Assembly: GCA_973895155.1 (NCBI GenBank)
Contig: OZ316891.1
Span: forward strand, 29,742,331 to 29,806,330
Length of the DNA: 64,000 bases
DNA from: Marsupella aquatica
Lineage: Eukaryota; Plantae; Marchantiophyta
Direction: 5' to 3'
Shown: one piece after another, positions 1 to 64,000 of the stretch
Layout of the letters: the number at the start of each line of letters is the position of its first letter
Position numbering within the stretch: position 1 is the stretch's first letter
Made by a program: the position numbers and the translations under genes
Notes under the pieces: model-generated
The model's input: only the letters and a program-made list of their open reading frames with translations
The model's database searches: none
What the model was told of the DNA's origin: nothing

Positions 1-3000
1 AAAATTTCCTCACAACATTCAGGTACAATTCTTTCTACAAATTTTCTGCATGAAGTTCAGGGAATCTGTGGATACAGCCTTGCGTTCACTTATTAGCAGC
101 TCTTGCCTCATCAATTGGAAGAATGTGCTACCGTGTGTTCAAAATGTACAAGGAATGAGATCTTAAACAGTGATATAGGTACTAACTAGTTACGTCTATT
201 ATATGTAACGGCTTCGCTGATTTCGAGCATTTTATTGTTCCTGTAGAGTGTGACGGATGCCATCATCCAAAACGTAGGCTCGCATCCACTATGTTTGGCT
301 AATGTGGGCATTAGCATCAACAGCAGCAGAGCAACTGATGGGAGCCGTTGGAAAGCGATAAATGATGATATTCATGCTCTCCTTCACGAGGTCGACGAGG
401 TCCAGGGCAGTCCAGCTATAGTGTATGAGCAATCTTACCATTCCAAAATCGGGGCCTCGATGATGCTCATGGTGGAGTGTTTACATCCAAATGCACGTGG
501 ACTCCTCTTCTTGATTGCATTATTGGGGGGCGAACATTTGCCAGAAACTCTGGTGAGGTATTTTTACAAATGGATGCACCCGGCCGAGCCATCCACAGAT
601 GTCCACCTGAAATACGAGAACCAGGAAAAGTACTTGGCAGACAGGTCATTGGTTGACATGCACGTTCAAGGAAATGAGTCAACGCTGGAAAAAAGAACCT
701 TGACTGGTCATGGCTTAAGGATGCGCTACATTCGGGAGAAAAATGCTCCCGATGTCCAGTCTATCGCTGCCCAAATAGTACAAAGCGGTAATCAAGGTGG
801 GACTGAACTGAGTATTCAGAAAGGGGATGCAGAGGCAACGCTTGTTACGATCTTGAGTGCAATGTACTTCCCAAAACCGTTAACGGTTGTGGTAGCAAAT
901 ACTCTCGAAAAGCATCTTCGAATACTCGCTGATGGCACCATTCCTCGAAACCTAAGTCGGGGCATCGATCCCCATAAGCTTTTGAGCTTCGCAAGGTCTA
1001 AAATGAATGATCTAGTTTGGCTTATAAACGTCGATCACAGAGATCCTGATTGGAAGCACCAAGCGCACGGGTATGCCAAAAAGGTAAAAGTAGTTAGTAA
1101 TTCACATTTTGCAATAACAATTCCCTTCAAGTAAGTCTACGTAGTTGAAAAAATCACCATTCATGGAAGCTATTTACGATCAAGAAGTGAATAAAATTGA
1201 AATCCACATTGACTTGATGCTTAACATCCTCTTCTTTCAAGTGGCTTCTTCGAGCTTACTCTGGTTACTAACAACATCATCTACATGCTCGTTTTCTTGT
1301 GGTCCGTAGATAATTATCAAGCTAGCCTGTCAAGGGACATTGGATGACTACAGTATGGCAGGCTTGCTTCAACTCCCTCAAACAACCACAGTTGCATGTG
1401 CCGTACTCGATGGGTACTTTGGGCCCTATGGTTCTCATGATTCAGACCGAACAGTCTCAAGCACAAATGGCGAGACAATGAATACTCTGCTCGCTCTCTT
1501 GCATGACGATGGTGTATCAACCACGAGACGAGTTGCCGTAATTCGTGCTCTTGGCGTTATTCTTGACTATGAGAGCAAAGATACCATCCTCAGCGTGGCC
1601 GCCAAGTATATGGAAGTACTGGCGATAGATTTCAGTGACTCTGTTCTCCAGATTGCTGTAGCGCAGTACTGGTGCCGATACTATTTCTGCGCTAGAAGAG
1701 GAGCAATTCTGATGGGCGAATTTACAAGAATTTTGGATTGCCTCATGGGCTTACTAGTCTCCGGGAAAGCCTACAAGGTCCGACTTTCTGCAGCAAAGGC
1801 CCTCCTCTGGTTCTGTCAATGGAAGTGTACGTCCCTCAAAGTAGCAGCCATACCACACGCCCTCGAAATACTATTCAATTTGTTCCTCTCAATAAAGACC
1901 CTCGGAAACCTTCCATTCACTTGGGGATTTCGTACGGAAGATCCACCATATTTGGCAGGATACATGTTGGGTTACCTGACCTCCGTGGAGGAGAACAGGA
2001 ACGAATTTTGTGCCGTCAAGAGCGGTTTAGATGGCCTTGGAAATATACTCGCTCGACTCAAGGGGACTTGGCAGGCCACTGATAACGAGAGACATCGTAG
2101 AGAACTAGAGGAACAAGCTTCTATAGCTGCTGGGATACTGGATCATCTAGCGTTAGACAAGGACCTTCGAGATTCCATTGCTTCCCTGCCTGGGCTTGAG
2201 GAAGGTTTGCTCTTCTTGCAGCTTATCGAGATTCGTAGAATCCCAGATCGCGTGTCTAATCAGAGCACATATCTTGTGCCCTTCAACTCTACGAGGGCAC
2301 TCACAAAGCTCTGCTTCACTTCCACTAGTCCAAGATTCAGAGAGGTGCCACCTCTGAAACAAGTACAAGGAGTGTCTTCTTGTGACAAATTTTCTCCGGA
2401 GATGGAATTGACGGCATACTGCAATATGTATTGGACTCGTGCTCTTACGCACACTGAAATGGGGGCGTACACGGAAGCTCTTGAAAACTTGAATCTCGCT
2501 CAACATCATTTTGATCAGATCCCTACTCCGGAGGATGGTCGGCTGCTTATATATATGACCACCTCCATGAGATGTGGAGGTCTCGCTGCAACCATTCTCA
2601 GGTATGAAACCAGTTTGCCTGTTTATACACCGTACTTCAGTTTTTAATCAATACCATTTGGCAAGTGTCCCGAATTTATGATCTCGCAGATTACCTGTGA
2701 GCAGCAGTTTTGATGTCTCTATTAATTCCCTTTCATGATTTTTCACTTTCTAATTTCACGCGAGGGTATTTTTGGAGAACAATGCACAATCAAGAAATTG
2801 GATTCTGTATATTTTTCATGAACTAATAGAACTAAAAAATCTCTTAGTAGTCAAGTGTATAAAGGTCATGTTAACAGAGCATTGTGGAAAATAATAGCCT
2901 CAGTCCCAAAATTGTAGCTGAAATTTAAACTCTAGTTTTCAGGGGCATTATAGCACACAATGCTCTCTAAACAGATCCTGTAATATATTTCATGTATTTA

Positions 3001-3706
3001 GTGATTTTTCTCTTTTGTCCTGATATTTAATTTTCTGTGCTTTACTAAGAAGATGCAGACTCCACATTCCAATACTTAGGGCATTTTGAAACTTGTCCTC
3101 TACCTTTCTTAAAAGAAAAAATGAAAAATCTGTCAGAAATTTTAAGTGTATGGGGCCCACACTGTTACAAGGGCATTGTAGGCAATTATGCCCCTCTAAA
3201 CTTGAGCTAAAGCCCTAGCATTTGCTAGTAGAGCACTTACTATTCAACTGACATACTAATTAGCCTGTCTTCACAGCTTTACTCGGAGATTTCTTCAAGC
3301 TATGTCGGGGGATCACGCAGGCACCTTATCGGGTTCAAATAGAGTTGAGAGCACCTTCAGGCAGAGGTGGAAACGAGCCTACAGGGTAGGATTTGCTTTA
3401 ACAGAAAAGGGAATCTTAAAGAGGGTTTGCGAAGATTTAAAAGGGGCCAATGATGACTTGAATGGAGCTTGTCAAGTAAGTCAGGAATCTGGGGCTTGTA
3501 GTGAGCTCCGTTTGTTTAATATTCTCAAGCAGCGAGGCTATGTCAAATATTTGATGAAGGACAAAGTTGGAGGCAAGGCAGATGCAGAATCTTCCCCACA
3601 ACTGCAGCTCAAACATACCTTTCCTGATGTTGAAGCAACTGAAGATTGTAAGCTGTTTTGGGACCCAAGGAACCTACCAATTAATTATCTGGGTTACTTC
3701 TCCTGA
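1..3706 (+). CDS. STAND/NB-ARC-like protein with C-terminal ARM and TPR-like repeats (5' end outside window); exons approx <1-145, 247-1083, 1310-2601, 3277-3706
   Basis: GT-AG introns keep ORFs 250-1134, 1340-2647 and 3302-3706 in frame. 'VGSHPLCLANVG' resembles the GLPL motif and 'LADRSLVD...LTGHGL' the winged-helix/MHD region. Helical ARM-like repeats follow (VRLSAAKALLWF, AAGILDHLA), then TPR-like segments (YWTRALTHTEMGAYTEALENLNLA; KGILKRVCEDLKGANDDLNGA). Confidence 0.6.
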
Positions 3707-4589
3707 TCCCAGACAGTCTCTTCTAGGTCTACTTCAATCATATTGGCATCCATGGTTGATGCTAATGCTGTCCTCAGGTCATAATTGTACAACCTCAGAA
3801 GTTTGTATGGTGTGCAAAGTTACACCCAGACAATTTATGGGTAAAAACAGTGGAGCTCCATAGTTTCAATGGCAGGTAGAGACTATACTAGGGCATCTCA
3901 AATATATACAGTCAATACCCGGGAATGTTGCAGGCCGAGGCAACGGGTAGGACTGGTCTGGGACCAAATGTGAGGCCCAACCAGTCACGCCCAAGAATTG
4001 TAAGAGGTCGCAGTGTTTGCAGGATTGAAACCAAATTGCAAACATATGAGTGCCGCGACCCCACTCATATATGACAACCCGAGAAGATGATGGCCCGGTT
4101 ATACACTGTTGAGGTGCGCACGAGTGCATCACGGGTTGTACGCGAGGTTCAATTTTTTAATATATTTGAGACGCCCTACTAGTAGAAAATATTTTGGTGA
4201 TCTGTTGCTTGGTCCACAACATTTTTTATTTTTTATTTTTTATTTTATTTTTTTTTGGGGGGGGGGGTTGGATGGAAGTGGAGCCTATGTGCAAGCCTTA
4301 ATTGTTTGAGATGTTACATTATCATGGTCAAATTGGGGTTCTATAGCAACCCACATAGCCACTTGCTGGAAAGAGGGAATAGAAAAGATGTAGTCAATGA
4401 GCCCCCTTGATAGTAATAGAGTGTACAACATTGATCAGTTAGTGTCCCAACTTTTTTCAAAGATTAATTTAGCAAGAGGCAATGTGCCAACCCTTGCTGG
4501 TCAGGGTTCCCAGATGAAAATAGTGATTATCATCCACTTACCAGTCTGCTCAAGGAGTGTATTTTCAAAATCATTTTTGGGCTAGGAGA

Positions 4590-5235
4590 AGTGGTGGATC
4601 TAGCCGCCCACCGCCCTCACCAATCCCACTACTCTTGTCCAAGTTGTAAAAAATTGTCGATTCCAGACTAGACAACAATTGTGGAATATGAGAACACTCA
4701 ATCTCACACTACACCAACAAGACACAATTGAAAAACTCTTAAAGAATGAAGACATGTGTGAGCTTAAATAAGTGAATCTTATCCTAAATTAACCAAGGGT
4801 CAACTGACCCTAGTAAGGCCAAATTAACTATAGTCGGGAACTCAAGTCAACTCCTAACATAGTACCCTTGGTGTCCGAATGCCTACACGGAACTCCAAAC
4901 GTCCATTGCGCACGAAATAAACTTCTTTGGCCTTGGGCTCAAGAGGAGCTCTCACTCAAGCCCTCATAACTCAATGTCCGTATGGGGGTCGGGATGGTCC
5001 ACCCTGAGCTCGACCCTTCCCAGAACCCGACCAACTCCCAATGCTAGTCTAAGTCCTTATTGTGCGTTACTAGCTTAGCACATTGTCATTGCTAGTGCAA
5101 CACTTCATTGCTCACTAGTTTCCCAATACTTATTTCCACTGGATGACCGTTCCGGGGGCCTAGACCATAGAGGAGCTTGGTGTTGGAGTCAATGACGTTG
5201 AAGCTAAGTGACAGGGTAGTGAGTTCAGCGACTGG
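4590..5235 (+). mobile_element. Dispersed repeat; related copy (internally deleted/rearranged) of the element at 61090-62555
   Basis: Collinear shared blocks with 61.1-62.55 kb: GCCCTCACCAATCCCA, GCCT(A/C)CACGGAACTCC, CAAGAGGAGCTCTCACTCAAGCCCTCA and GACCATAGAGGAGCTTGG..TTGGAGTCAA. Confidence 0.75.
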
Positions 5236-8200
5236 AGGGTATGACAATTTGGGTCTGCTAGAAGAATTTTGGAGATGCTGGTTGTGGACCCATGCTAATA
5301 CTATGATAGACAATAACAAGCAACCAAGCAAGGAACTATATTTGCTTAGTTGTAAACCCCCTTTTCCACTCACCGGATATGCATCATGATATCTGCTTAT
5401 AGGTGTTATTGATTAGTATGAACATTGAATGTACATGCAAGATTTTTCACCATCTATTTTCAGGACATAGGCTTCCGCCCTTTGGTTGTTCTCATTCAAT
5501 CTCATACTGTGGGGTGTATTTATCTGAGGCCCTCGACTCCCGTCACTGATTCAAGTATCATTAATTCAGTTGTCTGTCACTGATTCAAGTATCATTGATT
5601 CAGTTGTATTTACTTCAAGCCGGCCATCCACCTCTTACCTCTTATGTTGTTCCATCTAACCCCCAAATGGTATTCCATCAGCAATCTCCTAGGAGTATCA
5701 CTCGCAAGCCAACTTGTTTCTCATACCCTGCATCAATTGCAAAGAACATTTGTAAGAAATACAAAATGCCCAAAGTTATGTACTTCTTGCATATGTTCTC
5801 TACTATTGCTTCCGTCAAAATAAGTCTGAAGTAAATCTGTCGATTCGTCATCTCAATGCACATTACCAGGACTCCCCCAAAGCACTAGCATTGCCACTGA
5901 GTAACTTCTTTGAAGTAGGCTGGGGCGCTGCTTGCTATTAGAGAGGAATTATAGAGAAATGATGTTGAGATAGATAGGTAGGGAGTAGACTGAGACAAGA
6001 GATAGGATGTGAGACGAGAGCATCTAGACGAGATTGTTACAGACCCCATGAGAGGTTCCTTCCAAAATTCCTGGTACCAAAACATGTCACGTCAACAACA
6101 ACCACAACAAACAGGACTTGTTAGTTTTGTGAATCAAATTTACAGTTTTCATTTGTGTTTGCGCCAATTTGGGTGTAAATTTTGGGACGCCATGCTGTAA
6201 AAAGAAATGTAAAAATTTAGAAATGCAAAGAGCAAGACAGGTAAAACAGTCACTATGTAACCATTTTAGTTACGTTTCCAATTTTAAAAATTAAATTCAA
6301 AGATTTGAAAAGTATGAATAAACAATGACTAATAATTAACTTGATAATTTCCTTGTCAAAGAGTAACTAGCACATGAAGTAAGATTTCCAGCCTTTTGCA
6401 ATTTAGGCAAACTACCAGCTATGGTCGGAACTTGAATTCATCTAATTGATACAATTCATTTGATTAGACATTGATCTGGTTTGATCTGGTTTCAAATGGA
6501 CTTGCCACGAATTGGATGACTCTTTTAGCTTGAGAATTTGGTTGCATGTAGCAAAAAGGCCGGATTTTGACAACTGCTTGTGATTATCACGCTGTCTATT
6601 TTGGCCTGCAAAGCAAAATAGTCATGTGGCAGCTGAAAGAATGTCAAATTGCTCGGGCCATGGCTGAATGGGTCCACATTGATTTTGTGAGAAAATCTAA
6701 TCTAAACAATGAAATCTGTAAAATCTATCATATTTGTCCAACACAACATGACTATCAATTTCCCTTCCTAATCAAGTTAAAAGAATGTTTGAGTTGCCTA
6801 AGAAATGTATCCAGGGGGTCCACCAACTAATTGTGACCTGTGATGAACTCGGTAACAAGTGATCCACAAGGAATCAGTTTCAAAGTCTTGTAAGGAGCTT
6901 CTCCACCCAAGCACCCCTGTCCATGCCAAGCGACATCTCCAATTGCTTCAAACTCTTTCAGGCTGCCCACTATTGCAAGACAGCTTCTGGCCAAGGTTTC
7001 CTGATCTGGAATGTGAACCTTGCAGTGGGATATGCTCTCTAAGCAGGTGGCTCCCTCCGGCCACAATTATGAAGCATGTAGACATAGTTGAGTATGCGGG
7101 GTGGCCAACGACAGTAGCCCGCCAGAACAATACGATCAAAGCCAAAGAATTCTTGACTTACTCATGGCTAGACTTTCAGTTGACTGTCCTATCGTTTGAA
7201 TCTCCTAAATGTCAGATCTTCTCAATTTCACCAATGCAAAGAAGGTACCCACCAATGCAAAGAAGGTACCCTCTCGACGAGACGTGCATGTGTCCAATCG
7301 ATGCAATACTATTTCTTAGTGAACTTTTCAATAGAACTTTTCCCTGACAACTTCGATTCAAACCTACTGGAGGACTTTCTCAATGGCACCAATACTCTTT
7401 CTCAACTTTGGCTCATAAATCTTCCGCTCCGTGCGCCCTGAGAAATCCCCGTCCATACATACTAGAGAAGACCATTGGGGCAACCGGAACGTGCTGTACT
7501 GTGAAGAAGACACGAAAGCTGTATAGTCTTGATGAAAATCGACAGGACTTATGCTTGCACGTACTACTGCAGTTTTTCCAGAAAGGCCAGAGCTCTCAAA
7601 TACATGTTACGAATTCTACGCAGAATTCGAGAAATTCACTCGGCAGAGCAAAAAAATTTCCAAGTTTTCGTTGCTTCAGCTGATCGGTCCCACACTACAC
7701 ACTTCCAGTTCATGCGTTTAATTGAAACTATGTGCCCAGTTATAGCACAACATCAAGCCCCACTGACTGTTCTAACTTCAAGCCTGGGGGTTGTAAGCAC
7801 AGGATGTCTCTGACGAACTAGAGTAAATGTCCAGGATTCGTGACGGGCTTGGATTAACGTACATATTATGGTTGTCAATTTCCCGTTCACGCCTGAGTAT
7901 AAACCACCTGAAAGCTGGTATGAACACTTAGCTAGCCACAAGGCAACATGATGAAAGCTTATGGTCTATGCCATGAGTGCGTTTAACTACTCGCGTCAAG
8001 TCATACAAGTAACAAATTATACAATAGAGGGTTAATCGTCAGATTGCAACGAATTCCATAAAATTGCTTACAACCTCAACGAAGTTTCTAATTTAGCAGA
8101 CAGCTCCAGCCAGCAGCTCCACCACCAGCCAATGGCTAATTACACACTCAAGCAACTATCCCGCCATTGTTTCGTGTTCATGGGTCCAAGAACCAACAGC

Positions 8201-8372
8201 TCAAGGGTTCCATGCAGCCTTGATTGCTTCCATTCATGATTGGAACATAAACAACCCACAATGTCTCCTGAAAAATGCTACTCTTCTTTCAATTTCATTA
8301 TCTTTAACACCAAATCTGAGGCGACGGATACAAAGATTCACTACGCCTCCCAATAATCTCAACGAAAACATC

Positions 8373-9674
8373 TTAAGTTCTCCTGTTGCCTCCGAAGGCT
8401 CCACCCTGGAACCCACCAGGTTGGAAAAATCCACCTCCAGCTGTTGGGGGTGCCTGCGACACAAAACCTGCAACTTAGGACAGCTCCCACGCGTACAAAC
8501 TACAAAGACCAACATGACACAGGAATTTCATTTCGTAGCAGAATGGATGCACAAAAATAAGCAGTAGTCAAATGTACCTGTTGCACAACACCGGGGAGTT
8601 GTGCCATGTTAAGAGATTGCAGAAGCTCGATTGTCTCCCTGTCGACCTGTTCACAAGCAAAGTTAAAACAAATCCCATGTCAACAACACATCTACAACTG
8701 AAGGATTAAACAGGTAGACTAAAACTATCAGTGATACATTACAGAAGTCTAATCTGCGACTCAAGTCCAGGATCTCGTTGACTAACACGAATTGGAGTTC
8801 AATTCAGACCTACAGGTATAACATTCCAGCGAGAAGTGGGGCATGGCCTTCATACGAATTCTCCATTGATGCATAATTTGACGTTGTTAGATCAAAATAT
8901 TGGCGACCAAATATCATCCAGTTGCACCACAAGCAGGGAGTCAACGGCTTGATCAGCAAACTCGTACCTCAATGACGTCGGTCTTGATGGCAGACTCCTC
9001 GGGCACGAAGTCCATGCGTCGTTCCCGCTCCTCCTCCTGCAGCTTCAAAGAGATGCCGCGCACTGGACCCCTCTGGATGCGCTTCATCAAATGCTGATGA
9101 CAACCGGACTCACGAAGTGTTACTAAAGCAGAAGACAAAAAACTATACGCTCCACAACAGCAACGCTAAAATCGACCCTCAGAAATACACAACGAGAACG
9201 TGGAATAAAACGAACCCAAGATAATCAATCTGGACTCCGAAAAGGAAACTGACTCGGAAGGAGAAGCTAGGTTGCCACAATCTGATTGAACAGCAAAAAC
9301 AAGTATACCAAAACCCTGAGGAAAATAAACCATGCGCATTGGAGCTTACGGTGGCAAAACCGGCGATCTTATTCCGCAGACGTTTCGATGGGATGATGGC
9401 CACCTCTTCCGCGATCTTCTTGTTCGTCTGGAAGTCCAGGGTCATCCGCGAGTAGTACCTCTCAATAATTACTCGCGACGCCTTCTTCACGGTCTTGGTT
9501 CTAACACGACCCTGCACAAACGAAGCACCGCCCAACGGAAACGATCACCTCCATTCCTCACAAAATCATTCTAGGGTTGCGCCAAAAATCAGCTCTCCGG
9601 GATCAGCAAAAGCCACGGAAACCATCGAAAGGGATCTCAATGCAAAGCGAAAATTGACGAGCGCATCTTACCAT
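8373..9674 (-). CDS. RPS17: 40S ribosomal protein S17 (eS17); exons 9674-9672, 9511-9350, 9093-8968, 8646-8578, 8453-8373
   Basis: Spliced translation [33 protein letters not shown]...[44 protein letters not shown]...-VDRETIELL...GNRRT*. All introns are GT-AG and phase 0. Confidence 0.97.
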
Positions 9675-9830
9675 GGTGAAGTGATTGCAAGATCAGCAAA
9701 GAAACTCCACAATTCCAGAGCAAGGGCGAGGGTTCCGTCTGTGAGCCTGTCTGCAGAGAATGTGTCCGCAGCGTGTTTCCGCAGAGTGGAGGAGTGTGAA
9801 AGGAATTTCTTTGACACGGACTCAGGCATC

Positions 9831-9839
9831 TTAGGGTTT
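9831..9839. promoter_or_regulatory. Telo-box (AAACCCTAA) upstream of RPS17
   Basis: TTAGGGTTT on the + strand just upstream of the transcribed region. Telo-boxes are typical of plant ribosomal-protein promoters. Confidence 0.55.
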
Positions 9840-10884
9840 CAGAAAGACCCTCAACTTCGACTTGGGAGTGGACAGGCTACCTTTCGTCGCCCTCAAGAGC
9901 GTGAGGGTGAGGGTGAGGAGCTGATGGGAGGGTTCCATGGGCAACGCAGAATCCGGTTTCCCCTGACTTCTGCAGCTTCACAACGGAGGCCACCACCAGT
10001 GTGGCAAAACTCACCTAGACTAGCCTGAGTACCCCTTTCTTGAATGTGAATAGATAGAGTGGTGAGGGATTCAAATCTGTTGTGCCATCAACCTTCAATC
10101 CCTATTTTCCACTTGCACCCTCAATTTTAGTTATGTCACTCTAGAGAATTCACAAGAATGTAAAGCCTGAAAAGTAGCTTTCCATAGTGAGTATATAATT
10201 AGATTCCACATCTTGGAAGAGTTTTGCCACTTTGGCAAGGATTGCTAGGTTTTTTTGTCTTGTTTTTTTAATCTTTAACTAGCCTAAATGTATATTCTTT
10301 GAATGTAAATAGAAATCATGACAAAAAAACATAGTCATACCCATGAGTCTTTCCATTCACATGGTGGGCCATAGGGTTAAGGTCTAGAGGCTTGACTCTA
10401 GAAGCCTAGACCCCAACTCTAGCTTGCGGGTTTGCATTTTACAAGTAAGATTAACCAGTTTCTGACATAGCAATAAACCCCAATAGTCACCCCATTAGCC
10501 AGAATATGACAGTGGCCCTTAATATTGAGAGATTTGACTATGGAGAAAAACTCATAATCCCTGAGGCCAGTGAGAAAATGTCACAGTGTGTGAAGGAGAA
10601 GATGCTAGGGATATTTTTTAACTTGATGTTCCTAGATTCAAATGACTGTCACATGGCCCTAGATTTAGAGATAGCCATCAGATTCTAGTTAACGGTGTCA
10701 GTGGCTATGTAGGAAACTACAGTAGCTAATGGACCACGTAGGAAAAACTGCTTGTTAACACCCCTCCTCCCCGGGGCTTGGGTTACCCTACACTTGGTTG
10801 CTGCAGTCTCTCTTGGGTTACCCTGCACTTGCTTTCAATGTAGTCTCTTTGCTCGTGCTCAGCTTCGAGAGAAAAGGAGCTTCT

Positions 10885-12730
10885 ATTGTAGTTTTTCCTA
10901 CTGACACTCTTCTTACTAATAAAGAGAGAAATGAGCTTGTACTGTAGTTTTCCTACTGACACTCTTCTTACTAATAAAGCATGGCTTAAAGTTACTAGTC
11001 AAGAGTGAAACCTCTACACTCTGACTCTAAATAGGACAAAATTCAAAACACTCTTCTTACTAATAAAGCATGACTTCAAGTTACTATGGTTTTGAGTGAA
11101 ACCTCTACACTGTGACTCTAAATAGGACAAAACTGAAAATGATGGTGGACAAAAACAATGTGGGACAAAGATGAACAGGAAACAGTACATAATTTATTTA
11201 TTTTGCACATGTTTTTGGTCTTTGTCTCTATTTATGTTCTAGGAAGGGTGATGAGGCTAGTGGTCTAGAAAATCTAGTCATGAAAGAAAAGGAACAAAGC
11301 TCTAATTATGTTCAACGAAGGGTGATGAGGCTAGTGGTCTAGAGAATCTAGTCAAGAAAGAAAAGGAAAGAAGGGTACTGCAAGAAGCAAATGACCCTTG
11401 TCATAGAGAAAAGAGGAGCAAGCTTAGCTGAGAAGCAGCAGACCAGACAAGAGCATAGAGCAGAAAGAAGAATGATCAATGGGGTATTCGTCAAGAGTGA
11501 AACCTCTAGACTGTGACTCTAAATAAGACAAAACTGAAAATGATGATGGACAAAAATAACTATGGGACAACAATGAACAGGAAATGGTATACAAATATTA
11601 TTTTTTGTACTTGTTTTTGGTCTTTGTCTCTGTTTATGTTCAAGGCAGGGTGATGAGGCTAAATAAGACAAAATTGAAAATGGTACCAACAAAAACAAGT
11701 ATGGGACAAAGATGAACATAGAATCACCTTTTTTGCATCTAGGAAATCTAGTCATGAAAGAAAAGGAACAAAGTGTACTGCAAGAAGCAAAATGACGCTT
11801 GTCATTGAGAAAAGAGGAGCAAAGCATAGCGGAGAAGAAACAGACCAGACGAGAGCTGAGAGAAGAATGATCAATGGCATTGCATCCGTCAAGAGTGAAA
11901 CCTCTAGACTGTGACTCTAAACAGAACAAAACTGAAAATGATGATGGACAAAAACAAGTATGGGACAAAGATGAACCCGAAACACAACAGAATCATTTTT
12001 TGTGCACTTGTTTTTGGTCTTTGTCTCTGCTTGCGTTCAAGGAAGGGTGATGAGGCTAGTGGTCTAGATAATCTAGTCATGAAAGTCAAGGAACAAAGCT
12101 CTATTTATGTTCAAGGAAGGGTGATGAGGCTAGTGGTCTAGAAAATCTAGTCATGAAAGAAAAGGAACAAAGCGTACTGCAAGAAGCAAATGACGCTCAT
12201 CATAGAGAAAAGAGGAGCAAGCTTAGCTGAGAAGCAGCAGACCAGACAAGAGCATAGAGCAGAAAGAAGAATGATCAAGTGCATCCGTCAAGAGTGAAAC
12301 CTCTAGACTATGACTCTAAATAAAACAAGAGTGAAACCTCTAGACTATGACTCTAAATAAAACAAAATTGAAAACTATGATAGACAAAAAGAACTATGTG
12401 AAACCTCTAGACTGTGACTCTAAACAAGACAAAACTGGAAATGAACTATGGGACAAAGATGAACAGAAAATAATATAGAATTATTATTTTTTGCACTTGT
12501 TTTTGGTCTTTGTCTCCCTATTTATGTTCTAGGAAGGGTGATGAGGCTAGTGGTCTAGAAAATCTAGTCATGAAAGAAAAGGAACAAAGCGTACTGCAAG
12601 AAGCAAAATGACGCTCGTCATCGAGAAAAGAGGAGCAAAGCGTAGCGCAGAAGCAGCAGAGAAGCAGCAGACCAGACCAGACGAGAGCAGAGAGCAGCGA
12701 GCAGAGAGAAGAACGATCAATCATCAATGG
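10885..12730. repeat. Degenerate tandem array of ~400-bp modular units
   Basis: Recurrent blocks GAGTGAAACCTCTA(G/C)ACT(G/A)TGACTCTAAA (>=7x), GGGTGATGAGGCTAGTGGTCTAG (5x), TGGGACAAAGATGAAC and GTACTGCAAGAAGCAAA. Confidence 0.9.
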
Positions 12731-13810
12731 CAGCCATCAAGCTTGTTCAATGGCGTTTCGTTCCTCGTTTTGCGGGCCACCCACTTCCGTGCACTCTTCC
12801 TCTATCTGCACTAAATTACAATACAAGGGACTGTTTCCAAAGCGAAGAAACGGACTGGATCGGAAGCTGCGGGGCGCTGGCTCGATCGTCAATGGCGTAG
12901 GGGAGGCGTGCTGCAGAATAGGGGAGTGAGCGAGCAAAGCAGTACAGTGAAATTGGAGCGGGAGGCGAATTGGACGGGCAGGCGGAAAGGGAGACTCAGA
13001 GTCTTTCACGCAGGAAACCGAGAAAATGCGAAGTGGGGAAAGATTTGCCCATCCCCATTTGTTCCGTGCTTTTGTGAGTTTCGTGAGATAGTGAGTGCGT
13101 GCTTCGGTGTTGTTCCGGAAATCTACTCGAGCCAGTCTCACGGGGCAGGTGGTGAACGCTATCGCTTGGGACGTGTGTTGACACTTTGTCTTAATGGGAA
13201 TGTGAACGTGAACGGGGAAGGAAGACCGCGAGCATATTGTCCGCAAGAGGACGACGAAGAAGAAAACAGAAATGGTGGTGCGAGAGGGGCAGGGAGAGGA
13301 GCGAAATGGGTGGGTGGGCAGGTGGTTGTGCGTAGTTTGGATTTGTAGCCAGAGAGACAGAGAGTGGGAAACAGCTGAGGTTCGAGGGGAAGATGTCATG
13401 TGCCACACTTCTTCTCCTTGGCAGGTTTGATCGGGTGTGGGACGGGTGGAGAGGAGTCCGCGGTGCTGTGCGGTGAATTGACGAGCAGCATTGCTCGGGA
13501 AGGCTCGCAGCCGCACGTTGGTAGCGATGAAGTTCTCGGTTTAAGGCTGAAAATTGTGAAAGTGGCCGAGGAGGTGACTCCAACGATCTGCTTCGCGGTG
13601 GTGGACGAAATGATTTGGAAACTTGAGATTAGAATGTGCGACTGGAGCAGGAATTTGGTGACCTAATCTGGTCTGGGCTCCGGGAGGAAGCTGCCTGGCC
13701 AGTGTATTCAGAGTGAAGGTAGCTGCCGCGAATGACAGGGTTTCGAAAGCGGGATATGGGGGCTCGAGTAGGATAGAACGAGTTGAGGAAAAAGATGCTC
13801 TGGAGCGGGA

Positions 13811-15443
13811 GTGATGGCAGCATCCAGTACCAATTCCTGGCTCAACCCGTCGCTTTTATCACCCTCTTCACAGCAACAGTCAGCTCAACATGCTCTCTAT
13901 GGATCGGATGTACAGCTTCACTCGAGTTCCCCGCATGTGCAGCAACAGCAGCAGATGGCATTGGGGCAGCACGAGTCCCATCACCTTTGTGGCGCGTACT
14001 GCACGCCTCACAATTGTCCCCTCAACCTCGACTTTCACCAGTCAGCTGATAGTCATCAGCTGCACGATTTCACCAAGCCTGCAGTGGGCAGGTTTGTGGC
14101 CTCAATTGTTGCATACCACTGATCTCTCACAAACCTTTCTCGTCCACTGTTGTTGGACGGGAAGTCTGTGAAGGTGACTACTTAATATAAATGGAAATTA
14201 CGAGACTCTGTTAGTGTCAGTCATCGATATTCTGTTTACGCGTCTTCGCTCGCTTTGTTGCATAGACGACGACGGAAGATGTATACAGAACTTGGATGGA
14301 ATTCATATTTCGTGGATTGTTGGAAGTGTTCTGGCAATGGACATTCCATTGCTTCATTCACGGTGGGAAGAAATATTAAAAGGTGGTTTTGTGATGCTCC
14401 TTCCCCAGCTACAGTGGTGGTCAGAAAGGAAATGACTTCGGAGGGCAGGTTTCTGCTAGAAAGGTCCACAAGGCAGACCGGGAGAAATTGAGGAGAGATC
14501 GCTTGAATGAGCAGTTTGGCGAACTAGCTAGCGTTCTCGGTAAGTTTTTGTAATGACGCCTAGCGACAAGGCATTGAGTTATTGGACGCTCTCAATTGAA
14601 CTTGATGATTTGTGTACCGGACAAATCGTCTGTCTCTTAGAGAAACATATCATGATAACCGATTGTGTTTCTGCGGATGAGTTTCTTGCTGAAGAACGAT
14701 GACCTGTCGGGGACAGGAGATTCGGTTGGGCATGAAGATGTGAAATCATATTTTGATTCTAGTACTTCAAATTGATCATCTAAGCTATCTGACCAACAGT
14801 TTTCAGTCTGAACAGTACGTTAAAATTGATCTTCACAAGGTTATGTAAAGTGCAGATCCTGATCGACCCAAAAATGACAAGGCGACAATTCTTGGCGATA
14901 GTGTCCAAGTTGTGAAGGAGTTACGGTCTGAAGTAAAGCGACTGAGGACAGAGCAGACTTCTCTTCTGGATGAGTCCCGAGACGTGAGTGTGACCCGATC
15001 TGTAGAAGCATCATTTCTCAGGATCATTCACCTTGAAAATCAAATCCATATTCGGTGACAAGTTCAGTCTTTTTCTCGTTTATCTCTGTTGTTCCTTGGA
15101 GGCCTCCTTTGAAGCAGCTAGTAGTGGACTTTCTTCATCCAAAGCAGGTGGTGTATTGGATGCTTTCTGTTGTTGTGACCATGGGTTCATTTCTGGTTTT
15201 CCAGCTTGTCCAAGAGAAAACAGAACTCCGAGAGGAGAAGGCTGCCTTGAAGACCGAAACAGAACAATTACAAGCACAACTTCAGCAACGGCTACGCCTT
15301 ATGTTACCATGGGTCTCCATGGATCCATCCATGATGGGTATGCCGCCATATGGATATCCTATGCCAGTTCCTCAACCTGTACCTGCTCCTCCCCCTCCTA
15401 CGTCAGAAGTAAATCAGCACGCGGTGCAAGGTTCACTGCCACT

Positions 15444-15475
<32 letters not shown>

Positions 15476-16453
15476 CACAGTCACAGTCACAGCCAGTTTC
15501 TGTTGCACCTCCATATGTTCCACTTCCGTCACCAGCCCCAGGTGCCTTTGGTCTTCATCCAGCGGCCCTCCAGGCATATGCAATGTATGCAAACAGACCT
15601 GGTGATGGAAACTCTCCTTATCTCCCCTATCCTCACTATCCTGCGCAAGTCAGCTCTCATCCTCAAGTTGAAAGGCCCTACCCGCAGTATGCCTCCCCTA
15701 TGCAACCATATCTCATGCAGATGCCGGCCCATCAAGGACAAAGTCCAATATCTGGGCCACCAGCTGTAGCATCCATGTATCAATCTTTTGCTCCTAGCAT
15801 GCAATTAATGCCTCCACGAACTGAAGGGACCCTTCCGAGTGTTCAAGCTAGAGTAGGAAACAGGCATCCAGACTCTCCATATGGTCCCCATGGCGCACCC
15901 GTGTTGCAACCATATTTAGAGCTTGCGGGCTCCATGACATCAGTGCAGACCACCTTGCAACTACAAACTCCAGTGCACCCACAACCTCCACGTCCATCAC
16001 ATCTTGACGAGATGGAAGGGTCTTCAAAAGCAGAGGTAGAACTTTTACAGTGAGGTGTTTTGGTCGTCTTTTTGGATCACAACTTACGTCAATGTCCATG
16101 GTAATCCATTGCAACACTATCGTGTTGGAGGAAGTGCGTCATCTTGAAATTGTATCTCAAATGGTTTTCTCTCCACCACTAACTAGTTAGCGAACATGAT
16201 GCAGTCGTTTCAGAATGGCGGTACAGGGTCTCCTGCTTCAGGACCATCAAGAGAAAACCAACCAGCAATGGAGGACACGCAGACATCTGGAGCGGGCAAT
16301 TCAACCGATATTACCAGTCCAGGGACGTCCACTAGCCGTAGTGGAATAGAGGCTGCGGGGGGGCAGGGTGGCGGCGGTGGAGCAGCGGGAGTACCTGTAC
16401 AGAAGGATTCACTTGGAATCCATGATCCAACGCTGAGACCTCCTGCAGCCTAA
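13811..16453 (+). CDS. bHLH transcription factor, subgroup IVb (bHLH121/bHLH11/PYE-like); exons approx 13811-14091, 14409-14539, 14856-14983, 15205-16036, 16205-16453
   Basis: Spliced domain ARKVHKADREKLRRDRLNEQFGELASVL-DPDRPKNDKATILGDSVQVVKELRSEVKRLRTEQTSLLDESRD-LVQEKTELREEKAALKTE is the characteristic IVb bHLH-zipper. Q/P-rich C-terminus with poly-Q. Confidence 0.92.
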
Positions 16454-19047
16454 TGTGTTTTGTATAATTTAGCGCTCTGACCAGTTCTATAGGTCTTGTC
16501 TGTGAAGCATGTTTCAAAGTGCCTCACTGAAATTTTGTAGTAGTAACAAAGAGACGTCAGGCCCTTGTGTAGTCTTTCAGGTGAGGTGACTATTTGGTCA
16601 GTTTCAATTCTCTCAGGACATACGGTGAAGACGATTGAGGAGCGGCCAGAACGGCTCTCTGGATGAAAGGCTGGGTGTCATTCATCGCTGTCACTTGCCA
16701 ACTTTTCAGGTGGCGCATAACTCATACACGAATTGCTATCTCTGCCTAGCTTGATTTTTGACAATTAGAAGGCATCAGTTGGGCCTTAAGTGTTCATATC
16801 CTGGCTGAGTCAGGTTCACTTAATTCTTCAAATTCTCGATTCTCTCGGAAGTTTGCAGTAAATCGTGGTTAGCTGGCCGTCACTGAGTGTCGGTACGGTG
16901 TTGTGGAAACAAGTTAATCAGATATCTCTTGACGGACCAAATGTAGACGGATTTCACTCTCTCAATTGCCAACCTTGTCTCACTGGAATGATTTTGGGTC
17001 TATCATTCACTGCAACAATGGTTGATGGAGGACCACAAAGGTGCGACGGGCAAAGTAAAGCTTCTTAGACGCAGTGTAGGGAGCTGTAAAGCCTAGCCCC
17101 ATGTAAAGATAGGTCCCTAAATATAATTCTCATACACTGGGCTTCATTCTGTACCTCGTGCAGACGAGCGTCGTAGTATTTTACGTGTAAATTTCCTGCA
17201 TTTTGTCCTGCCGCTGTTTGAATAGATGCTGGAAGTTTGATTTAAATCTTCACTCTCATTGTTGGAGTGATTGGGACGGCAAGTCTGTTGTGGATACTCA
17301 GGAAAACAACAAAAGTGGCTTTAACTTGTAATGAAACAATTACTGCGTAGAAGTTCGTGGGTAAGATTCCACGCATTTGGACGAAAGACTCCTCTGCGCA
17401 GGGAACTGAATGGAATTTTGAATGGACCTGACATGTCCAACTCTAATGGTATTGCTTACATAGCCCAAAGCAACAGGAATCGAAAGGCAAATTTGGAATA
17501 CTCACAGGAACATATAACCTGGGCTGTGGCCTCAAGAGTTTCGTATCAGTTGATTTGTCTTAATCATTATCTTCAAATTCAGCTTGATGCGTCACACCTA
17601 TCCCATATTAAATTCTAACAATTGGCTCCCATTGGAAGGTTTGATGATGCCAAAGAGAAGGATCAAGTCTTGAACTAACTAGGAAGCAGAGCAGAAAAAA
17701 TCGCGTAGTCTACTCTCTTGCTATTATGAATCACCAGTACTAAATCATATATGTTTTAGTAAATTTGAGAATTTTTCTATAGTTATCTTTCAATAAATAA
17801 TGCGCAACTTGCAAATAAAAATATCCGCATCAGCCTCACTGAACTGACTCTCGTCCTGCATCTCTTCTTATTGGTACAGAACATTGACATCAACAGCCAG
17901 CGTTCTTTGGACCGAGGAAGGAATTCGCCAATTCTACTCTGGAATTACTCTCTCCCCGAACATGTAGAATTCTCTCTGCTGCCTGGGTCTCTCCCCACAT
18001 CTACATGGAGGCGAAGACGCACTCTCAATTGCATGTGAAGCTACTTGCAAAAAAGGTTGACACGCCGAAGTCTCTGAGCTGGCTTTCCCAGTTGTTTGAC
18101 TCATGGGTGTGGTTCTCAGCCTATGCACATCAACCACTGAAATATCGTGAGACGACTGCAGATTTAGGCTCCCTAGCTAAAGCCGAAGGGTGAAACCCTA
18201 CAAGCTCGACTTAAATCACATAGTCGGGTTTCAAGCTAGGCATTTTCTGTTACGCCCAAGCTCTTTGTACTATCAAGAAAAGCTCCCAAGTGACTCATAC
18301 AAGGTCTGCCAACGGCCAGAGCTGTGTCTCATACGGTAATAATGTGTACAACAGACCCCGCAACAGACTAGGGTCGAACCTCAATCTCTCAATCCACATG
18401 TTGAATGAATATATTCAGCCCCTATCTTCAAATGAGATTTGCTTTTCTGAAAGTGAATGCCCGCTTGCCTGTCAATTTGAGGAGAGAGAAGATCAGATTG
18501 TCTTTGAAATTGAATGGAATTACACGGCCACGCCAGAAACAATCGATCTTACTGCCGCAACACAAGTAGTACGTGTGTTTCCAGCCTGTCCGGCACAGGC
18601 TTTGAATCGTTGGACGCTCTTCCATCTCGGGTGTATTAACATGCCAGATCTGAAGTTTACCACCTGTTCATGGATGCAACCGAGTCAGCACATCACTCGC
18701 TGTCTCGCCCAGATTCACAAGCTTTAAGTTGATTCATTGGGCATGTCCTTCTCCTCACAATGCACGTGCTCCAAGTCACAGAATGACTTACGGCTGACCA
18801 TGGTGCAATTCCGTTCTACGCTGACGCTTCGATGATGACTGTGCTGCTCGTGAGAGCTCCTTCATTGCAAAGGACTTGGGTTTAATGTGCTCAGTGTGTC
18901 TCTATATATTAGTCCCATTAAGGCCCGGTGAGAAAGTGACCCTCATCTGCTATTTTTTATGCAAGATAGTGTACCTGAAACCTTACTTATGAGGTGTTTT
19001 TTACACCTGGCATTCGCCCTCACACGGTGATGAGTGTGCCCACCTTA

Positions 19048-19367
19048 GGGCTAGGTTCCATGGGCCAGGGGCAGGGAGTACGATCACTCCCTTGACACCC
19101 CCTGTGGCCCAAATACACTGTATCCTAAGGTGTACACAATATTTTTAATGTATGAATTTTGACTTTAGAGCCAATGAGAATGCACAGTATTATTTGTCAC
19201 TATACAGGGGCAGGGGATGCCCCTAGAATTTAACAGGAGTGTGAGGGAAAATCATATTCCCTACTACCCTACTTGTACACTCCTCACTCCCTGGAAAATC
19301 TCTGATTTTAACTCAAACATGCTAACACGTGTGCACTCCTCACTCCCAGCCCCATGGAACCTAGCCC
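19048..19367. mobile_element. Tourist/PIF-Harbinger-type MITE (320 bp)
   Basis: Perfect 17-bp TIRs GGGCTAGGTTCCATGGG / CCCATGGAACCTAGCCC, flanked by TTA on both sides (3-bp TSD). Confidence 0.88.
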
Positions 19368-19569
19368 TTACCCTCCCTAGTCCTCCCTTGACTGCTGGGA
19401 TCCCTGCCAACCAGCATCATGTGACCGGCCGGCCTCTTACCTTCTTCTCTTTCCCCAATCGCCTTGCACCCGGAAATTCTCCCTGTGCATGGACGGATAA
19501 ATAGCCTTTTTGGTGGTCCAGAGCCTCAGTCACCTGGCTCATTAACTTATACCATACCGCAGCAATGGC

Positions 19570-19855
19570 AAATTTTATGGTCAGTAGTGGTTTCCTTAAA
19601 TTTTATGGTCAGTAGTGAGTTTAAAGGGTTTAGGTGAGTTTGTTTGTTACTATAGAAATACACCATTTGAGGCAATGGACTCACTGTAACAAACTCACCT
19701 AAACCCTCCCCTAATGAATATTAGGTCAGTAGTGGTTTCCTTAAAGAAACTCACCTAAACCCTCCCCTCCCTTTGGCCAGAACTGACCATAAAATTTCCT
19801 AAGGTAGTGGTATGGTATAAGTTTCCTCACTAAACCCTCCCCTCCCTTTGGCCCT
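19570..19855. repeat. Scrambled direct and inverted short repeats
   Basis: GGTCAGTAGTG x3; AAACTCACCTAAACCCT direct x2 plus inverted AGGGTTTAGGTGAGTTT; TAAACCCTCCCCTCCCTTTGGCC x2. Confidence 0.7.
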
Positions 19856-21369
19856 GGCCTCCCCCCAAGAGTGTACTGTTGTAGTGCCCTGCCCAAACCC
19901 CCTGCTTTTTGTCTTGGTTAGTTCTCTTTATCCCTGACTCTGCCTTCCTCTACAATGTGCAAATTCTTAATTAGTCCAACATGCTCTATTCGACCACAGA
20001 CAATTTTTGGATTCCGGGAAAAATATTGGACAGACAGGTGAGGGGCAGGGAGGTACTCTGCGAGCAGTGCATGGTGAGATAGTCCATGCAGGGGATCTTT
20101 TAGAATTGATGTGTTGTGTCAGATTTCATTAGAATGAAGGACCAGTTTCTGGCATCTGTAGTTATTTTTCAGATAACACTAGTGCATGACAAATTATACA
20201 TTTGTTGGTGCCCCATTGAGCAATTTCAGTGCATAATCCATGAAATGGTGAGAGAAGCAAAGCAAACCATATCAACTACTATGCAATCTCAACCCATTCT
20301 GGCAAATCATTTGTTTACAACAACAAAAAATGCAGGAACAAATAGTGGTTGTTTGCCTTACAGGATCTTTTTGGGCTGTTGGATTCTCCTGCAGGCCTCT
20401 TTCCCTCCCTTCCCTGCCCTTGCCTTCCTGCTCACCTCGGCATGGGGAGGGGAGGAGGGGAAGGGGGCAAGGGAAAAGGGTAGGGGTAAAAAATGGTTTT
20501 CCTCCTGCAATGACAACTGTGAAGGTATGACTGCAGTCGCTCGCCCCGCCGCTGCAACCCCGCTTTCTCTCCCTCCTCAAAAACATCACTTTCAAATCAA
20601 CATCAACCTAAATGACTGACACTTTTGTAAGAACCACCCACCCAAAATTATGACACTTCCACAACCATAGCATGACACTGCACATGACAGTGCGGGATCA
20701 ACAACACTCACCCACAACAACAGGGTTTACACTGAGTTGAAACAAAGATTGACCGTCAAACCTACAAAATCAAAACCCTATCACAACGACTAAACAATCA
20801 TACTTTTAGTTGGGTATAATTTCTCTTGATTGTGAACATAAGAACTAAGTACGGGCTAAGCATACAATGTGTACCATAGCTAACGTTAATACAGAATAGT
20901 GTGACAATGTAAATAGTGTGAGTAACACCGATATGTGAGTAGAGTAGTATTGGAGTTCAAATAACACTAATTATGAAACACATTATCAACACAAAAATCA
21001 GTGATTGCTATGAAAACAAATCGTAGAAGGTTTTAGGAATGATGATTAATGTAAATCTAATGGTTTAGTTAGGCTATCTTGATTTTATCTATGCTGTAGT
21101 CCAAATATTCAACCAGTTCCATACCATTTTCAGGTCACCTTATTTACACCCGAATAGTGAGACTACTCCTACAAACAAAATACACGGTTCTATGTAACAT
21201 TAGGTAACAATAGTCACACCATAAATAATGTGAGCTGATTTCAATATTTAGTTTTATTGGTAACACTAATTGAAGTACTTGCAATTTACTCGTAATACGA
21301 AGTTAATACTACTACAACTATTTCAAGAGGGGTTCAATTTTTCCAGTTAGCGTAAACAATTAGCGTTAG

Positions 21370-21562
21370 TTAACACTAACTGCGGTAAACAGTGTACTTC
21401 TGTAACAGGTATCGGTAATCTGTAACAGGTATCGGGTTACTAACTATGGTAAACAGTGTACTTTTGTAACAGGTATTGAGTTACTACGGTACTGTACTTC
21501 TGTACTGTTAAAGCAGGTACGGAGTTACTACAGTAAACATGTGTACTATTGTAACAGGTATG
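21370..21562. repeat. Minisatellite (~40-60 bp degenerate unit)
   Basis: GTAAACAGTGTACTT..TGTAACAGGTAT..GTTACTA repeated about 4 times. Confidence 0.75.
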
Positions 21563-22733
21563 GACTGGCTTTCAGCCTCCGTGATACTTGGAAACAGGGT
21601 TGTGCTAGGTTAAGCTCTATATTTACATTCTCTATATTGGTCTAATTCCTGAGCAGGCATACTTCAATGTGCAAATTGGTGAAGGTAGGTTTCGAGACAA
21701 ATATGTAGTAAACTCGGCTCGGTTTTCTAGAATCCAATCGCAATTTCAGAACCCGTTGTCAAACCCTTTCACGCATTAAGCCCAAGATACTTGTCGTTCG
21801 GTGGTAATAGTTCTCATAGTAATGGTTCGGCAGCTCATGTCCGAATGTGAAAGAAGTACAACTCGGTCGCACTCAATCCCAAGCAAGACGAAATAGCAAC
21901 GCGAGAAATCTAGAGCAACACTAAACCATTGTCAAATCGTTGACACCAAATGTCAGGTCTACACCCTTAAAGTTACGAGGACGAAAATTTTAATCCCCCC
22001 CGGGACTACACATCTGAGATAACAATCCCTTAAATTCATACAAATCCAGAATCAGTCTCAACCAACGAGGATGAAAATCGATCAACTAGCTCGAAAAAAA
22101 TATCAACATACAACTTGTCCATCCCAGGGTACTGCTGTTCAGCTAATGCTGGAAACTACCCACCAAAAATCTCAGCATTTGACCAGAAACAAACTTTGGA
22201 TGGCTTAAAGGCGGAAGAGAGGGAAGACAACACAATAAGGAAAATAGACACGCGTTGCCTCAACTCCAAAAATTAATTACTCATGGCATTCTCACCACAC
22301 AAGAACCTAGCGATATCCGTGAGTTTGAAAAGTGCACCAAAAAATGCAATGATCCTTAACCACGGTCCTAAAGATAAAGCACAAGTGATTGGCCTCTTCA
22401 GGCCAGTGAAGCTCAATACTCTCTGATGTACAGCTCCTCGAATGATTCAAGGAGTACACCGACTGCTTGACCAGACCTGTAAAATCACACCACTGCAGTG
22501 CAAAATCCTGTCGTCCTTACTAAGAATAGTTGTCCATGCCAGCCCCTCATGTAACTCAGGCATGAGAACCTAATTGGTTGATAGTACCTTCCCTAATAGA
22601 TGTGATTACGCAAAAGCTGAGCAAACTAGCCGCAACCTAGGCTGGCCAGGAACTGTTCTGGCCACTGCGGGAAACTCGAATACCGATCAGCCTTCGTACC
22701 GCTCTCGCTCTTGGAAGCAGTCTCTCAACTCAC

Positions 22734-24506
22734 TTAAAGAAGATCAGCTACATTGTTTGGCAGCTCCTCGATTACGGTGTTGTAGAACCTCTGGATGTCC
22801 TGCAACATCCTCTCATCGTCCTTGGTGACAAAATTGATAGCGACTCCCTTCCTTCCAAATCGGCCGCTCCGACCAATACGATGAAGGTAGTTCTCGGGCT
22901 GGGTAGGGAGGTCATAATTAATGACTAGGGATACCTGCTGCACGTCGATACCACGGGCCAGCAGATCGGTGGTGATCAAGACCCGGGAAGACCCTGATCG
23001 GAACTCCCTCATGATGATGTCACGAGTGTTTTGGTCCATGTCACCGTGAGTGGCGGACACGGTGTGATCGCGGGCGCGCATCTTGTCTGTCAACCAGTCG
23101 ACCTTCCTCCTGGTGTTAATGAAGATCACACTTTGGGTGATGGCCAAGGTCTCGTAGAGATCGCACAAAGTATCCAGCTTCCATTCTTCCCTATCCACAT
23201 TCACGTAGAACTGCTTGATACCTTCCAAGGTCAGCTCATCACGCTTCACAAGAATCTTGACGGGCTTGTTCATGAACTTCCTGGTGATCTCAAGAGCTTC
23301 TGGGGGCATCGTAGCGGAGAACACACCCACTTGCAACTTTTGCGGCAAAAGTTGGAAGATATCATAAATCTGCGGGCCACAACGGTCACGTCCCATGGTC
23401 AGTAAACTCTAGGGTGCCTAACCTGTGACGGTAAACACCTTCACGAACACTCTTCTCACACCCGATTGCTACATCAACGCCATTACTTGATGCATTAAGG
23501 AACTCAACGCAGCGACCACTTCGAAAGATAATACGAAACCAACAGGAGAGAGAACTGAAAAACATGGAAAGAGTGAGGGCCGTACCTGATCCTTGAATCC
23601 ACGGGAGAGCATTTCGTCGGCTTCATCAAGAACGAAGCACTTAATAGAATCGGGCCTCAGGGCATGACGCCTCAACATATCATACACACGTCCTGGGGTA
23701 CCCACGACGACATGGACTCCGGCCTGCAGGATACGTTGATCCTCACGGACACTGGTTCCTCCGACACAGGCATGCACCTTAACCTGTAAGTAATCACCGA
23801 GGGCTCTCATCACCTTCTCGATTTGTTGTGCAAGCTCACGGGTGGGGGCGAGCACGAGCGCCTGGCACTCCAAGAGGTTGTAGTCGAGCTGCTGCAAAAT
23901 TCCGGAGCAGAAAGTGGCTGTCTTGCCGGTTCCGGACTGCGCTTGTTGAATCACATCCAAACCCTTACAGAAGGGAACGATACCGCGTTGCTGAATAGCG
24001 GAGGGCTTCTCAAAACCTGAGGGCCAACGAACAAGCAAGGGGCGAATCAGGGACGACGCTCATAAAAACCACAAAAACCGAATGGAACGGGACAAGAAAA
24101 CAGAACGGCTCCTTGGCTCACCGTAAGCGTAGATCCCGCGGAGCAAATTCTCATGAAGACCCATGGCATCGAAAGTTTCGTGGACCTCATCCCAAGTCGA
24201 AATGAAATCTTCTCCTTCCTGGTTCAACCTGTAGGAAGAAAGACCCCAAAACACGAGAAATATCAGTCGCGTAACCCTATTAGAGAAATAGTTTCAGTAC
24301 CTTCCCTCAAAGCCAACGACGCACGAAACGAAAATCCTCACCGAAAAAACCCGCCGTAGAGCATACTCGTCCTGTAGTTTACTCATCATTCTAAAAAGGA
24401 TGAGCAGAAAGCCGGAACAAACTCGAAACAGAACTTACACTTGATCCATCTTGGCGTCATACTGCCTGGCGTCGAACTGGGAACCTTCAGGGGCCAAACC
24501 TGCCAT
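22734..24506 (-). CDS. eIF4A: Eukaryotic initiation factor 4A (DEAD-box helicase); exons 24506-24439, 24228-24122, 24016-23586, 23369-22734
   Basis: [18 protein letters not shown]-terminus and motifs [39 protein letters not shown]. Canonical splice sites. Confidence 0.98.
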
Positions 24507-25254
24507 GATTTCTGCGAAACCCAAAAACCCGCCAAAATCGTGATCAGCAATTTGTTCTCCTCTTTATCTTTCCCAGCCGATACAAACCACACGGAGCTCT
24601 TCCACAGGCAAGCCCTCTATCGACTTTTCAAGACAAGTGATCCGATCTCGACGAAACCCTAGCCGCAACCGGAAGAAGAAGTGCAACAGTCCCAACAAGC
24701 CCGTAATTTCAAGAGCGGCTCTCGACGCGAGTAGCAAGACAGCACGCGGAACAAGAACAAACATGCACCGAACTCAAAAGATTAAAACGCACGACGCAAG
24801 CAGCAGCTCCGAGTCTCACCGATCGATCAAACGAAAACGAAGCGAGCGAAGAGAGAATGGTCGATTGTTTCTCAATCTTCTGTTGGACAACCGGCGTGGC
24901 AGCCGGCTCATAAACGTCGGGGGCAAGACAACGGCAACGAGAGCAAAGTGTGGGCAACGAAAGCAAGATTAGCAACGAACAATGCCACGAGCAGAGAGCT
25001 TTTCTCACCAGTCGATTGATTGAATGCTCGCGGGAGGGCGACTCTCTGTTCTCTTTCTAGTATCGACGACGGCGGCGCACAGCACAGCGGTAGCGGCGGT
25101 GGATCGCAGCAAAAGGAGGGCAACGCAACGCGAAAGAGACCTTACCGCACCAAACTTCTCTCGCCTTGTTGCTCAAGCTCTCCCCCCTCCTTCCCCTCCC
25201 GAGCCCCGTCCCTCTCGCCCCCTCCCTCGCTCCCTCGCTCCCTCGCTCGCTCGC

Positions 25255-26235
25255 CCTTCCCTCCCCGCCCTGCCCTGCCCTGCCCTGCTACCCTGCCCTA
25301 CTACCCTGCCCGCTCCTCCTGCCCGGCACTCTGCCCGCCCCTCACTGGCCCAGCCCGTTAATAGTGGTTCCATAGGGATAGAGAGTGCCCTCAGTCTCGG
25401 CACTAACTTTCATCAAACCCTCCTGCCCTGCCCTGCCCTGCCCTGCCCAGCCCAGCCCAGCCCAGCCCAGCCCACTCCTCCTGCCCGGGACTGTGCCTGC
25501 CCCTGACTCGCCGAGCCCGTTGATAGTGGTTCCATAGGGATAGAAGTCTGGGCACTCAAACTTTCATAAAACTTTCCTGTACTATTGGTTCCAGTCCTGC
25601 CCTGCCCATTATCACGCATCAAAATGTGGTAATATACAGTGTGCACTCATTGATTGAAAGAAATGACGTTGATCATGGTATGGAGCAATGTCATACGCCG
25701 TATATATCATATTTTGATGTGCAATTACCGGGACCGAACTGGAAGTGTATTTGCCCCTTGAGTTGCTGCGTCCATCGACACGGGTTTGCCCAGCCCGTCA
25801 ACATGGGCTCCCTAAAGTTAGAACTTGTCCCTCAATCTTGAACACTCAGACAAACTTTCATGCAACCCTAGTGTTATACACCCTTCCCTCTCCTGCCCAT
25901 TTTGCCTGCTCTGACCAGAATTCTGCCTGCCACTGAGTCGCCCAGCCAGTTGACAGGGTCCCATAAGGGTAGAACTTGACCCTCAATCCGAGCACTCATT
26001 AAACCCTAGTGTAATAGGCCCTCCTGCCCATTCTGCCTACTCTGGCCGAACTGACCAACCCCTCAACAGGGGTTCCATAAGGATAGAACTCGGCCCTCAA
26101 TCTGAACACTCAAAACTTTCATAAAACCTTAAGTCATGGCCCTTTCCCTGCCCACCCTTGACTTGCCCAGACCATTGGCAGGGCTTCCATGGGGATAGGA
26201 ACCCTCAAACATTCATTAAAACCCTAGTGTAATTT
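25255..26235. repeat. (CCCTG/CCCAG)n microsatellite plus ~6 degenerate ~150-bp units upstream of eIF4A
   Basis: GCCCT/GCCCA runs at 25268 and 25420-25475. Unit core AGCCCGTT.ATAGTGGTTCCATAGGGATAGA...CACT.AAACTTTCAT.AAACCCT recurs near 25352, 25514, 25791, 25943, 26070 and 26180. Confidence 0.8.
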
Positions 26236-26702
26236 TATCTCTCTGGTTACTAGTTCATGGTTGTCAGAAGCAATCTAACCCTTTAACAACCTAGCTCAAC
26301 AGAAGTTTTGAGACTTTGGGCCTAGCCTGGCCAGCAGAGTTTGTGTGTTATGAGACTCAAATTTTAAAGTGAAAATAGGGCAAAAATACAGGTAGGGTGT
26401 ACACTTGATAATTGAAGGCTAGGTTATCCTACACCAAGAATCATTTGATACAATCTCGCCATCGACCTTTCATTGAGGGAATGAATTGGAGGGCTTCAAT
26501 CAACATTGGCAATGCGAATAATGACCTTTTGGGCTTCTTGTTTTCTTTTCTGTTTAAGGAAAAGCGGCACTGAAGGCTGAAAATTTTATAGATAGAGACC
26601 CACAAGGGGTGAGAGCAATGACAAGGCCCCCAAAAAGGACAGGACCCTAGAGGCTAAAGGCCTAAGAAATGAAGCTCCTACCAATTAAAGCCAACAGCTT
26701 AC

Positions 26703-26766
26703 GAGTGGCAGTAATAGCACCCTGGACTACAAAAAATTGTAGTCCAGGGTGCTATTACTGCCACTC
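26703..26766. repeat. Perfect 30-bp-stem hairpin (mini foldback element)
   Basis: GAGTGGCAGTAATAGCACCCTGGACTACAA-AAAA-TTGTAGTCCAGGGTGCTATTACTGCCACTC, flanked by TTAC / TTAA. Confidence 0.9.
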
Positions 26767-29700
26767 TTAAGCTTGAATTGCCTTAATCCATGCTTAAATC
26801 TTTTAATCCACGCTTAAATAATAACAATTACTTGACTTGCCTTTATTTGGTCACGTTACATACAACTCTAGTAGACCCTAGTTTTTGTTTTCTACACTCA
26901 CAATACGGGTTACTTGCCTTGGAACAATAGACAAGCCTGGTGATAGTCCATGGTGCCATGTTTGCCCCTCTTAAGCTATTCTTCTGAGTCCAACGCCAAC
27001 ACTTTTTGTATAACTTCAAAATTGAGCTGCCTCAAGAGCCTTGTTCAGCATAATTATGTCTTGCTTTGCCCTGCCCACCAGTCTTGTTCCCAACACATAG
27101 AAGTGCTTCACGTTTTCAAAGTTTAAACAGACTTAGCATACCCCTCAACCATGAGCCAATTGGGGATAGAAGTCTGCATAGCATTTGCCCCTATTCCTTG
27201 AGCCCAGTTTGTATATTCCGCTGATGGCTCTCCAACCCATCCCAATAACATTTTGTCAGAGGAAGGCTCCACCCAAACTTTCTAGTGTCTGGGGCGCACT
27301 CTGGGAAATTTGATGTGAGGGCTGGGCAGGGCTTGGACATGAATACAGGCACAAGGCCCTAATAATTTCAGGCATGTATATTCCACGAATGGCTCTCAAA
27401 CCCATCCCAAGATCATTTCATAGGTGGAAGGGTGCCCCCAAAGTCTCTAGTGCCCAGGATTCTCGTGGGGGGGGGGGGGGGGGGGAGTGGGGACACAAAC
27501 TTGCACATAGGGAGGGCCACAAGGCCCTAAGAATCTCAGCCATCAAACTTTTATGAGGGCAAGAATGGAGGTTTTCATACCACCAACGTTCTCCCGCCTG
27601 ACATTCCCTCAACCCTATCGGGGCAGTTCCAACTCAAAAAATCTCTAGGGCCCTTTTTTTGCTCCCCTTCCCGTTTTCTCCCTACAGTTCTTCACTGTCC
27701 TTTTTTCCCCCCCTTCCCCTTTCTGCCCTGACACTCCTGGGCAGGCCCTCCACCATGCCACGTCCATCTTTCTTGTATCGGGCTCCACGGGCCCCACCCT
27801 ACCGGTCCCCTACCTATGCCCGCGGGTAGGAGCCGGGTGCCCATGCAAAGGGCACAGATATGAATTCCTGCCCGGCCCCGGCCCTGGCCTGCCCCGCTGC
27901 CTTGCCGTCTAGGGCAGGACTCGTCACCATGGCCTTGCCCTGGCCCTTGCCCTTGCCCGATGGCCACAGTTTTTGGCGCCATACGGATTTCGTTAGGGCT
28001 GGACGGACATCGTCATGAAATCTCGCAATCTGAACCGTCAGCTGAGATCATCCGAGGGTCACAACGATTGCATTATATGGGCACCTGTAGAGAACAAATA
28101 CGAAGTAATCATCATCGTCTTGCGAAATGATCCAAAGAGAGAGGGAGATTCGGCACGAAAACAAATTAGGGTGTCTCTTTTTAAAGTTGAATGGACATTA
28201 AATTGGACCAGGCTCTATTCTATTGACCTGACTCAATGTTGGATTAGTTTAGTGTATTTTTTTTAGTACAATATATGTTTGTAATGTGGTTGTGGAGAAG
28301 AAAGGCCTCATTTGGGATGAAGTCAATTGCCAAATCTGACGGCCCTGATTAAATTAGGAAGATCTGATGACTCACATAAACCAAAAAAGTTCAAGTTTTG
28401 GTAACTAAATTTGCCAAAAACTTATCGCACAACAGTGGTAAAGTAGAGGAGAAAAAACTATTTTCAAAATTTCACAATAATTAGTGTTACTTTGGACTCA
28501 AGTTGACTTTCAACTCAGTGTTACACTAATTTGGTAGTAAGGCTAGTTCTTACATAACATCAATTACAATGAACAGTGTGAGTTTTAAAAGAAATACAAC
28601 GAGTCATCAAATTAATTAGGGCCCCTCCGCTGACCACCAATGGGGGCACAAAGAATACACCAGGCTGGGCACCAGGCAGACCCGGTTGCAGGCCCAAGCG
28701 GAGCCATGAGACTGTAGGCAGAGAAATCCCTTCTTCTTTTGAATAGAGTCACCTGTCCAGAGTCTAGGATATAGTCTTGAGTCATATGAAAATATGATAA
28801 TGTCCCTAGAGCCTACATTCAAACTCTCTCTTGGACTTCTTTATATCTTTACTAGCTCAAAACCCATGCCTTCGGCAGGGGGTTTGGAGTTGTCACGTGC
28901 AATCTGAAATAAGTATGATACATCAAAAACCAAAATTAATTAAACTTTTTAAATTTTGAAACTTTCAATAGATAAAAATAAAGATGTATGCAAGTTTTTT
29001 TCAAACAAAATATCAATACAAATCTTTCATAAGTGTTGGATCTTTTGGATTGATTGCATTATGCCTATTTGGTACATTGTAGGGTTTAAATTAAGAAACA
29101 ACCACTACTCCTAAGATAGCAGGCACATGTGCAACATCCAACCAACACACAAGTATCGACAAAGGAGAGGTGTGGTTCACTTCACCTCAGGCTACTTTCA
29201 GGCCAACACACAAGAGAGCTTTTATGGACTCTAGGCCAATCGCCCATACTAAATCTCCATAGACTAAGTCTGCCTATCTGTCCACTCACTAACTAACTCT
29301 TGCTAGTGAATGTAATTAGTAGCACGTCTAAGCTTAACCAAACACCTAACTAGGGTTAGACTAGTTGTGATTACATAGTAACTCTACACCTGAAAGCAAA
29401 TGCCTAACAACTTGTTGGCTTTGGTTGCATCACCTGCTTTAAGTTTTGACTATGCATTGCTTCTAGGTTTTGTGTTTGGGAAAGCATGCATATGGAGCAA
29501 TTGACAAAGGGAGTAAGAGACACAATGGATGGGTTGTTAGAGCACCTCCGAAGGTTTATTAGGGGTAAATGACTTCTAAACGCAAAATGTAGCCCATCAT
29601 TTGGAGGCCTAGAAATTAGAAAAGCCGCCATATTGAATTCATTCACTAGAGTTTCTCCCTCTTCTTTAATTGACCTCTATCCTCTTCAAATTGATGTGTT

Positions 29701-29986
29701 GTTATGCTTAGGTTCAAAATCTCAGCCATACCCAGGATCTCATGACAAGTCGTGGAATCTCTCACGTAGAACCCCAATTTAAGGAATACTGAAGTATTAG
29801 ATTAATTCCAATTTTATCTAAATATTATAAGTTAATGAATGATCAACCTCTTTAACATTTGGTGGGATAGTCAAAAACTTCAAATGTTTTGTTGCAAGAT
29901 CTTTATAACAATGCATCACTAAATGACATCAAGTACCTCTTGATCCATGCACAAATCCTTAATTAAACTGTCATTTATTGTTTCAA

Positions 29987-30517
29987 TTGTCTATTTAATT
30001 ACTATAGGGTTGAATACAAAAAAGATTGACCACCCTTTACAACAATTAATAGGATTGTTGTATATTACAATGTCTACTGGACATTCATTTGAATGTCAAT
30101 AATATCATGCCTTAATATCACCAAACTAAGGCCCCATTGTCTAACTAATATTATATCTTAAATAAACTAACCAACTAACTAACTTGTCTATTTAATTACT
30201 ATAGGGTTGAATACAAAAAAAGATTGACACGCACCAAGGTGCGTGACCTACAATCATAGTATCACCCTTTAATCAGTTAGTTTCTATTGCTTTGACTCAA
30301 TCAGGCATGGAACCATATAAAATCAGAAATCATTGAAAGTTGAGTTCACTTGAAGGTGTAACTATAATTATTATTTATTAATAGGATTGTTGTATATTAC
30401 AATGTCTACTGGACATTCATTTGAATGTCAATAACATCATGCCTTAATATCACCAAACTAAGGCCCCACTAACTAATATTATATCTTAACTAAACTAAAC
30501 TAACCAACTAACTAACT
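29987..30517. repeat. Local direct duplication (first copy internally deleted) near the left end of the element
   Basis: TGTCTATTTAATTACTATAGGGTTGAATACAAAAAAGATTGAC and TTAATAGGATTGTTGTATATTACAATGTCTACTGGACATTC...AAGGCCCCA each occur twice. Confidence 0.85.
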
Positions 30518-30873
30518 TAGACGATAAGACTTGTCTAAACTTGAGTTCTCTGGCTACTACTATTCTGAGTTGCCTTTTAAACTGTATGCTAAACTACATG
30601 CTTCATTACTGTCTAGGATTTGTCACTTGCTATGCATGTCAAGAGCTCGGGGGTTTCACTTCCACAAAAATGGCATATCACGTGCGACGAAGGATAGGAT
30701 CATTTTATTGGTTGTAAGGGAAGACTTAAGAATTTTTGTAGAAGAACAATAGGGTCTTTTAAATTCAATTTTGAGACTTATAAGAACATTATGGCCTTTT
30801 TAATCCAATTTTTGGAATATTCCAAGAATATTCCAACTTTATAGGGGTTAAAAAATAATTTTTTCCTTACATT

Positions 30874-33800
30874 TTAGGGGGTCCAAGGCCTAAAAACGTC
30901 GCAGGTGATGGGGAGGTCCCCATGTAGTGAGACCCCCGAGGTCAAGAGATAGTCTCTTGCCTTGGCAGCAACATTCTTTGGAATTCCTACCAACCCTGTC
31001 ACTGGTCCTTTGCGTGCTTTGAAACACCACAAGGCAGAGGAAACATCTATTGTCTCAGCTTCCTTGTATATTGGAGTTGGATCACGTTCCCATTTCTTAT
31101 CCCAAGAATCTGCCCACCGCTCTCTTGGTTGCCAGTCTGATTGACCACGTTGCTTCTTTGCCATAAATGGTCTAAACCACTCAACGCCACATACATGAGT
31201 AAGAAGGTTTTGTTCATTCACTGGTCCTTCTACCACATCCTAACCCCATATGGACGGGATAAACATCCAGGTCTGAGTCGTTCGACCATACCAACACATA
31301 ACAGCCCTTCACAACATCAACCCTAGGGTTAAAACTCTCAGGAGGTTCATCTTTTGCTGGTCCCACATAATCCACTGTTGCCTACATGCCACATTTCGAT
31401 ATTCTGGTGGAACGTGCTCTCTCCATATTGATAAAGGCCAAAACCCGTATTCCAAGTTGTGTGCACCTTCAGGTTCATATTGCACCTGTTCACCCTGTAG
31501 AGTATCTACAATGTCATTCCAATAATTGATGAGAGTTGTCCAACGTCGCTTTGGTTCTTCCTCTTTTGTTCGCTTTAGAATAAACTCAAAGAATGACACA
31601 TGCTTCTTCAACCCTGTTAGCACTTCAGGAAGCATTTTCAACTCCATCATTGGTAGCCATTTGGGCACCCCAATTGGGATGTGAGGACTTTTGTCATCTT
31701 TCCATGACCACATTTCAATACCTTCCTTGGGTAACCATCCCTGATCAGTTGACTTCATTTTGTATTGGAAGCATGGCATACTATCATGACGAACATAGAA
31801 CCTAAACAGCCTGGGTTTTAAATGCCCCACCAATGCCTCAGGGCCCTTCAACATGAATGGAGCTAAGTAGTTTTTGAAATTTGGGACCTCCTGTAGAAAA
31901 TGTGGGACTGCATTGGGTGTCCTTGCTCTCATGAACAAGGACATTAACTCAGGCAACGAGTATGTGGGGTTATGCATCATAGACTCTGAAAAATGCCCAA
32001 ACATACCGTCAACGTCCTCATGAGTATGCCCAACCACCATAAAACCAAGATGAACCTCTTCAAACACCTCCCTTGCCGTCAACAATGACAAATAAGCCAT
32101 CATATGTTTGTTCTTGTTGTTTGAGGCACAATTATCCAGTTGTAGCTTCAATACTCGTGGAAGGGGCCTGAACTTTGGTGCCTCAGGTGCTGCATCACAA
32201 TGTAACAATCTCATAATGCTTTTAAATAAAACCCTAGTCAGACCCTAAACCCCAATTTAGGGTTTAGGGTTTAAACCCTATTAATGAAACCTTGGCTAGG
32301 AGGAGCAACAACTACACAAAGTAGAGTGTTAGTGTGTGTGAGCTTATATTATTAATAATAAAAGGATTGTGAGTAAAGTACCTAGGCTTGAGATGTAGGC
32401 AATGTCATTCTCAAATGCTCTAAGGACACTTGCCTCCAAGATATCTTTTCTCCCAAAAAGGAGGTCTTTAAAAAGACTTGTCGAGTCTGGCCCCTCCACA
32501 AGAGATTTGATCATTGGATTTGGGTTTTCCAACATCCTTAGTATTGAATCAATTGACCCAATAGTGACGTTGACATCACCTGACCACACTCCAACATGAT
32601 ATTGGGCTATGGCCTTGGGACCATGACCATGAGTAAGGATACCAGTGACAGTAATTGGGAACTTTTGGGCACCATCCACATGCTTAGGATTGAAGGGCAT
32701 TCTTGGGAGAGCTGTCTTTGAATGATCCATCTTATCATGAATAAGGCATAACACTTCCTTTGGACGATGGATGGACTCATATCTCCAGGTATGATAGCAC
32801 ATTCTTTGTTGTGTGTGGTCTTGGTGATGTTCCTCCTCGTCACGCCTTAGGCCCTCTAACTCTTCCTTAGCTCCTGTAAGGTTTGCTTTTCGTTGAAGCA
32901 ACTCACTACAAGTTGTACACTTTGAAAAGTTGTTGCCCTTTTTGTGACGTGAGAACTCCCTGAAATACATCTGATGTAGATGACTCAAGGTGGGTTGGGA
33001 AATTGGAGGAAGACCAGTCTCCTTGTTGACAACATTAACCCTGTTTCTAATATTCTCCCAAGTAAGATTGGTTGGCAATTCCCTCAAAACCACCTTTGAA
33101 TTATCTGCCATGGTTCTCAACTTGGCTGGATGATGATCAGCTACCTCCTCAATAATCTCTTTCATTGACATGAATGCTTGAGATACTTTCTCAGACATAC
33201 GCCTTTTCCAGCATTACCATGGGTACCTATGTTCATTCCAGCCATCACAGTCTTCTTCAAGGCATAAAATTGAGTTTTTCCTCTTGAATGAATGATTCTC
33301 CATGCCTCCACGCACAATACTTTGCCCTCCACTACTAGAATCCTTTCGCCCGTACCCAAGTGTATTGTATTTTTTATAGCCTTGATTTCCTCCTCCTTGC
33401 GCTCCGCAAAAGATTTTGACCACCACTTTTGCCTAATTGCCATAGCCAAGTTGCGGTCCAAATATTGGCAACAATGTTCACTACAACAGTCCTTGGTGTT
33501 TATCAACAACACATCTTGACGTGCCAAAGATGTGTCTCTTCTAGATGTCTAGGAAGATGGACTCTTTCTTTTTCTAGTTTTATGGACGTAGGACCGCTTT
33601 CCACTTGTAGGAGATGTGTTCCCTCCCACTTCTTGCCTAATGTTGTGGAAAGACAACAAGTTGCCATCCTTGGCAATGAGTTGGTCCATCGACCAAGCTT
33701 TTAAGCAATCTCTATGCTTCAGATGGTCAACCGTAGCTCCCTCAACAAAATCGTTGATCAGAATTCCCACATGTGTATTCCCAAGGGTGACATCCCCAAG

Positions 33801-34268
33801 CTTGACTATAGGATCTAGAACATGTATAGTTGCCACTGCAAAAATCAACTTATTCTCATCCACCACCTTTACAGGCATGCCCATCCACAAGGCCTTTGGT
33901 AAAACTATTTCCACACGAGACCGACTCTCATTATGGCGGTTCCCAACAGAATTTTGCTCAACTGGATCTTGATCATCACCAACCTCGCCAAACAAATCCT
34001 CCGATTCCATGGGAGCTTGAAAAAGTTGATTCCTTTCCCATACAAGGTAGCCCCCAATCATGTCCTTCAAAAGTTTGTCATCTCTGCATTGAATAGTCTC
34101 GTCAAAAACTTCCTCCAATAGAAGAAGAACTTTGTCCGCCCCAAGAGTAACATTGTGACAAACCCTGGAAGGATCAAGACTTATCACACGACCTTTTTCA
34201 ACCTGTTTGTCACGGATGCCTATAATAAATTTTCTGCCTTCCCTGATCTAGACTGTCGATGTCACCAT
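30874..34268 (-). pseudogene. Sola-like DDD transposase gene with two N-terminal Tnp1/En-Spm-like beta-barrel repeats; disrupted
   Basis: ORFs 34187-33549, 33527-33162, 33198-32344, 32214-31309 and 31236-30874 join into one gene with an ATG at 34268. Motifs: CCSEHCC, LCVEAWRIIH, HGNAG, FSKCTTC, acidic triad candidates in IHDKMD / LQLDNC..NNKN / VGHTHEDVDGMF. In-frame TAG stops at ~34250 and 33549, plus frameshifts. Confidence 0.8.
32228..32282. repeat. Telomere-like (TTTAGGG/CCCTAAA) tract in a transposase intron
   Basis: AAACCCTAG..ACCCTAAACCCCAA-TTTAGGGTTTAGGGTTT-AAACCCTA, with units in both orientations. Confidence 0.75.
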
Positions 34269-35665
34269 ACTAATTATGATCCTGCACAATAGCGAATATG
34301 ACTATAAGCGTGCTGTCCTGTCACGGCCGTCAACTACCAAAGTAAGGACAAAGTACTGCACGCGACCTGTCGCGTGATGCTTCTTGAGGACTTAGTAGCC
34401 GTATGAACCAATCCATTACGCGACCAGTCGCGTCATGCTTCTTTTGTAACATTCTATTGTGGAACGAGCCCTATACCCGTGCGTTGCAGGGCACAAGGAG
34501 GGCCGGCCCATAAGGAGTCGGGCCAGGGCATTTATGGAGCGGAGGGCGAGAGGAAGGAGCGAGTGCATCGGGACCGAGGGGAGGGCGACGCATCGCTCAA
34601 AAATGTATATCTCGAGGGGGGGTCCATAATGAAGGCACGGGAGTGGGAGGCCCTTGCCAAAGACACGAGGGGGACCCTCAATGACACGACTGACCTCTTC
34701 ACAAGCATTATTAGGGCGTCTCAGATATGGGGAAAAATCTGACCTTATGGGCAGCCCGCAAAGCTGTCGGGCAGACCGAAACTAGGTATACTCGGGCCAA
34801 TATTTGCTGGGGTAGTTAGCAATGAGTTGTGTCGCGGCGCTATGCGTGAAGTGGTTTTCCTACTGGGGGACTCAAATATCGGGCCGAGAGAGTTTTGCAG
34901 TTGCCCGAGTTAGGTTCGGGTGGACACGGCCTGAAAATGTACGGGAGACCCTTAGGCTAGCCCATGACCGATTCAACATTATAGATTCCTATTTCCCATA
35001 GGGTCTAAAACCTAGAAGCTAGAAGCCTAGGCCCAAACTCTAGCTCGTAGTTGGCGATTCATAAGTAAGATACGATTGCGATTTAATAATAAGATACACC
35101 ACTGAGTGGGCAGTACCACTGAGTGGACACTGGACAGTCAGTATCTATTGAGGACCCCATAATCATTCCAGTACATCACTAACAATCAGTACGTTCCGAG
35201 CCAGTCGCCGACAGTGAAATTAAAGCCATAATTATACGACAATTCAGCTTGCAGCCAATTCTATTCCACGCCAGTCTAACGATTACTCTCTTCGAGAAAC
35301 CACCCTAGATTCCGCCCTACATTTGTGCCATTTAATTGACACACGGTTATTCTGTTGTAGAACCGTCCTACATGCCGCGCTACATCCGTGCCACTGAATT
35401 GATAGACGATTACTCTCTTCTAGAAACCAACCTAGATTCCGCCCTACATTCATGCCACTTAATTGACAATATCCACAGTAGTGAAGAGTAAAGACTATAA
35501 AGCATTGAGATGATGTCTAAACTGCCCATTCCCCATGCATTGAACATTCTGGTTACTGGATAATGTAATCGCACATCAGCTCTCCCTTCCTTTGCTCCCA
35601 ATAGAAGAGTCTTTCCTCTCACTCCAAATTCTTAGTCTCGGTCCGCATCTCTTGCTTGAAGGGCG

Positions 35666-36169
35666 ATGGCTAAGCCAGTGAGCTTGAAGAATGTGGATGT
35701 TCCAACAGACAATGTAGAAGATTCTATCTATCGTGGTACTCCTTTCAGATTGTGTAAGCGATGTGATATCATGTTTGCGGTGACTACATCCAGAGGTCAA
35801 ATGTTTTGTGAGAGAACCCACTGTTCGCCACATTTGACGACGGAAGATAAGATGGAGAGCAATCCAACCGTGTCGAATCCAAAGATGGAATCCGGGGAAA
35901 AGTTGAAGGCCAAAGTATGCATCGATTCTATTACGGTCAAGGCAGCAGCTGATGATAAGAAAGTCAAGAAGGAGGCCAAGAACGTGGACGCAACTACAAA
36001 AAGGAAATTAGAGATGAAGGAATATTGTGAACTATATTACAGAAGGAGGAAGCCGAGCAACGCACGCAAATTTATGGACCATAGAGCTTGGGCAAAGGAG
36101 GCATTCTTGGATTCTGGCGAATCCATGCCAGACACGGATGAGTGGATGCCATCTTCGTGGAATGATTGA
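35666..36169 (+). CDS. Small basic protein with a treble-clef-like Zn finger (element cargo)
   Basis: Intact 167-aa ATG ORF containing CKRCDIMF...FCERTHC (CxxC...CxxxC) and a K/R-rich C-terminal half. Confidence 0.55.
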   Translation: MAKPVSLKNVDVPTDNVEDSIYRGTPFRLCKRCDIMFAVTTSRGQMFCERTHCSPHLTTEDKMESNPTVSNPKMESGEKLKAKVCIDSITVKAAADDKKVKKEAKNVDATTKRKLEMKEYCELYYRRRKPSNARKFMDHRAWAKEAFLDSGESMPDTDEWMPSSWND

Positions 36170-37849
36170 CTCGATGTAAGGCTAGAGCTTATTGAATTTG
36201 AGTAAAACGTAGTCCAAGTTAGAACTCGATAGGGATACGATGTAGCTAGATTTCATCCCGTAGGGATATATTTTAACGGAATCAGTTCAATGGAAATGGA
36301 TTCCACATTCGAAGTCCTTCGGGATGGATGTAGTCTTTTTTGGTAATCGACGAAAAAATATTCCAGAATGGTCATTTATGTTTTCTGGCTTATACTATAA
36401 TTCAAGTCATTTGAATGAAGTGAATTCTTGTTGAAATGATTCTCAAGATGGCTTCTTAGTCAACAACAAGAACCGCTAAGACTGGAGTGATTCGATCCTA
36501 TATCTAAATTACCTTAGAAGACAACAATAATTTTGACGCGATTGTACGCGTGCACTATGAACAAGACTGGGTATTAAATCCGCGAATAGTGCTCCATGTA
36601 TGTATGTTTGGAATGCCTTGCATGTTTACCGGCGTCTGGAATAATTAGGTTCATCTGAATGAAGTCAGTTTAGACCACCTAGGGCTGAGAGTCTTTTCCT
36701 AATGGTCAAAATAACAGAGGCTTGAGTGATACTATACTACATCTATATTACCTTAGAATACAGCAAGAAGAATGACGCGACTGTGCGCGTGGTCAGTCAA
36801 CCAGAATGGGGAACGTGCCCGTCATCCCCAAACAAGGCGACCAGGGGTGGTAAACGAACAGATATTGGCTTCGATTCTTGAGAGAATCTGACCTGAGGTC
36901 AGTTATGTCACGCGACTGTGCGCGTGGAGTTCTACTCAATGACTAAGTAAAGTAACTAATAAATAGAGATTAATCGGATCTCAGAAATAGAGCGCGATTA
37001 GATTTAAGAGTGGAGAGTATATCCTCTCCTCTAAAACAATCACGCGACAAGGCGCGTGATGAAATGAAGACTTTAGATATAAAAGTAAATTATGGCTAAT
37101 TCGCTATTGTATGTTAAAATACCCATATGTACGGCCATGTAAAATTGGAAGACACACTAGTTTGGACTGCGAAGATTTCATTTTGATCGACGACTACCAT
37201 AGTACTTCATAGAAGGAATTCATGGTGATAGATTTCTTCCGGATTGGACTTGATTGAGGAGTGATTGAATTCGACCAGAACTTCATGGAGTCAAATCATG
37301 AATTGAATGCGTGATTGAAGGCAATTAATCTCGTCATTGATTGCAGAATTGCGTACTTACAAGATGTTCAATTGCATGTTGTCTCCGTCAGCAATTATGG
37401 CGACAATCCTCCTCCCAGCCAAGCCTCCTGCTCCTCGCAAACCTTCCGTTGGACTCCAATTGCCTTGAGTATCTTGATTGTATCCAGATCTATCGCAACT
37501 GCATAATTACCGGTTTAAATTTCAAATTGGCGATCCAACTAAAATCTCGTTGAGTACGGCCAATCAAGAAGATTCCGGTAATCTTCTTTTCACGATTGCC
37601 TACTTCGTATTGATTGAGTCTTAGGAAGGTGTACGGAGATCATCCGGAACCTTCCGATCCATAGGATGCGTAGGCTTATTAGGGTTACGTTAAAATGGTT
37701 ACCCTAATTCGCATTACTTAGTGACGGCGCACACGGTCTCGAGTTCATTGTTGTTCACTTCTTGTCAATTCACTCATTCATTGTTGTTGTCTCCCGTGCC
37801 AGCTCCATAGGACCTTCACGCGCCTGCTCTCGTCCGCCCCATTTCGTTT

Positions 37850-37960
37850 GTTGCAGCTCGTTCATTGTAGTCAGGAGCTCAATCGTTCATTCATTGTGGT
37901 CCGGAGCTCGATCATTCATTGTGGTCAGGAGCTCTTGTTCGTTGTGGTCCGGAGGTGGTT
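37850..37960 (+). repeat. Short tandem repeat (~25-bp unit) in non-coding part of the element
   Basis: TTC(A/G)TTGT(A/G)GTC(A/C)GGAG x4, followed by CAGCTC-rich sequence to ~38215. Confidence 0.7.
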
Positions 37961-39306
37961 GGCATGCTTCAGCTCGATCTCACATCTCGTATTCACTTCT
38001 TGTTTGCTCGATTGAAGGGCTTCTGGTTTGTTTGAAGGGCTTCTTGGGTTTGTCACAGCTTGTTTGTTTGGAGCTCTTAAGTTGCGAGAGTTTCAGCTCG
38101 TGTTCAGCTCGTACCAGCTCGTACCAGCGAATTTCAGCTTGTTTCAGCAGCTCAAACTCATTTTTGGCAGCCTGTCTCAGATCATTTCATTCATCAGGTT
38201 TGTTTCAGCTCTTTCATTGATCAGGTTTATGCTTTAATTCATTCTCAGCATTCTACCGACAACGTATGATTCTATCTCTAGAAGTGGCTGTTTACCTGGA
38301 GATAGTGAGTTCCTTGCCGCCTTGATTGCAATTTCAATGGAAGAATTGTTTACCTCGAGATATTTACTTAGCTTCTATCTTTAATACATCAATCTGGGAT
38401 TTTAATCTTATACGTTCTTTCCGGAATGCCGCAGCAAGGTCTTTAAGTGGAAATTGATTTCTATCTCTCAGATGATTACATCGATCAATTACATCGATTA
38501 ATTTGTCAAAATTCAGGTACTTTTCCTGAGATTATTCTACAGATCATTCAGCTGAGTTTGATGCAGTTTGTGTCTGTAAACTCAAATATGACCAAATCAT
38601 ACAAGCTAACTCAAATATAACTTGATCATATTAACGATGTCATACAACTTCCAAGTTGTGCAATTGACTCATCTTATTATATTACACTGAATCATATCAA
38701 TCGACTCAACAACCAGCAGCATCCTGTACAATATAATAATTTTAACTGACCGATGCTCTGTGAATCATGCTAAACTAAATTCTTTGCAATATGAAAACTT
38801 CTGACATATGATTGTTTCATAATCATAGCGCGCTAACATCTGAATAGTAATATTGGAAACTTCATGAATGTTCTGATTGCTTATAATTATGAATGAATGC
38901 CATTGATCGCCTGTTATCTAAATGAATACACTCAATACTGGTCTACCTGAATCCAGTTAATAAATATATCTTCGCATGAATGTATCTCACTTTAATAATT
39001 CCATGTTCGCATTTGGATTTATCAGTCCGTACAGGTATAAGTCGGTATTGTGACTACTCCTGGTTTGTTGTTCGATCAATTTTGGATTATCTTTTGACGC
39101 GACCAGTCGCGTGTGAGGTAGATCTCCACACGGGAGGTTTAGAGATTTCTGAGGATTAGGTGACGTGACCAGTCGCGTGTTAGGTGCAGTTAACGCGACC
39201 AGTCGCGTGCCCGTTAGACTTCTTATAGTTAGTTCTGTGACCGAAGGAAATGTTTTGATTATTTGACGCGACCAGTCGCGTCACAAATCAAAATAGAGGT
39301 TCATGG

Positions 39307-39821
39307 ATGGGTGAACCTGGTCTTGAGAGCTTCAAATATCTCTGCCCCATATTTGACGTTCTCGACAGAACCCAAGATGGCCTAATGGAGGGATATTCTA
39401 TCTTTGTTGAGACACTATTACCTGGACTTCCAGATAACATTGTCGTGGAATTGATTTGGCCTCAAATCAAGGATTCCTTTAATTGCTTGGCTAATGTAGG
39501 AAATTTCTCAACAAAGGAATTGAATGAGTTGATTGGACTGTCTTCGGTGTGTCGTAGATGGGTATAATCAAGTTGAGTTTATTAGATTTAGATTTCCCAA
39601 GACATACTGCTAAATCGATCCCAAATGAGTCTCTCTCATCGATTGTGCAAAGTTTCTTTAAGAAATACCCAAGAATTAAATTCCTGGGGTCGATGTCCAA
39701 CGTTCTTAGAGAACTATTTACGAAGCCCTACGATGCTCTTCACCCAGTTGAAAAATGGCAGTTTACAATAAGATGCCACAAAGTTGGGTACCTTGAGGAT
39801 GACCTGAATGCTAGTTGTTAA
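39307..39821 (+). pseudogene. F-box-like cargo gene copy 1 (frameshifted)
   Basis: LLPGLPDNIVVELIWPQI...LSSVCRRW is a plant F-box-type motif with an insertion. Continues in ORF 39558-39821. Confidence 0.6.
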
Positions 39822-39899
39822 CATACACGACCGGGCGCGTGAGACAACTTCTAACAATGTTTTGTGATTTGATAACAATAGGATGAGCAAACTCCTCAA

Positions 39900-40420
39900 T
39901 CTGGCTCAAGATTTTCTTTCATCTCATGAAAGGGAACAGAAAGATATCTGGGACATGCTCGATAAAACCTCCTCTAGTCTCATAGGAGGATTACAAATGT
40001 TTTGGTCATTTCGAGAATATGGCCAATATTATACGAATACTTTATTTCAATTCAAGGATTGAGTAGATATCGACTTACCGACAATGATTTGGTTGTGGCT
40101 CGGGTCCGAGACTTTATCCGGCTTGGAGCGTGTAGCAAGAAGTAGGACTTTCTAGTTACGAATACCAAGTTATGGGCTAGCCTAAAACAAGCAAATCGGA
40201 TGGTCGATAACGCAAATGATGCACTTTCCTACATACCCGGGACTGAGGATTTGGAATTTTACTCAGTGTGTCGAGTTATTCGATAGGATATCTCTCTGCT
40301 CCCAGAAATACCCCATCTTGGGACTACTAGTTGCGGCGATGTGTTATTATTTAGTGATAGATATGACTGTTTAGATGAAGAAGAGCGACTTCTTCTAGTC
40401 GAAAGGTTTGGTACATTTAC
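39900..40420 (+). pseudogene. F-box-like cargo gene copy 2 (degraded)
   Basis: Fragments SLIGGL..ISRIWPIL, LGACSKK*DFLVTNTKLWASL and CLDEEERLLLVERF align by eye with copy 3. Confidence 0.5.
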
Positions 40421-41013
40421 TCAGAATCTTGGTGGTTCCAGCTCCTGATGGACAGGTTCCCTTTCTTAATCTTTTCCATATGATGTTGCAGTCCTTTGAC
40501 ATGAATCGGAAATCTCATCGTCAAATGATGATGGATCAAATTGCAAGTGCAAAGGTTATAAATCGGAACATGATATGGAGTGATACAGAAGCACTGATAC
40601 CTGGCCTCCTGGACGATATTGTCGAGAAATATATTTGGCCTTTAGTCAAAGTGTTTTTCCATTCGCTTGGGAATTTGTCAGATAATGCGATTAAAAAAGG
40701 GGTCATGGACTTGATCGCCATTCGAACAGTCAGTAAGAAGTGGCATCACATAGTTACTTATAGTAGTACTTGGGCGACGGTCATCTTGGTAGCAAACGAT
40801 TTCACCGATAGACCTAGATATGAATCGCTTGGAAGGCATTTCACTGCACGGAATGTAGCATTCAGATATAGAGAATTTATCAAAATTCTTCCACCTCTAG
40901 ACATTCTTGGTGGTTTTGATGGGACCGAGCTTGACACGTTTAGAAACCATTGGATTTGGTTAGATGACGAGGAGCGAAAGGATTGGGTCAAGAAATACGT
41001 TCCTAAAATGTAA
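40408..41013 (+). CDS. F-box-like cargo gene copy 3 (true start uncertain)
   Basis: LIPGLLDDIVEKYIWPLV...IRTVSKKWHHIVTYSSTW F-box motif; open frame to the stop at 41013. Confidence 0.65.
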   Translation: MVHLLRILVVPAPDGQVPFLNLFHMMLQSFDMNRKSHRQMMMDQIASAKVINRNMIWSDTEALIPGLLDDIVEKYIWPLVKVFFHSLGNLSDNAIKKGVMDLIAIRTVSKKWHHIVTYSSTWATVILVANDFTDRPRYESLGRHFTARNVAFRYREFIKILPPLDILGGFDGTELDTFRNHWIWLDDEERKDWVKKYVPKM

Positions 41014-44000
41014 TTTGGGGCGACACGACCATGCGTGTGCTTCAATTTTTCAGTCGCATAGTTATTTATAGATATGGATTTTGACGAGTTGACCTCAAGG
41101 AAAGAAACCATTCGGTTTGATTAGTTCCTAAAATGTATTTCGACGCGACGCGACCATGCGCGTATTGTCATTCTGAAATAAAGGTTTCACTTTCAATATT
41201 TGTATTTTTCAGAATGGATCCAATGGTGACATCAAAGCGGAAAAGAGACTCCTCTAAATCGGTTGCTCAAAAGAAAGCCAAGACCAGAGTGATGCCCACG
41301 CTTATCAAGGAAAATCTATCAGGGAGAGAACAACGGAGACAAAGACACTCCATCTCTTTGACTCGACAGAGATAACCGAACTTGGAATAATTGTTCAGAA
41401 TGGGAGTCTCCGCCTTGTGGTTGCAAAAAATGAGAAGGCTACAATTTTGGAGAATTCAAAAATTCTTGGGTGCTTCTTTGAGAAGAACTTGAGTGTTCAA
41501 GAGTGTATTGAGGGATTGGTTCTGTTAGTCAGCGACGATAACCAAGATGACAACATCAGCATATGTTTGGATCGCACGCAATATGTGACCTTCAATCAGA
41601 GGAGAATCGATGATCTTCTAGGTGCTAGGCACACCTTGGAAAAGGTTACTAGTGTGGGATACCCCTCCAATCCATGGGGATTAACTGGTGATTTGATTTG
41701 TCAATATATTATTGACGTTCTTGAGTTCAAGAGAATTTCTTTCAAGAAGGAATTTCGCTTGGGAAAGCCCATTCCAGTGACCGAGGCTGAAATATACACG
41801 GCAGAGAATCTTCCAAAAGTTATCACAGCACAGAATGTCGGTGCTCTGTTCGATAGTTTCCTCAAGGAATATAGTGGTGTGAACATATTTAACAGCAAGT
41901 CCTTTTTTATTGAGACTTCGCGTTGTCATCTTGCACCGGATCACATCAAATGCCGAGAGTGGAATCAGGATTACATTGAGAGGCTGAAGAATTCATTCCT
42001 TTCTCATTTGGCTATAAAGTTTGAGAAGAGATGCTGCTTCTTAGTCCCTGTAAAGTGGGTTCAGTCCGAAGCCGACGAAATTGTCGACTACAATGGAACG
42101 GCCTATGAATCGACACCAACGGAGGAGGACATTAAGAGAAGTCATTTTTGGATACTTGGAGGCCAACACACAATAATGGCCTACAAATTGCTGAAAGACG
42201 ACGCTAATGTCAGCCAAGATGTTCGAGATGCATGCGGGATAGTAGAAGCTGTCATGTTTTGGGCAACGCTCAATAACAAGAATAATATCCATTTGATGGG
42301 ACTGTCGAGGGCCCTAAACCACTATCATCAAACATACATGGAAGAGGGGCAATTTCTCACCATCGTCAGACAGTGTCGTAATATATGGAACTCATTTGGT
42401 CGGCCTGGATCACATTCTCGTCATCCTAATTGGAAGGTATGGACCAAACCCTTGTCGATTATATTCTTACAGATTTATGCATTACATTGTCTTACAGATA
42501 TATGCATTACATTTTCTTACAGATTTATGAAGTTAATTTTGTCACGCGACTGGGCGCGTCAATCTTAGAATTGTTATGCTCCTTTGTTATCTCATTTTCC
42601 AGGTATTTATGAGGGCTACAAGTTTAGTCTGCCCATGGGTGCAAATGGGCAAAAACGAGGTAATGAAATTTGGAGAGTTGGCTCCGTTCCTCTTTACCAT
42701 GGAGGACGAAACATTCAAGAAGTGGATGGAAGTTTATGAACTTTCAAGGAAAGGAGAGCTTGTTATATACAATGGAATTTTGCAGAAGAAGATCCTCAAG
42801 GTTGCGAAGAATCCAAATGCTTTTTATCTTCTTAAGAAGTCATTCCGTTCTTGTCAAGGGTGCTCGGACAAAGTTCTTCGAAAGGCAACGGAATACATGT
42901 TGAGTGGGAAATTGTCTATTCCCAAAAACAGAAGCATCAAAGTGAAATCCGCGAAGGCTAGGAAGTCCTCTCAAGCCCTAGTGGTGTCAACAAGCGGCAT
43001 GAGTTTGGAGGAATTTTGTGTAGAGAAGAAGACAAAAGTTGAGTTTGAGATTCTTTTGTTGAGTAAACTCAACGGGGATACAGGCACCCGGGCTGAGCTG
43101 AAAAGTCTTACCGACGCTGCCCAGAAATTGCGGGTCCAAGAAATGATTGATCGCTTTAAGCTCAACAAGATGGTACTGAAGCAGTTGAGAGATGCGCTGA
43201 GTGGTTATCTGAAGAAGTGCTTAAATATAAATATTATTAATGATAATTTGTTGAAAGAGATCGACCCGATATTCTACAGGTTGGTGGAAGGAATACAAAA
43301 ATCAGTTGATAGTCAAGGAAACCAACTAGTGCGGCCAGTCGGTGAGAGGCTGAAATTGCGATCCCTGCAGGATATACAAAATGTTGGGTTTGTAGACTGT
43401 ATCATACGTGAAGACAAGAACCTTGCAAGCTTGATTTATTTTGATTCCTCATCAATGGGAGAGATGCGTCCGTCAAATTGCGCATTCTATGAGGGGTTAT
43501 TCCGTGCTACTAGCAAAATAGGGGCTAAACCACACCATGTGGTTATTATTGTGGCCACTCTCATTGAGTCTTATTCAATCAAACGGGAATTAGTGAAATA
43601 CACACAGTACATTGCTGTGGATAGCAATTATATTCAGAAGCGGCAAAAGGAAAGGAAGCTTATTGTAACATACGCCTTTCACAGCTCGGCCTTCAGCACA
43701 ATGGGCGACTCGGATGTCCTTGAGCTCCAATTGCTGTCCAAATATCGGATTGAGAAAATAACTGATTTTGAAGAGAGCGGCGAGATATCGACGACTTCGC
43801 CAGAAAAGATGCCTCCATTCTTTGAAAATATTGTTAGTCAATTCGTCCAATCTGGGGAATGGGCTATATGCTTCGGCGAAGGAAAGAATTTGATCCAGTG
43901 CCTAATGGTAAGTTCTTAGATTTACATTGTGGGGTTTAGCTTTTCAGATGATTTGGATTTCGAACTATCAATTTATATTGGTCGAACTAATTTTTGTTTC

Positions 44001-45264
44001 TTATTTTACAGGATGCTGGATCCAATGTAAAATATTACTGCCCTGTAACAACGCACGGGGAATTGTCTTGTTTCCTACAACACACGACTACGACGAATGA
44101 TACAACGCTATCGTTGATTGACCCAGTCCGGGCTAGTATAGAAAAATGTATAGATAAACTAATGAAGTACCGTCCATCCGTATCTGCTCTCAAGGCTGAT
44201 GTTTTGGAAGTCCTCCAAGAACAACATATTCCTGATCATATTTGTTATCAATTGTTGCAAGAGTATTTCCTCTCGGAAGGTTCAGATAGAATGTACATTT
44301 GGCCAACAGAGTACCCTCGTGGGCCAATCCAAGGTAAATTTCTATCAAACCCTAAACAATTGCTTCTTCTGCATAACAAAACATTGTCAAGCTTCACGCG
44401 AACATGCGCGTGAACATTGTTTTTACTGTGTATTATATTTATTTATATATTTTATTTTTGTCAGATGAAGTCCAAAGTGGCTTTACTGGTGAGGACAAAG
44501 TGAACGACGGGCATGGGGACATCAATGACGACCAAGATCCGGATTGGATGACCGAGCCGCAGAACAATGTCGATGATGATGACCAAATCGAAAAAGAGAG
44601 TGATGGTGAGGAAGCCGATGAAATTGATGAAAATCAGCAAGTTGATAAATTTGACGAGGGGACTGACGAGGATACAGCAGGGTCCGACGAAGACATGGAG
44701 GATGTGGATGATGAGGCCAGACAGGAGGAGGCGGCCCGGCTAGAAGCGGTGAGACAAGAGGAGGCCCGAGAAGAAGCGCTTAGACTAGAAGCGTCCCGAC
44801 AAGAGACTCAAAAGGTAGAAGCCAAGAAGCAGAAGGCGACAGCTTGAAAGGCAGCTTCCGCAAAGAGGAAGTCAAGAGCTGAAGCGGAGAGAGTTGAGAC
44901 AGCCAGACTTCAGGCAGAGGCATTGGCAGAGGTAGCGAGAGTCCAGGCCGCGGTTGAAGCAGAGAGAGAAGTGGCCAACAGGGTGGATGAGGATAGGAGG
45001 CAGGGCCAGACAAGAGAGGAGGCCGAGAGCGAGGAGGAGGAACCGACAAGACAGGAGGCCGAGAGCGGGGAGAAGGATCCGACAATACAGGAGGCTGAGA
45101 GCGGGGAGGAGGAACCGACAAGACAGGAGGTCAAGAGCGAGGAGGAGGAACCCACAAGAAAGGAGGCCAAGAGCAAGGAGGAGGAGAGAGAAGAGTCGCA
45201 GAATATGAAGGCAGAGAGGGAGGAGGCGGAGAGGGCGGAAGCGAAGAGGGCGCAGGCAAGGATG

Positions 45265-45775
45265 GAGGCCAAAAAGAAGGAGGCCGAAAAGAAGGAGGTC
45301 GAAAAGAAAGAGGCCGAAAAAAAGAAGGCGGCCGAGAAGAAGAAGGTGGCCGAGAAGAAGAAGAAGGCCGAGAAGAAGAAGGCGGCCGAAAAGAAAAAGG
45401 AGGCTGAGAAGACGAAGGAGAAGACGAAGGAGGCTGAGAAGAAGGAGGCCGAGAAGGAGGCCGAGAAGAAGGAGCAGGCCGAGAAGAAGGAGGCTGAGAA
45501 GAAAGAGCAGGTTGAGAAGAAGGAGGCCGAGAAGAAGGAGCAGGCCGAGAAGAAGGAGGCTGAGAAGAAAGAGCAGGCTGAGAAGAAAGAGGCTGAGAAG
45601 AAGGAGGCTGAGAAGGCTGAGAAGAAGGAGGCAGAGAAGAAAGAGGCTGAGAAGGCAGAGAAGAGGGTTGAGAAGAAAGAGGTTGAGAAGAAGGAAGCCG
45701 AGAAGAAGGAGGAGCAGGCGGAGAAGGAGGAACAGGCGGAGAAGGAGGAGGCAAAGAAGGAGGCCGAGAAGGCCA
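45265..45775 (+). repeat. Coding low-complexity repeat (AEKKE)n
   Basis: GAGAAGAAGGAGGC(C/T) reiterated, giving an EKKEAEKKEQ single-alpha-helix or coiled-coil-like tract. Confidence 0.9.
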
Positions 45776-46632
45776 GGGACCTTTCGCTTCAGGCAAACCG
45801 ATTACCTAAAATAAAGCTCAATTTGAGGAAGCCTTCGTCGCTGTCCGCTGGGATTAAGAAGAAAATATTAGACTATTTTCTGCGTCCAGACTTTGAGTTT
45901 GACGATCCACCATTAGGTACAGTCTCCTTGGAGGATTGGAATAAATATTCACTCGAGCTGCTACGTGTCCAGGCAGTTTTGGATGTGCATTACTGGAAGG
46001 GTGTTCTGATTACAGAGGAGACGAGTGCAAGTGAATCGAGACTAGAGATGATTACCAATAATGTACGATTTTTTGAGAATCGAGTGGAAGAACTGTGAAC
46101 GGAGTTGGCTCCCAAATTCGCTCAAACTGTGAAGAGACTAAAGTCTGACTTCACGCGACCGGGTTCGTGGTCTTGGCCACGATATAACCCACAGACGACA
46201 CACTCGGAAGCCCAACTGGAGACTGGCGAAGCAGATATTGTGGAACTTGATTTGTCAGACTCACAGATGGTCGAATACCTAAATAAACTACCACAACCAT
46301 TCGAAGGTCTTCCCGCCTCATCTCTCCAACCTTCACAAACCGGTCTGGTGGATCGACCACTGCGCTCCCGGGGAGCTCCTAGTGATATAGCTGCGAAGGA
46401 GGCACCCAAGAAATCCGGTGCAAAAAGGCCGGATCCACCCAATCCAAAGGTCATTCGCAAGCTATAAGTTGAAAGGATTTTGTTTCTAGTCTAGCAGCCA
46501 GTATTTTCTTTGTCGTTAGGGTTTGGACCTGTCATTATATTTTATTATTGATTTATTGTTGTTTCTGTTTACTCGTAGGCTACAACCTTAGTACGTTATT
46601 TGAAGGCGTATTGAATTCTCTGTTTTTTGCAG

Positions 46633-47424
46633 TTTTTTGAAAATTTGGGTAGTCGAATAGATCAATGCCTCGATCCTTCTAGGGATATGGAAGAGGTATT
46701 GACCAAGTTTTTACACCACTCGATCAAGAGGAAACATATGATGTGTCTGAGACCGCGCGAGTTGCTTACCGATGATATAATTAATGCTTATTTGAGCTTT
46801 CTCGAGCTGATTCTCAATAGAGTTGGAAAATCAGAGGTTGTAAAATTCTTCCAAACACACCATTTCAAGCTTCTCTCCATGGATCCTACCGTTTTCGATG
46901 AGGACCGAGCATCTTGGACAGTTGACTTTCCGTTAAGAATCACTGAATACGACAAACTAGTCTTTCCAGTTCACATTGCTGGGAAAGAACATTGGTCATT
47001 GGCAGTTGTCTATCCGAAGGAGAAACGATTCGAGTACCTGGATTCTCTAGTTCAAAATCGACAAAATCCTAAGGTGCTCGATGTCGTTGGGCAGTATTAC
47101 GTCGACAAAATTCTATGGAGAAATGGAGTCAAGGTGGATATATCAGGTTGGGAACGGATATATCGGAACGATATTCCACACCAAAGTGATGGGTACAGTT
47201 GTGGTGTTTTTATGTTGAAATACGCCAAGTGTTTGTGCCAAGGCAGCGAAATTAGTTTCTCTGCTGCAGACATTGCAAAATTCTGTAGGGAAGTTGTCTT
47301 GTCGTTATATGACATGGACTTCCAAAAGCCGGCGTCCGGAGACAACCATGGTACCGGGATACGTGCTGCTATGATTGACATTGCCGGCAGAATTCAATTG
47401 TTGAACGACCATCTTCTTGGGCAG
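46633..47424 (+). CDS. Ulp1/C48 SUMO-protease domain exon
   Basis: LTDDIINAYL, FFQTHHF, VFPVHI..EHWSL, YLDS and Q.DGYSCGVF. The His-Asp-Cys triad and oxyanion Gln are intact. Confidence 0.9.
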
Positions 47425-48720
47425 GTATTATACTTCATTTCAGTCTCTCTTTATAGTCATGCGACCGTTCGCATTATAAAATTTATTTTTCATTTTCTAA
47501 TGTTTTACAGAAACCTAGCCCGAAACCCCCTGATCAAGTAAAGAAGGCACCAGTAAAGAAGGCACCAGTAAGGAAAGGCACCAATCCTGAAGTCCGCTGA
47601 TTTCCCGGAGGCGGGAAAGACCTTGGTAGTACGGGCTCCAAATCCTTCAGCACAGAAATCACAGGTACAGACGACGCCTAATCCATCGGCGCAAAGGCCA
47701 CCGGTACAGAAAGGTCCGGTAATTCGAATGAAGAGACTTGTAATTTTTGACCTGAATCGGGTACTTATCTGGTCAGAGCAAAGCAGCCCTGGGATGCCCA
47801 TTCGGTCAAGGGGTGTCAAACACATGCACAAGGTTTTGTATCCAAGGCCTGACTTAATGACATTTCTTGTGAAGGTGTCAGAACTTTACGACATTGCCAT
47901 CTGGTCGTATATGTTGAAACTAAATATTCTATCATGTGTAAGGTTGATTCTCCAACCCGAGGTTTTGAGCCGTATTAAATTTATCTGGGGACAAGAATCA
48001 ACATGACCTATTGGTAAGAGTAATAATGACATTCCCCTATTTGTCAAATGTCCCGACATTGCCACCGATATTAAGAATTACGACAAGGAGAATGTGATTA
48101 TTATGGATGACGCTGCTTATAAGACGAGCTTAAATAGCTTCTACTCGTCTATGTATCCCGACGCATATTTTGGGCTGGAAGATGACACACATTTTCAAAA
48201 AAAACTATATCCGAATCTGTGCGATATGTTCAATCCAAAGTTGAAATTCCATGAGCGACTTCGGGGATATGGTATTCCAGAGTTTTCTCGAGACAATCTT
48301 CAGAAGGATTATATTGATAAGGCGAATCTTTGGAGGAAAAATGTGACCATTCGTACTAAGGGTAATCCTGACCATTTACAAGAGTTTGATGATTTCATGA
48401 GAATATTATCAAATAGGAAAGATCGTGAAATGGAAGCCAAAGAAAAGTAAACATTTATTTATTTATAATTCTTATTTATACTTTTGACTTTGTGTTGTGA
48501 GTGACGCGCCCGGTCGTGTCGCTGTGTGGATTTATTTATATTGTTATGTGAGTATTGTGTTGGGTGGCGTGGTTGAATTGATTGCATAATATGAGAATTG
48601 AACTATGGATACATTAGTCACGCGACCGTGCGCGTGTAAACATTTGTCGTTTACTTATATTTTTAAAATTTGTGTGTTATGTTTAGGCGTTAATATGAGA
48701 ATCGAATTGTTGATTTACAG

Positions 48721-49428
48721 GAGACTAAGTGGAGCAGATCGCGTCAACTTCTAGTTTTAGGAGTGGAAAACTTTCTATGCTATATTAAGAAATATACTCC
48801 TGAGCTCAAGTGGACTACAAAAATTCGTATCGGATCTCTATGTGTCGTTCCGAGGCCATATCTTCATGATTTTCTAAAATTATGTTATGATAATTTTGAT
48901 GTGATGGTTTGGTCTACCCTCGAGGATAAACTGGTTTATCAGATACTTTCAGAAATGTCGTCGATCATGGACCTGTCGCAGCTGAGATATGTTTTCACCT
49001 AGGATCATTGCTGGCATCTTGGTTATGTGAAGAAATGTTATAAGAGAGTTGTCTTCAAATCTATGGACAGACTACGTGATATGTTTCAAGATTATCGACC
49101 AGAGAATATAATCCAGATTGATGCCTGTCCATCCCATACATGCCAGACAGGTGTATGTGGATTGTTGTTTACAAAGACGTTTCAAGGATCCTTGGATGAT
49201 GTCTTTTTGAGGGATACTCTCATTCCACATTTACTGAAGCTATCAGATTCCGGGCTTTGTCTTGCATTCGCTAACAAGTTGGATTATCCCATCTGGTCGA
49301 TTAGAAATCTACATCTAGATTGGACTTTGAACGAGGATATATGGGAGCATCTGTACATGCAGAGACATGCTGATCAAGTTCTTATGAAGTACTTCAACAT
49401 ACGTCACTTATCAAAGGCCAGAGTGTAG
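48721..49428 (+). pseudogene. FCP1/NIF-like HAD domain copy 2 (exon starting at a splice acceptor; in-frame TAG at 49000)
   Basis: tttacag|GAG; QLLVLGVENFL..PRPYLHDFL..FDVMVWS..FKSMD..NIIQID..DDVFL. Confidence 0.7.
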
Positions 49429-49521
49429 AGGATATGTTATTTGTCTGTAAATCCATGACGCGACTATTCGCGTGGCAACATCCACACGGGCTCATTTATC
49501 TTGTATTGTGTTTCTCTATAG

Positions 49522-50211
49522 GAGATACATTGTAGCAGAGAAACTCAGCTCGTAGTTTTAGATGTGGAGCATCTACTCTGTTACACTGCACCGCATTCCC
49601 GACTGATGACGGTCTCAACTGGAATTCGTATTGGGAATGTATACGTTTTTCCAAGGCCTTATCTTCACGAATTTGTGAGATTCTATTTTGAGAATTTTGA
49701 CGTAGGGATCTGGTCATCTCTTAAGAAGAACCTTTTAGATCAGATTTTAGCATCTATTTTTATTGCGATGGAAATGGCCTCATTTAAGTATATTTGGGAT
49801 GAGTCTCATTGTTACTTATGCGATGGGGCGACCTCAAATAAACGGATATTTTTGAAGTGTTTTGATAAAGTGGAAAGTTATACGAAGGCGTATCTGCAGA
49901 AAAATATAATGCTTATCGAATCCGATGCATTTCATGCTTGTTTAGATCCTGTTTTTGGATCATTATTTCCGCCCAAATATTTTGGGTTGGTCGACGACTG
50001 TTTCCTGATTAACGTGTTGATTTTGTATCTTAGCAAGCTCGCGAAATCTTCTGAGCCGCTTCTCGTTGCCAATGGAAGAGGTTATCCTGATTGGTCAGTT
50101 AAATCTCTTTTTAGAGATTATGATTATAATCATACTATATGGGAAGACCCTTTGATTCAGAGGCATGGAGATAGATATCTAGTAGAGCAGTTTAACAGAC
50201 GCCCAGTTTAG
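49522..50211 (+). CDS. FCP1/NIF-like HAD domain copy 3 (exon starting at a splice acceptor)
   Basis: ctatag|GAG; QLVVLDVEHLL..PRPYLHEFV..FDVGIWSS..YIWDESHC..FLK..NIMLIE. Confidence 0.75.
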   Translation, partial: EIHCSRETQLVVLDVEHLLCYTAPHSRLMTVSTGIRIGNVYVFPRPYLHEFVRFYFENFDVGIWSSLKKNLLDQILASIFIAMEMASFKYIWDESHCYLCDGATSNKRIFLKCFDKVESYTKAYLQKNIMLIESDAFHACLDPVFGSLFPPKYFGLVDDCFLINVLILYLSKLAKSSEPLLVANGRGYPDWSVKSLFRDYDYNHTIWEDPLIQRHGDRYLVEQFNRRPV

Positions 50212-53074
50212 GACGCTTCCGAAATAATATTCGGCAGGAGAAACTCCCCATTGGTATTGTCGTGCTAGAAACTATTTGTAATCTCCCTAAACGGGTTATC
50301 ATATATAAAGGATCTCAAAGATTTATTTCTCTATTTTTATTATTCGTTGTCTGTTGGTCCCGTCAAGTTGGATTGCGTCAAATCTTAGTGTTGTTAAAAT
50401 GTGATGTTGCAATCATTTTCAGGGTATCACACGCAGTGACGCGTCATGTTGCCCCCTTTTCTTGTCATTTTTAAGCGTGGTAATCGAAAGCATTAACAAG
50501 CAATTGCTGTCATATTAAAATAATAATATTTAGGTATTTTTGAAATTTCCAAAGTTTGGTTTTCCTTAAATTGGGGTTGTAGGTGGGAATAGAGGTCAGG
50601 ATAGAGGAGTCTATCCTGGCTGCCATTTCTATAAAATATTACTTAGGTTCTAGTGTTGTGAAAATGGAGGCTAGCTACCATTTATTTAGGGATAGGGCCG
50701 AGTCCACCGCTGGGACACTATCCCTCCAAATTTACGTTAGCCCCTATTTTCTCTTTTTAGTTGTTATAGGCTCACTTGACCCTACCATCGGAGATGCTCT
50801 CAGTCTGTACCTCCATTGGCATCTCCTAATGTGGATGCCAATGGACAACAATATTAGAGAGATTAGACAACAAGCTCGACCACAAACCTCCGTTTGCTTC
50901 TCCTAATCTGATGCCCACTCACCACAAAAAACACAGGATTGGAGATGAAGTTGACAAAGGAGATTGATAATCAAATGGGTTGAATCCCCTGGTTGGAATG
51001 CATCAGGGTTGTCTGTCTACTGAAGTGGCTAAATCCTAACCCTTGATTATCTAATAAGCTATTTTGTTATAATTATTAGATTCTGTAATTGGAGAGGGCA
51101 AATTAAGACCCAGGTTCAATTTAGGTTTTCACTTTGTATAATTGTTATCATAAGTTGTTTAGTTCATTGCTTCCACAAAGGTGAGTGTTCAAGGAAAGAT
51201 TCTACTTAAATAAAAAATAACATCTCAGAATTTACACTTTGTGTGGTTTAGGTCTCTCCAAACTGAAGCTCCACCCAATAAAAGATTGGTGTATCAACTA
51301 ACACCTGAAATGCATTGGCATACAAGGGACATAAAGCAATAAGCTATGCCACAAGTAGAGTGTAAACAAAGGTAAATTGCATTTTGAACATTGTAGCTTA
51401 GATCCAATAGCTCAATCTAAACACTAGAATATGCAATCCTACTACATATAGAATGCCAATCTGGCAGGAAGTATTCTTCACGAAACTTGGATTATGGTGG
51501 TGTTTTCTGCCAACCATGAGATGAACTTGCCACTATGCACCTTTTCCATGCCCAACTTGTCACTTTTTTCTGCAACTCACATACTCTGAATTGCAATCTA
51601 GTTGTCAGGTTGTCTTGCCATTTCTTTGCAGTGTCCAAAGGTTTAGCCATCTCATCTATGCTTTGACAACACTTGTGCAGTGCATGTACATGGAGCTAGT
51701 GTCACATCTAACACTATAATAGGCAATCCCGCCCATTTGGTCACTTTCGTCCGTCGTCCCATTATGAATTTGAATATCAGCGGGAATGAAACTGAACCGT
51801 CAGATTAAAGCATCTCTTTTTTTGTATCCATCCGATCGTGAAATGAGACATGCATCAGATTTTGCTCCCTTATGTGCACCCCCGTGCACTCATTATGCCC
51901 CTCCATCCTCACCCGCAGCAAGGACCTCTGCATAGGGCTTCGCGACCCACATTTACATTCCATGCACTTTCTCCCTATGGGACCGGCCCTCCTTGCACAG
52001 TGCAACGCACTGGCATAGGGCTCGTGTCACAATAAAACCTGAAATGCCCGGCCAATATAATGGAAGATACAATATGAAGAATATGATTCATCAAATCCTA
52101 GTAGCATTATACCACTTAACCTGATTCTCAAGTTCTACGTGGTCCTTAAGTTCAACAATTGAATTGGAATGAACAGAAAATTGGCCTGCCAATGCTCCAA
52201 GTGAGTAGAGTGGTCATTTTCATTTCTCTGTGACTTTAATTTTTGCGATCAAAGCTATAGTGTCACCTCAATGGTAATTCAAGGAAACAAGATTGTGCTT
52301 GAACAAGGGTCCCATCTCCAGACCGGCCCAGTTGGTTGGGGTTCCAGAATTTCCGGTAAGAAATGCAGCAGCCAAGCTGGTAAGAGTGTGGAAGATTAAT
52401 GTGCGCCAATGTTGTGAAGGAAGTTATATTGTTTGGGTGGAATTGGTCAAGTTGGGACTGGAGGAGAGGGGCCATTTTCCCAAAGATGCTGGAATAGAGG
52501 CCTTCAGATCACAAGTAAGCAGTGTCAAATTGAAATACACAAAGGATTGGGAGCGATTGCTGATAAATTATTATTGCAGGGAGGGGATTCTGAAGAGTTG
52601 GGTGGTCACTACGGCTTCGAGATTTTGAGGAAATGTGATTGATCTTGGAGGATATCACAATGACAGGGCTTCGTCAGGTTTAATAGAATCTTTTGAAGGT
52701 GTGAGCAAAAGTCCTAAGCCAATGCCAGTTAGTGAAAGATGGGGAGACATAGAGGAGGCAGCCATTGCTACGAAGGGGCGGCAAGGGACTGATCACTAAA
52801 AATGTTAGCCCTTCTTCCGGCTGCATTTTTGGTTTTCTAAGGTAGTGAACGAGTAAACATCCGCATGTCAGATCTTGCACCTAAAAGTGTGAGAAAACTG
52901 GCTTCGTCAGTAAGCTCCAAGTACCTGCTTGCACAGACCTTAGCAGTGGCGTATTTCTAGATTTTGGGAACTCTCGAAAGCTATCAGTGTGAATGCTATT
53001 TGAGGATTGGGAGTAAATTTTGTTGAATGTATGAAGGACACAAAGGCCAAAGTAGAAGCTGTCATTAAGGCGAC

Positions 53075-53790
53075 GATGAAATACTATGGGAAATGGCCAT
53101 TTACGCGTTACCTGAGCCTTCCGATTTGGCATTGATGTGTCCCAGGAACTAGCTTCTGTCATCGTTTCTGTATTGAAACTTTTTGCCCACTTTCAAGGGT
53201 TGTTGTCATCTACCATTTGGTGTACTACAAGCTTACATGATGAGGTTCAACCAAAGTTACTTACTATGAGCATACAGTAATAAAAATACATTACCTTTGC
53301 TTGACTAGGGATCAACTCCTGGATTGGGCTGGTCTGTGCCATAACCGGGATGTGATTATTACCGAACGTCTTGAATATTCCAATGCAATTATATTGTTGG
53401 AATATTCTCTTGTGATTACAATAATTATAGTTGGAATTGGGGTTGGAATTCCAGAGTTGAAGCAGCACAAGTCATGGTTGCCGCCCTGATTTTAGCTGTA
53501 ACAGTAACTCACATCATGTACCTCAATTTCTATGGTTTTGACTGTGGCCTGAACGTAATGGTGTGCCTAGTTATGGGGGTTACCAACTATTGCTTTGGAC
53601 CAGATGGGCAGGAATCACGCACCATCCAAGGCGGTTCCTACTCTGGTGTGTAATTCTCGGGACAGTTTAGTTAATGCATAAATCTTTGACTTCCCTCCAT
53701 ATTGGGGTTCTCTGGATTCCCATCACTGTGGCATGCTTGCACTATTCCACTCACTATGTCTTAGTGGAGGTTTATTAAAAAGGATGCCAG
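53075..53790 (+). pseudogene. PGAP3: PGAP3/Per1 (GPI remodelling) pseudogene, probably a retrocopy
   Basis: Frameshifted, contiguous fragments: KYYGKWPFTR, QELASV, HNRDVIITERLEYSNAIILL, HIMYLNFYGFDCGLNVMVCLVMG, QLLLWTRWAG..HP, IFDFPPYWG, LWHACTIPLT. Confidence 0.8.
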
Positions 53791-56581
53791 GTTGAGAACT
53801 GCCGTAATGCGGAGGAAGCATGAAACTGATGAAAGAAAAATGAAATAAAATGTGTGGAGGTTGACAGTTTTCTTGGCCCATCACTTGAAAAATCCGTTGA
53901 CATGGGATATGAAATTTATTCATTAGTGTAAGTTGCACTGAAAGTTTTATCATACTTGGCCAAGAAGAATCTTTGAGACACTTAATTAGGATTGTGGTGA
54001 TAGGAGGGAGTGTTTCAAATTTATCTGGAACTGTGTGGTGTTACCCGTCCATCCCGTTCTTTGTTGGTTATCTGTAGACTAAGGTACTCAAATTATTCCT
54101 ATCAGCTCTGTTTTGCATCTCCACGGTGTTGTAGCTATTGCTATGCGGTTAGCGTCCTACTGTAGATGACTATTACCATCACATAGAGATGATTCTTCGG
54201 TGCAGCTAGCAGTTTCTTCACTATGCTGTATCGTAGTCAATGGGTGTTGAAGGCTGTTGCCTGGAAGACTTTCAATGTTACGTTTCTTCTATGTTGATTT
54301 GGAAGGGAAAGTTTAAAATTGAAGCAAGTTTTCTTACAGAGCTTAGAATAGAAAAATCTTGCAGTATAATTTCACTTCATCGTAAGATTTTCATGAATAC
54401 TAATTCGACTTTTGAATGTATTCTATTAGTGTCTTATTACATTTTGAGACTTCTCCCTGGTTGTGTACTAGTTAGTTGATTCTATTGATTGGTTGCAGAG
54501 GTGGATCATATATAGTCTTAGGAATTTAACAGATTGTGTGAAGTCTCAAGATAACTATTTGTTGGTTCTTTTGAATGATGTAGCAAAGAGTTGTCGGACA
54601 GAGACACTTCCATCAGCCCATGATAATTGTAGAGTCACAGCAGGAAAGAAACATGAAACTAGCGCCACAACCTGACTATACCTTGTTATCAATGTTACAT
54701 GTCAAAAGGAATTGTGTGGGGTTTGTGAGATTGCAACTGGAGCAAGTGACATTTCATGGCAAGGAAGTGTCAATATAGTACTATGTAGTGTTACTTATAT
54801 AGGGTGGCCAACAAATGAATGTAAAGTAACTATTTTCTAGAGGTAAATTTAAGAGTTATTTGCAAATTAATCTCACAAGACTATAGAATACTAATATTTT
54901 GCATGTTTTACATATCAGAAGACATTTTCAAAATTAAAACATCACTTAAAATTTCTGATTTGGACACACGTAGTTTTGGGCTTAGTAGAGCCCTAGGGCA
55001 CACGAGTAAGATAGTGGGAGGAATCAGGGTAAGGTGAAGGGGGATTAACAAATTAAGATTCATTCTCAATCTGGGGATTGATTCCCCTCCCGCATAGTGG
55101 AGATTATACAATCATGTAGTAGTTAGGTATAGGAGAAGTGATGCCTTGAATAAACAACCCATTATACTTTGACAGTTTCCTGGTATTCATAATAATGTCT
55201 GAGTGTAGTTTAAGCACATTTAACAATTGGAGCAATCAAAAGGGTAAGCAGTGAAGTAACCTTACAAGTCTCTTCTTGAGCTGAACAACAAAAAAACAGA
55301 GGGAGACAATTATAGCCCAAGAAAATAGATACTGATTAAGGTTGAAAGGAGTTGCCAGTTACTTTCAAATCGCCAAAGAAACCAAGGAAACACCAGGTTT
55401 TCAATTAAGATTAACATGGGCCACAAGTTATTTTCAAATTGCCAAAGAAACAAAGAAACAAAAATGATGGTCCCATGGACCACAATGTTGGTTTTGAAAA
55501 CCCCTATGGACCATATTTCCCAAAACATGAGTTTAATTGTAATAAGTTGATGTTAGTAATTTCAAATATTTGTTTGTTTTGAGTTCTGCTAGAGGATTAC
55601 TTAAGCTACACTTTGAATTTTTGGCCATTTTGGTTGAGTTATTCAACATCATGATATGCTGAGAGGTAACTTTTATTAGATTAAATTTCAATGAGTTAAT
55701 ATGAAGTATTTGGGCTTGAGTTTTTTAAGGTCTCCTGCTTCTCGAGTTGCCTTGCAGGTGCAAAACCAAATTTTCTTAAAGATTCATAATCATCACGATT
55801 TAAAGCCCAAAACTCCCATGGACCACCAGAAACCAAATTGTGGTCCATAGGAGCAGTGTATCCAACATGGTGGTCCATCTGGGATTCACTTTTCCAAGTA
55901 AACACTTTCATAAAATAATCCAAGGATTATATTAGCGCTAATAAAACATCACGTTCCTAGCACGTTCGCTTCTCCAAGAGGGAAAAGTCAATGGTTCTCA
56001 ATAATACGGGAAAGTCAGAAACGCGGCTGGAGAGATTCGCTTATTACAGTCGTATTTCTGCTGCCTTTTACTCCTAAAGTCACCAAAATGCGTTGCCTCG
56101 AACACGATATTGAGCTCACATTCGTGGAAGGTGGGTACCTCTGTCAGTAGTCGAAGTCTTGCGAAGTCCGACGTCAAATTGTATCCCATTCAGGGGAGTG
56201 AGGAGATTTTGCAGTGGACCTATGGATGGCAGTGGTTTTGATTGTCGTGAGGGCAAGGAGTGCCTGGATGCCATTCGGCATCAGTCTAATCCAGGTGAGG
56301 CCGCTGGAGCGGAGAGAGGAGGTTAGCTGAGAGCTGTGTGTGACTTCCACAGTTGTCGTAGAAGTTGCTGAACTAAGATTGCGACCCGATATGGTACTGA
56401 ATGTGCATCAATGCCTCGATCTGTACTAATTTACACTCCGCCAATTGCGTTTGCTCCTTCATTGTAAAGTTGTTCTTGACACCAGTTCAAAACTTTGGTA
56501 GCATTGCTGGTACAAGGACATTTTAGTACATCGTTAGAGAGTTTAGTTAGAATAAGCGTTTCAGGATTGTTGCGGCTTACC

Positions 56582-59500
56582 ATGGCAGAAGCATCCGGAG
56601 CTCGAACGCACCGTAGAGAATGGGTGATTAATATCAAGCGCGACCTTGAACCTTATGTTAAGACAACGACGTCCCGGAAGCGTAGGAGACCCATTTGTAG
56701 AGTGGGATCAAGACTGAGGGAGTTACGAAGGGAGCAATTTGTTCCTCAGCACTTATTCGTGGGTCCCTACCAGAGGTCGAGCTATGACCATAACGATCGT
56801 AAGTCAAAAGGCAACAGATTCAAGTTGGCGGTAGTTGGTGCATTTCTCGCAGATTGGGGAAAGTCGCTCAATGATTGCGGGAAAATTTCTGCAAGGATAG
56901 TTAAGGATCCGAAAGCGATGCTAGGGAAGTACAACGAGGACGGGCTGGATGATTTCTGGACAGAAGACGTGCGAAGTGTGCTCGCCATGGACGCAATCTT
57001 TTTGGCCTGGTTTTGCACTGTCTTGGGGGATGAGGTAGCCAGTGCGGCCCTCCGCAATCGGTTCCCTTCAGTCTTCTATGTGATCCTGGGAGAAGACCTT
57101 TCATTTACTGAGCCGGTTATCCTTGATCTCCTAAAGGTAGAAAACCAAATTCCTCTCGAGTTAATTCGAAATGCGTTGTTGCTCTTCATCAAAATATTAA
57201 AAAAGAAACCTGGAAACCAGAGACTGGAATCAACTGCTAGTAGTCGAGATACTGGAGACGCCCGGACGCAAGCTGATGAATTGTTGCAGCGCATGTGTAC
57301 ATACGTGGCGGTAAGCCAGGACTGTGAGCTACCGGGCCCAGGGCTGATGACTCTCGGCGTTACTGAGGTACAAGAGAAGTTCAATTTGAAGGACAACTGC
57401 CAGCACCTTCTCCATTGTGTGTACTTACGCTTGATGAGTGAACCATCAGATCAAACCGAGGAAGAGACTTTTTGTGGCCCATTGCACAGGGCTCTGAGCT
57501 ATTGCGTCAAACGGCGGCATAACGAGCCTGAAAACCCGATCGGGAACTCCTTTGACAACAAACCGTCAAGTCGGACTGAGGCGCGTGCAGATGCAGCACG
57601 ACATCGTTTATGTGGCTCCGCGCAGAGTGTTCTGAAGTATTTTTGCTTCAGTTGGCGGAATCACCCGCCTGGAAACGCCTCCGGTCAACGAGCACATACC
57701 CTCACTCCTGTGGCTTCGGCGTCTCAACTCAAAAAAGCCGGCATCAACTTTCGGGGAAAGGCAGGTACAGAAAAAGGACCTGAACGCTCAATTGCTTAGG
57801 GTTGAATTCCCGTTTCTTAGAATATGTGACACTAACAATAGAAGACGGGAACCGCACAAACCAGAAGTTAAAGCCAACCATCGCTCACAATGCTCTGTTT
57901 TGTTGAACTTAGGTTCTTGTTGCCAAATCCATTCACTAAACATATGAGAATTCGGTGGAACCTTGAAAACCTTTTGTTTCTTTTGCTCTCGAAATGAGTC
58001 TAGACTTGAGACGTTCTACGCCTTGGTACGCAAAATATGTTGGGTTGTGTTAGTTGTCCATAGTGAAACACTTCATAGGCCATCCTCTCTTGTCTCCTGA
58101 GATCACAAACTGAAGGAACCTCAGTATCATTCTCAATTCTCCCAGACTTAGCTAAGGTAGTGCACTTGATCACTGATAGGATTTGAAATCAGATTTCCAG
58201 ATAAGTTGTTTAAGTCCGATAATTATCCTGTGGACAACCTGAAGCGAAACTGCTAGACTTTTAGCTTTGAATTTTTCCTCATTACCAGGCTCTGACCGAA
58301 GCTTTCAGGTCAATATGCTTGTGCTATACCCTACCCTTGGATACGGGGAGGGCGTTATGGGCTCCCACGTACTCCTACATGGCTTCACAAGTTCAGCAAA
58401 CCAGGCTAGTCGAGTACAAAGCATGGTTGGACTATTTTATCCTAGACGGATTCGTGAGGTTTTGGACAAGATAACTGAATTGCTAACACTCAAGCCAAAA
58501 TAGCAACCACCTTATGCTCCTGAGGGTTTTCAAGATGCGGGCAGGCAGGAATTTATGCTATTGAGGGAGAGTATTGCTAGAAAGTCACAGCTGTGGTTCT
58601 TTATGACTTTGATGGTGGCTGAGTTTTGGATTTTAGTGCATTTCTAGGGTATATATATATATATTGCTAGCTAGTTTGCTAGCCAAAACAGAAGTCCAAA
58701 TATTGGGTTCTATGAAAAAATGATGCAAAATTTGAAATATCTGAAACCAAGTTGCAGATAATGAGGGACTAAGTTCGATAGCAAACTGGTGGATATTGAA
58801 GATTTTTCCCGTATGTGACAAAAATGGCCCTGCAAGAAAGTTTTTCCTCTTTCTTTGCAATAGGAAAAATAATCTGGTTGCTTGCATGGTAATGATGCCC
58901 AATGCTGCTAGTGAAGAAGAGTGTTGGTAGATTTAGTTTGAATGAAACAATGTTGCAACTTGGTGATAGTTATGGGCAATTTGTGAGCAAAGCTTTTCTT
59001 GCAACTGACTACCATGAGCATATACAGGTTTGGCGGTCAAATTCGAGAAGCACTTACTGGGAGCCACCCTCTACCTCCCTAGGATAGACTACATCGGGGA
59101 TTATGCTGAGACACTGTGGAGGAACTTGTTGGCATTTGAGGACCAGTATGCAGCCCAACATCCATTCAAGTCATACTTGGTTCTCATGGACGAGTTAATA
59201 GACTTGGAAGAGGATGTGAGTGCCAACTTCACCTGTCTGTTGTGGTAGAATATTCTGTGCATAAGGAAGGAGAAAATGAATTCAAAAGTTAATGAATGTT
59301 TTCTGCATAATTATATAGTAGTGAGGGTACTGTTCATTTTTCATTTTTTGAAAACAAAAGCTGGAAACTCCACCCAAAGAGAGAGACTGCAAGACAGGTT
59401 CGAAACTGTGTGCGGGAAAACACAGGGATTTCAGTGAAAGGACACCAACAAAAACGCTAGAGCCAGAAGTACAACCCGCGGGACAACCCGGCCTTTTTAT

Positions 59501-60709
59501 TGGTGGACCTCACTACTCCTCAATCCAGTGTGCCAAGTTGTTTTCCACAAGCCAAATTCTATCGGCGCAACCCAGATACAGAGGACGCAAGCAAGTAAAA
59601 AAGGTACTGTCTTGTATGGTGGTAAAACACTCAATTTCCAATTAATTCAATAATCACTGAAAATAGAGTTTTGACCACAACCTCTATCATAAAATCTTCG
59701 TAAACAAATAGAGTTTTTCAAGCAAAAGAGAGACATGAGAGGTACAATCATATGACTGGGTCCGTGCAATCTGTCATTGATCCTCTGACTCCCAGGAAAT
59801 GTTTAATTACCATGAACTGCAATTTGGCATATTTAGAACATTCAAAGAGTGGTGGCTGTTCTTGATCAAGCCAATGGAGTTTAGAAGAGTACCTTTGTTA
59901 CAATTTTCTTGCTTTGTTCACACCACCTTGAATGCCCATTCCTTTGAATGTTAGAGAAGACAAAAAAAAAGTTTTGCTAAAGAATCTATGTTGTTTCCCT
60001 TCATTTTGTCCCCATCCCTGGTTTTGGGTATGCACTTCACTTTGAGTTTGTCTTCATCTAGAGTTACAATCTACTTAGAGGCTTCACTCTACACCATAGG
60101 CCTTAAGAATAGCTTCAGTTTGCCAATTATTAGTAAGATTGCTTTCTCAGCAACACTGGAGACGTTTATGGTGTCAAATAATAAAAGAGTATGAGAGAAA
60201 TTACATCGAGAGGCTTCCCACATTCCCCATATGCCTTGCATATATTTTTAATGTTTTCCATCATTCTGGTCTTTGTGGCATTCTCTTAGACTTCAGGGAG
60301 ATCTTGAGTACTTTGTTTCATATAACAACTTCGATTCAAAACATAATTTTCTTGGCTCACATGGGCTGTGTCTCAATACTCTCTGGACATGCAGGTGGCA
60401 TTGTTGAGGCATGGGAGAAACCCAGTCATTGCCAATGTTGGTGTTGGAAGCAATGCAGAGGTAGCAAGGATTTTCAACTCTATGACCACGGACTATACTG
60501 TCAATACAAGCGATGACAATTGGAATAGTGTTCGGGGGCAAGTCTTGGATTACTACAACAACAAGACTAGGCAAATATGGGTGGAGTTTAGGAGAACAAA
60601 TTTTGGACGGCCGTGGCTCTTTGCCTCTTTTCTGGCCGCTGTTGCATTGTTAGTTTTGACTTTTCTTCAGACTTTGTTTGCAATATTGGCCTATAAATAC
60701 ACATTTTAG
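56582..60709 (+). CDS. DUF247 (UPF0481) family protein; exons 56582-57764, 59028-59215, 60395-60709
   Basis: PICRV..LR, FVPQHLFVGPY, MDAIFL, DLLKVENQIP, HLLH, SASQLKKAGINF, LYLPRI..RNLLAFE, SYLVLMDELID.EEDVALL, and a C-terminal TM segment PWLFASFLAAVALLVLTFLQT. Confidence 0.92.
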
Positions 60710-61089
60710 TCTTAGAAGATTCCACTTGGATTGGTGTAATGTATTTGAGGGTTGGAGCAGAAATAATGCACTTCCAAGATAATTTGGGAAGGAGAGGGCT
60801 GGGTTCTGGTGTGCTTCATGGCCTTTCTTTGCCTGCAACAACTTTACTTTCACATGCTAACATGAGCTTTTTCCATTTGGCTCATATAGTTTATATGGTA
60901 CAAGCCCAATGCCCGTGCATTGCACAGATTATTTTTAGTTGAGGCAAAGACATCAAGGTGAGACAAAATGTCAAAACAAAAAAAATGGCAAAGGCAAATT
61001 GAGATGTCAAGGTGAGGCAAAGATGTCTGAGTGAGTCAAATATGTCAAGTAGAGAAAAAGATGCTAAGGAGAAGCAAGGAAATGTAAGA

Positions 61090-62555
61090 CTGGTGGACCT
61101 TGCCACCTAGAGCCCTCACCAATCCCAACACCCATGCCTAAATGCCTTTGGTGCCCGAACGCCTCCACGGAACTCCTTAAGCAAGCAACTTGATGCCCCT
61201 TGCACCCCAAGCAAACACTCCCATTCGAAGTCGCACTTGCTCCCTAACACAATCGTCCCTCAATGGTCCTCATTGTCTTCAAAAGCGACCAAGCACTTCG
61301 GTAAGCAACCCAAAGGATCTAGGCATTCCAAGACTAGCATCCTAACTCAAGCTCAACGTACATTGGTAAGTAGGTCAACAAATAGGTCATCCCTGGCCTG
61401 CATGGCCTTGCCATAAGCCGAAGCCAGAACCAACACCCACTGTTTGTCCAGAATAGTCCCTCTACGGATGTAGCTCGGGCTCTCCCGTGTACCTATCCGT
61501 CACTGGCTGACCGCCTTGCCCCCAGAACATGTTCATGGCCCAAAATAACATAGCTTGTCTTCAAGTTTGTCCCAAGCTTTTCCTAAAACACTAGGACCAT
61601 AATGACCCTAACTCTAGCAACCAAGTCATGGTTCTCACTCAAATGATAGCGTAGGGCCAAGTGCACTTGGAACTCAACCCCCATGCCTACTTGGCCTGGC
61701 CTCCCCAATGCAAGCTCCCGTGGGAAACTGCACGCAACTTAGCTATTATTTTGGCAGGATTTGGCAAGCGATAAAGATAGCCCCCACAAACCCCAAACCC
61801 AGTTGAGCTCAGGAGGATGTAGTCCTCCTTGAGAGCTTTCCAACGCACTCAAGAAGTCCTCCAATGGACTTCCCGTTGGGAAGTTATCGTTGCTTTCGTT
61901 TGGCGTCTCCCCCTTGGTGTTGCAACCACCGCAGCTCACGACTTGGGCTCGACACCACTCCCCTAATATATGCTTCCGGAGACCTGCCACCCCCACACCT
62001 ACTTTGGTCCCCAAATTTTGGCCCCCACCTGGCCCCAACTTGCACGCATGGGCACACAACTAACTTTTTATGCCCATAATTTTCTAGCTAGGCGTCCGTA
62101 GGTGGAATGCCTTAGCCCATTGTGATCAGGCCGACCAAGTGCTCATGCCTAGGCCCTTAGAACTTGTTGTCACTCGAGCCTTGGGCGGCCGCACTTGGGC
62201 CACGCCGTAACTCATGCGCCGAGCGTCTCTTGTGCATGAAGTAAACTATTAGTCTTGGGTCCAAGAGGAGCTCTCACTCAAGCCCTCAGAAATCAAAGTC
62301 CGTTTGGGGGTCCGGACGGTCCACCTTGAGCCCGGCCCCTCCCATGACCCGACCAGCCCCCAAGCTAGTTTAAGTCCTTAGTGTGCACCACCAGTTTAGC
62401 GTCTTGCCTTCGCTAGTGCAACGCCTCATTGCCCACTAGTCTCCCCGTGCTTAGTCTTCACCAAATGGCCATTCCGGGCTTGGACCATAGAGGAGCTTGG
62501 CGTTGGAGTCAACGACGCCGGAGCTAAGTGCTAAGGTAGTCGAGTTCCGCGATTG
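61090..62555 (+). mobile_element. Unclassified dispersed repeat (longer copy of 4590-5235)
   Basis: Shared blocks with 4.6-5.2 kb. No coding signature recognised. Confidence 0.7.
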
Positions 62556-63861
62556 TAAGTGAGGAAAGGAAACACTACATCCCATAGTCCAAACACAACT
62601 GCATGAAAGGATGAAAAAAATTGTTTTAATTTTTTCTCTTTTGTTTCAATTTTTGATTTTTTAATGAAATATATATTTTGAAAATTCTATTTGTACTCAA
62701 AGTTTTTTCAAAATTTTCAGAATTAGTATTCATTTTTTGAATTTTAATCAATGTTTTCATCTTAGGCGGGTTTGGCCAGGCTAAGGGCAGCTTGGGTAGA
62801 GGCAGTTGAGATTGACTGGGGTATAGATGGATCTGACAATGCCAGGAAAACAGTTTTTTTTATGAAGGGCTAGGATTGGTTTGCATTTTTTCTGATTTTG
62901 TAAACAAACGATGGATGGTTTTGGCGGGATACGTTGTTGTGGTAGTAGATTGGCTAAGAGGACTTATGATACTAGTAACTTGTTTGCAGTGCAAGAGAGC
63001 ATCTATTTATTTGAGAATTAGAATCATGCATGCAACAATCCTACTCTACTATCTCTATGATGCCATCTGGGTTGTGTTGGACAACCTGGGATTCTAGGGG
63101 GAATTTAATTGTCGTAGAGTATCTCTCCGGACCTGAAACTTTATGGTATCTGCCCGCAGGGACGATAACTTTCGTCTCACAACCCCATGGCCAGAGCCTA
63201 TAATGATTCTTTTCTTGATGAACCTAGGAACAAAATTTTTGTAGTTGTTTGTGCCTGTGAGAACCATTGTGGCTAATTCTAGGAATTCCCAATATTTTGC
63301 TTCTTGCATAAGATAATGTACTCATGAATTCTATAAGAACAAGAAATACCAAGAGGCATTGCATCAACTACACTACCTAAGCAAGTTTGCGTGAGCTTTG
63401 GGTGTGTTAAAAGTTGTTTGCAACATTCCTCTCTATTCCAAATAGTCACTTTGGAGGTACCTATAGTTCATACCAGGTTGGAAGCCCATGGTCCTTTCAC
63501 TATCTCCTTAGGGCTTGCTTCATTCCATGTACCTGTGAAATGTCTGAACACAAGGCGGATGGTTTGAATACCATGAATTTAGATGGATCTTACTATGTAA
63601 TCGCAAACAGATGCTACTTTTAAGGGCTAGTGTCTAGAGTGAAGCCTCTAGACAATAACTCAAACAAGGACAAAATGTATAATTACTTTGAATAAGATAA
63701 ATCTAAAAGGTGCAAAAAAGTAGGTATGCAAAGATAAAGGAAAAGAGTATAGATTTTATTTTATTTTTTCAATTAGTTTTGTTTTCAATTCTATTTACGT
63801 CAAGGAACAGGTAGTTAGGCTAGTAAGTTATTAAGTTCTATGGTGTATGGTTTCTATAGAG

Positions 63862-63981
63862 GATACTTGGGGGTCTCATTATATGGATGCCTTCCCATCA
63901 CCTCTGATGTTTTTAGGCCTCGGACCCCCTACAATGTAAGAAACAAATATTTTTTAACCCCTATAAAGTTGGAATATTCCA
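63862..63981 (+). mobile_element. Fragment of a second copy of the Sola-like element (3' end of transposase gene and downstream flank)
   Basis: Reverse complement of ~30822-30945: CCCATCACCT.TGA.GTTTTTAGGCCT.GGACCCCCT...TTTTTTAACCCCTATAAAGTTGGAATATTC. Confidence 0.85.
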
Positions 63982-64000
63982 AAAAGATTCCACAAATTTG

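Follow-up and report, generated by a model that had tools for sequence, protein, structure and literature searches.

A decayed Sola1-type element and its neighbors

The 64,000-nucleotide stretch of DNA analyzed here (the window) contains a decayed copy of a Sola1-type cut-and-paste transposon, 20,809 bp long, at positions 29,770–50,578. It begins with AACCC and ends with GGGTT, and its terminal inverted repeats (TIRs; 29,770–29,845 on the plus strand and the inverted partner, 50,503–50,578, on the minus strand) are perfect over the first 15 bp and imperfect over about 75 bp. A 70-bp alignment of the TIRs scores 77 against 25±8 in 500 simulations, and the similarity ends at base 70 (score beyond, 60 vs 63). 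An exact direct repeat, GTAG, abuts the TIRs on both sides (29,766–29,769 and 50,579–50,582, plus strand) and gives this one copy the 4-bp target site duplication (TSD) that the accessible text of PMC10741241 names as a Sola feature. The first-pass annotation had placed the limits at 29,500–50,840, within enclosing inverted repeats; the termini and the TSD correct these limits to those given above, and the repeats lie outside the TSD and hence outside the element. They are instead the halves (29,540–29,765, with a GAGCA end and a TTA flank, and 50,583–50,799, with a TGCTC end and a TCA flank, both plus strand) of what is probably an older foldback MITE of about 450 bp, split by the element's insertion. 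A PIF/Harbinger origin for these outer ends was considered and rejected, as the TTA and TCA flanks are one base apart and a Harbinger domain match is lacking. Another MITE, 295 bp long and of very high copy number, is nested at the 3′ end of the transposase gene (30,646–30,940) with an 8-bp TSD, GTCAAGAG. A second copy begins at about 63,866, a contig of run X3 links 30,637 directly to 30,941 with the nested MITE absent, and 46–77 loose contig ends per run (X1, X3, and X4) stop at its borders.

The spliced transposase gene (30,949–34,268, minus strand) encodes a DDD transposase with a Pfam DUF7869 match (E 3e-36) and the motifs DKMD, DNC, and HEDVD, and it stands head-to-head with a plus-strand cargo arm, as the first-pass annotation had described. 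We take DUF7869 to be a marker of Sola1; homologue searches with the transposase found no labelled Sola references. The termini resemble the AACCG..CGGTT of Sola1-1_Ec32 and not the GGCGG of Sola2-1_Ec32. In the window copy the transposase gene is interrupted by two in-frame TAG codons, shifts frame near 33,203, and lacks 8 nt near 31,240; the missing bases are present in high-depth contigs. Transposase and cargo are alike pseudogenes in this copy, and four of its frame breaks are absent from the high-depth contigs. Contig depth in public runs is about 80 times that of the locus-specific flank contig over the transposase and about 50–60 times over the cargo arm, which indicates that each is present in tens of copies. 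Single-copy cargo had been named as grounds for giving up the earlier reading, and the cargo is multicopy. The 21-kb element as a whole is likely multicopy in the genome; among the contigs listed, none joins transposase and arm in another copy, so that the other ground named, transposase copies that never carry the arm, is addressed indirectly. High-depth contigs are about 97–99% like the window over the transposase, whereas similarity drops to about 88% for one contig of the arm, a difference that allows for a chimeric history.

Genes of the cargo arm

The arm contains a 167-aa ORF (35,666–36,169, plus strand) whose CxxC-x14-CxxxxC pattern looks zinc-ribbon-like by eye; the zinc-finger protein named in the first-pass annotation has this pattern behind it and no match in Pfam or PHROG. 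Three F-box-like genes follow on the plus strand. Gene 1 (39,301–39,821) has a frame break near 39,560, where high-depth contigs have extra letters; gene 2 (39,883–40,448) has its ATG right after an AG acceptor, a frameshift near 39,995, and stops; gene 3 (40,573–41,013) is an open frame. Their F-box label stands on mutual homology (tblastn E 4e-8 and 2e-5) and on a sub-cut-off Pfam match in one of the three (gene 3, PF00646, E 0.002). Several cargo ORFs start just behind an AG acceptor.

The largest accessory gene, also on the plus strand, is predicted to encode a protein of about 2,200 aa. Predicted exon 1 (41,214–42,436) comprises a basic N-terminus, a weak PH-like domain, and a ParB/Srx-fold domain with a GGQHT motif. 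Its AF2 model has a pLDDT of 82.5, and the best ten Foldseek matches are all ParB, PadC, or Noc (E 2e-3 to 1.6e-2). VIA likewise places it in the ParB/Srx fold, with Z 8.7 for PadC (rmsd 3.1 over 99 residues) and Z 8.3 for KorB (rmsd 2.8 over 93 residues), so the ParB-like domain proposed earlier is upheld at the level of the fold, which also matches sulfiredoxin, SerK, and SbnI. The usual ParB motif is GxxR; the GGQHT seen here is kept in most homologues of the domain. Conservation of the gene family extends over 34 clusters, a liverwort and a lycophyte among them, and a Calypogeia homologue (P0047) supports the splice from exon 1 to exon 2. True ParB has a site-reading helix-turn-helix (HTH) domain and a CTP-dependent clamp; here no HTH or other site-reading domain was recognized 3′ of the ParB fold, where the exon-2 model has a pLDDT of 32.

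Predicted exon 2 (42,603–43,907) holds a helical region followed by an alpha/beta region in the position that a methyltransferase occupies in the algal protein. The methyltransferase fold that had been claimed for this gene is unconfirmed when compared with the beta-class N4C/N6A DNA methyltransferases (PF01555), which have a permuted Rossmann fold: the model is poor, methylase profile matches are non-significant and fall in differing registers (E 0.46 and E 0.24–0.26), the hmm scores are equalled by 15–54 of 500 shuffles, the region has no methyltransferase support in Pfam, PHROG, PDB, or the atlas, and the catalytic and SAM motifs (DPPY/NPPY and FxGxG) are absent from exon 2 and from homologue P0001. 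The region is probably an inactive relic. Predicted exons 3–4 (44,012–46,449), with two TGA stops in the window copy, encode a short globular stretch and a long acidic, Glu/Lys-rich repetitive linker, which leads to the Ulp1/SENP protease of predicted exon 5 (46,633–47,424). The Ulp1 domain named in the first-pass annotation is confirmed, as it matches Peptidase_C48 (E 4e-23) and SENP1 (E 2.5e-17) and retains the His, Asp, and Cys of the triad together with the oxyanion Gln.

Behind Ulp1 lie three FCP1/NIF-like exons on the plus strand: terminal exon A (47,511–48,450; motif DLNRV), exon B (48,721–49,428; GVENF), and exon C (49,522–50,211; DVEHL), with B and C as candidate alternative last exons with phase-0 acceptors. 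All three NIF domains exceed the Pfam cut-off (E 5e-6, 2e-6, and 2e-13), and the nearest solved chain to exon C is UBLCP1 (E 0.006). The catalytic motif of FCP1/SCP phosphatases of the CTD is DxDx(T/V). As read from the decayed copy, none of the three domains has it, so the FCP1-like assignment made earlier holds and the role as a CTD-phosphatase module is doubtful.

A palindrome array and a step in CpG content

Palindromes of the form (T)SACGCG-N6-CGCGTS(A), with the core ACGCG-N6-CGCGT, are scattered through the arm. With up to three mismatches allowed, 20 copies were counted in the zone 34,360–49,473, in agreement with the roughly 20 noticed at first: 34,360, 34,418, 36,536, 36,775, 36,910, 37,042, 37,818, 39,097, 39,163, 39,193, 39,266, 39,825, 41,148, 42,544, 44,396, 46,153, 47,459, 48,504, 48,620, and 49,458. 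Weaker copies lie at 41,023, 50,429, and 50,439 and a variant copy at 30,229. All 20 are inside the element and none is elsewhere in the window, and 10 simulated sequences of equal dinucleotide make-up gave 0–1 matches each. Coding sequence makes up 63% of the arm, yet 19 of the 20 palindromes fall outside it (p 1e-7); this is the VANC-type arrangement of a motif enriched in an element's own non-coding DNA. The outer bases of the half-sites do not co-vary (paired in 8 of 21, 8.3 expected), a pattern more like that of a DNA site bound by a dimer than that of an RNA stem, and the palindrome has no Rfam match.

The arm also differs from the transposase side in CpG content. With palindromes and nested MITE masked, observed/expected (o/e) CpG in this one decayed copy is 0.80 over the palindrome arm (34,100–50,578) and 0.29 over 29,770–34,100 (Fisher p 3e-28). 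Silent sites at codon junctions repeat the difference, since NNC|G to NNT|G counts are 84:191 in the cargo and 12:98 in the transposase (p 4e-5), against 276:440 and 143:185 at control junctions. Moving away from the first palindrome, CpG o/e falls through 0.71, 0.54, 0.41, and 0.24, a drop over about 1 kb. CHG o/e is 1.02 versus 0.62, and this additional loss of CHG marks the depletion as of the transposon type, not the CG-only type of gene bodies. Of the 28 C>T/G>A changes private to the window among the 40 matches listed, 21 fall in CG/CHG (background 31%, p 2e-6), an excess which indicates that the host methylates element sequence. The arm is old enough to have lost its CpG if methylated, judging by its divergence: its NIF paralogues are 21–38% identical, and liverwort homologues are 36–41% identical.

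A possible anti-silencing system and its alternatives

We propose, with a probability of about one half, that a 21-kb Sola1, likely multicopy, is represented here by a decayed copy and that its predicted ParB–Ulp1 protein loads on the element's own palindromes and keeps promoter and arm unmethylated, in the manner of VANC and KIU. The ParB-containing protein, the putative reader, would load as a dimer and spread or loop about 1 kb from each palindrome, and the tethered Ulp1 would strip SUMO from silencing factors nearby. The FCP1-like tails may be catalytically degenerate binding modules that alternative splicing exchanges; for the F-box-like proteins we suggest a role as ubiquitin-ligase adaptors or decoys. 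Under this scheme the transposase promoter and cargo arm would stay free of silencing methylation, the transposase body beyond the array would stay methylated, and copies without a working system, the window copy included, would decay everywhere by CG/CHG deamination. Other possible readers of the palindromes are a host factor, the transposase, and the product of the small Zn-ribbon ORF. The CpG step and the non-coding palindromes lend the anti-silencing idea of the first-pass annotation indirect support; its CTD phosphatase, however, is doubtful, its methyltransferase is unverified, and its core design is already published.

The ParB/KorB fold and the spread of palindromes along the whole arm would also suit a role in the mechanics of transposition, in which ParB loads along and compacts the 21-kb DNA so that its ends meet or holds the excised DNA, and the CpG step would be historical, left by a long-methylated transposase module that recombined onto the arm of a less methylated lineage. 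A near-invariant transposase beside an arm up to about 12% different in high-depth contigs is what module swapping would give, and CpG o/e within the arm is flat, with no rise towards the sites (0.69, 0.81, 0.87, 0.72, and 0.75 by distance class). We nonetheless consider this explanation unlikely, because the palindromes shun the transposase third and are not clustered at the ends, the CpG step is a gradient from the first palindrome rather than a sharp junction, and the fused, intact Ulp1 is left unexplained. A further explanation is host-driven transcription: were the palindromes host-factor sites or RNA-processing signals of a multi-exon transcription unit, transcription kept up by host factors would leave the arm unmethylated and the cargo would target host proteins, not the element's own chromatin. 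A palindrome does lie 36–85 nt upstream of seven of the nine proposed plus-strand splice acceptors, the starts of cargo ORFs directly after AG acceptors fit such a unit, in most imperfect palindromes the left half, on the sense strand, is the intact one, and host genes in the window have a similar codon-junction CpG (0.78–0.97). Short introns and spacers would, however, put every non-coding site near an acceptor. The absent co-variation of half-sites, the absence of the palindrome from host DNA of the window, and the ParB genes that adjoin inverted-repeat arrays in unrelated algal elements also weigh against this account, which we hold to be about as unlikely as the last.

Two further explanations carry far less weight. 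An active N4-cytosine or N6-adenine methyltransferase in exon 2 could lay down a self mark, as proposed for Sola1-1_Ec32, and this mark would block 5mC; the region does sit behind ParB as in the available description of the Ectocarpus protein (PMC12477816), and its best profile register falls on the beta-class motif KP..LL..II..S..GD.VL. The match at that register is non-significant (E 0.46), other runs (E 0.24–0.26) fall on other registers, and with shuffles scoring as well and motifs and database support missing, this option is very improbable. Passive capture of host DNA, giving a cargo with no role for the element, is a still fainter prospect: hosts commonly have F-box, Ulp1, and FCP1-like domains and the window copy has many stops, but those four frame breaks are missing from high-depth contigs, the ParB family spans 34 clusters, and the palindromes are not placed at random.

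Our preferred reading of a self-binding ParB–Ulp1 protein can be extended, at somewhat less than even odds, to a second system of sequence-specific anti-silencing, of independent construction, in non-seed plants: giant Sola1 elements would use a bacterial ParB/parS-like loader to tether a SUMO protease, together with exchangeable FCP1-like tails, along their own DNA, the CpG step recording a reach of about 1 kb over evolutionary time. The locus would offer a case in land plants that combines a 16–20-bp site, a candidate reader, an effector (Ulp1) also recruited, independently, by VANDAL/KIU, and a footprint fitting long-term protection. If the proposal is true, ParB–Ulp1 and VANC–Ulp1 anti-silencing would be convergent, removal of SUMO would be indicated as a general route to undo transposon silencing in plants, and a compact pair of site and protein would become a tool for unmethylated transgenes.

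Comparison with known systems

The element shares with bacterial ParB/parS, Noc, and KorB the ParB/Srx fold and 16-bp palindromic candidate sites, 16 bp being also the length of parS. It differs in having no ParA partner, no recognized HTH, and the GGQHT motif. Sola1 of Physcomitrium patens was reportedly treated by Bao et al. in 2009. The moss element is alike in its non-seed plant host, DDD transposase, and 4-bp TSD, and some Sola elements exceed 15 kb, according to the accessible parts of PMC9033089 and PMC10741241.

Closest by description is Sola1-1_Ec32 of Ectocarpus (accessible text of PMC12477816), whose best blastp match is the moss Sola1-1_PPa transposase. Both are giant Sola-1 elements (21,549 bp and 20,809 bp) with a 4-bp TSD, an imperfect TIR (282 bp there, about 75 bp here), AACC termini (AACCG there, AACCC here), and an accessory gene that contains ParB and runs on the other strand from the transposase. 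The Ectocarpus accessory protein, for which binding to its own element and modification of it have been proposed, has 1,104 aa with ParB and a predicted N4C/N6A methyltransferase. The protein predicted here is about twice as long; its methyltransferase region is degenerate or unrecognizable, and Ulp1, FCP1-like tails, and F-box-like and Zn-ribbon genes are added. The accessible main text (PMC12477816) uses neither "palindrom" nor "Ulp1". The Plavaka elements of Bostrychia with PAG1-3 (bioRxiv 10.1101/2025.02.11.637652, as far as accessible) are 17–19 kb long and likewise carry ParB accessory genes, with proposed self-binding, beside inverted-repeat arrays. They belong to the EnSpm/Plavaka superfamily, fuse ParB to a 2OG oxygenase, carry methylase and SET on a separate gene, and have tandem arrays, whereas the sites here are dispersed through introns; neither Ulp1 nor SUMO appears in the accessible text. 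Publications of 2025 on brown and red algae thus already describe giant Sola1 elements that carry a ParB accessory gene, as well as arrays of palindromes next to ParB genes. The combination that the first-pass annotation took to be undescribed therefore narrows to the predicted ParB–Ulp1 fusion in land plants and the CpG footprint, neither of which was found in the literature searched. The CpG-step test is directly applicable to the algal elements.

In function, the nearest parallels are VANC of VANDAL elements and KIU of Kaonashi, a VANC–Ulp1 fusion (PMC13317346). As described in the accessible parts of PMC5735166, PMC13317346, and PMC10398659, these element-encoded proteins also act through short motifs gathered in the element's introns and intergenic DNA, which VANC binds to remove CG methylation locally (PMC5735166), and hypomethylation is local to the motifs. 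They belong to the Mutator superfamily of eudicots, and their motifs are non-palindromic and 8–9 nt long (YAGTATTAY and AGTTGTMC); VANC action is experimentally proven, whereas that of the present element is a prediction from sequence. Among the ORFs scanned here, no VANC-related or Mutator-transposase Pfam match was found, the transposase being DUF7869. The element's system may therefore work like VANC without being a VANC.

Ends of the Element and Nested Repeats

The Sola1-like element occupies 29,770-50,578 (20,809 bp), with its ends and target-site duplication (TSD) read from one copy and the read data spanning 29,000-48,900. The first-pass annotation had placed a Sola-like transposon at 29,500-50,840; the element is real, but those ends were wrong, since the exact 4-bp TSD flanks 29,770-50,578. 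Two nested inverted-repeat pairs lie inside the longer span. The inner repeat opens with 15 perfect bases (AACCCCAATTTAAGG, at 29,770 and 50,578), continues at weaker identity to ~75 bp in all (70-bp score 77 versus 25 ± 8 in 500 simulations) and shows no similarity in a comparison of bases 70 to 300. GTAG adjoins it at both ends as an exact 4-bp TSD. End pairs that match at 10 or more of 12 bases were compared across the two end regions, and this pair alone has an exact direct repeat of at least 3 bp. A 4-bp TSD is described in PMC10741241 as a hallmark of Sola, and the supplement of PMC12477816 lists the curated Ectocarpus element Sola1-1_Ec32 with ends AACCG..CGGTT, a 4-bp TSD and a length of 21,549 bp; the ends are therefore assigned to the inner repeat. 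The outer repeat (score 147 versus 81 ± 12) was considered as a terminus and dropped because the exact 4-bp TSD and Sola1-type termini belong to the inner one. The outer arms, at 29,540-29,765 and 50,583-50,799, are inverted copies of each other (score 84 versus 51 ± 10, reached by 0 of 500), start with GAGCA and are flanked by TTA/TCA, and we infer that they are an older foldback MITE of ~450 bp that was hit in its centre. The element also contains a nested 295-bp MITE (30,646-30,940, 8-bp TSD), and one contig from the public sequencing run X3 runs, joined, across its position.

Several smaller features accompany these repeats. Directly beyond the outer repeat is a perfect small hairpin at 50,811-50,842 (11-bp arms, GGCATC..GATGCC), possibly a MITE remnant, and 34,452-34,517 in the promoter region of the element has an inverted copy (84%) at 51,971-52,037, 1.4 kb past the right end. 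A repeat array with a period of ~400 bp, built on GAGTGAAACCTCTAGAC, is found at 10,378-12,700, 60,076-60,139 and 63,587-63,682; its start is 76% like 34,999-35,071 of the element and is perhaps a relic of a related one. The flanking genes at 22,734-24,059 (minus strand), 56,480-57,799 (plus) and 247-2,647 (plus) comprise a DEAD-box helicase and a plant DUF247 gene, along with two long ORFs lacking an assignment.

Genes of the Element

The DDD transposase reported earlier was borne out: the minus-strand gene from 34,268 to ~30,950 matches DUF7869 (E = 3e-36) and carries the motifs DKMD, DNC and HEDVD. No longer relatives were found at E ≤ 1e-30. Its N-terminus (33,549-34,247, minus strand) contains what appear to be two tandem beta-rich repeats, which we take to recall a Tnp1/En/Spm-like domain; this region has no Pfam match. 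Within the transposase intron, 32,234-32,280 contains CCCTAAA/TTTAGGG repeats of telomere type together with a copy of the TIR core AACCCCAATTTA. On the plus strand, the proposed Zn-finger protein corresponds to a 167-aa ORF that does have four cysteines but has zero family matches, and the three F-box-like genes are present as three mutually related ORFs that can be called F-box-like.

The large cargo gene has five predicted introns with canonical GT-AG junctions and the frame kept, and P0047, an annotated Calypogeia protein, is continuous through the exon 1-2 junction. The exon 1 model (pLDDT 82.5) has a PH-like front half (Z ~5, weak) and a back half with the ParB/Srx fold. The ten best Foldseek rows are all ParB, PadC or Noc, none of them as low as E 0.001, and VIA gives PadC at Z 8.7 and KorB at Z 8.3, so the ParB-like domain of the first-pass annotation stands. 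Protein-atlas matches to DUF3723 and ParB_N clusters at 0.92-0.93 are below the recognition threshold and serve as a lead only. A long linker rich in Glu and Lys leads to Ulp1, present as claimed and with a full set of catalytic residues. Three FCP1/NIF-like exons (21-38% identical) follow, each opening at a phase-0 acceptor compatible with the donor of the Ulp1 exon, and they are candidate alternative last exons. The FCP1-like assignment thus holds as to their presence, but DxDx(T/V) was found in none of the three. Because 37,690-38,230 is rich in C/T, resembles a leader and has GT donors, and ATGs immediately follow AG acceptors at 39,881 and 41,212, the layout suggests that one promoter may feed several cargo ORFs via alternative splicing.

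Exon 1 yields 34 relatives at a cut-off of E ≤ 0.001, and among 20 clusters looked up, those named to species are Calypogeia fissa (a liverwort, two) and Diphasiastrum (a lycophyte, one). Together with the DUF247 gene, these clusters would point to a host among the non-seed land plants. No homologue loci came from viral contigs (29 pattern matches) or metagenomes (39 and 14 pattern matches), and none was found in plasmids. The distant homologue P0028 (2,264 aa) has its ParB-like domain inside a long open frame and no Pfam match for Ulp1 or NIF, so not every family member has the ParB-Ulp1 fusion.

Copy Number and Decay

Four public runs under two organism labels contain the stretch, and their contigs fill 30 of 30 bins of 29,000-48,900. 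In run X1, which may be the source sample, the left-flank contig has zero differences to the window at depth 9. Three transposase contigs have depths of 698-729 (5/507, 8/531 and 17/581 differences) and the better-supported rows of the arm ~430-570. Relative to the flank this is ~80x for the transposase and ~50-60x for the arm, values that would be halved if the flank is heterozygous and that are not exact copy numbers. The cargo is therefore multi-copy, and single-copy cargo, which the first-pass annotation had named as grounds against its own reading, was not what the arm contigs revealed. Arm contigs of a minor set (depth 45-48) match the window at 97-98%, and one major contig (depth 434) has 69 letter differences and 30 gaps per ~600, so the arm comes in two or more types. 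Among the contigs listed, none spans transposase and arm. The non-coding spacer at 36,304-38,959 has the lowest X1 depth (76-160 versus 330-800 in adjacent arm bins), possibly from the largest divergence between arm subfamilies.

The copy in the window is decayed. Letters absent at the breaks near 31,240, 33,203, 39,560 and 39,995 are present in high-depth contigs, and these four breaks are therefore private to it. Each of five in-frame stops checked is TAG or TGA. Private C>T/G>A changes fall in CG or CHG in 21 of 28 cases versus a 31% background (40 listed of 2,459 rows), which points to a host with plant-type CG and CHG methylation that has probably silenced this copy.

Palindromes and the CpG Footprint

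The ~20 palindromes noticed on first pass were recovered in full: ACGCGAC-NN-GTCGCGT occurs 20 times at ≤3 mismatches, confined to 34,360-49,473, versus 0-1 in ten simulated sequences. The conserved core is ACGCG-N6-CGCGT, with T-S-ACGCG as half-site. Two copies are closely upstream of the transposase start, inside what is probably a leader intron. No co-variation is seen between the outer bases (8 of 21 copies versus 8.3 expected), which favours a predicted dimeric DNA site. An RNA hairpin was rejected because co-variation is absent and Rfam gives no match. Paired changes in three palindromes are consistent with CpG decay, and one of these changes (41,025) belongs to this element copy alone.

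CpG observed/expected (o/e) per 500-bp bin is 0.15-0.44 throughout 29,001-34,000 and 0.58-1.39 throughout 34,001-50,500, with the best change point at 34,100-34,400. With palindromes and MITE masked, the transposase side has 0.29 versus 0.80 for the arm (p = 3e-28), and CHG o/e is also lower there (0.62 versus 1.02). Codon junctions were used as positions with weak selection on the protein: NNC|G:NNT|G stands at 12:98 for the transposase against 84:191 for the cargo (p = 4e-5), with control junctions at 143:185 and 276:440. Inside the array every point is within 1.1 kb of a site and CpG o/e is flat (0.69-0.87), and no local peak at the palindromes is seen. The simplest reading is that active copies, along their lineage, carried methylation over the transposase body but not over the site-bearing zone, to which the transposase promoter belongs.

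Mechanism and Alternatives

We give a probability of about 0.5 to self-targeted anti-silencing by the ParB-containing protein, the palindromes and Ulp1. The protein would bind the palindromes as a dimer and spread to cover ~1 kb round each, and its Ulp1 would remove SUMO from silencing factors; the FCP1-like tails and F-box-like proteins could be accessory binders. The anti-silencing interpretation put forward on first pass is thus plausible on indirect support, but it is unproven and less novel than was estimated. A mechanical role in transposition, with the CpG step stemming from a chimeric origin, is unlikely; from the first site towards the transposase CpG o/e descends through 0.71, 0.54, 0.41 and 0.24 across ~1 kb. 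Slightly more doubtful is that the palindromes are host-factor or splicing signals: they lie 36-85 nt ahead of seven of nine proposed acceptors, a proximity that short introns may explain.

An active 4mC/6mA self-mark is improbable. The second half of exon 2 occupies the position of the methyltransferase in the algal protein, and a single profile run placed it on a KP..LL..II motif, but at E = 0.46. The AF2 model gives no support for a methyltransferase fold, PDB sequence, Pfam, PHROG and protein-atlas searches were blank or <0.9, a purpose-built profile of 10 methylases was not significant, and the DPPY and FxGxG motifs are missing. Exon 2 has one full-length relative (52%), and no shorter one was found. 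The methyltransferase fold proposed earlier is thus not confirmed. Passive capture of the cargo has the lowest probability; 19 of the 20 palindromes are non-coding in an arm that is 63% coding (p = 1e-7).

Comparison with Known Systems

Our search found no literature on a ParB-Ulp1 fusion, an F-box/FCP1-like arm or a CpG footprint in a plant Sola, with the 2009 Sola paper, the Repbase moss entry and preprint supplements outside its scope; PMC6431247 does not mention Sola. In its accessible text, PMC4738411 derives eukaryotic methylases from phage ParB-terminase loci, and the list there includes no land-plant transposon methylase. The nearest chassis is the 21.5-kb Sola-1 of PMC12477816, in which an opposite-strand gene joins ParB to an N4C/N6A-methyltransferase; the protein has been proposed to bind the element that encodes it and to modify that sequence. 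The Marsupella element measures 20,809 bp with ends AACCC..GGGTT, as against 21,549 bp and AACCG..CGGTT for Sola1-1_Ec32, and both have a 4-bp TSD. Inverted-repeat arrays adjoin ParB accessory genes in the main text of the Bostrychia preprint (bioRxiv 10.1101/2025.02.11.637652), which names VANDAL as the sole proven case. VANC is described as binding intron and intergenic motifs with local CG methylation removed (PMC5735166), and KIU as VANC-type with Ulp1 added (PMC13317346). The chassis is thus one already described in algae, and the logic one already described in eudicots.

What the first reader, a model, noticed from the sequence alone, without database searches (positions are those of the whole stretch)
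34359..49474. 18-bp CG-rich palindrome repeated ~20x, in introns and spacers of the cargo arm (parS-like / VANC-target-like)
Seen: perfect copies CACGCGAC-CT-GTCGCGTG (34359) and TGACGCGAC-CA-GTCGCGTCA (39264), plus variants that keep the 6-nt spacing between ACGCG and CGCGT half-sites. Clusters lie upstream of the transposase (34359, 34417), at 36.5-37.1 kb and at 39.1-39.3 kb. Single copies sit just before the first exon of the big gene (41147), in three of its introns (42543, 44395, 47458) and before each FCP1-like exon (48619, 49457). Flanks differ, so this is not a tandem duplication. I saw no copies in the host flanks. Inference: selected binding sites for a dimeric element-encoded protein, most plausibly the ParB-like protein. 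Paired host CAMTA (CGCG-box) sites are an alternative.
Basis: partly seen in the sequence, partly recalled or inferred. Interest (0 to 1): 0.88.

Follow-up and report, generated by a model that had tools for sequence, protein, structure and literature searches.

The report
Palindrome-studded plant transposon cargo arm
A large, decayed piece of likely jumping DNA in a plant carries 14 exact and 8 near copies of one spaced DNA palindrome, nearly all outside its predicted coding parts, which likely are docking sites for a protein the element makes and would help keep its cargo genes from being silenced.

Summary
ACGCG-N6-CGCGT occurs 14 times, all within 34360-49473, and at no other spacer of 0-10 nt; 500 shuffles give a mean of 0.004. 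Eight more copies are degenerate, mostly by CpG transitions. By my exon model 21 of 22 sites are non-coding. Outer bases do not co-vary, so these look like DNA half-sites, not hairpins. They mark the cargo arm of a decayed, repeated, probably 21-kb DUF7869 transposon. The arm keeps its CpGs (o/e 0.78-0.93) while the transposase core has lost them (0.28). The big cargo protein has a predicted ParB/Srx fold but lacks the CTP-binding arginine; no DNA-binding domain could be shown. CAMTA fits only 8 of 28 half-sites. Best reading (0.55): sites for an element-encoded dimeric regulator that works like Arabidopsis VANC or TnpA anti-silencing factors. The binder is not identified; a host factor remains possible (0.2). 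Element ends rest on a 69-bp inverted similarity only; no genome was held. New variant of a known kind.

The parts
29760..29828 (+). candidate left terminal inverted repeat
   Evidence: 77% over 69 nt to reverse complement of 50523-50588, E 4.5e-5 within the window; no target-site duplication found
30229..30244 (.). outlying degenerate site ACGCACCAAGGTGCGT, two CpG transitions from the core
   Evidence: 13.7 bits
30874..34247 (-). broken DUF7869 (CMC/CACTA-like, label recalled) transposase in five reading-frame pieces; CpG-depleted
   Evidence: Pfam PF25273 E 3e-36 at 31309-32244 and E 2e-3 at 32344-33213
34360..34433 (.). two exact sites (34360, 34418) upstream of the transposase
35666..36169 (+). 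small Cys-containing ORF, no family hit
36536..37057 (.). cluster of four exact sites (36536, 36775, 36910, 37042)
   Evidence: first two are a local duplication
37818..37833 (.). degenerate site
   Evidence: 17.2 bits
39097..39281 (.). cluster of three exact sites (39097, 39193, 39266) and one degenerate site (39163) that reads consensus in other family copies
39259..41013 (+). two F-box-like ORFs (39259-39821 in two frames; 40399-41013), with a degenerate site at 39825 between them
   Evidence: weak Pfam F-box, E 0.003, below cut-off, for 40399-41013; first ORF by eye only
41023..41163 (.). degenerate site 41023 and exact site 41148 before the big gene
   Evidence: 41025 reads G in other copies
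41215..42436 (+). big gene exon 1 (frameshifted near 41300): PH-like domain plus ParB/Srx-fold domain
   Evidence: model pLDDT 85; KorB and PadC Z 8.2; 34 homologues
42544..42559 (.). exact site in predicted intron 42437-42602
42603..44333 (+). big gene exons 2 and 3, no family assigned; intron 43908-44011 has no site
44396..44411 (.). exact site in predicted intron 44334-44464
44465..46467 (+). acidic and tandem EKKEA-repeat exon with two in-frame stops; holds the only coding-region site (46153, degenerate)
46633..47424 (+). Ulp1-type protease exon
   Evidence: Pfam Peptidase_C48 E 4e-23
47459..47474 (.). degenerate site in predicted intron 47425-47510
47511..50211 (+). three NIF/FCP1-like phosphatase exons or genes, with sites at 48504 (degenerate), 48620 and 49458 (exact) in the spacers
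   Evidence: Pfam NIF E 5e-6, 2e-6, 2e-13
50429..50444 (.). degenerate site near the right end
   Evidence: 13.1 bits
50523..50588 (-). candidate right terminal inverted repeat

Best explanation
The palindrome ACGCG-N6-CGCGT is repeated through the non-coding DNA of the cargo arm of a likely DUF7869 (CACTA-like) transposon and likely is the binding site of a two-fold symmetric protein that the element encodes, which would keep the arm unmethylated and transcribed in the manner of VANC or TnpA. Shown: the sites, their fixed spacing, their polarity, the CpG contrast between cargo arm and transposase, and that the family is repeated. Inferred: that transposase and cargo are one element, that the binder is element-encoded, and that it protects from methylation. 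Within this reading I put the big PH-ParB-fold protein at about 0.45, the transposase or a splice product of it at about 0.35, and another cargo ORF at about 0.2. This copy is dead and has since been deaminated at CG and CHG sites.
For: 14 exact sites at one spacing against 0.004 expected. 0 of 14 exact and 1 of 22 total sites touch predicted coding sequence, which covers 60% of positions (P 3e-6 and 6e-8). Outer positions pair in 6, 5 and 5 of 14 sites against 5.6, 5.5 and 4.4 by shuffling, so no hairpin constraint. All 8 asymmetric exact sites point the same way (sign test 0.008). Lone half-sites are scarce in the arm (2 against 7.9, P 0.03). 11 of 13 core changes in the 9 degenerate sites are CpG transitions, and two of them (39166, 41025) read consensus in contigs of all four runs. 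Contigs end loosely at 39094 and 39126, either side of site 39097, so this site is shared where flanks are not. CpG o/e is 0.78-0.93 in the arm and 0.28 in the transposase core (P 2e-8); NCG codons 84 of 417 against 10 of 205 (P 1e-7). Layout matches VANC targets: non-coding, introns of VANB and VANC, upstream of VANA, same orientation; VANC proteins carry tandem peptide repeats, as the big protein does (PMC5735166 passages).
Against: No binding or methylation data. Host genes in the window keep CpGs as well as the cargo does (NCG 49 of 300, P 0.21 against cargo), so CpG retention may reflect gene-like chromatin or a different origin. Within the arm CpG o/e does not fall with distance from a site (0.72-0.88 out to 1.1 kb), and the gradient into the transposase is not significant (0.46 near, 0.28 far, P 0.058). 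The transposase gene itself is unprotected. None of the 32 contig pieces listed (of 4751) spans 34190-34430, so linkage of transposase and cargo is not shown. No target-site duplication and no CACTA terminus. VANC and TnpA targets are denser and mostly in tandem repeats; these sites are 0.03-2.1 kb apart with mostly unrelated flanks. Some sites arose by local duplication, so the polarity test overstates independence. The exon model is from ORFs and splice dinucleotides only.
Confidence: 0.55

Rival explanations
1. The sites bind a host transcription factor that the element has co-opted, for example a pair of TGA-type bZIP dimers (as-1/ocs geometry), CAMTA, or an unknown dimer, and act as dispersed enhancers.
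For: The fullest copy, TGACGCGA-CCAG-TCGCGTCA, has the 8+4+8 geometry of as-1 (two TGACGTCA variants four bases apart; PMC4677692 passage). 7 of 14 exact sites have one TGACG half. Sites sit 37-86 nt before predicted exons and upstream of genes.
Against: Only 8 of 28 half-sites are TGACG and 1 of 14 sites has both; the invariant bases are the inner CGCG, which as-1 lacks. Only 8 of 28 half-sites fit the CAMTA vCGCGb consensus (PMC10417383 passages) and no site has two. No exact copy in 47.8 kb of the rest of the window, which holds several host genes.
Confidence: 0.2
2. The sites are structural docking points for the transposase or a TnpA-like partner that fold or pair a long element during transposition, with no role against silencing.
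For: Degenerate copies lie 470 nt and 145 nt inside the candidate ends (30229, 50429). The half-site shares TCGC with the Arabidopsis TnpA motif CCVTCGCAAA (preprint 10.64898/2026.08.24.746577, section 4).
Against: All 14 exact sites are internal; TnpA sites cluster at termini. No repeated motif was found in the terminal 700 nt. It does not explain the CpG contrast.
Confidence: 0.1
3. The cargo arm is a separate or more recently acquired element lying beside or inside an older DUF7869 transposon; the palindromes are its own operator sites and CpG retention reflects its origin, not protection.
For: Sharp compositional contrast at about 34.2 kb. An abundant repeat lies at 34450-35100. No listed contig bridges the junction. 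An unrelated phage family uses the same 16-mer six times between genes, so the word suits dimeric regulators generally.
Against: Inverted similarity flanks both parts. In run X1, 84-93% alike contigs over the transposase start and the cargo have similar high depth (598, 492, 459 against 39-56 for others; the tool warns that depth is not copy number). Cargo homologues occur in a liverwort and a lycophyte, so the cargo is old in plants.
Confidence: 0.1
4. The palindromes act as RNA hairpins in introns and untranslated regions.
For: Intronic placement and a common polarity relative to transcription.
Against: No co-variation of outer pairs; the inner pair is broken in 8 of 14 sites while spacing never changes; no Rfam match in 29000-52500; clusters also lie upstream of the oppositely transcribed transposase.
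Confidence: 0.05

Closest known systems
VANDAL/VANC sequence-specific anti-silencing, Arabidopsis (PMC5735166 and PMC10398659, passages read)
   Same: Family motif in non-coding regions, in introns of accessory genes and upstream of the transposase, in one orientation; accessory protein with tandem peptide repeats; Ulp1 protease as cargo (VANB as Ulp1 is recalled).
   Different: VANDALs are Mutator-like; this transposase is DUF7869. VANC motifs are 8-9-bp non-palindromic words in tandem repeats; here a gapped palindrome, dispersed, mostly without tandem context. No VANC-type domain was detected. Binding and demethylation are untested here.
Spm/CACTA TnpA regulators (bioRxiv 10.64898/2026.08.24.746577; abstract, sections 4, 6, 21, 33 and first part of the discussion read)
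   Same: Likely the same broad transposase group (recalled); family-specific motif; the TnpA-Spm1 motif shares TCGC with the half-site.
   Different: TnpA motifs cluster at termini and hypomethylation stays there; here sites are internal and the CpG-rich zone covers 16 kb. That paper finds TnpA-like proteins only in flowering plants; named cargo homologues here are from a liverwort and a lycophyte.
Bacterial ParB-parS, Noc-NBS and KorB-operator systems (structures matched; mechanism recalled)
   Same: ParB/Srx fold in the cargo protein; 16-bp palindromic sites dispersed along a mobile element, as KorB operators are.
   Different: GxxR arginine replaced by T/S; an N-terminal PH-like domain; no helix-turn-helix shown; eukaryotic intron-containing gene; no ParA detected.
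as-1/ocs element bound by TGA bZIP factors (PMC4677692, passages)
   Same: 8+4+8 geometry with outer TGACG in the fullest copies.
   Different: Most half-sites are not TGACG; inner CGCG is invariant.

Membership tests
VANDAL/VANC | Mutator-like transposase | tested here: not met
   Pfam gives DUF7869, no MULE domain
VANDAL/VANC | VANC-family protein encoded by the element | tested here: inconclusive
   No Pfam family on the unassigned cargo ORFs; no direct comparison with a VANC sequence was possible
VANDAL/VANC | Motif in non-coding regions, introns and upstream of the transposase, in one orientation | tested here: met
   21 of 22 non-coding by my exon model; 8 of 8 asymmetric sites co-oriented
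VANDAL/VANC | Motifs accumulate within tandem repeats | tested here: not met
   No site lies in a TRF array; only two site pairs share flanks
VANDAL/VANC | Protein binds the motif and removes methylation in trans | not testable with these tools
   CpG contrast is indirect
Spm/CACTA with TnpA | CMC-type DDE transposase | tested here: inconclusive
   DUF7869 hit E 3e-36; its assignment to CMC is recalled, and a literature search for DUF7869 found nothing
Spm/CACTA with TnpA | CACTA termini with target-site duplication | tested here: not met
   Ends read TCTCACGTAG / TCCCACCTAC; no duplication at six trial boundaries; copy is decayed
Spm/CACTA with TnpA | Motif clusters at the termini | tested here: not met
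   All 14 exact sites are internal; terminal word scan empty
Spm/CACTA with TnpA | Tandem helix-turn-helix DNA-binding domain | not tested
ParB-parS | ParB/Srx N-terminal fold | tested here: met
   KorB Z 8.2, rmsd 2.9, 93 aligned; PadC Z 8.2, rmsd 3.0, 98 aligned; ParB chains top Foldseek, E 5e-3
ParB-parS | GxxR CTP-binding arginine (motif recalled) | tested here: not met
   G[QM]H[TS] in 15 of 15 rows that cover it; 12 of 27 rows do not cover it or are out of frame
ParB-parS | Helix-turn-helix that reads the palindrome | tested here: inconclusive
   Exon 2 model pLDDT 34 from a 3-sequence alignment; fold search uninformative
ParB-parS | Nucleotide-dependent loading and spreading | not testable with these tools
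   needs biochemistry
CAMTA CGCG box | vCGCGb consensus at each half-site | tested here: not met
   8 of 28 half-sites, 0 of 14 sites with both
as-1/ocs | Two 8-bp units four bases apart | tested here: met
   geometry identical
as-1/ocs | TGACG in both units | tested here: not met
   1 of 14 sites

The most novel reading that the evidence does not exclude
A eukaryotic transposon has repurposed a bacterial-type ParB fold as a self-marking clamp: the PH-ParB protein loads at the parS-like palindromes, spreads about a kilobase either way, and brings its SUMO protease and CTD-phosphatase-like domains to keep the whole 16-kb cargo arm free of methylation. This would explain why CpGs are kept evenly where no base is more than 1.1 kb from a site and fade about a kilobase beyond the outermost one.
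Probability: 0.12. Interest if true: 0.92.

Novelty: new variant of a known kind. Interest (0 to 1): 0.62.

Why it matters
Sequence-specific anti-silencing by transposons has been worked out in Arabidopsis (VANC, TnpA) and maize. This would be a case in what is probably a non-seed plant, with a different transposase, a gapped palindrome and an undescribed ParB-fold cargo protein. The site is long and sharply defined, so binding and demethylation can be tested directly with few candidate proteins.

Tried and rejected
No whole genome is held, so no genome-wide motif scan. Related elements were not found in viral, metagenome or prokaryote collections with the ParB-domain alignment or in viral contigs with the transposase. 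A tandem-site pattern found nothing in viral contigs. By eye, the end of exon 2 resembled a degenerate N4/N6 DNA methyltransferase; this failed: hhalign probability 0.5 and 0.1 against six bacterial methyltransferases, and 2.3 for the matching part of P0027, all within the range of 60 shuffles each; Pfam, PADLOC, NCBIfam, PHROGs and PDB searches gave no such hit. ESM Atlas gave only scores of 0.81 or less. Word-based homologue searches for longer exon-1 and shorter exon-2 relatives were empty. A TnpA-like repeat seen by eye in 33549-34247 has no Pfam support. No RNA holder was listed among the runs. Read support for the right half of the element and its ends was not obtained, and a dimer prediction for exon 1 was not obtained; both questions stay open. 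In-frame stops were not used as evidence of deamination, since every stop codon is one transition from a sense codon. Literature searches with no relevant result: no papers; one review, listing only; listings; PMC4738411 passages read, no plant-transposon ParB protein described. No supplements were read; those of the preprint are closed and might bear on TnpA motifs.


Full report
Observation. ACGCG-N6-CGCGT occurs 14 times in the window, all between 34360 and 49473. No other spacer from 0 to 12 is used except one overlapping N11 hit. 500 dinucleotide shuffles of 34301-50500 give a mean of 0.004. A matrix from these 14 finds 8 more sites in the same arm and one at 30229, against 0.1 in shuffled windows. 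It is the only enriched gapped palindrome in the element; the best other word in the transposase arm or right flank occurs 2-3 times, and 5 times in the left flank.

Grammar of the site. The consensus is (T)(C/G)ACGCGAC-NN-(G/T)(T/G)CGCGT(G/C)(A). The five-base halves and the spacer length never vary among the 14 (by definition of the set), while the centre does. The three outer positions pair in 6, 5 and 5 of 14 sites, as shuffling predicts (5.6, 5.5, 4.4), so each half follows its own preference and there is no hairpin constraint. The base after the left ACGCG is A in 14 of 14; its mirror is T in 6, G in 7, A in 1, so all 8 asymmetric sites point the same way (sign test 0.008; local duplications reduce independence). 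Lone half-sites are scarce in the arm (2 against 7.9). Cluster spacings show no common helical phase. Flanks are mostly unrelated; exceptions are 36536/36775 and 41023/41148.

Placement. With exons drawn from ORFs and GT/AG junctions (no RNA data), 0 of 14 exact and 1 of 22 total sites touch coding sequence, which covers 60% of positions. In the gene-dense 41215-50211 stretch (90% coding) 6 of 7 sites are non-coding. Two predicted introns lack a site.

The element. A broken DUF7869 transposase lies on the minus strand at 30874-34247. The plus strand carries a small Cys ORF, F-box-like ORFs, a large spliced gene, a Ulp1 protease exon and three NIF phosphatase-like units. A 69-nt inverted similarity (77%) at 29760-29828 and 50523-50588 would make one 20.8-kb element, but no target-site duplication or CACTA end was found. 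Contigs of four runs from two studies cover all 30 bins of 33800-43800 with many variants, so the sequence is a repeated family (one run may be the window's source). In run X1, contigs 84-93% alike over the transposase start and the cargo have similar high depth, which suggests one recently expanded subfamily carrying both; depth is not copy number, and none of the 32 listed pieces (of 4751) bridges 34190-34430. The right half and the ends have no read support here.

Conservation and decay. Of the 40 best-supported differences listed (of 1352), 27 have T or A in the window where other copies have C or G; 19 of these are in CG or CHG context (P 9e-5 against CHH). This copy has therefore probably been methylated since it died. 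Two of the 40 fall in degenerate sites (39166, 41025) and both restore the consensus. 11 of 13 core changes in the nine degenerate sites are CpG transitions. Loose contig ends at 39094 and 39126 bracket site 39097, so other sequences keep that site with different flanks.

CpG contrast. CpG o/e is 0.78-0.93 across the cargo arm, 0.46 in the first kilobase of the transposase, 0.28 in its core and 0.34-0.37 in the flanks; CHG is also lower in the transposase (0.53-0.64 against 0.94-1.06). At synonymous positions NCG codons are 84 of 417 in cargo, 10 of 205 in transposase and 49 of 300 in four host ORFs. The CpG-rich zone begins about 150 nt before the first exact site and ends at the candidate right end. 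This fits long-term escape of the arm from methylation. It does not prove that the sites cause it: host genes look the same, there is no distance trend inside the arm, and the near-far gradient is not significant (P 0.058).

Candidate binders. Exon 1 of the big gene has 34 homologues among 1.84 billion representatives, the best 40% identical. Of 21 proteins looked up (20 of these homologues plus, in their place as listed, the exon-2 homologue P0039 among the second ten), two carry an organism name, a lycophyte and a liverwort. Its model (pLDDT 85) has a PH-like domain (Z up to 4.8, middling) and a ParB/Srx fold (KorB and PadC, Z 8.2). The ParB arginine motif (recalled) reads G[QM]H[TS] in all 15 rows that cover it, so canonical CTP clamping is doubtful. 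In ParB the site is read by the next domain (recalled); here that region has one close homologue and gave an unusable model. My methyltransferase idea for exon 2 failed its tests. The transposase remains a candidate: a 2026 preprint shows that transposases and TnpA activate cognate copies through family motifs.

Host factors. CAMTA fits 8 of 28 half-sites and never both. The fullest copies have as-1 geometry, but only 1 of 14 sites has TGACG on both sides.

Controls elsewhere. No related element was found in the prokaryotic, viral or metagenome collections. The same 16-mer appears six times between genes of one phage contig and twice in a relative, without homology to the window. I read these as convergent operators.

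Verdict. The feature is real, far beyond chance and under apparent selection for spacing and non-coding position. It most likely works like VANC or TnpA targets (0.55) but is not a member of those systems by the features tested. Searches of the paper library found no description of such an element. Earlier unchecked notes of this scan report similar palindrome-studded transposons in fungi and a dinoflagellate; they are not independent evidence. Novelty: new variant of a known kind. Interest 0.62.

Noticed in passing
L264/L265 (602-3203), L328 (4607-4729), L254/L255: AT-rich phage contigs carry the same ACGCGAC-NN-GTCGCGT between genes: six copies in one contig, two in a relative with a closely similar terminase-like ORF, three in an unrelated contig. 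No homology to the window; likely operators.
   Followed up: partly
window 34452-34517 and 51971-52037: Inverted 67-nt match (84%) with a hairpin resembling a Helitron 3' end (recalled); many contigs end loosely here, so an abundant repeat sits in the divergent promoter region.
   Followed up: partly
window 30807-30940 and 63866-63998: A second, inverted fragment of the transposase 3' region (84%) lies at the window's right edge.
   Followed up: no
window 32234-32262: A short copy of the candidate terminal repeat (76% over 29 nt) lies inside a predicted transposase intron.
   Followed up: no
window 33549-34247 (-): Two weak internal repeats at the transposase start resemble the TnpA/Transposase_23 region by eye; no Pfam hit.
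   Followed up: partly
window 47511-50211: Three NIF/FCP1-like units follow the Ulp1 exon; the canonical DxDxT motif (recalled) is altered in all three, and they may be exons of one 9-kb polyprotein gene.
   Followed up: no
window 44982-45800: Tandem 36-bp and 15-18-bp coding repeats give a long acidic and EKKEA tract.
   Followed up: partly
window 10993-12730: About four copies of a 400-bp repeat, with related fragments near 60076 and 63630.
   Followed up: no
window 22734-24059 (-); 56480-60709 (+): Host genes: an eIF4A-like DEAD-box helicase and a DUF247 gene.
   Followed up: partly
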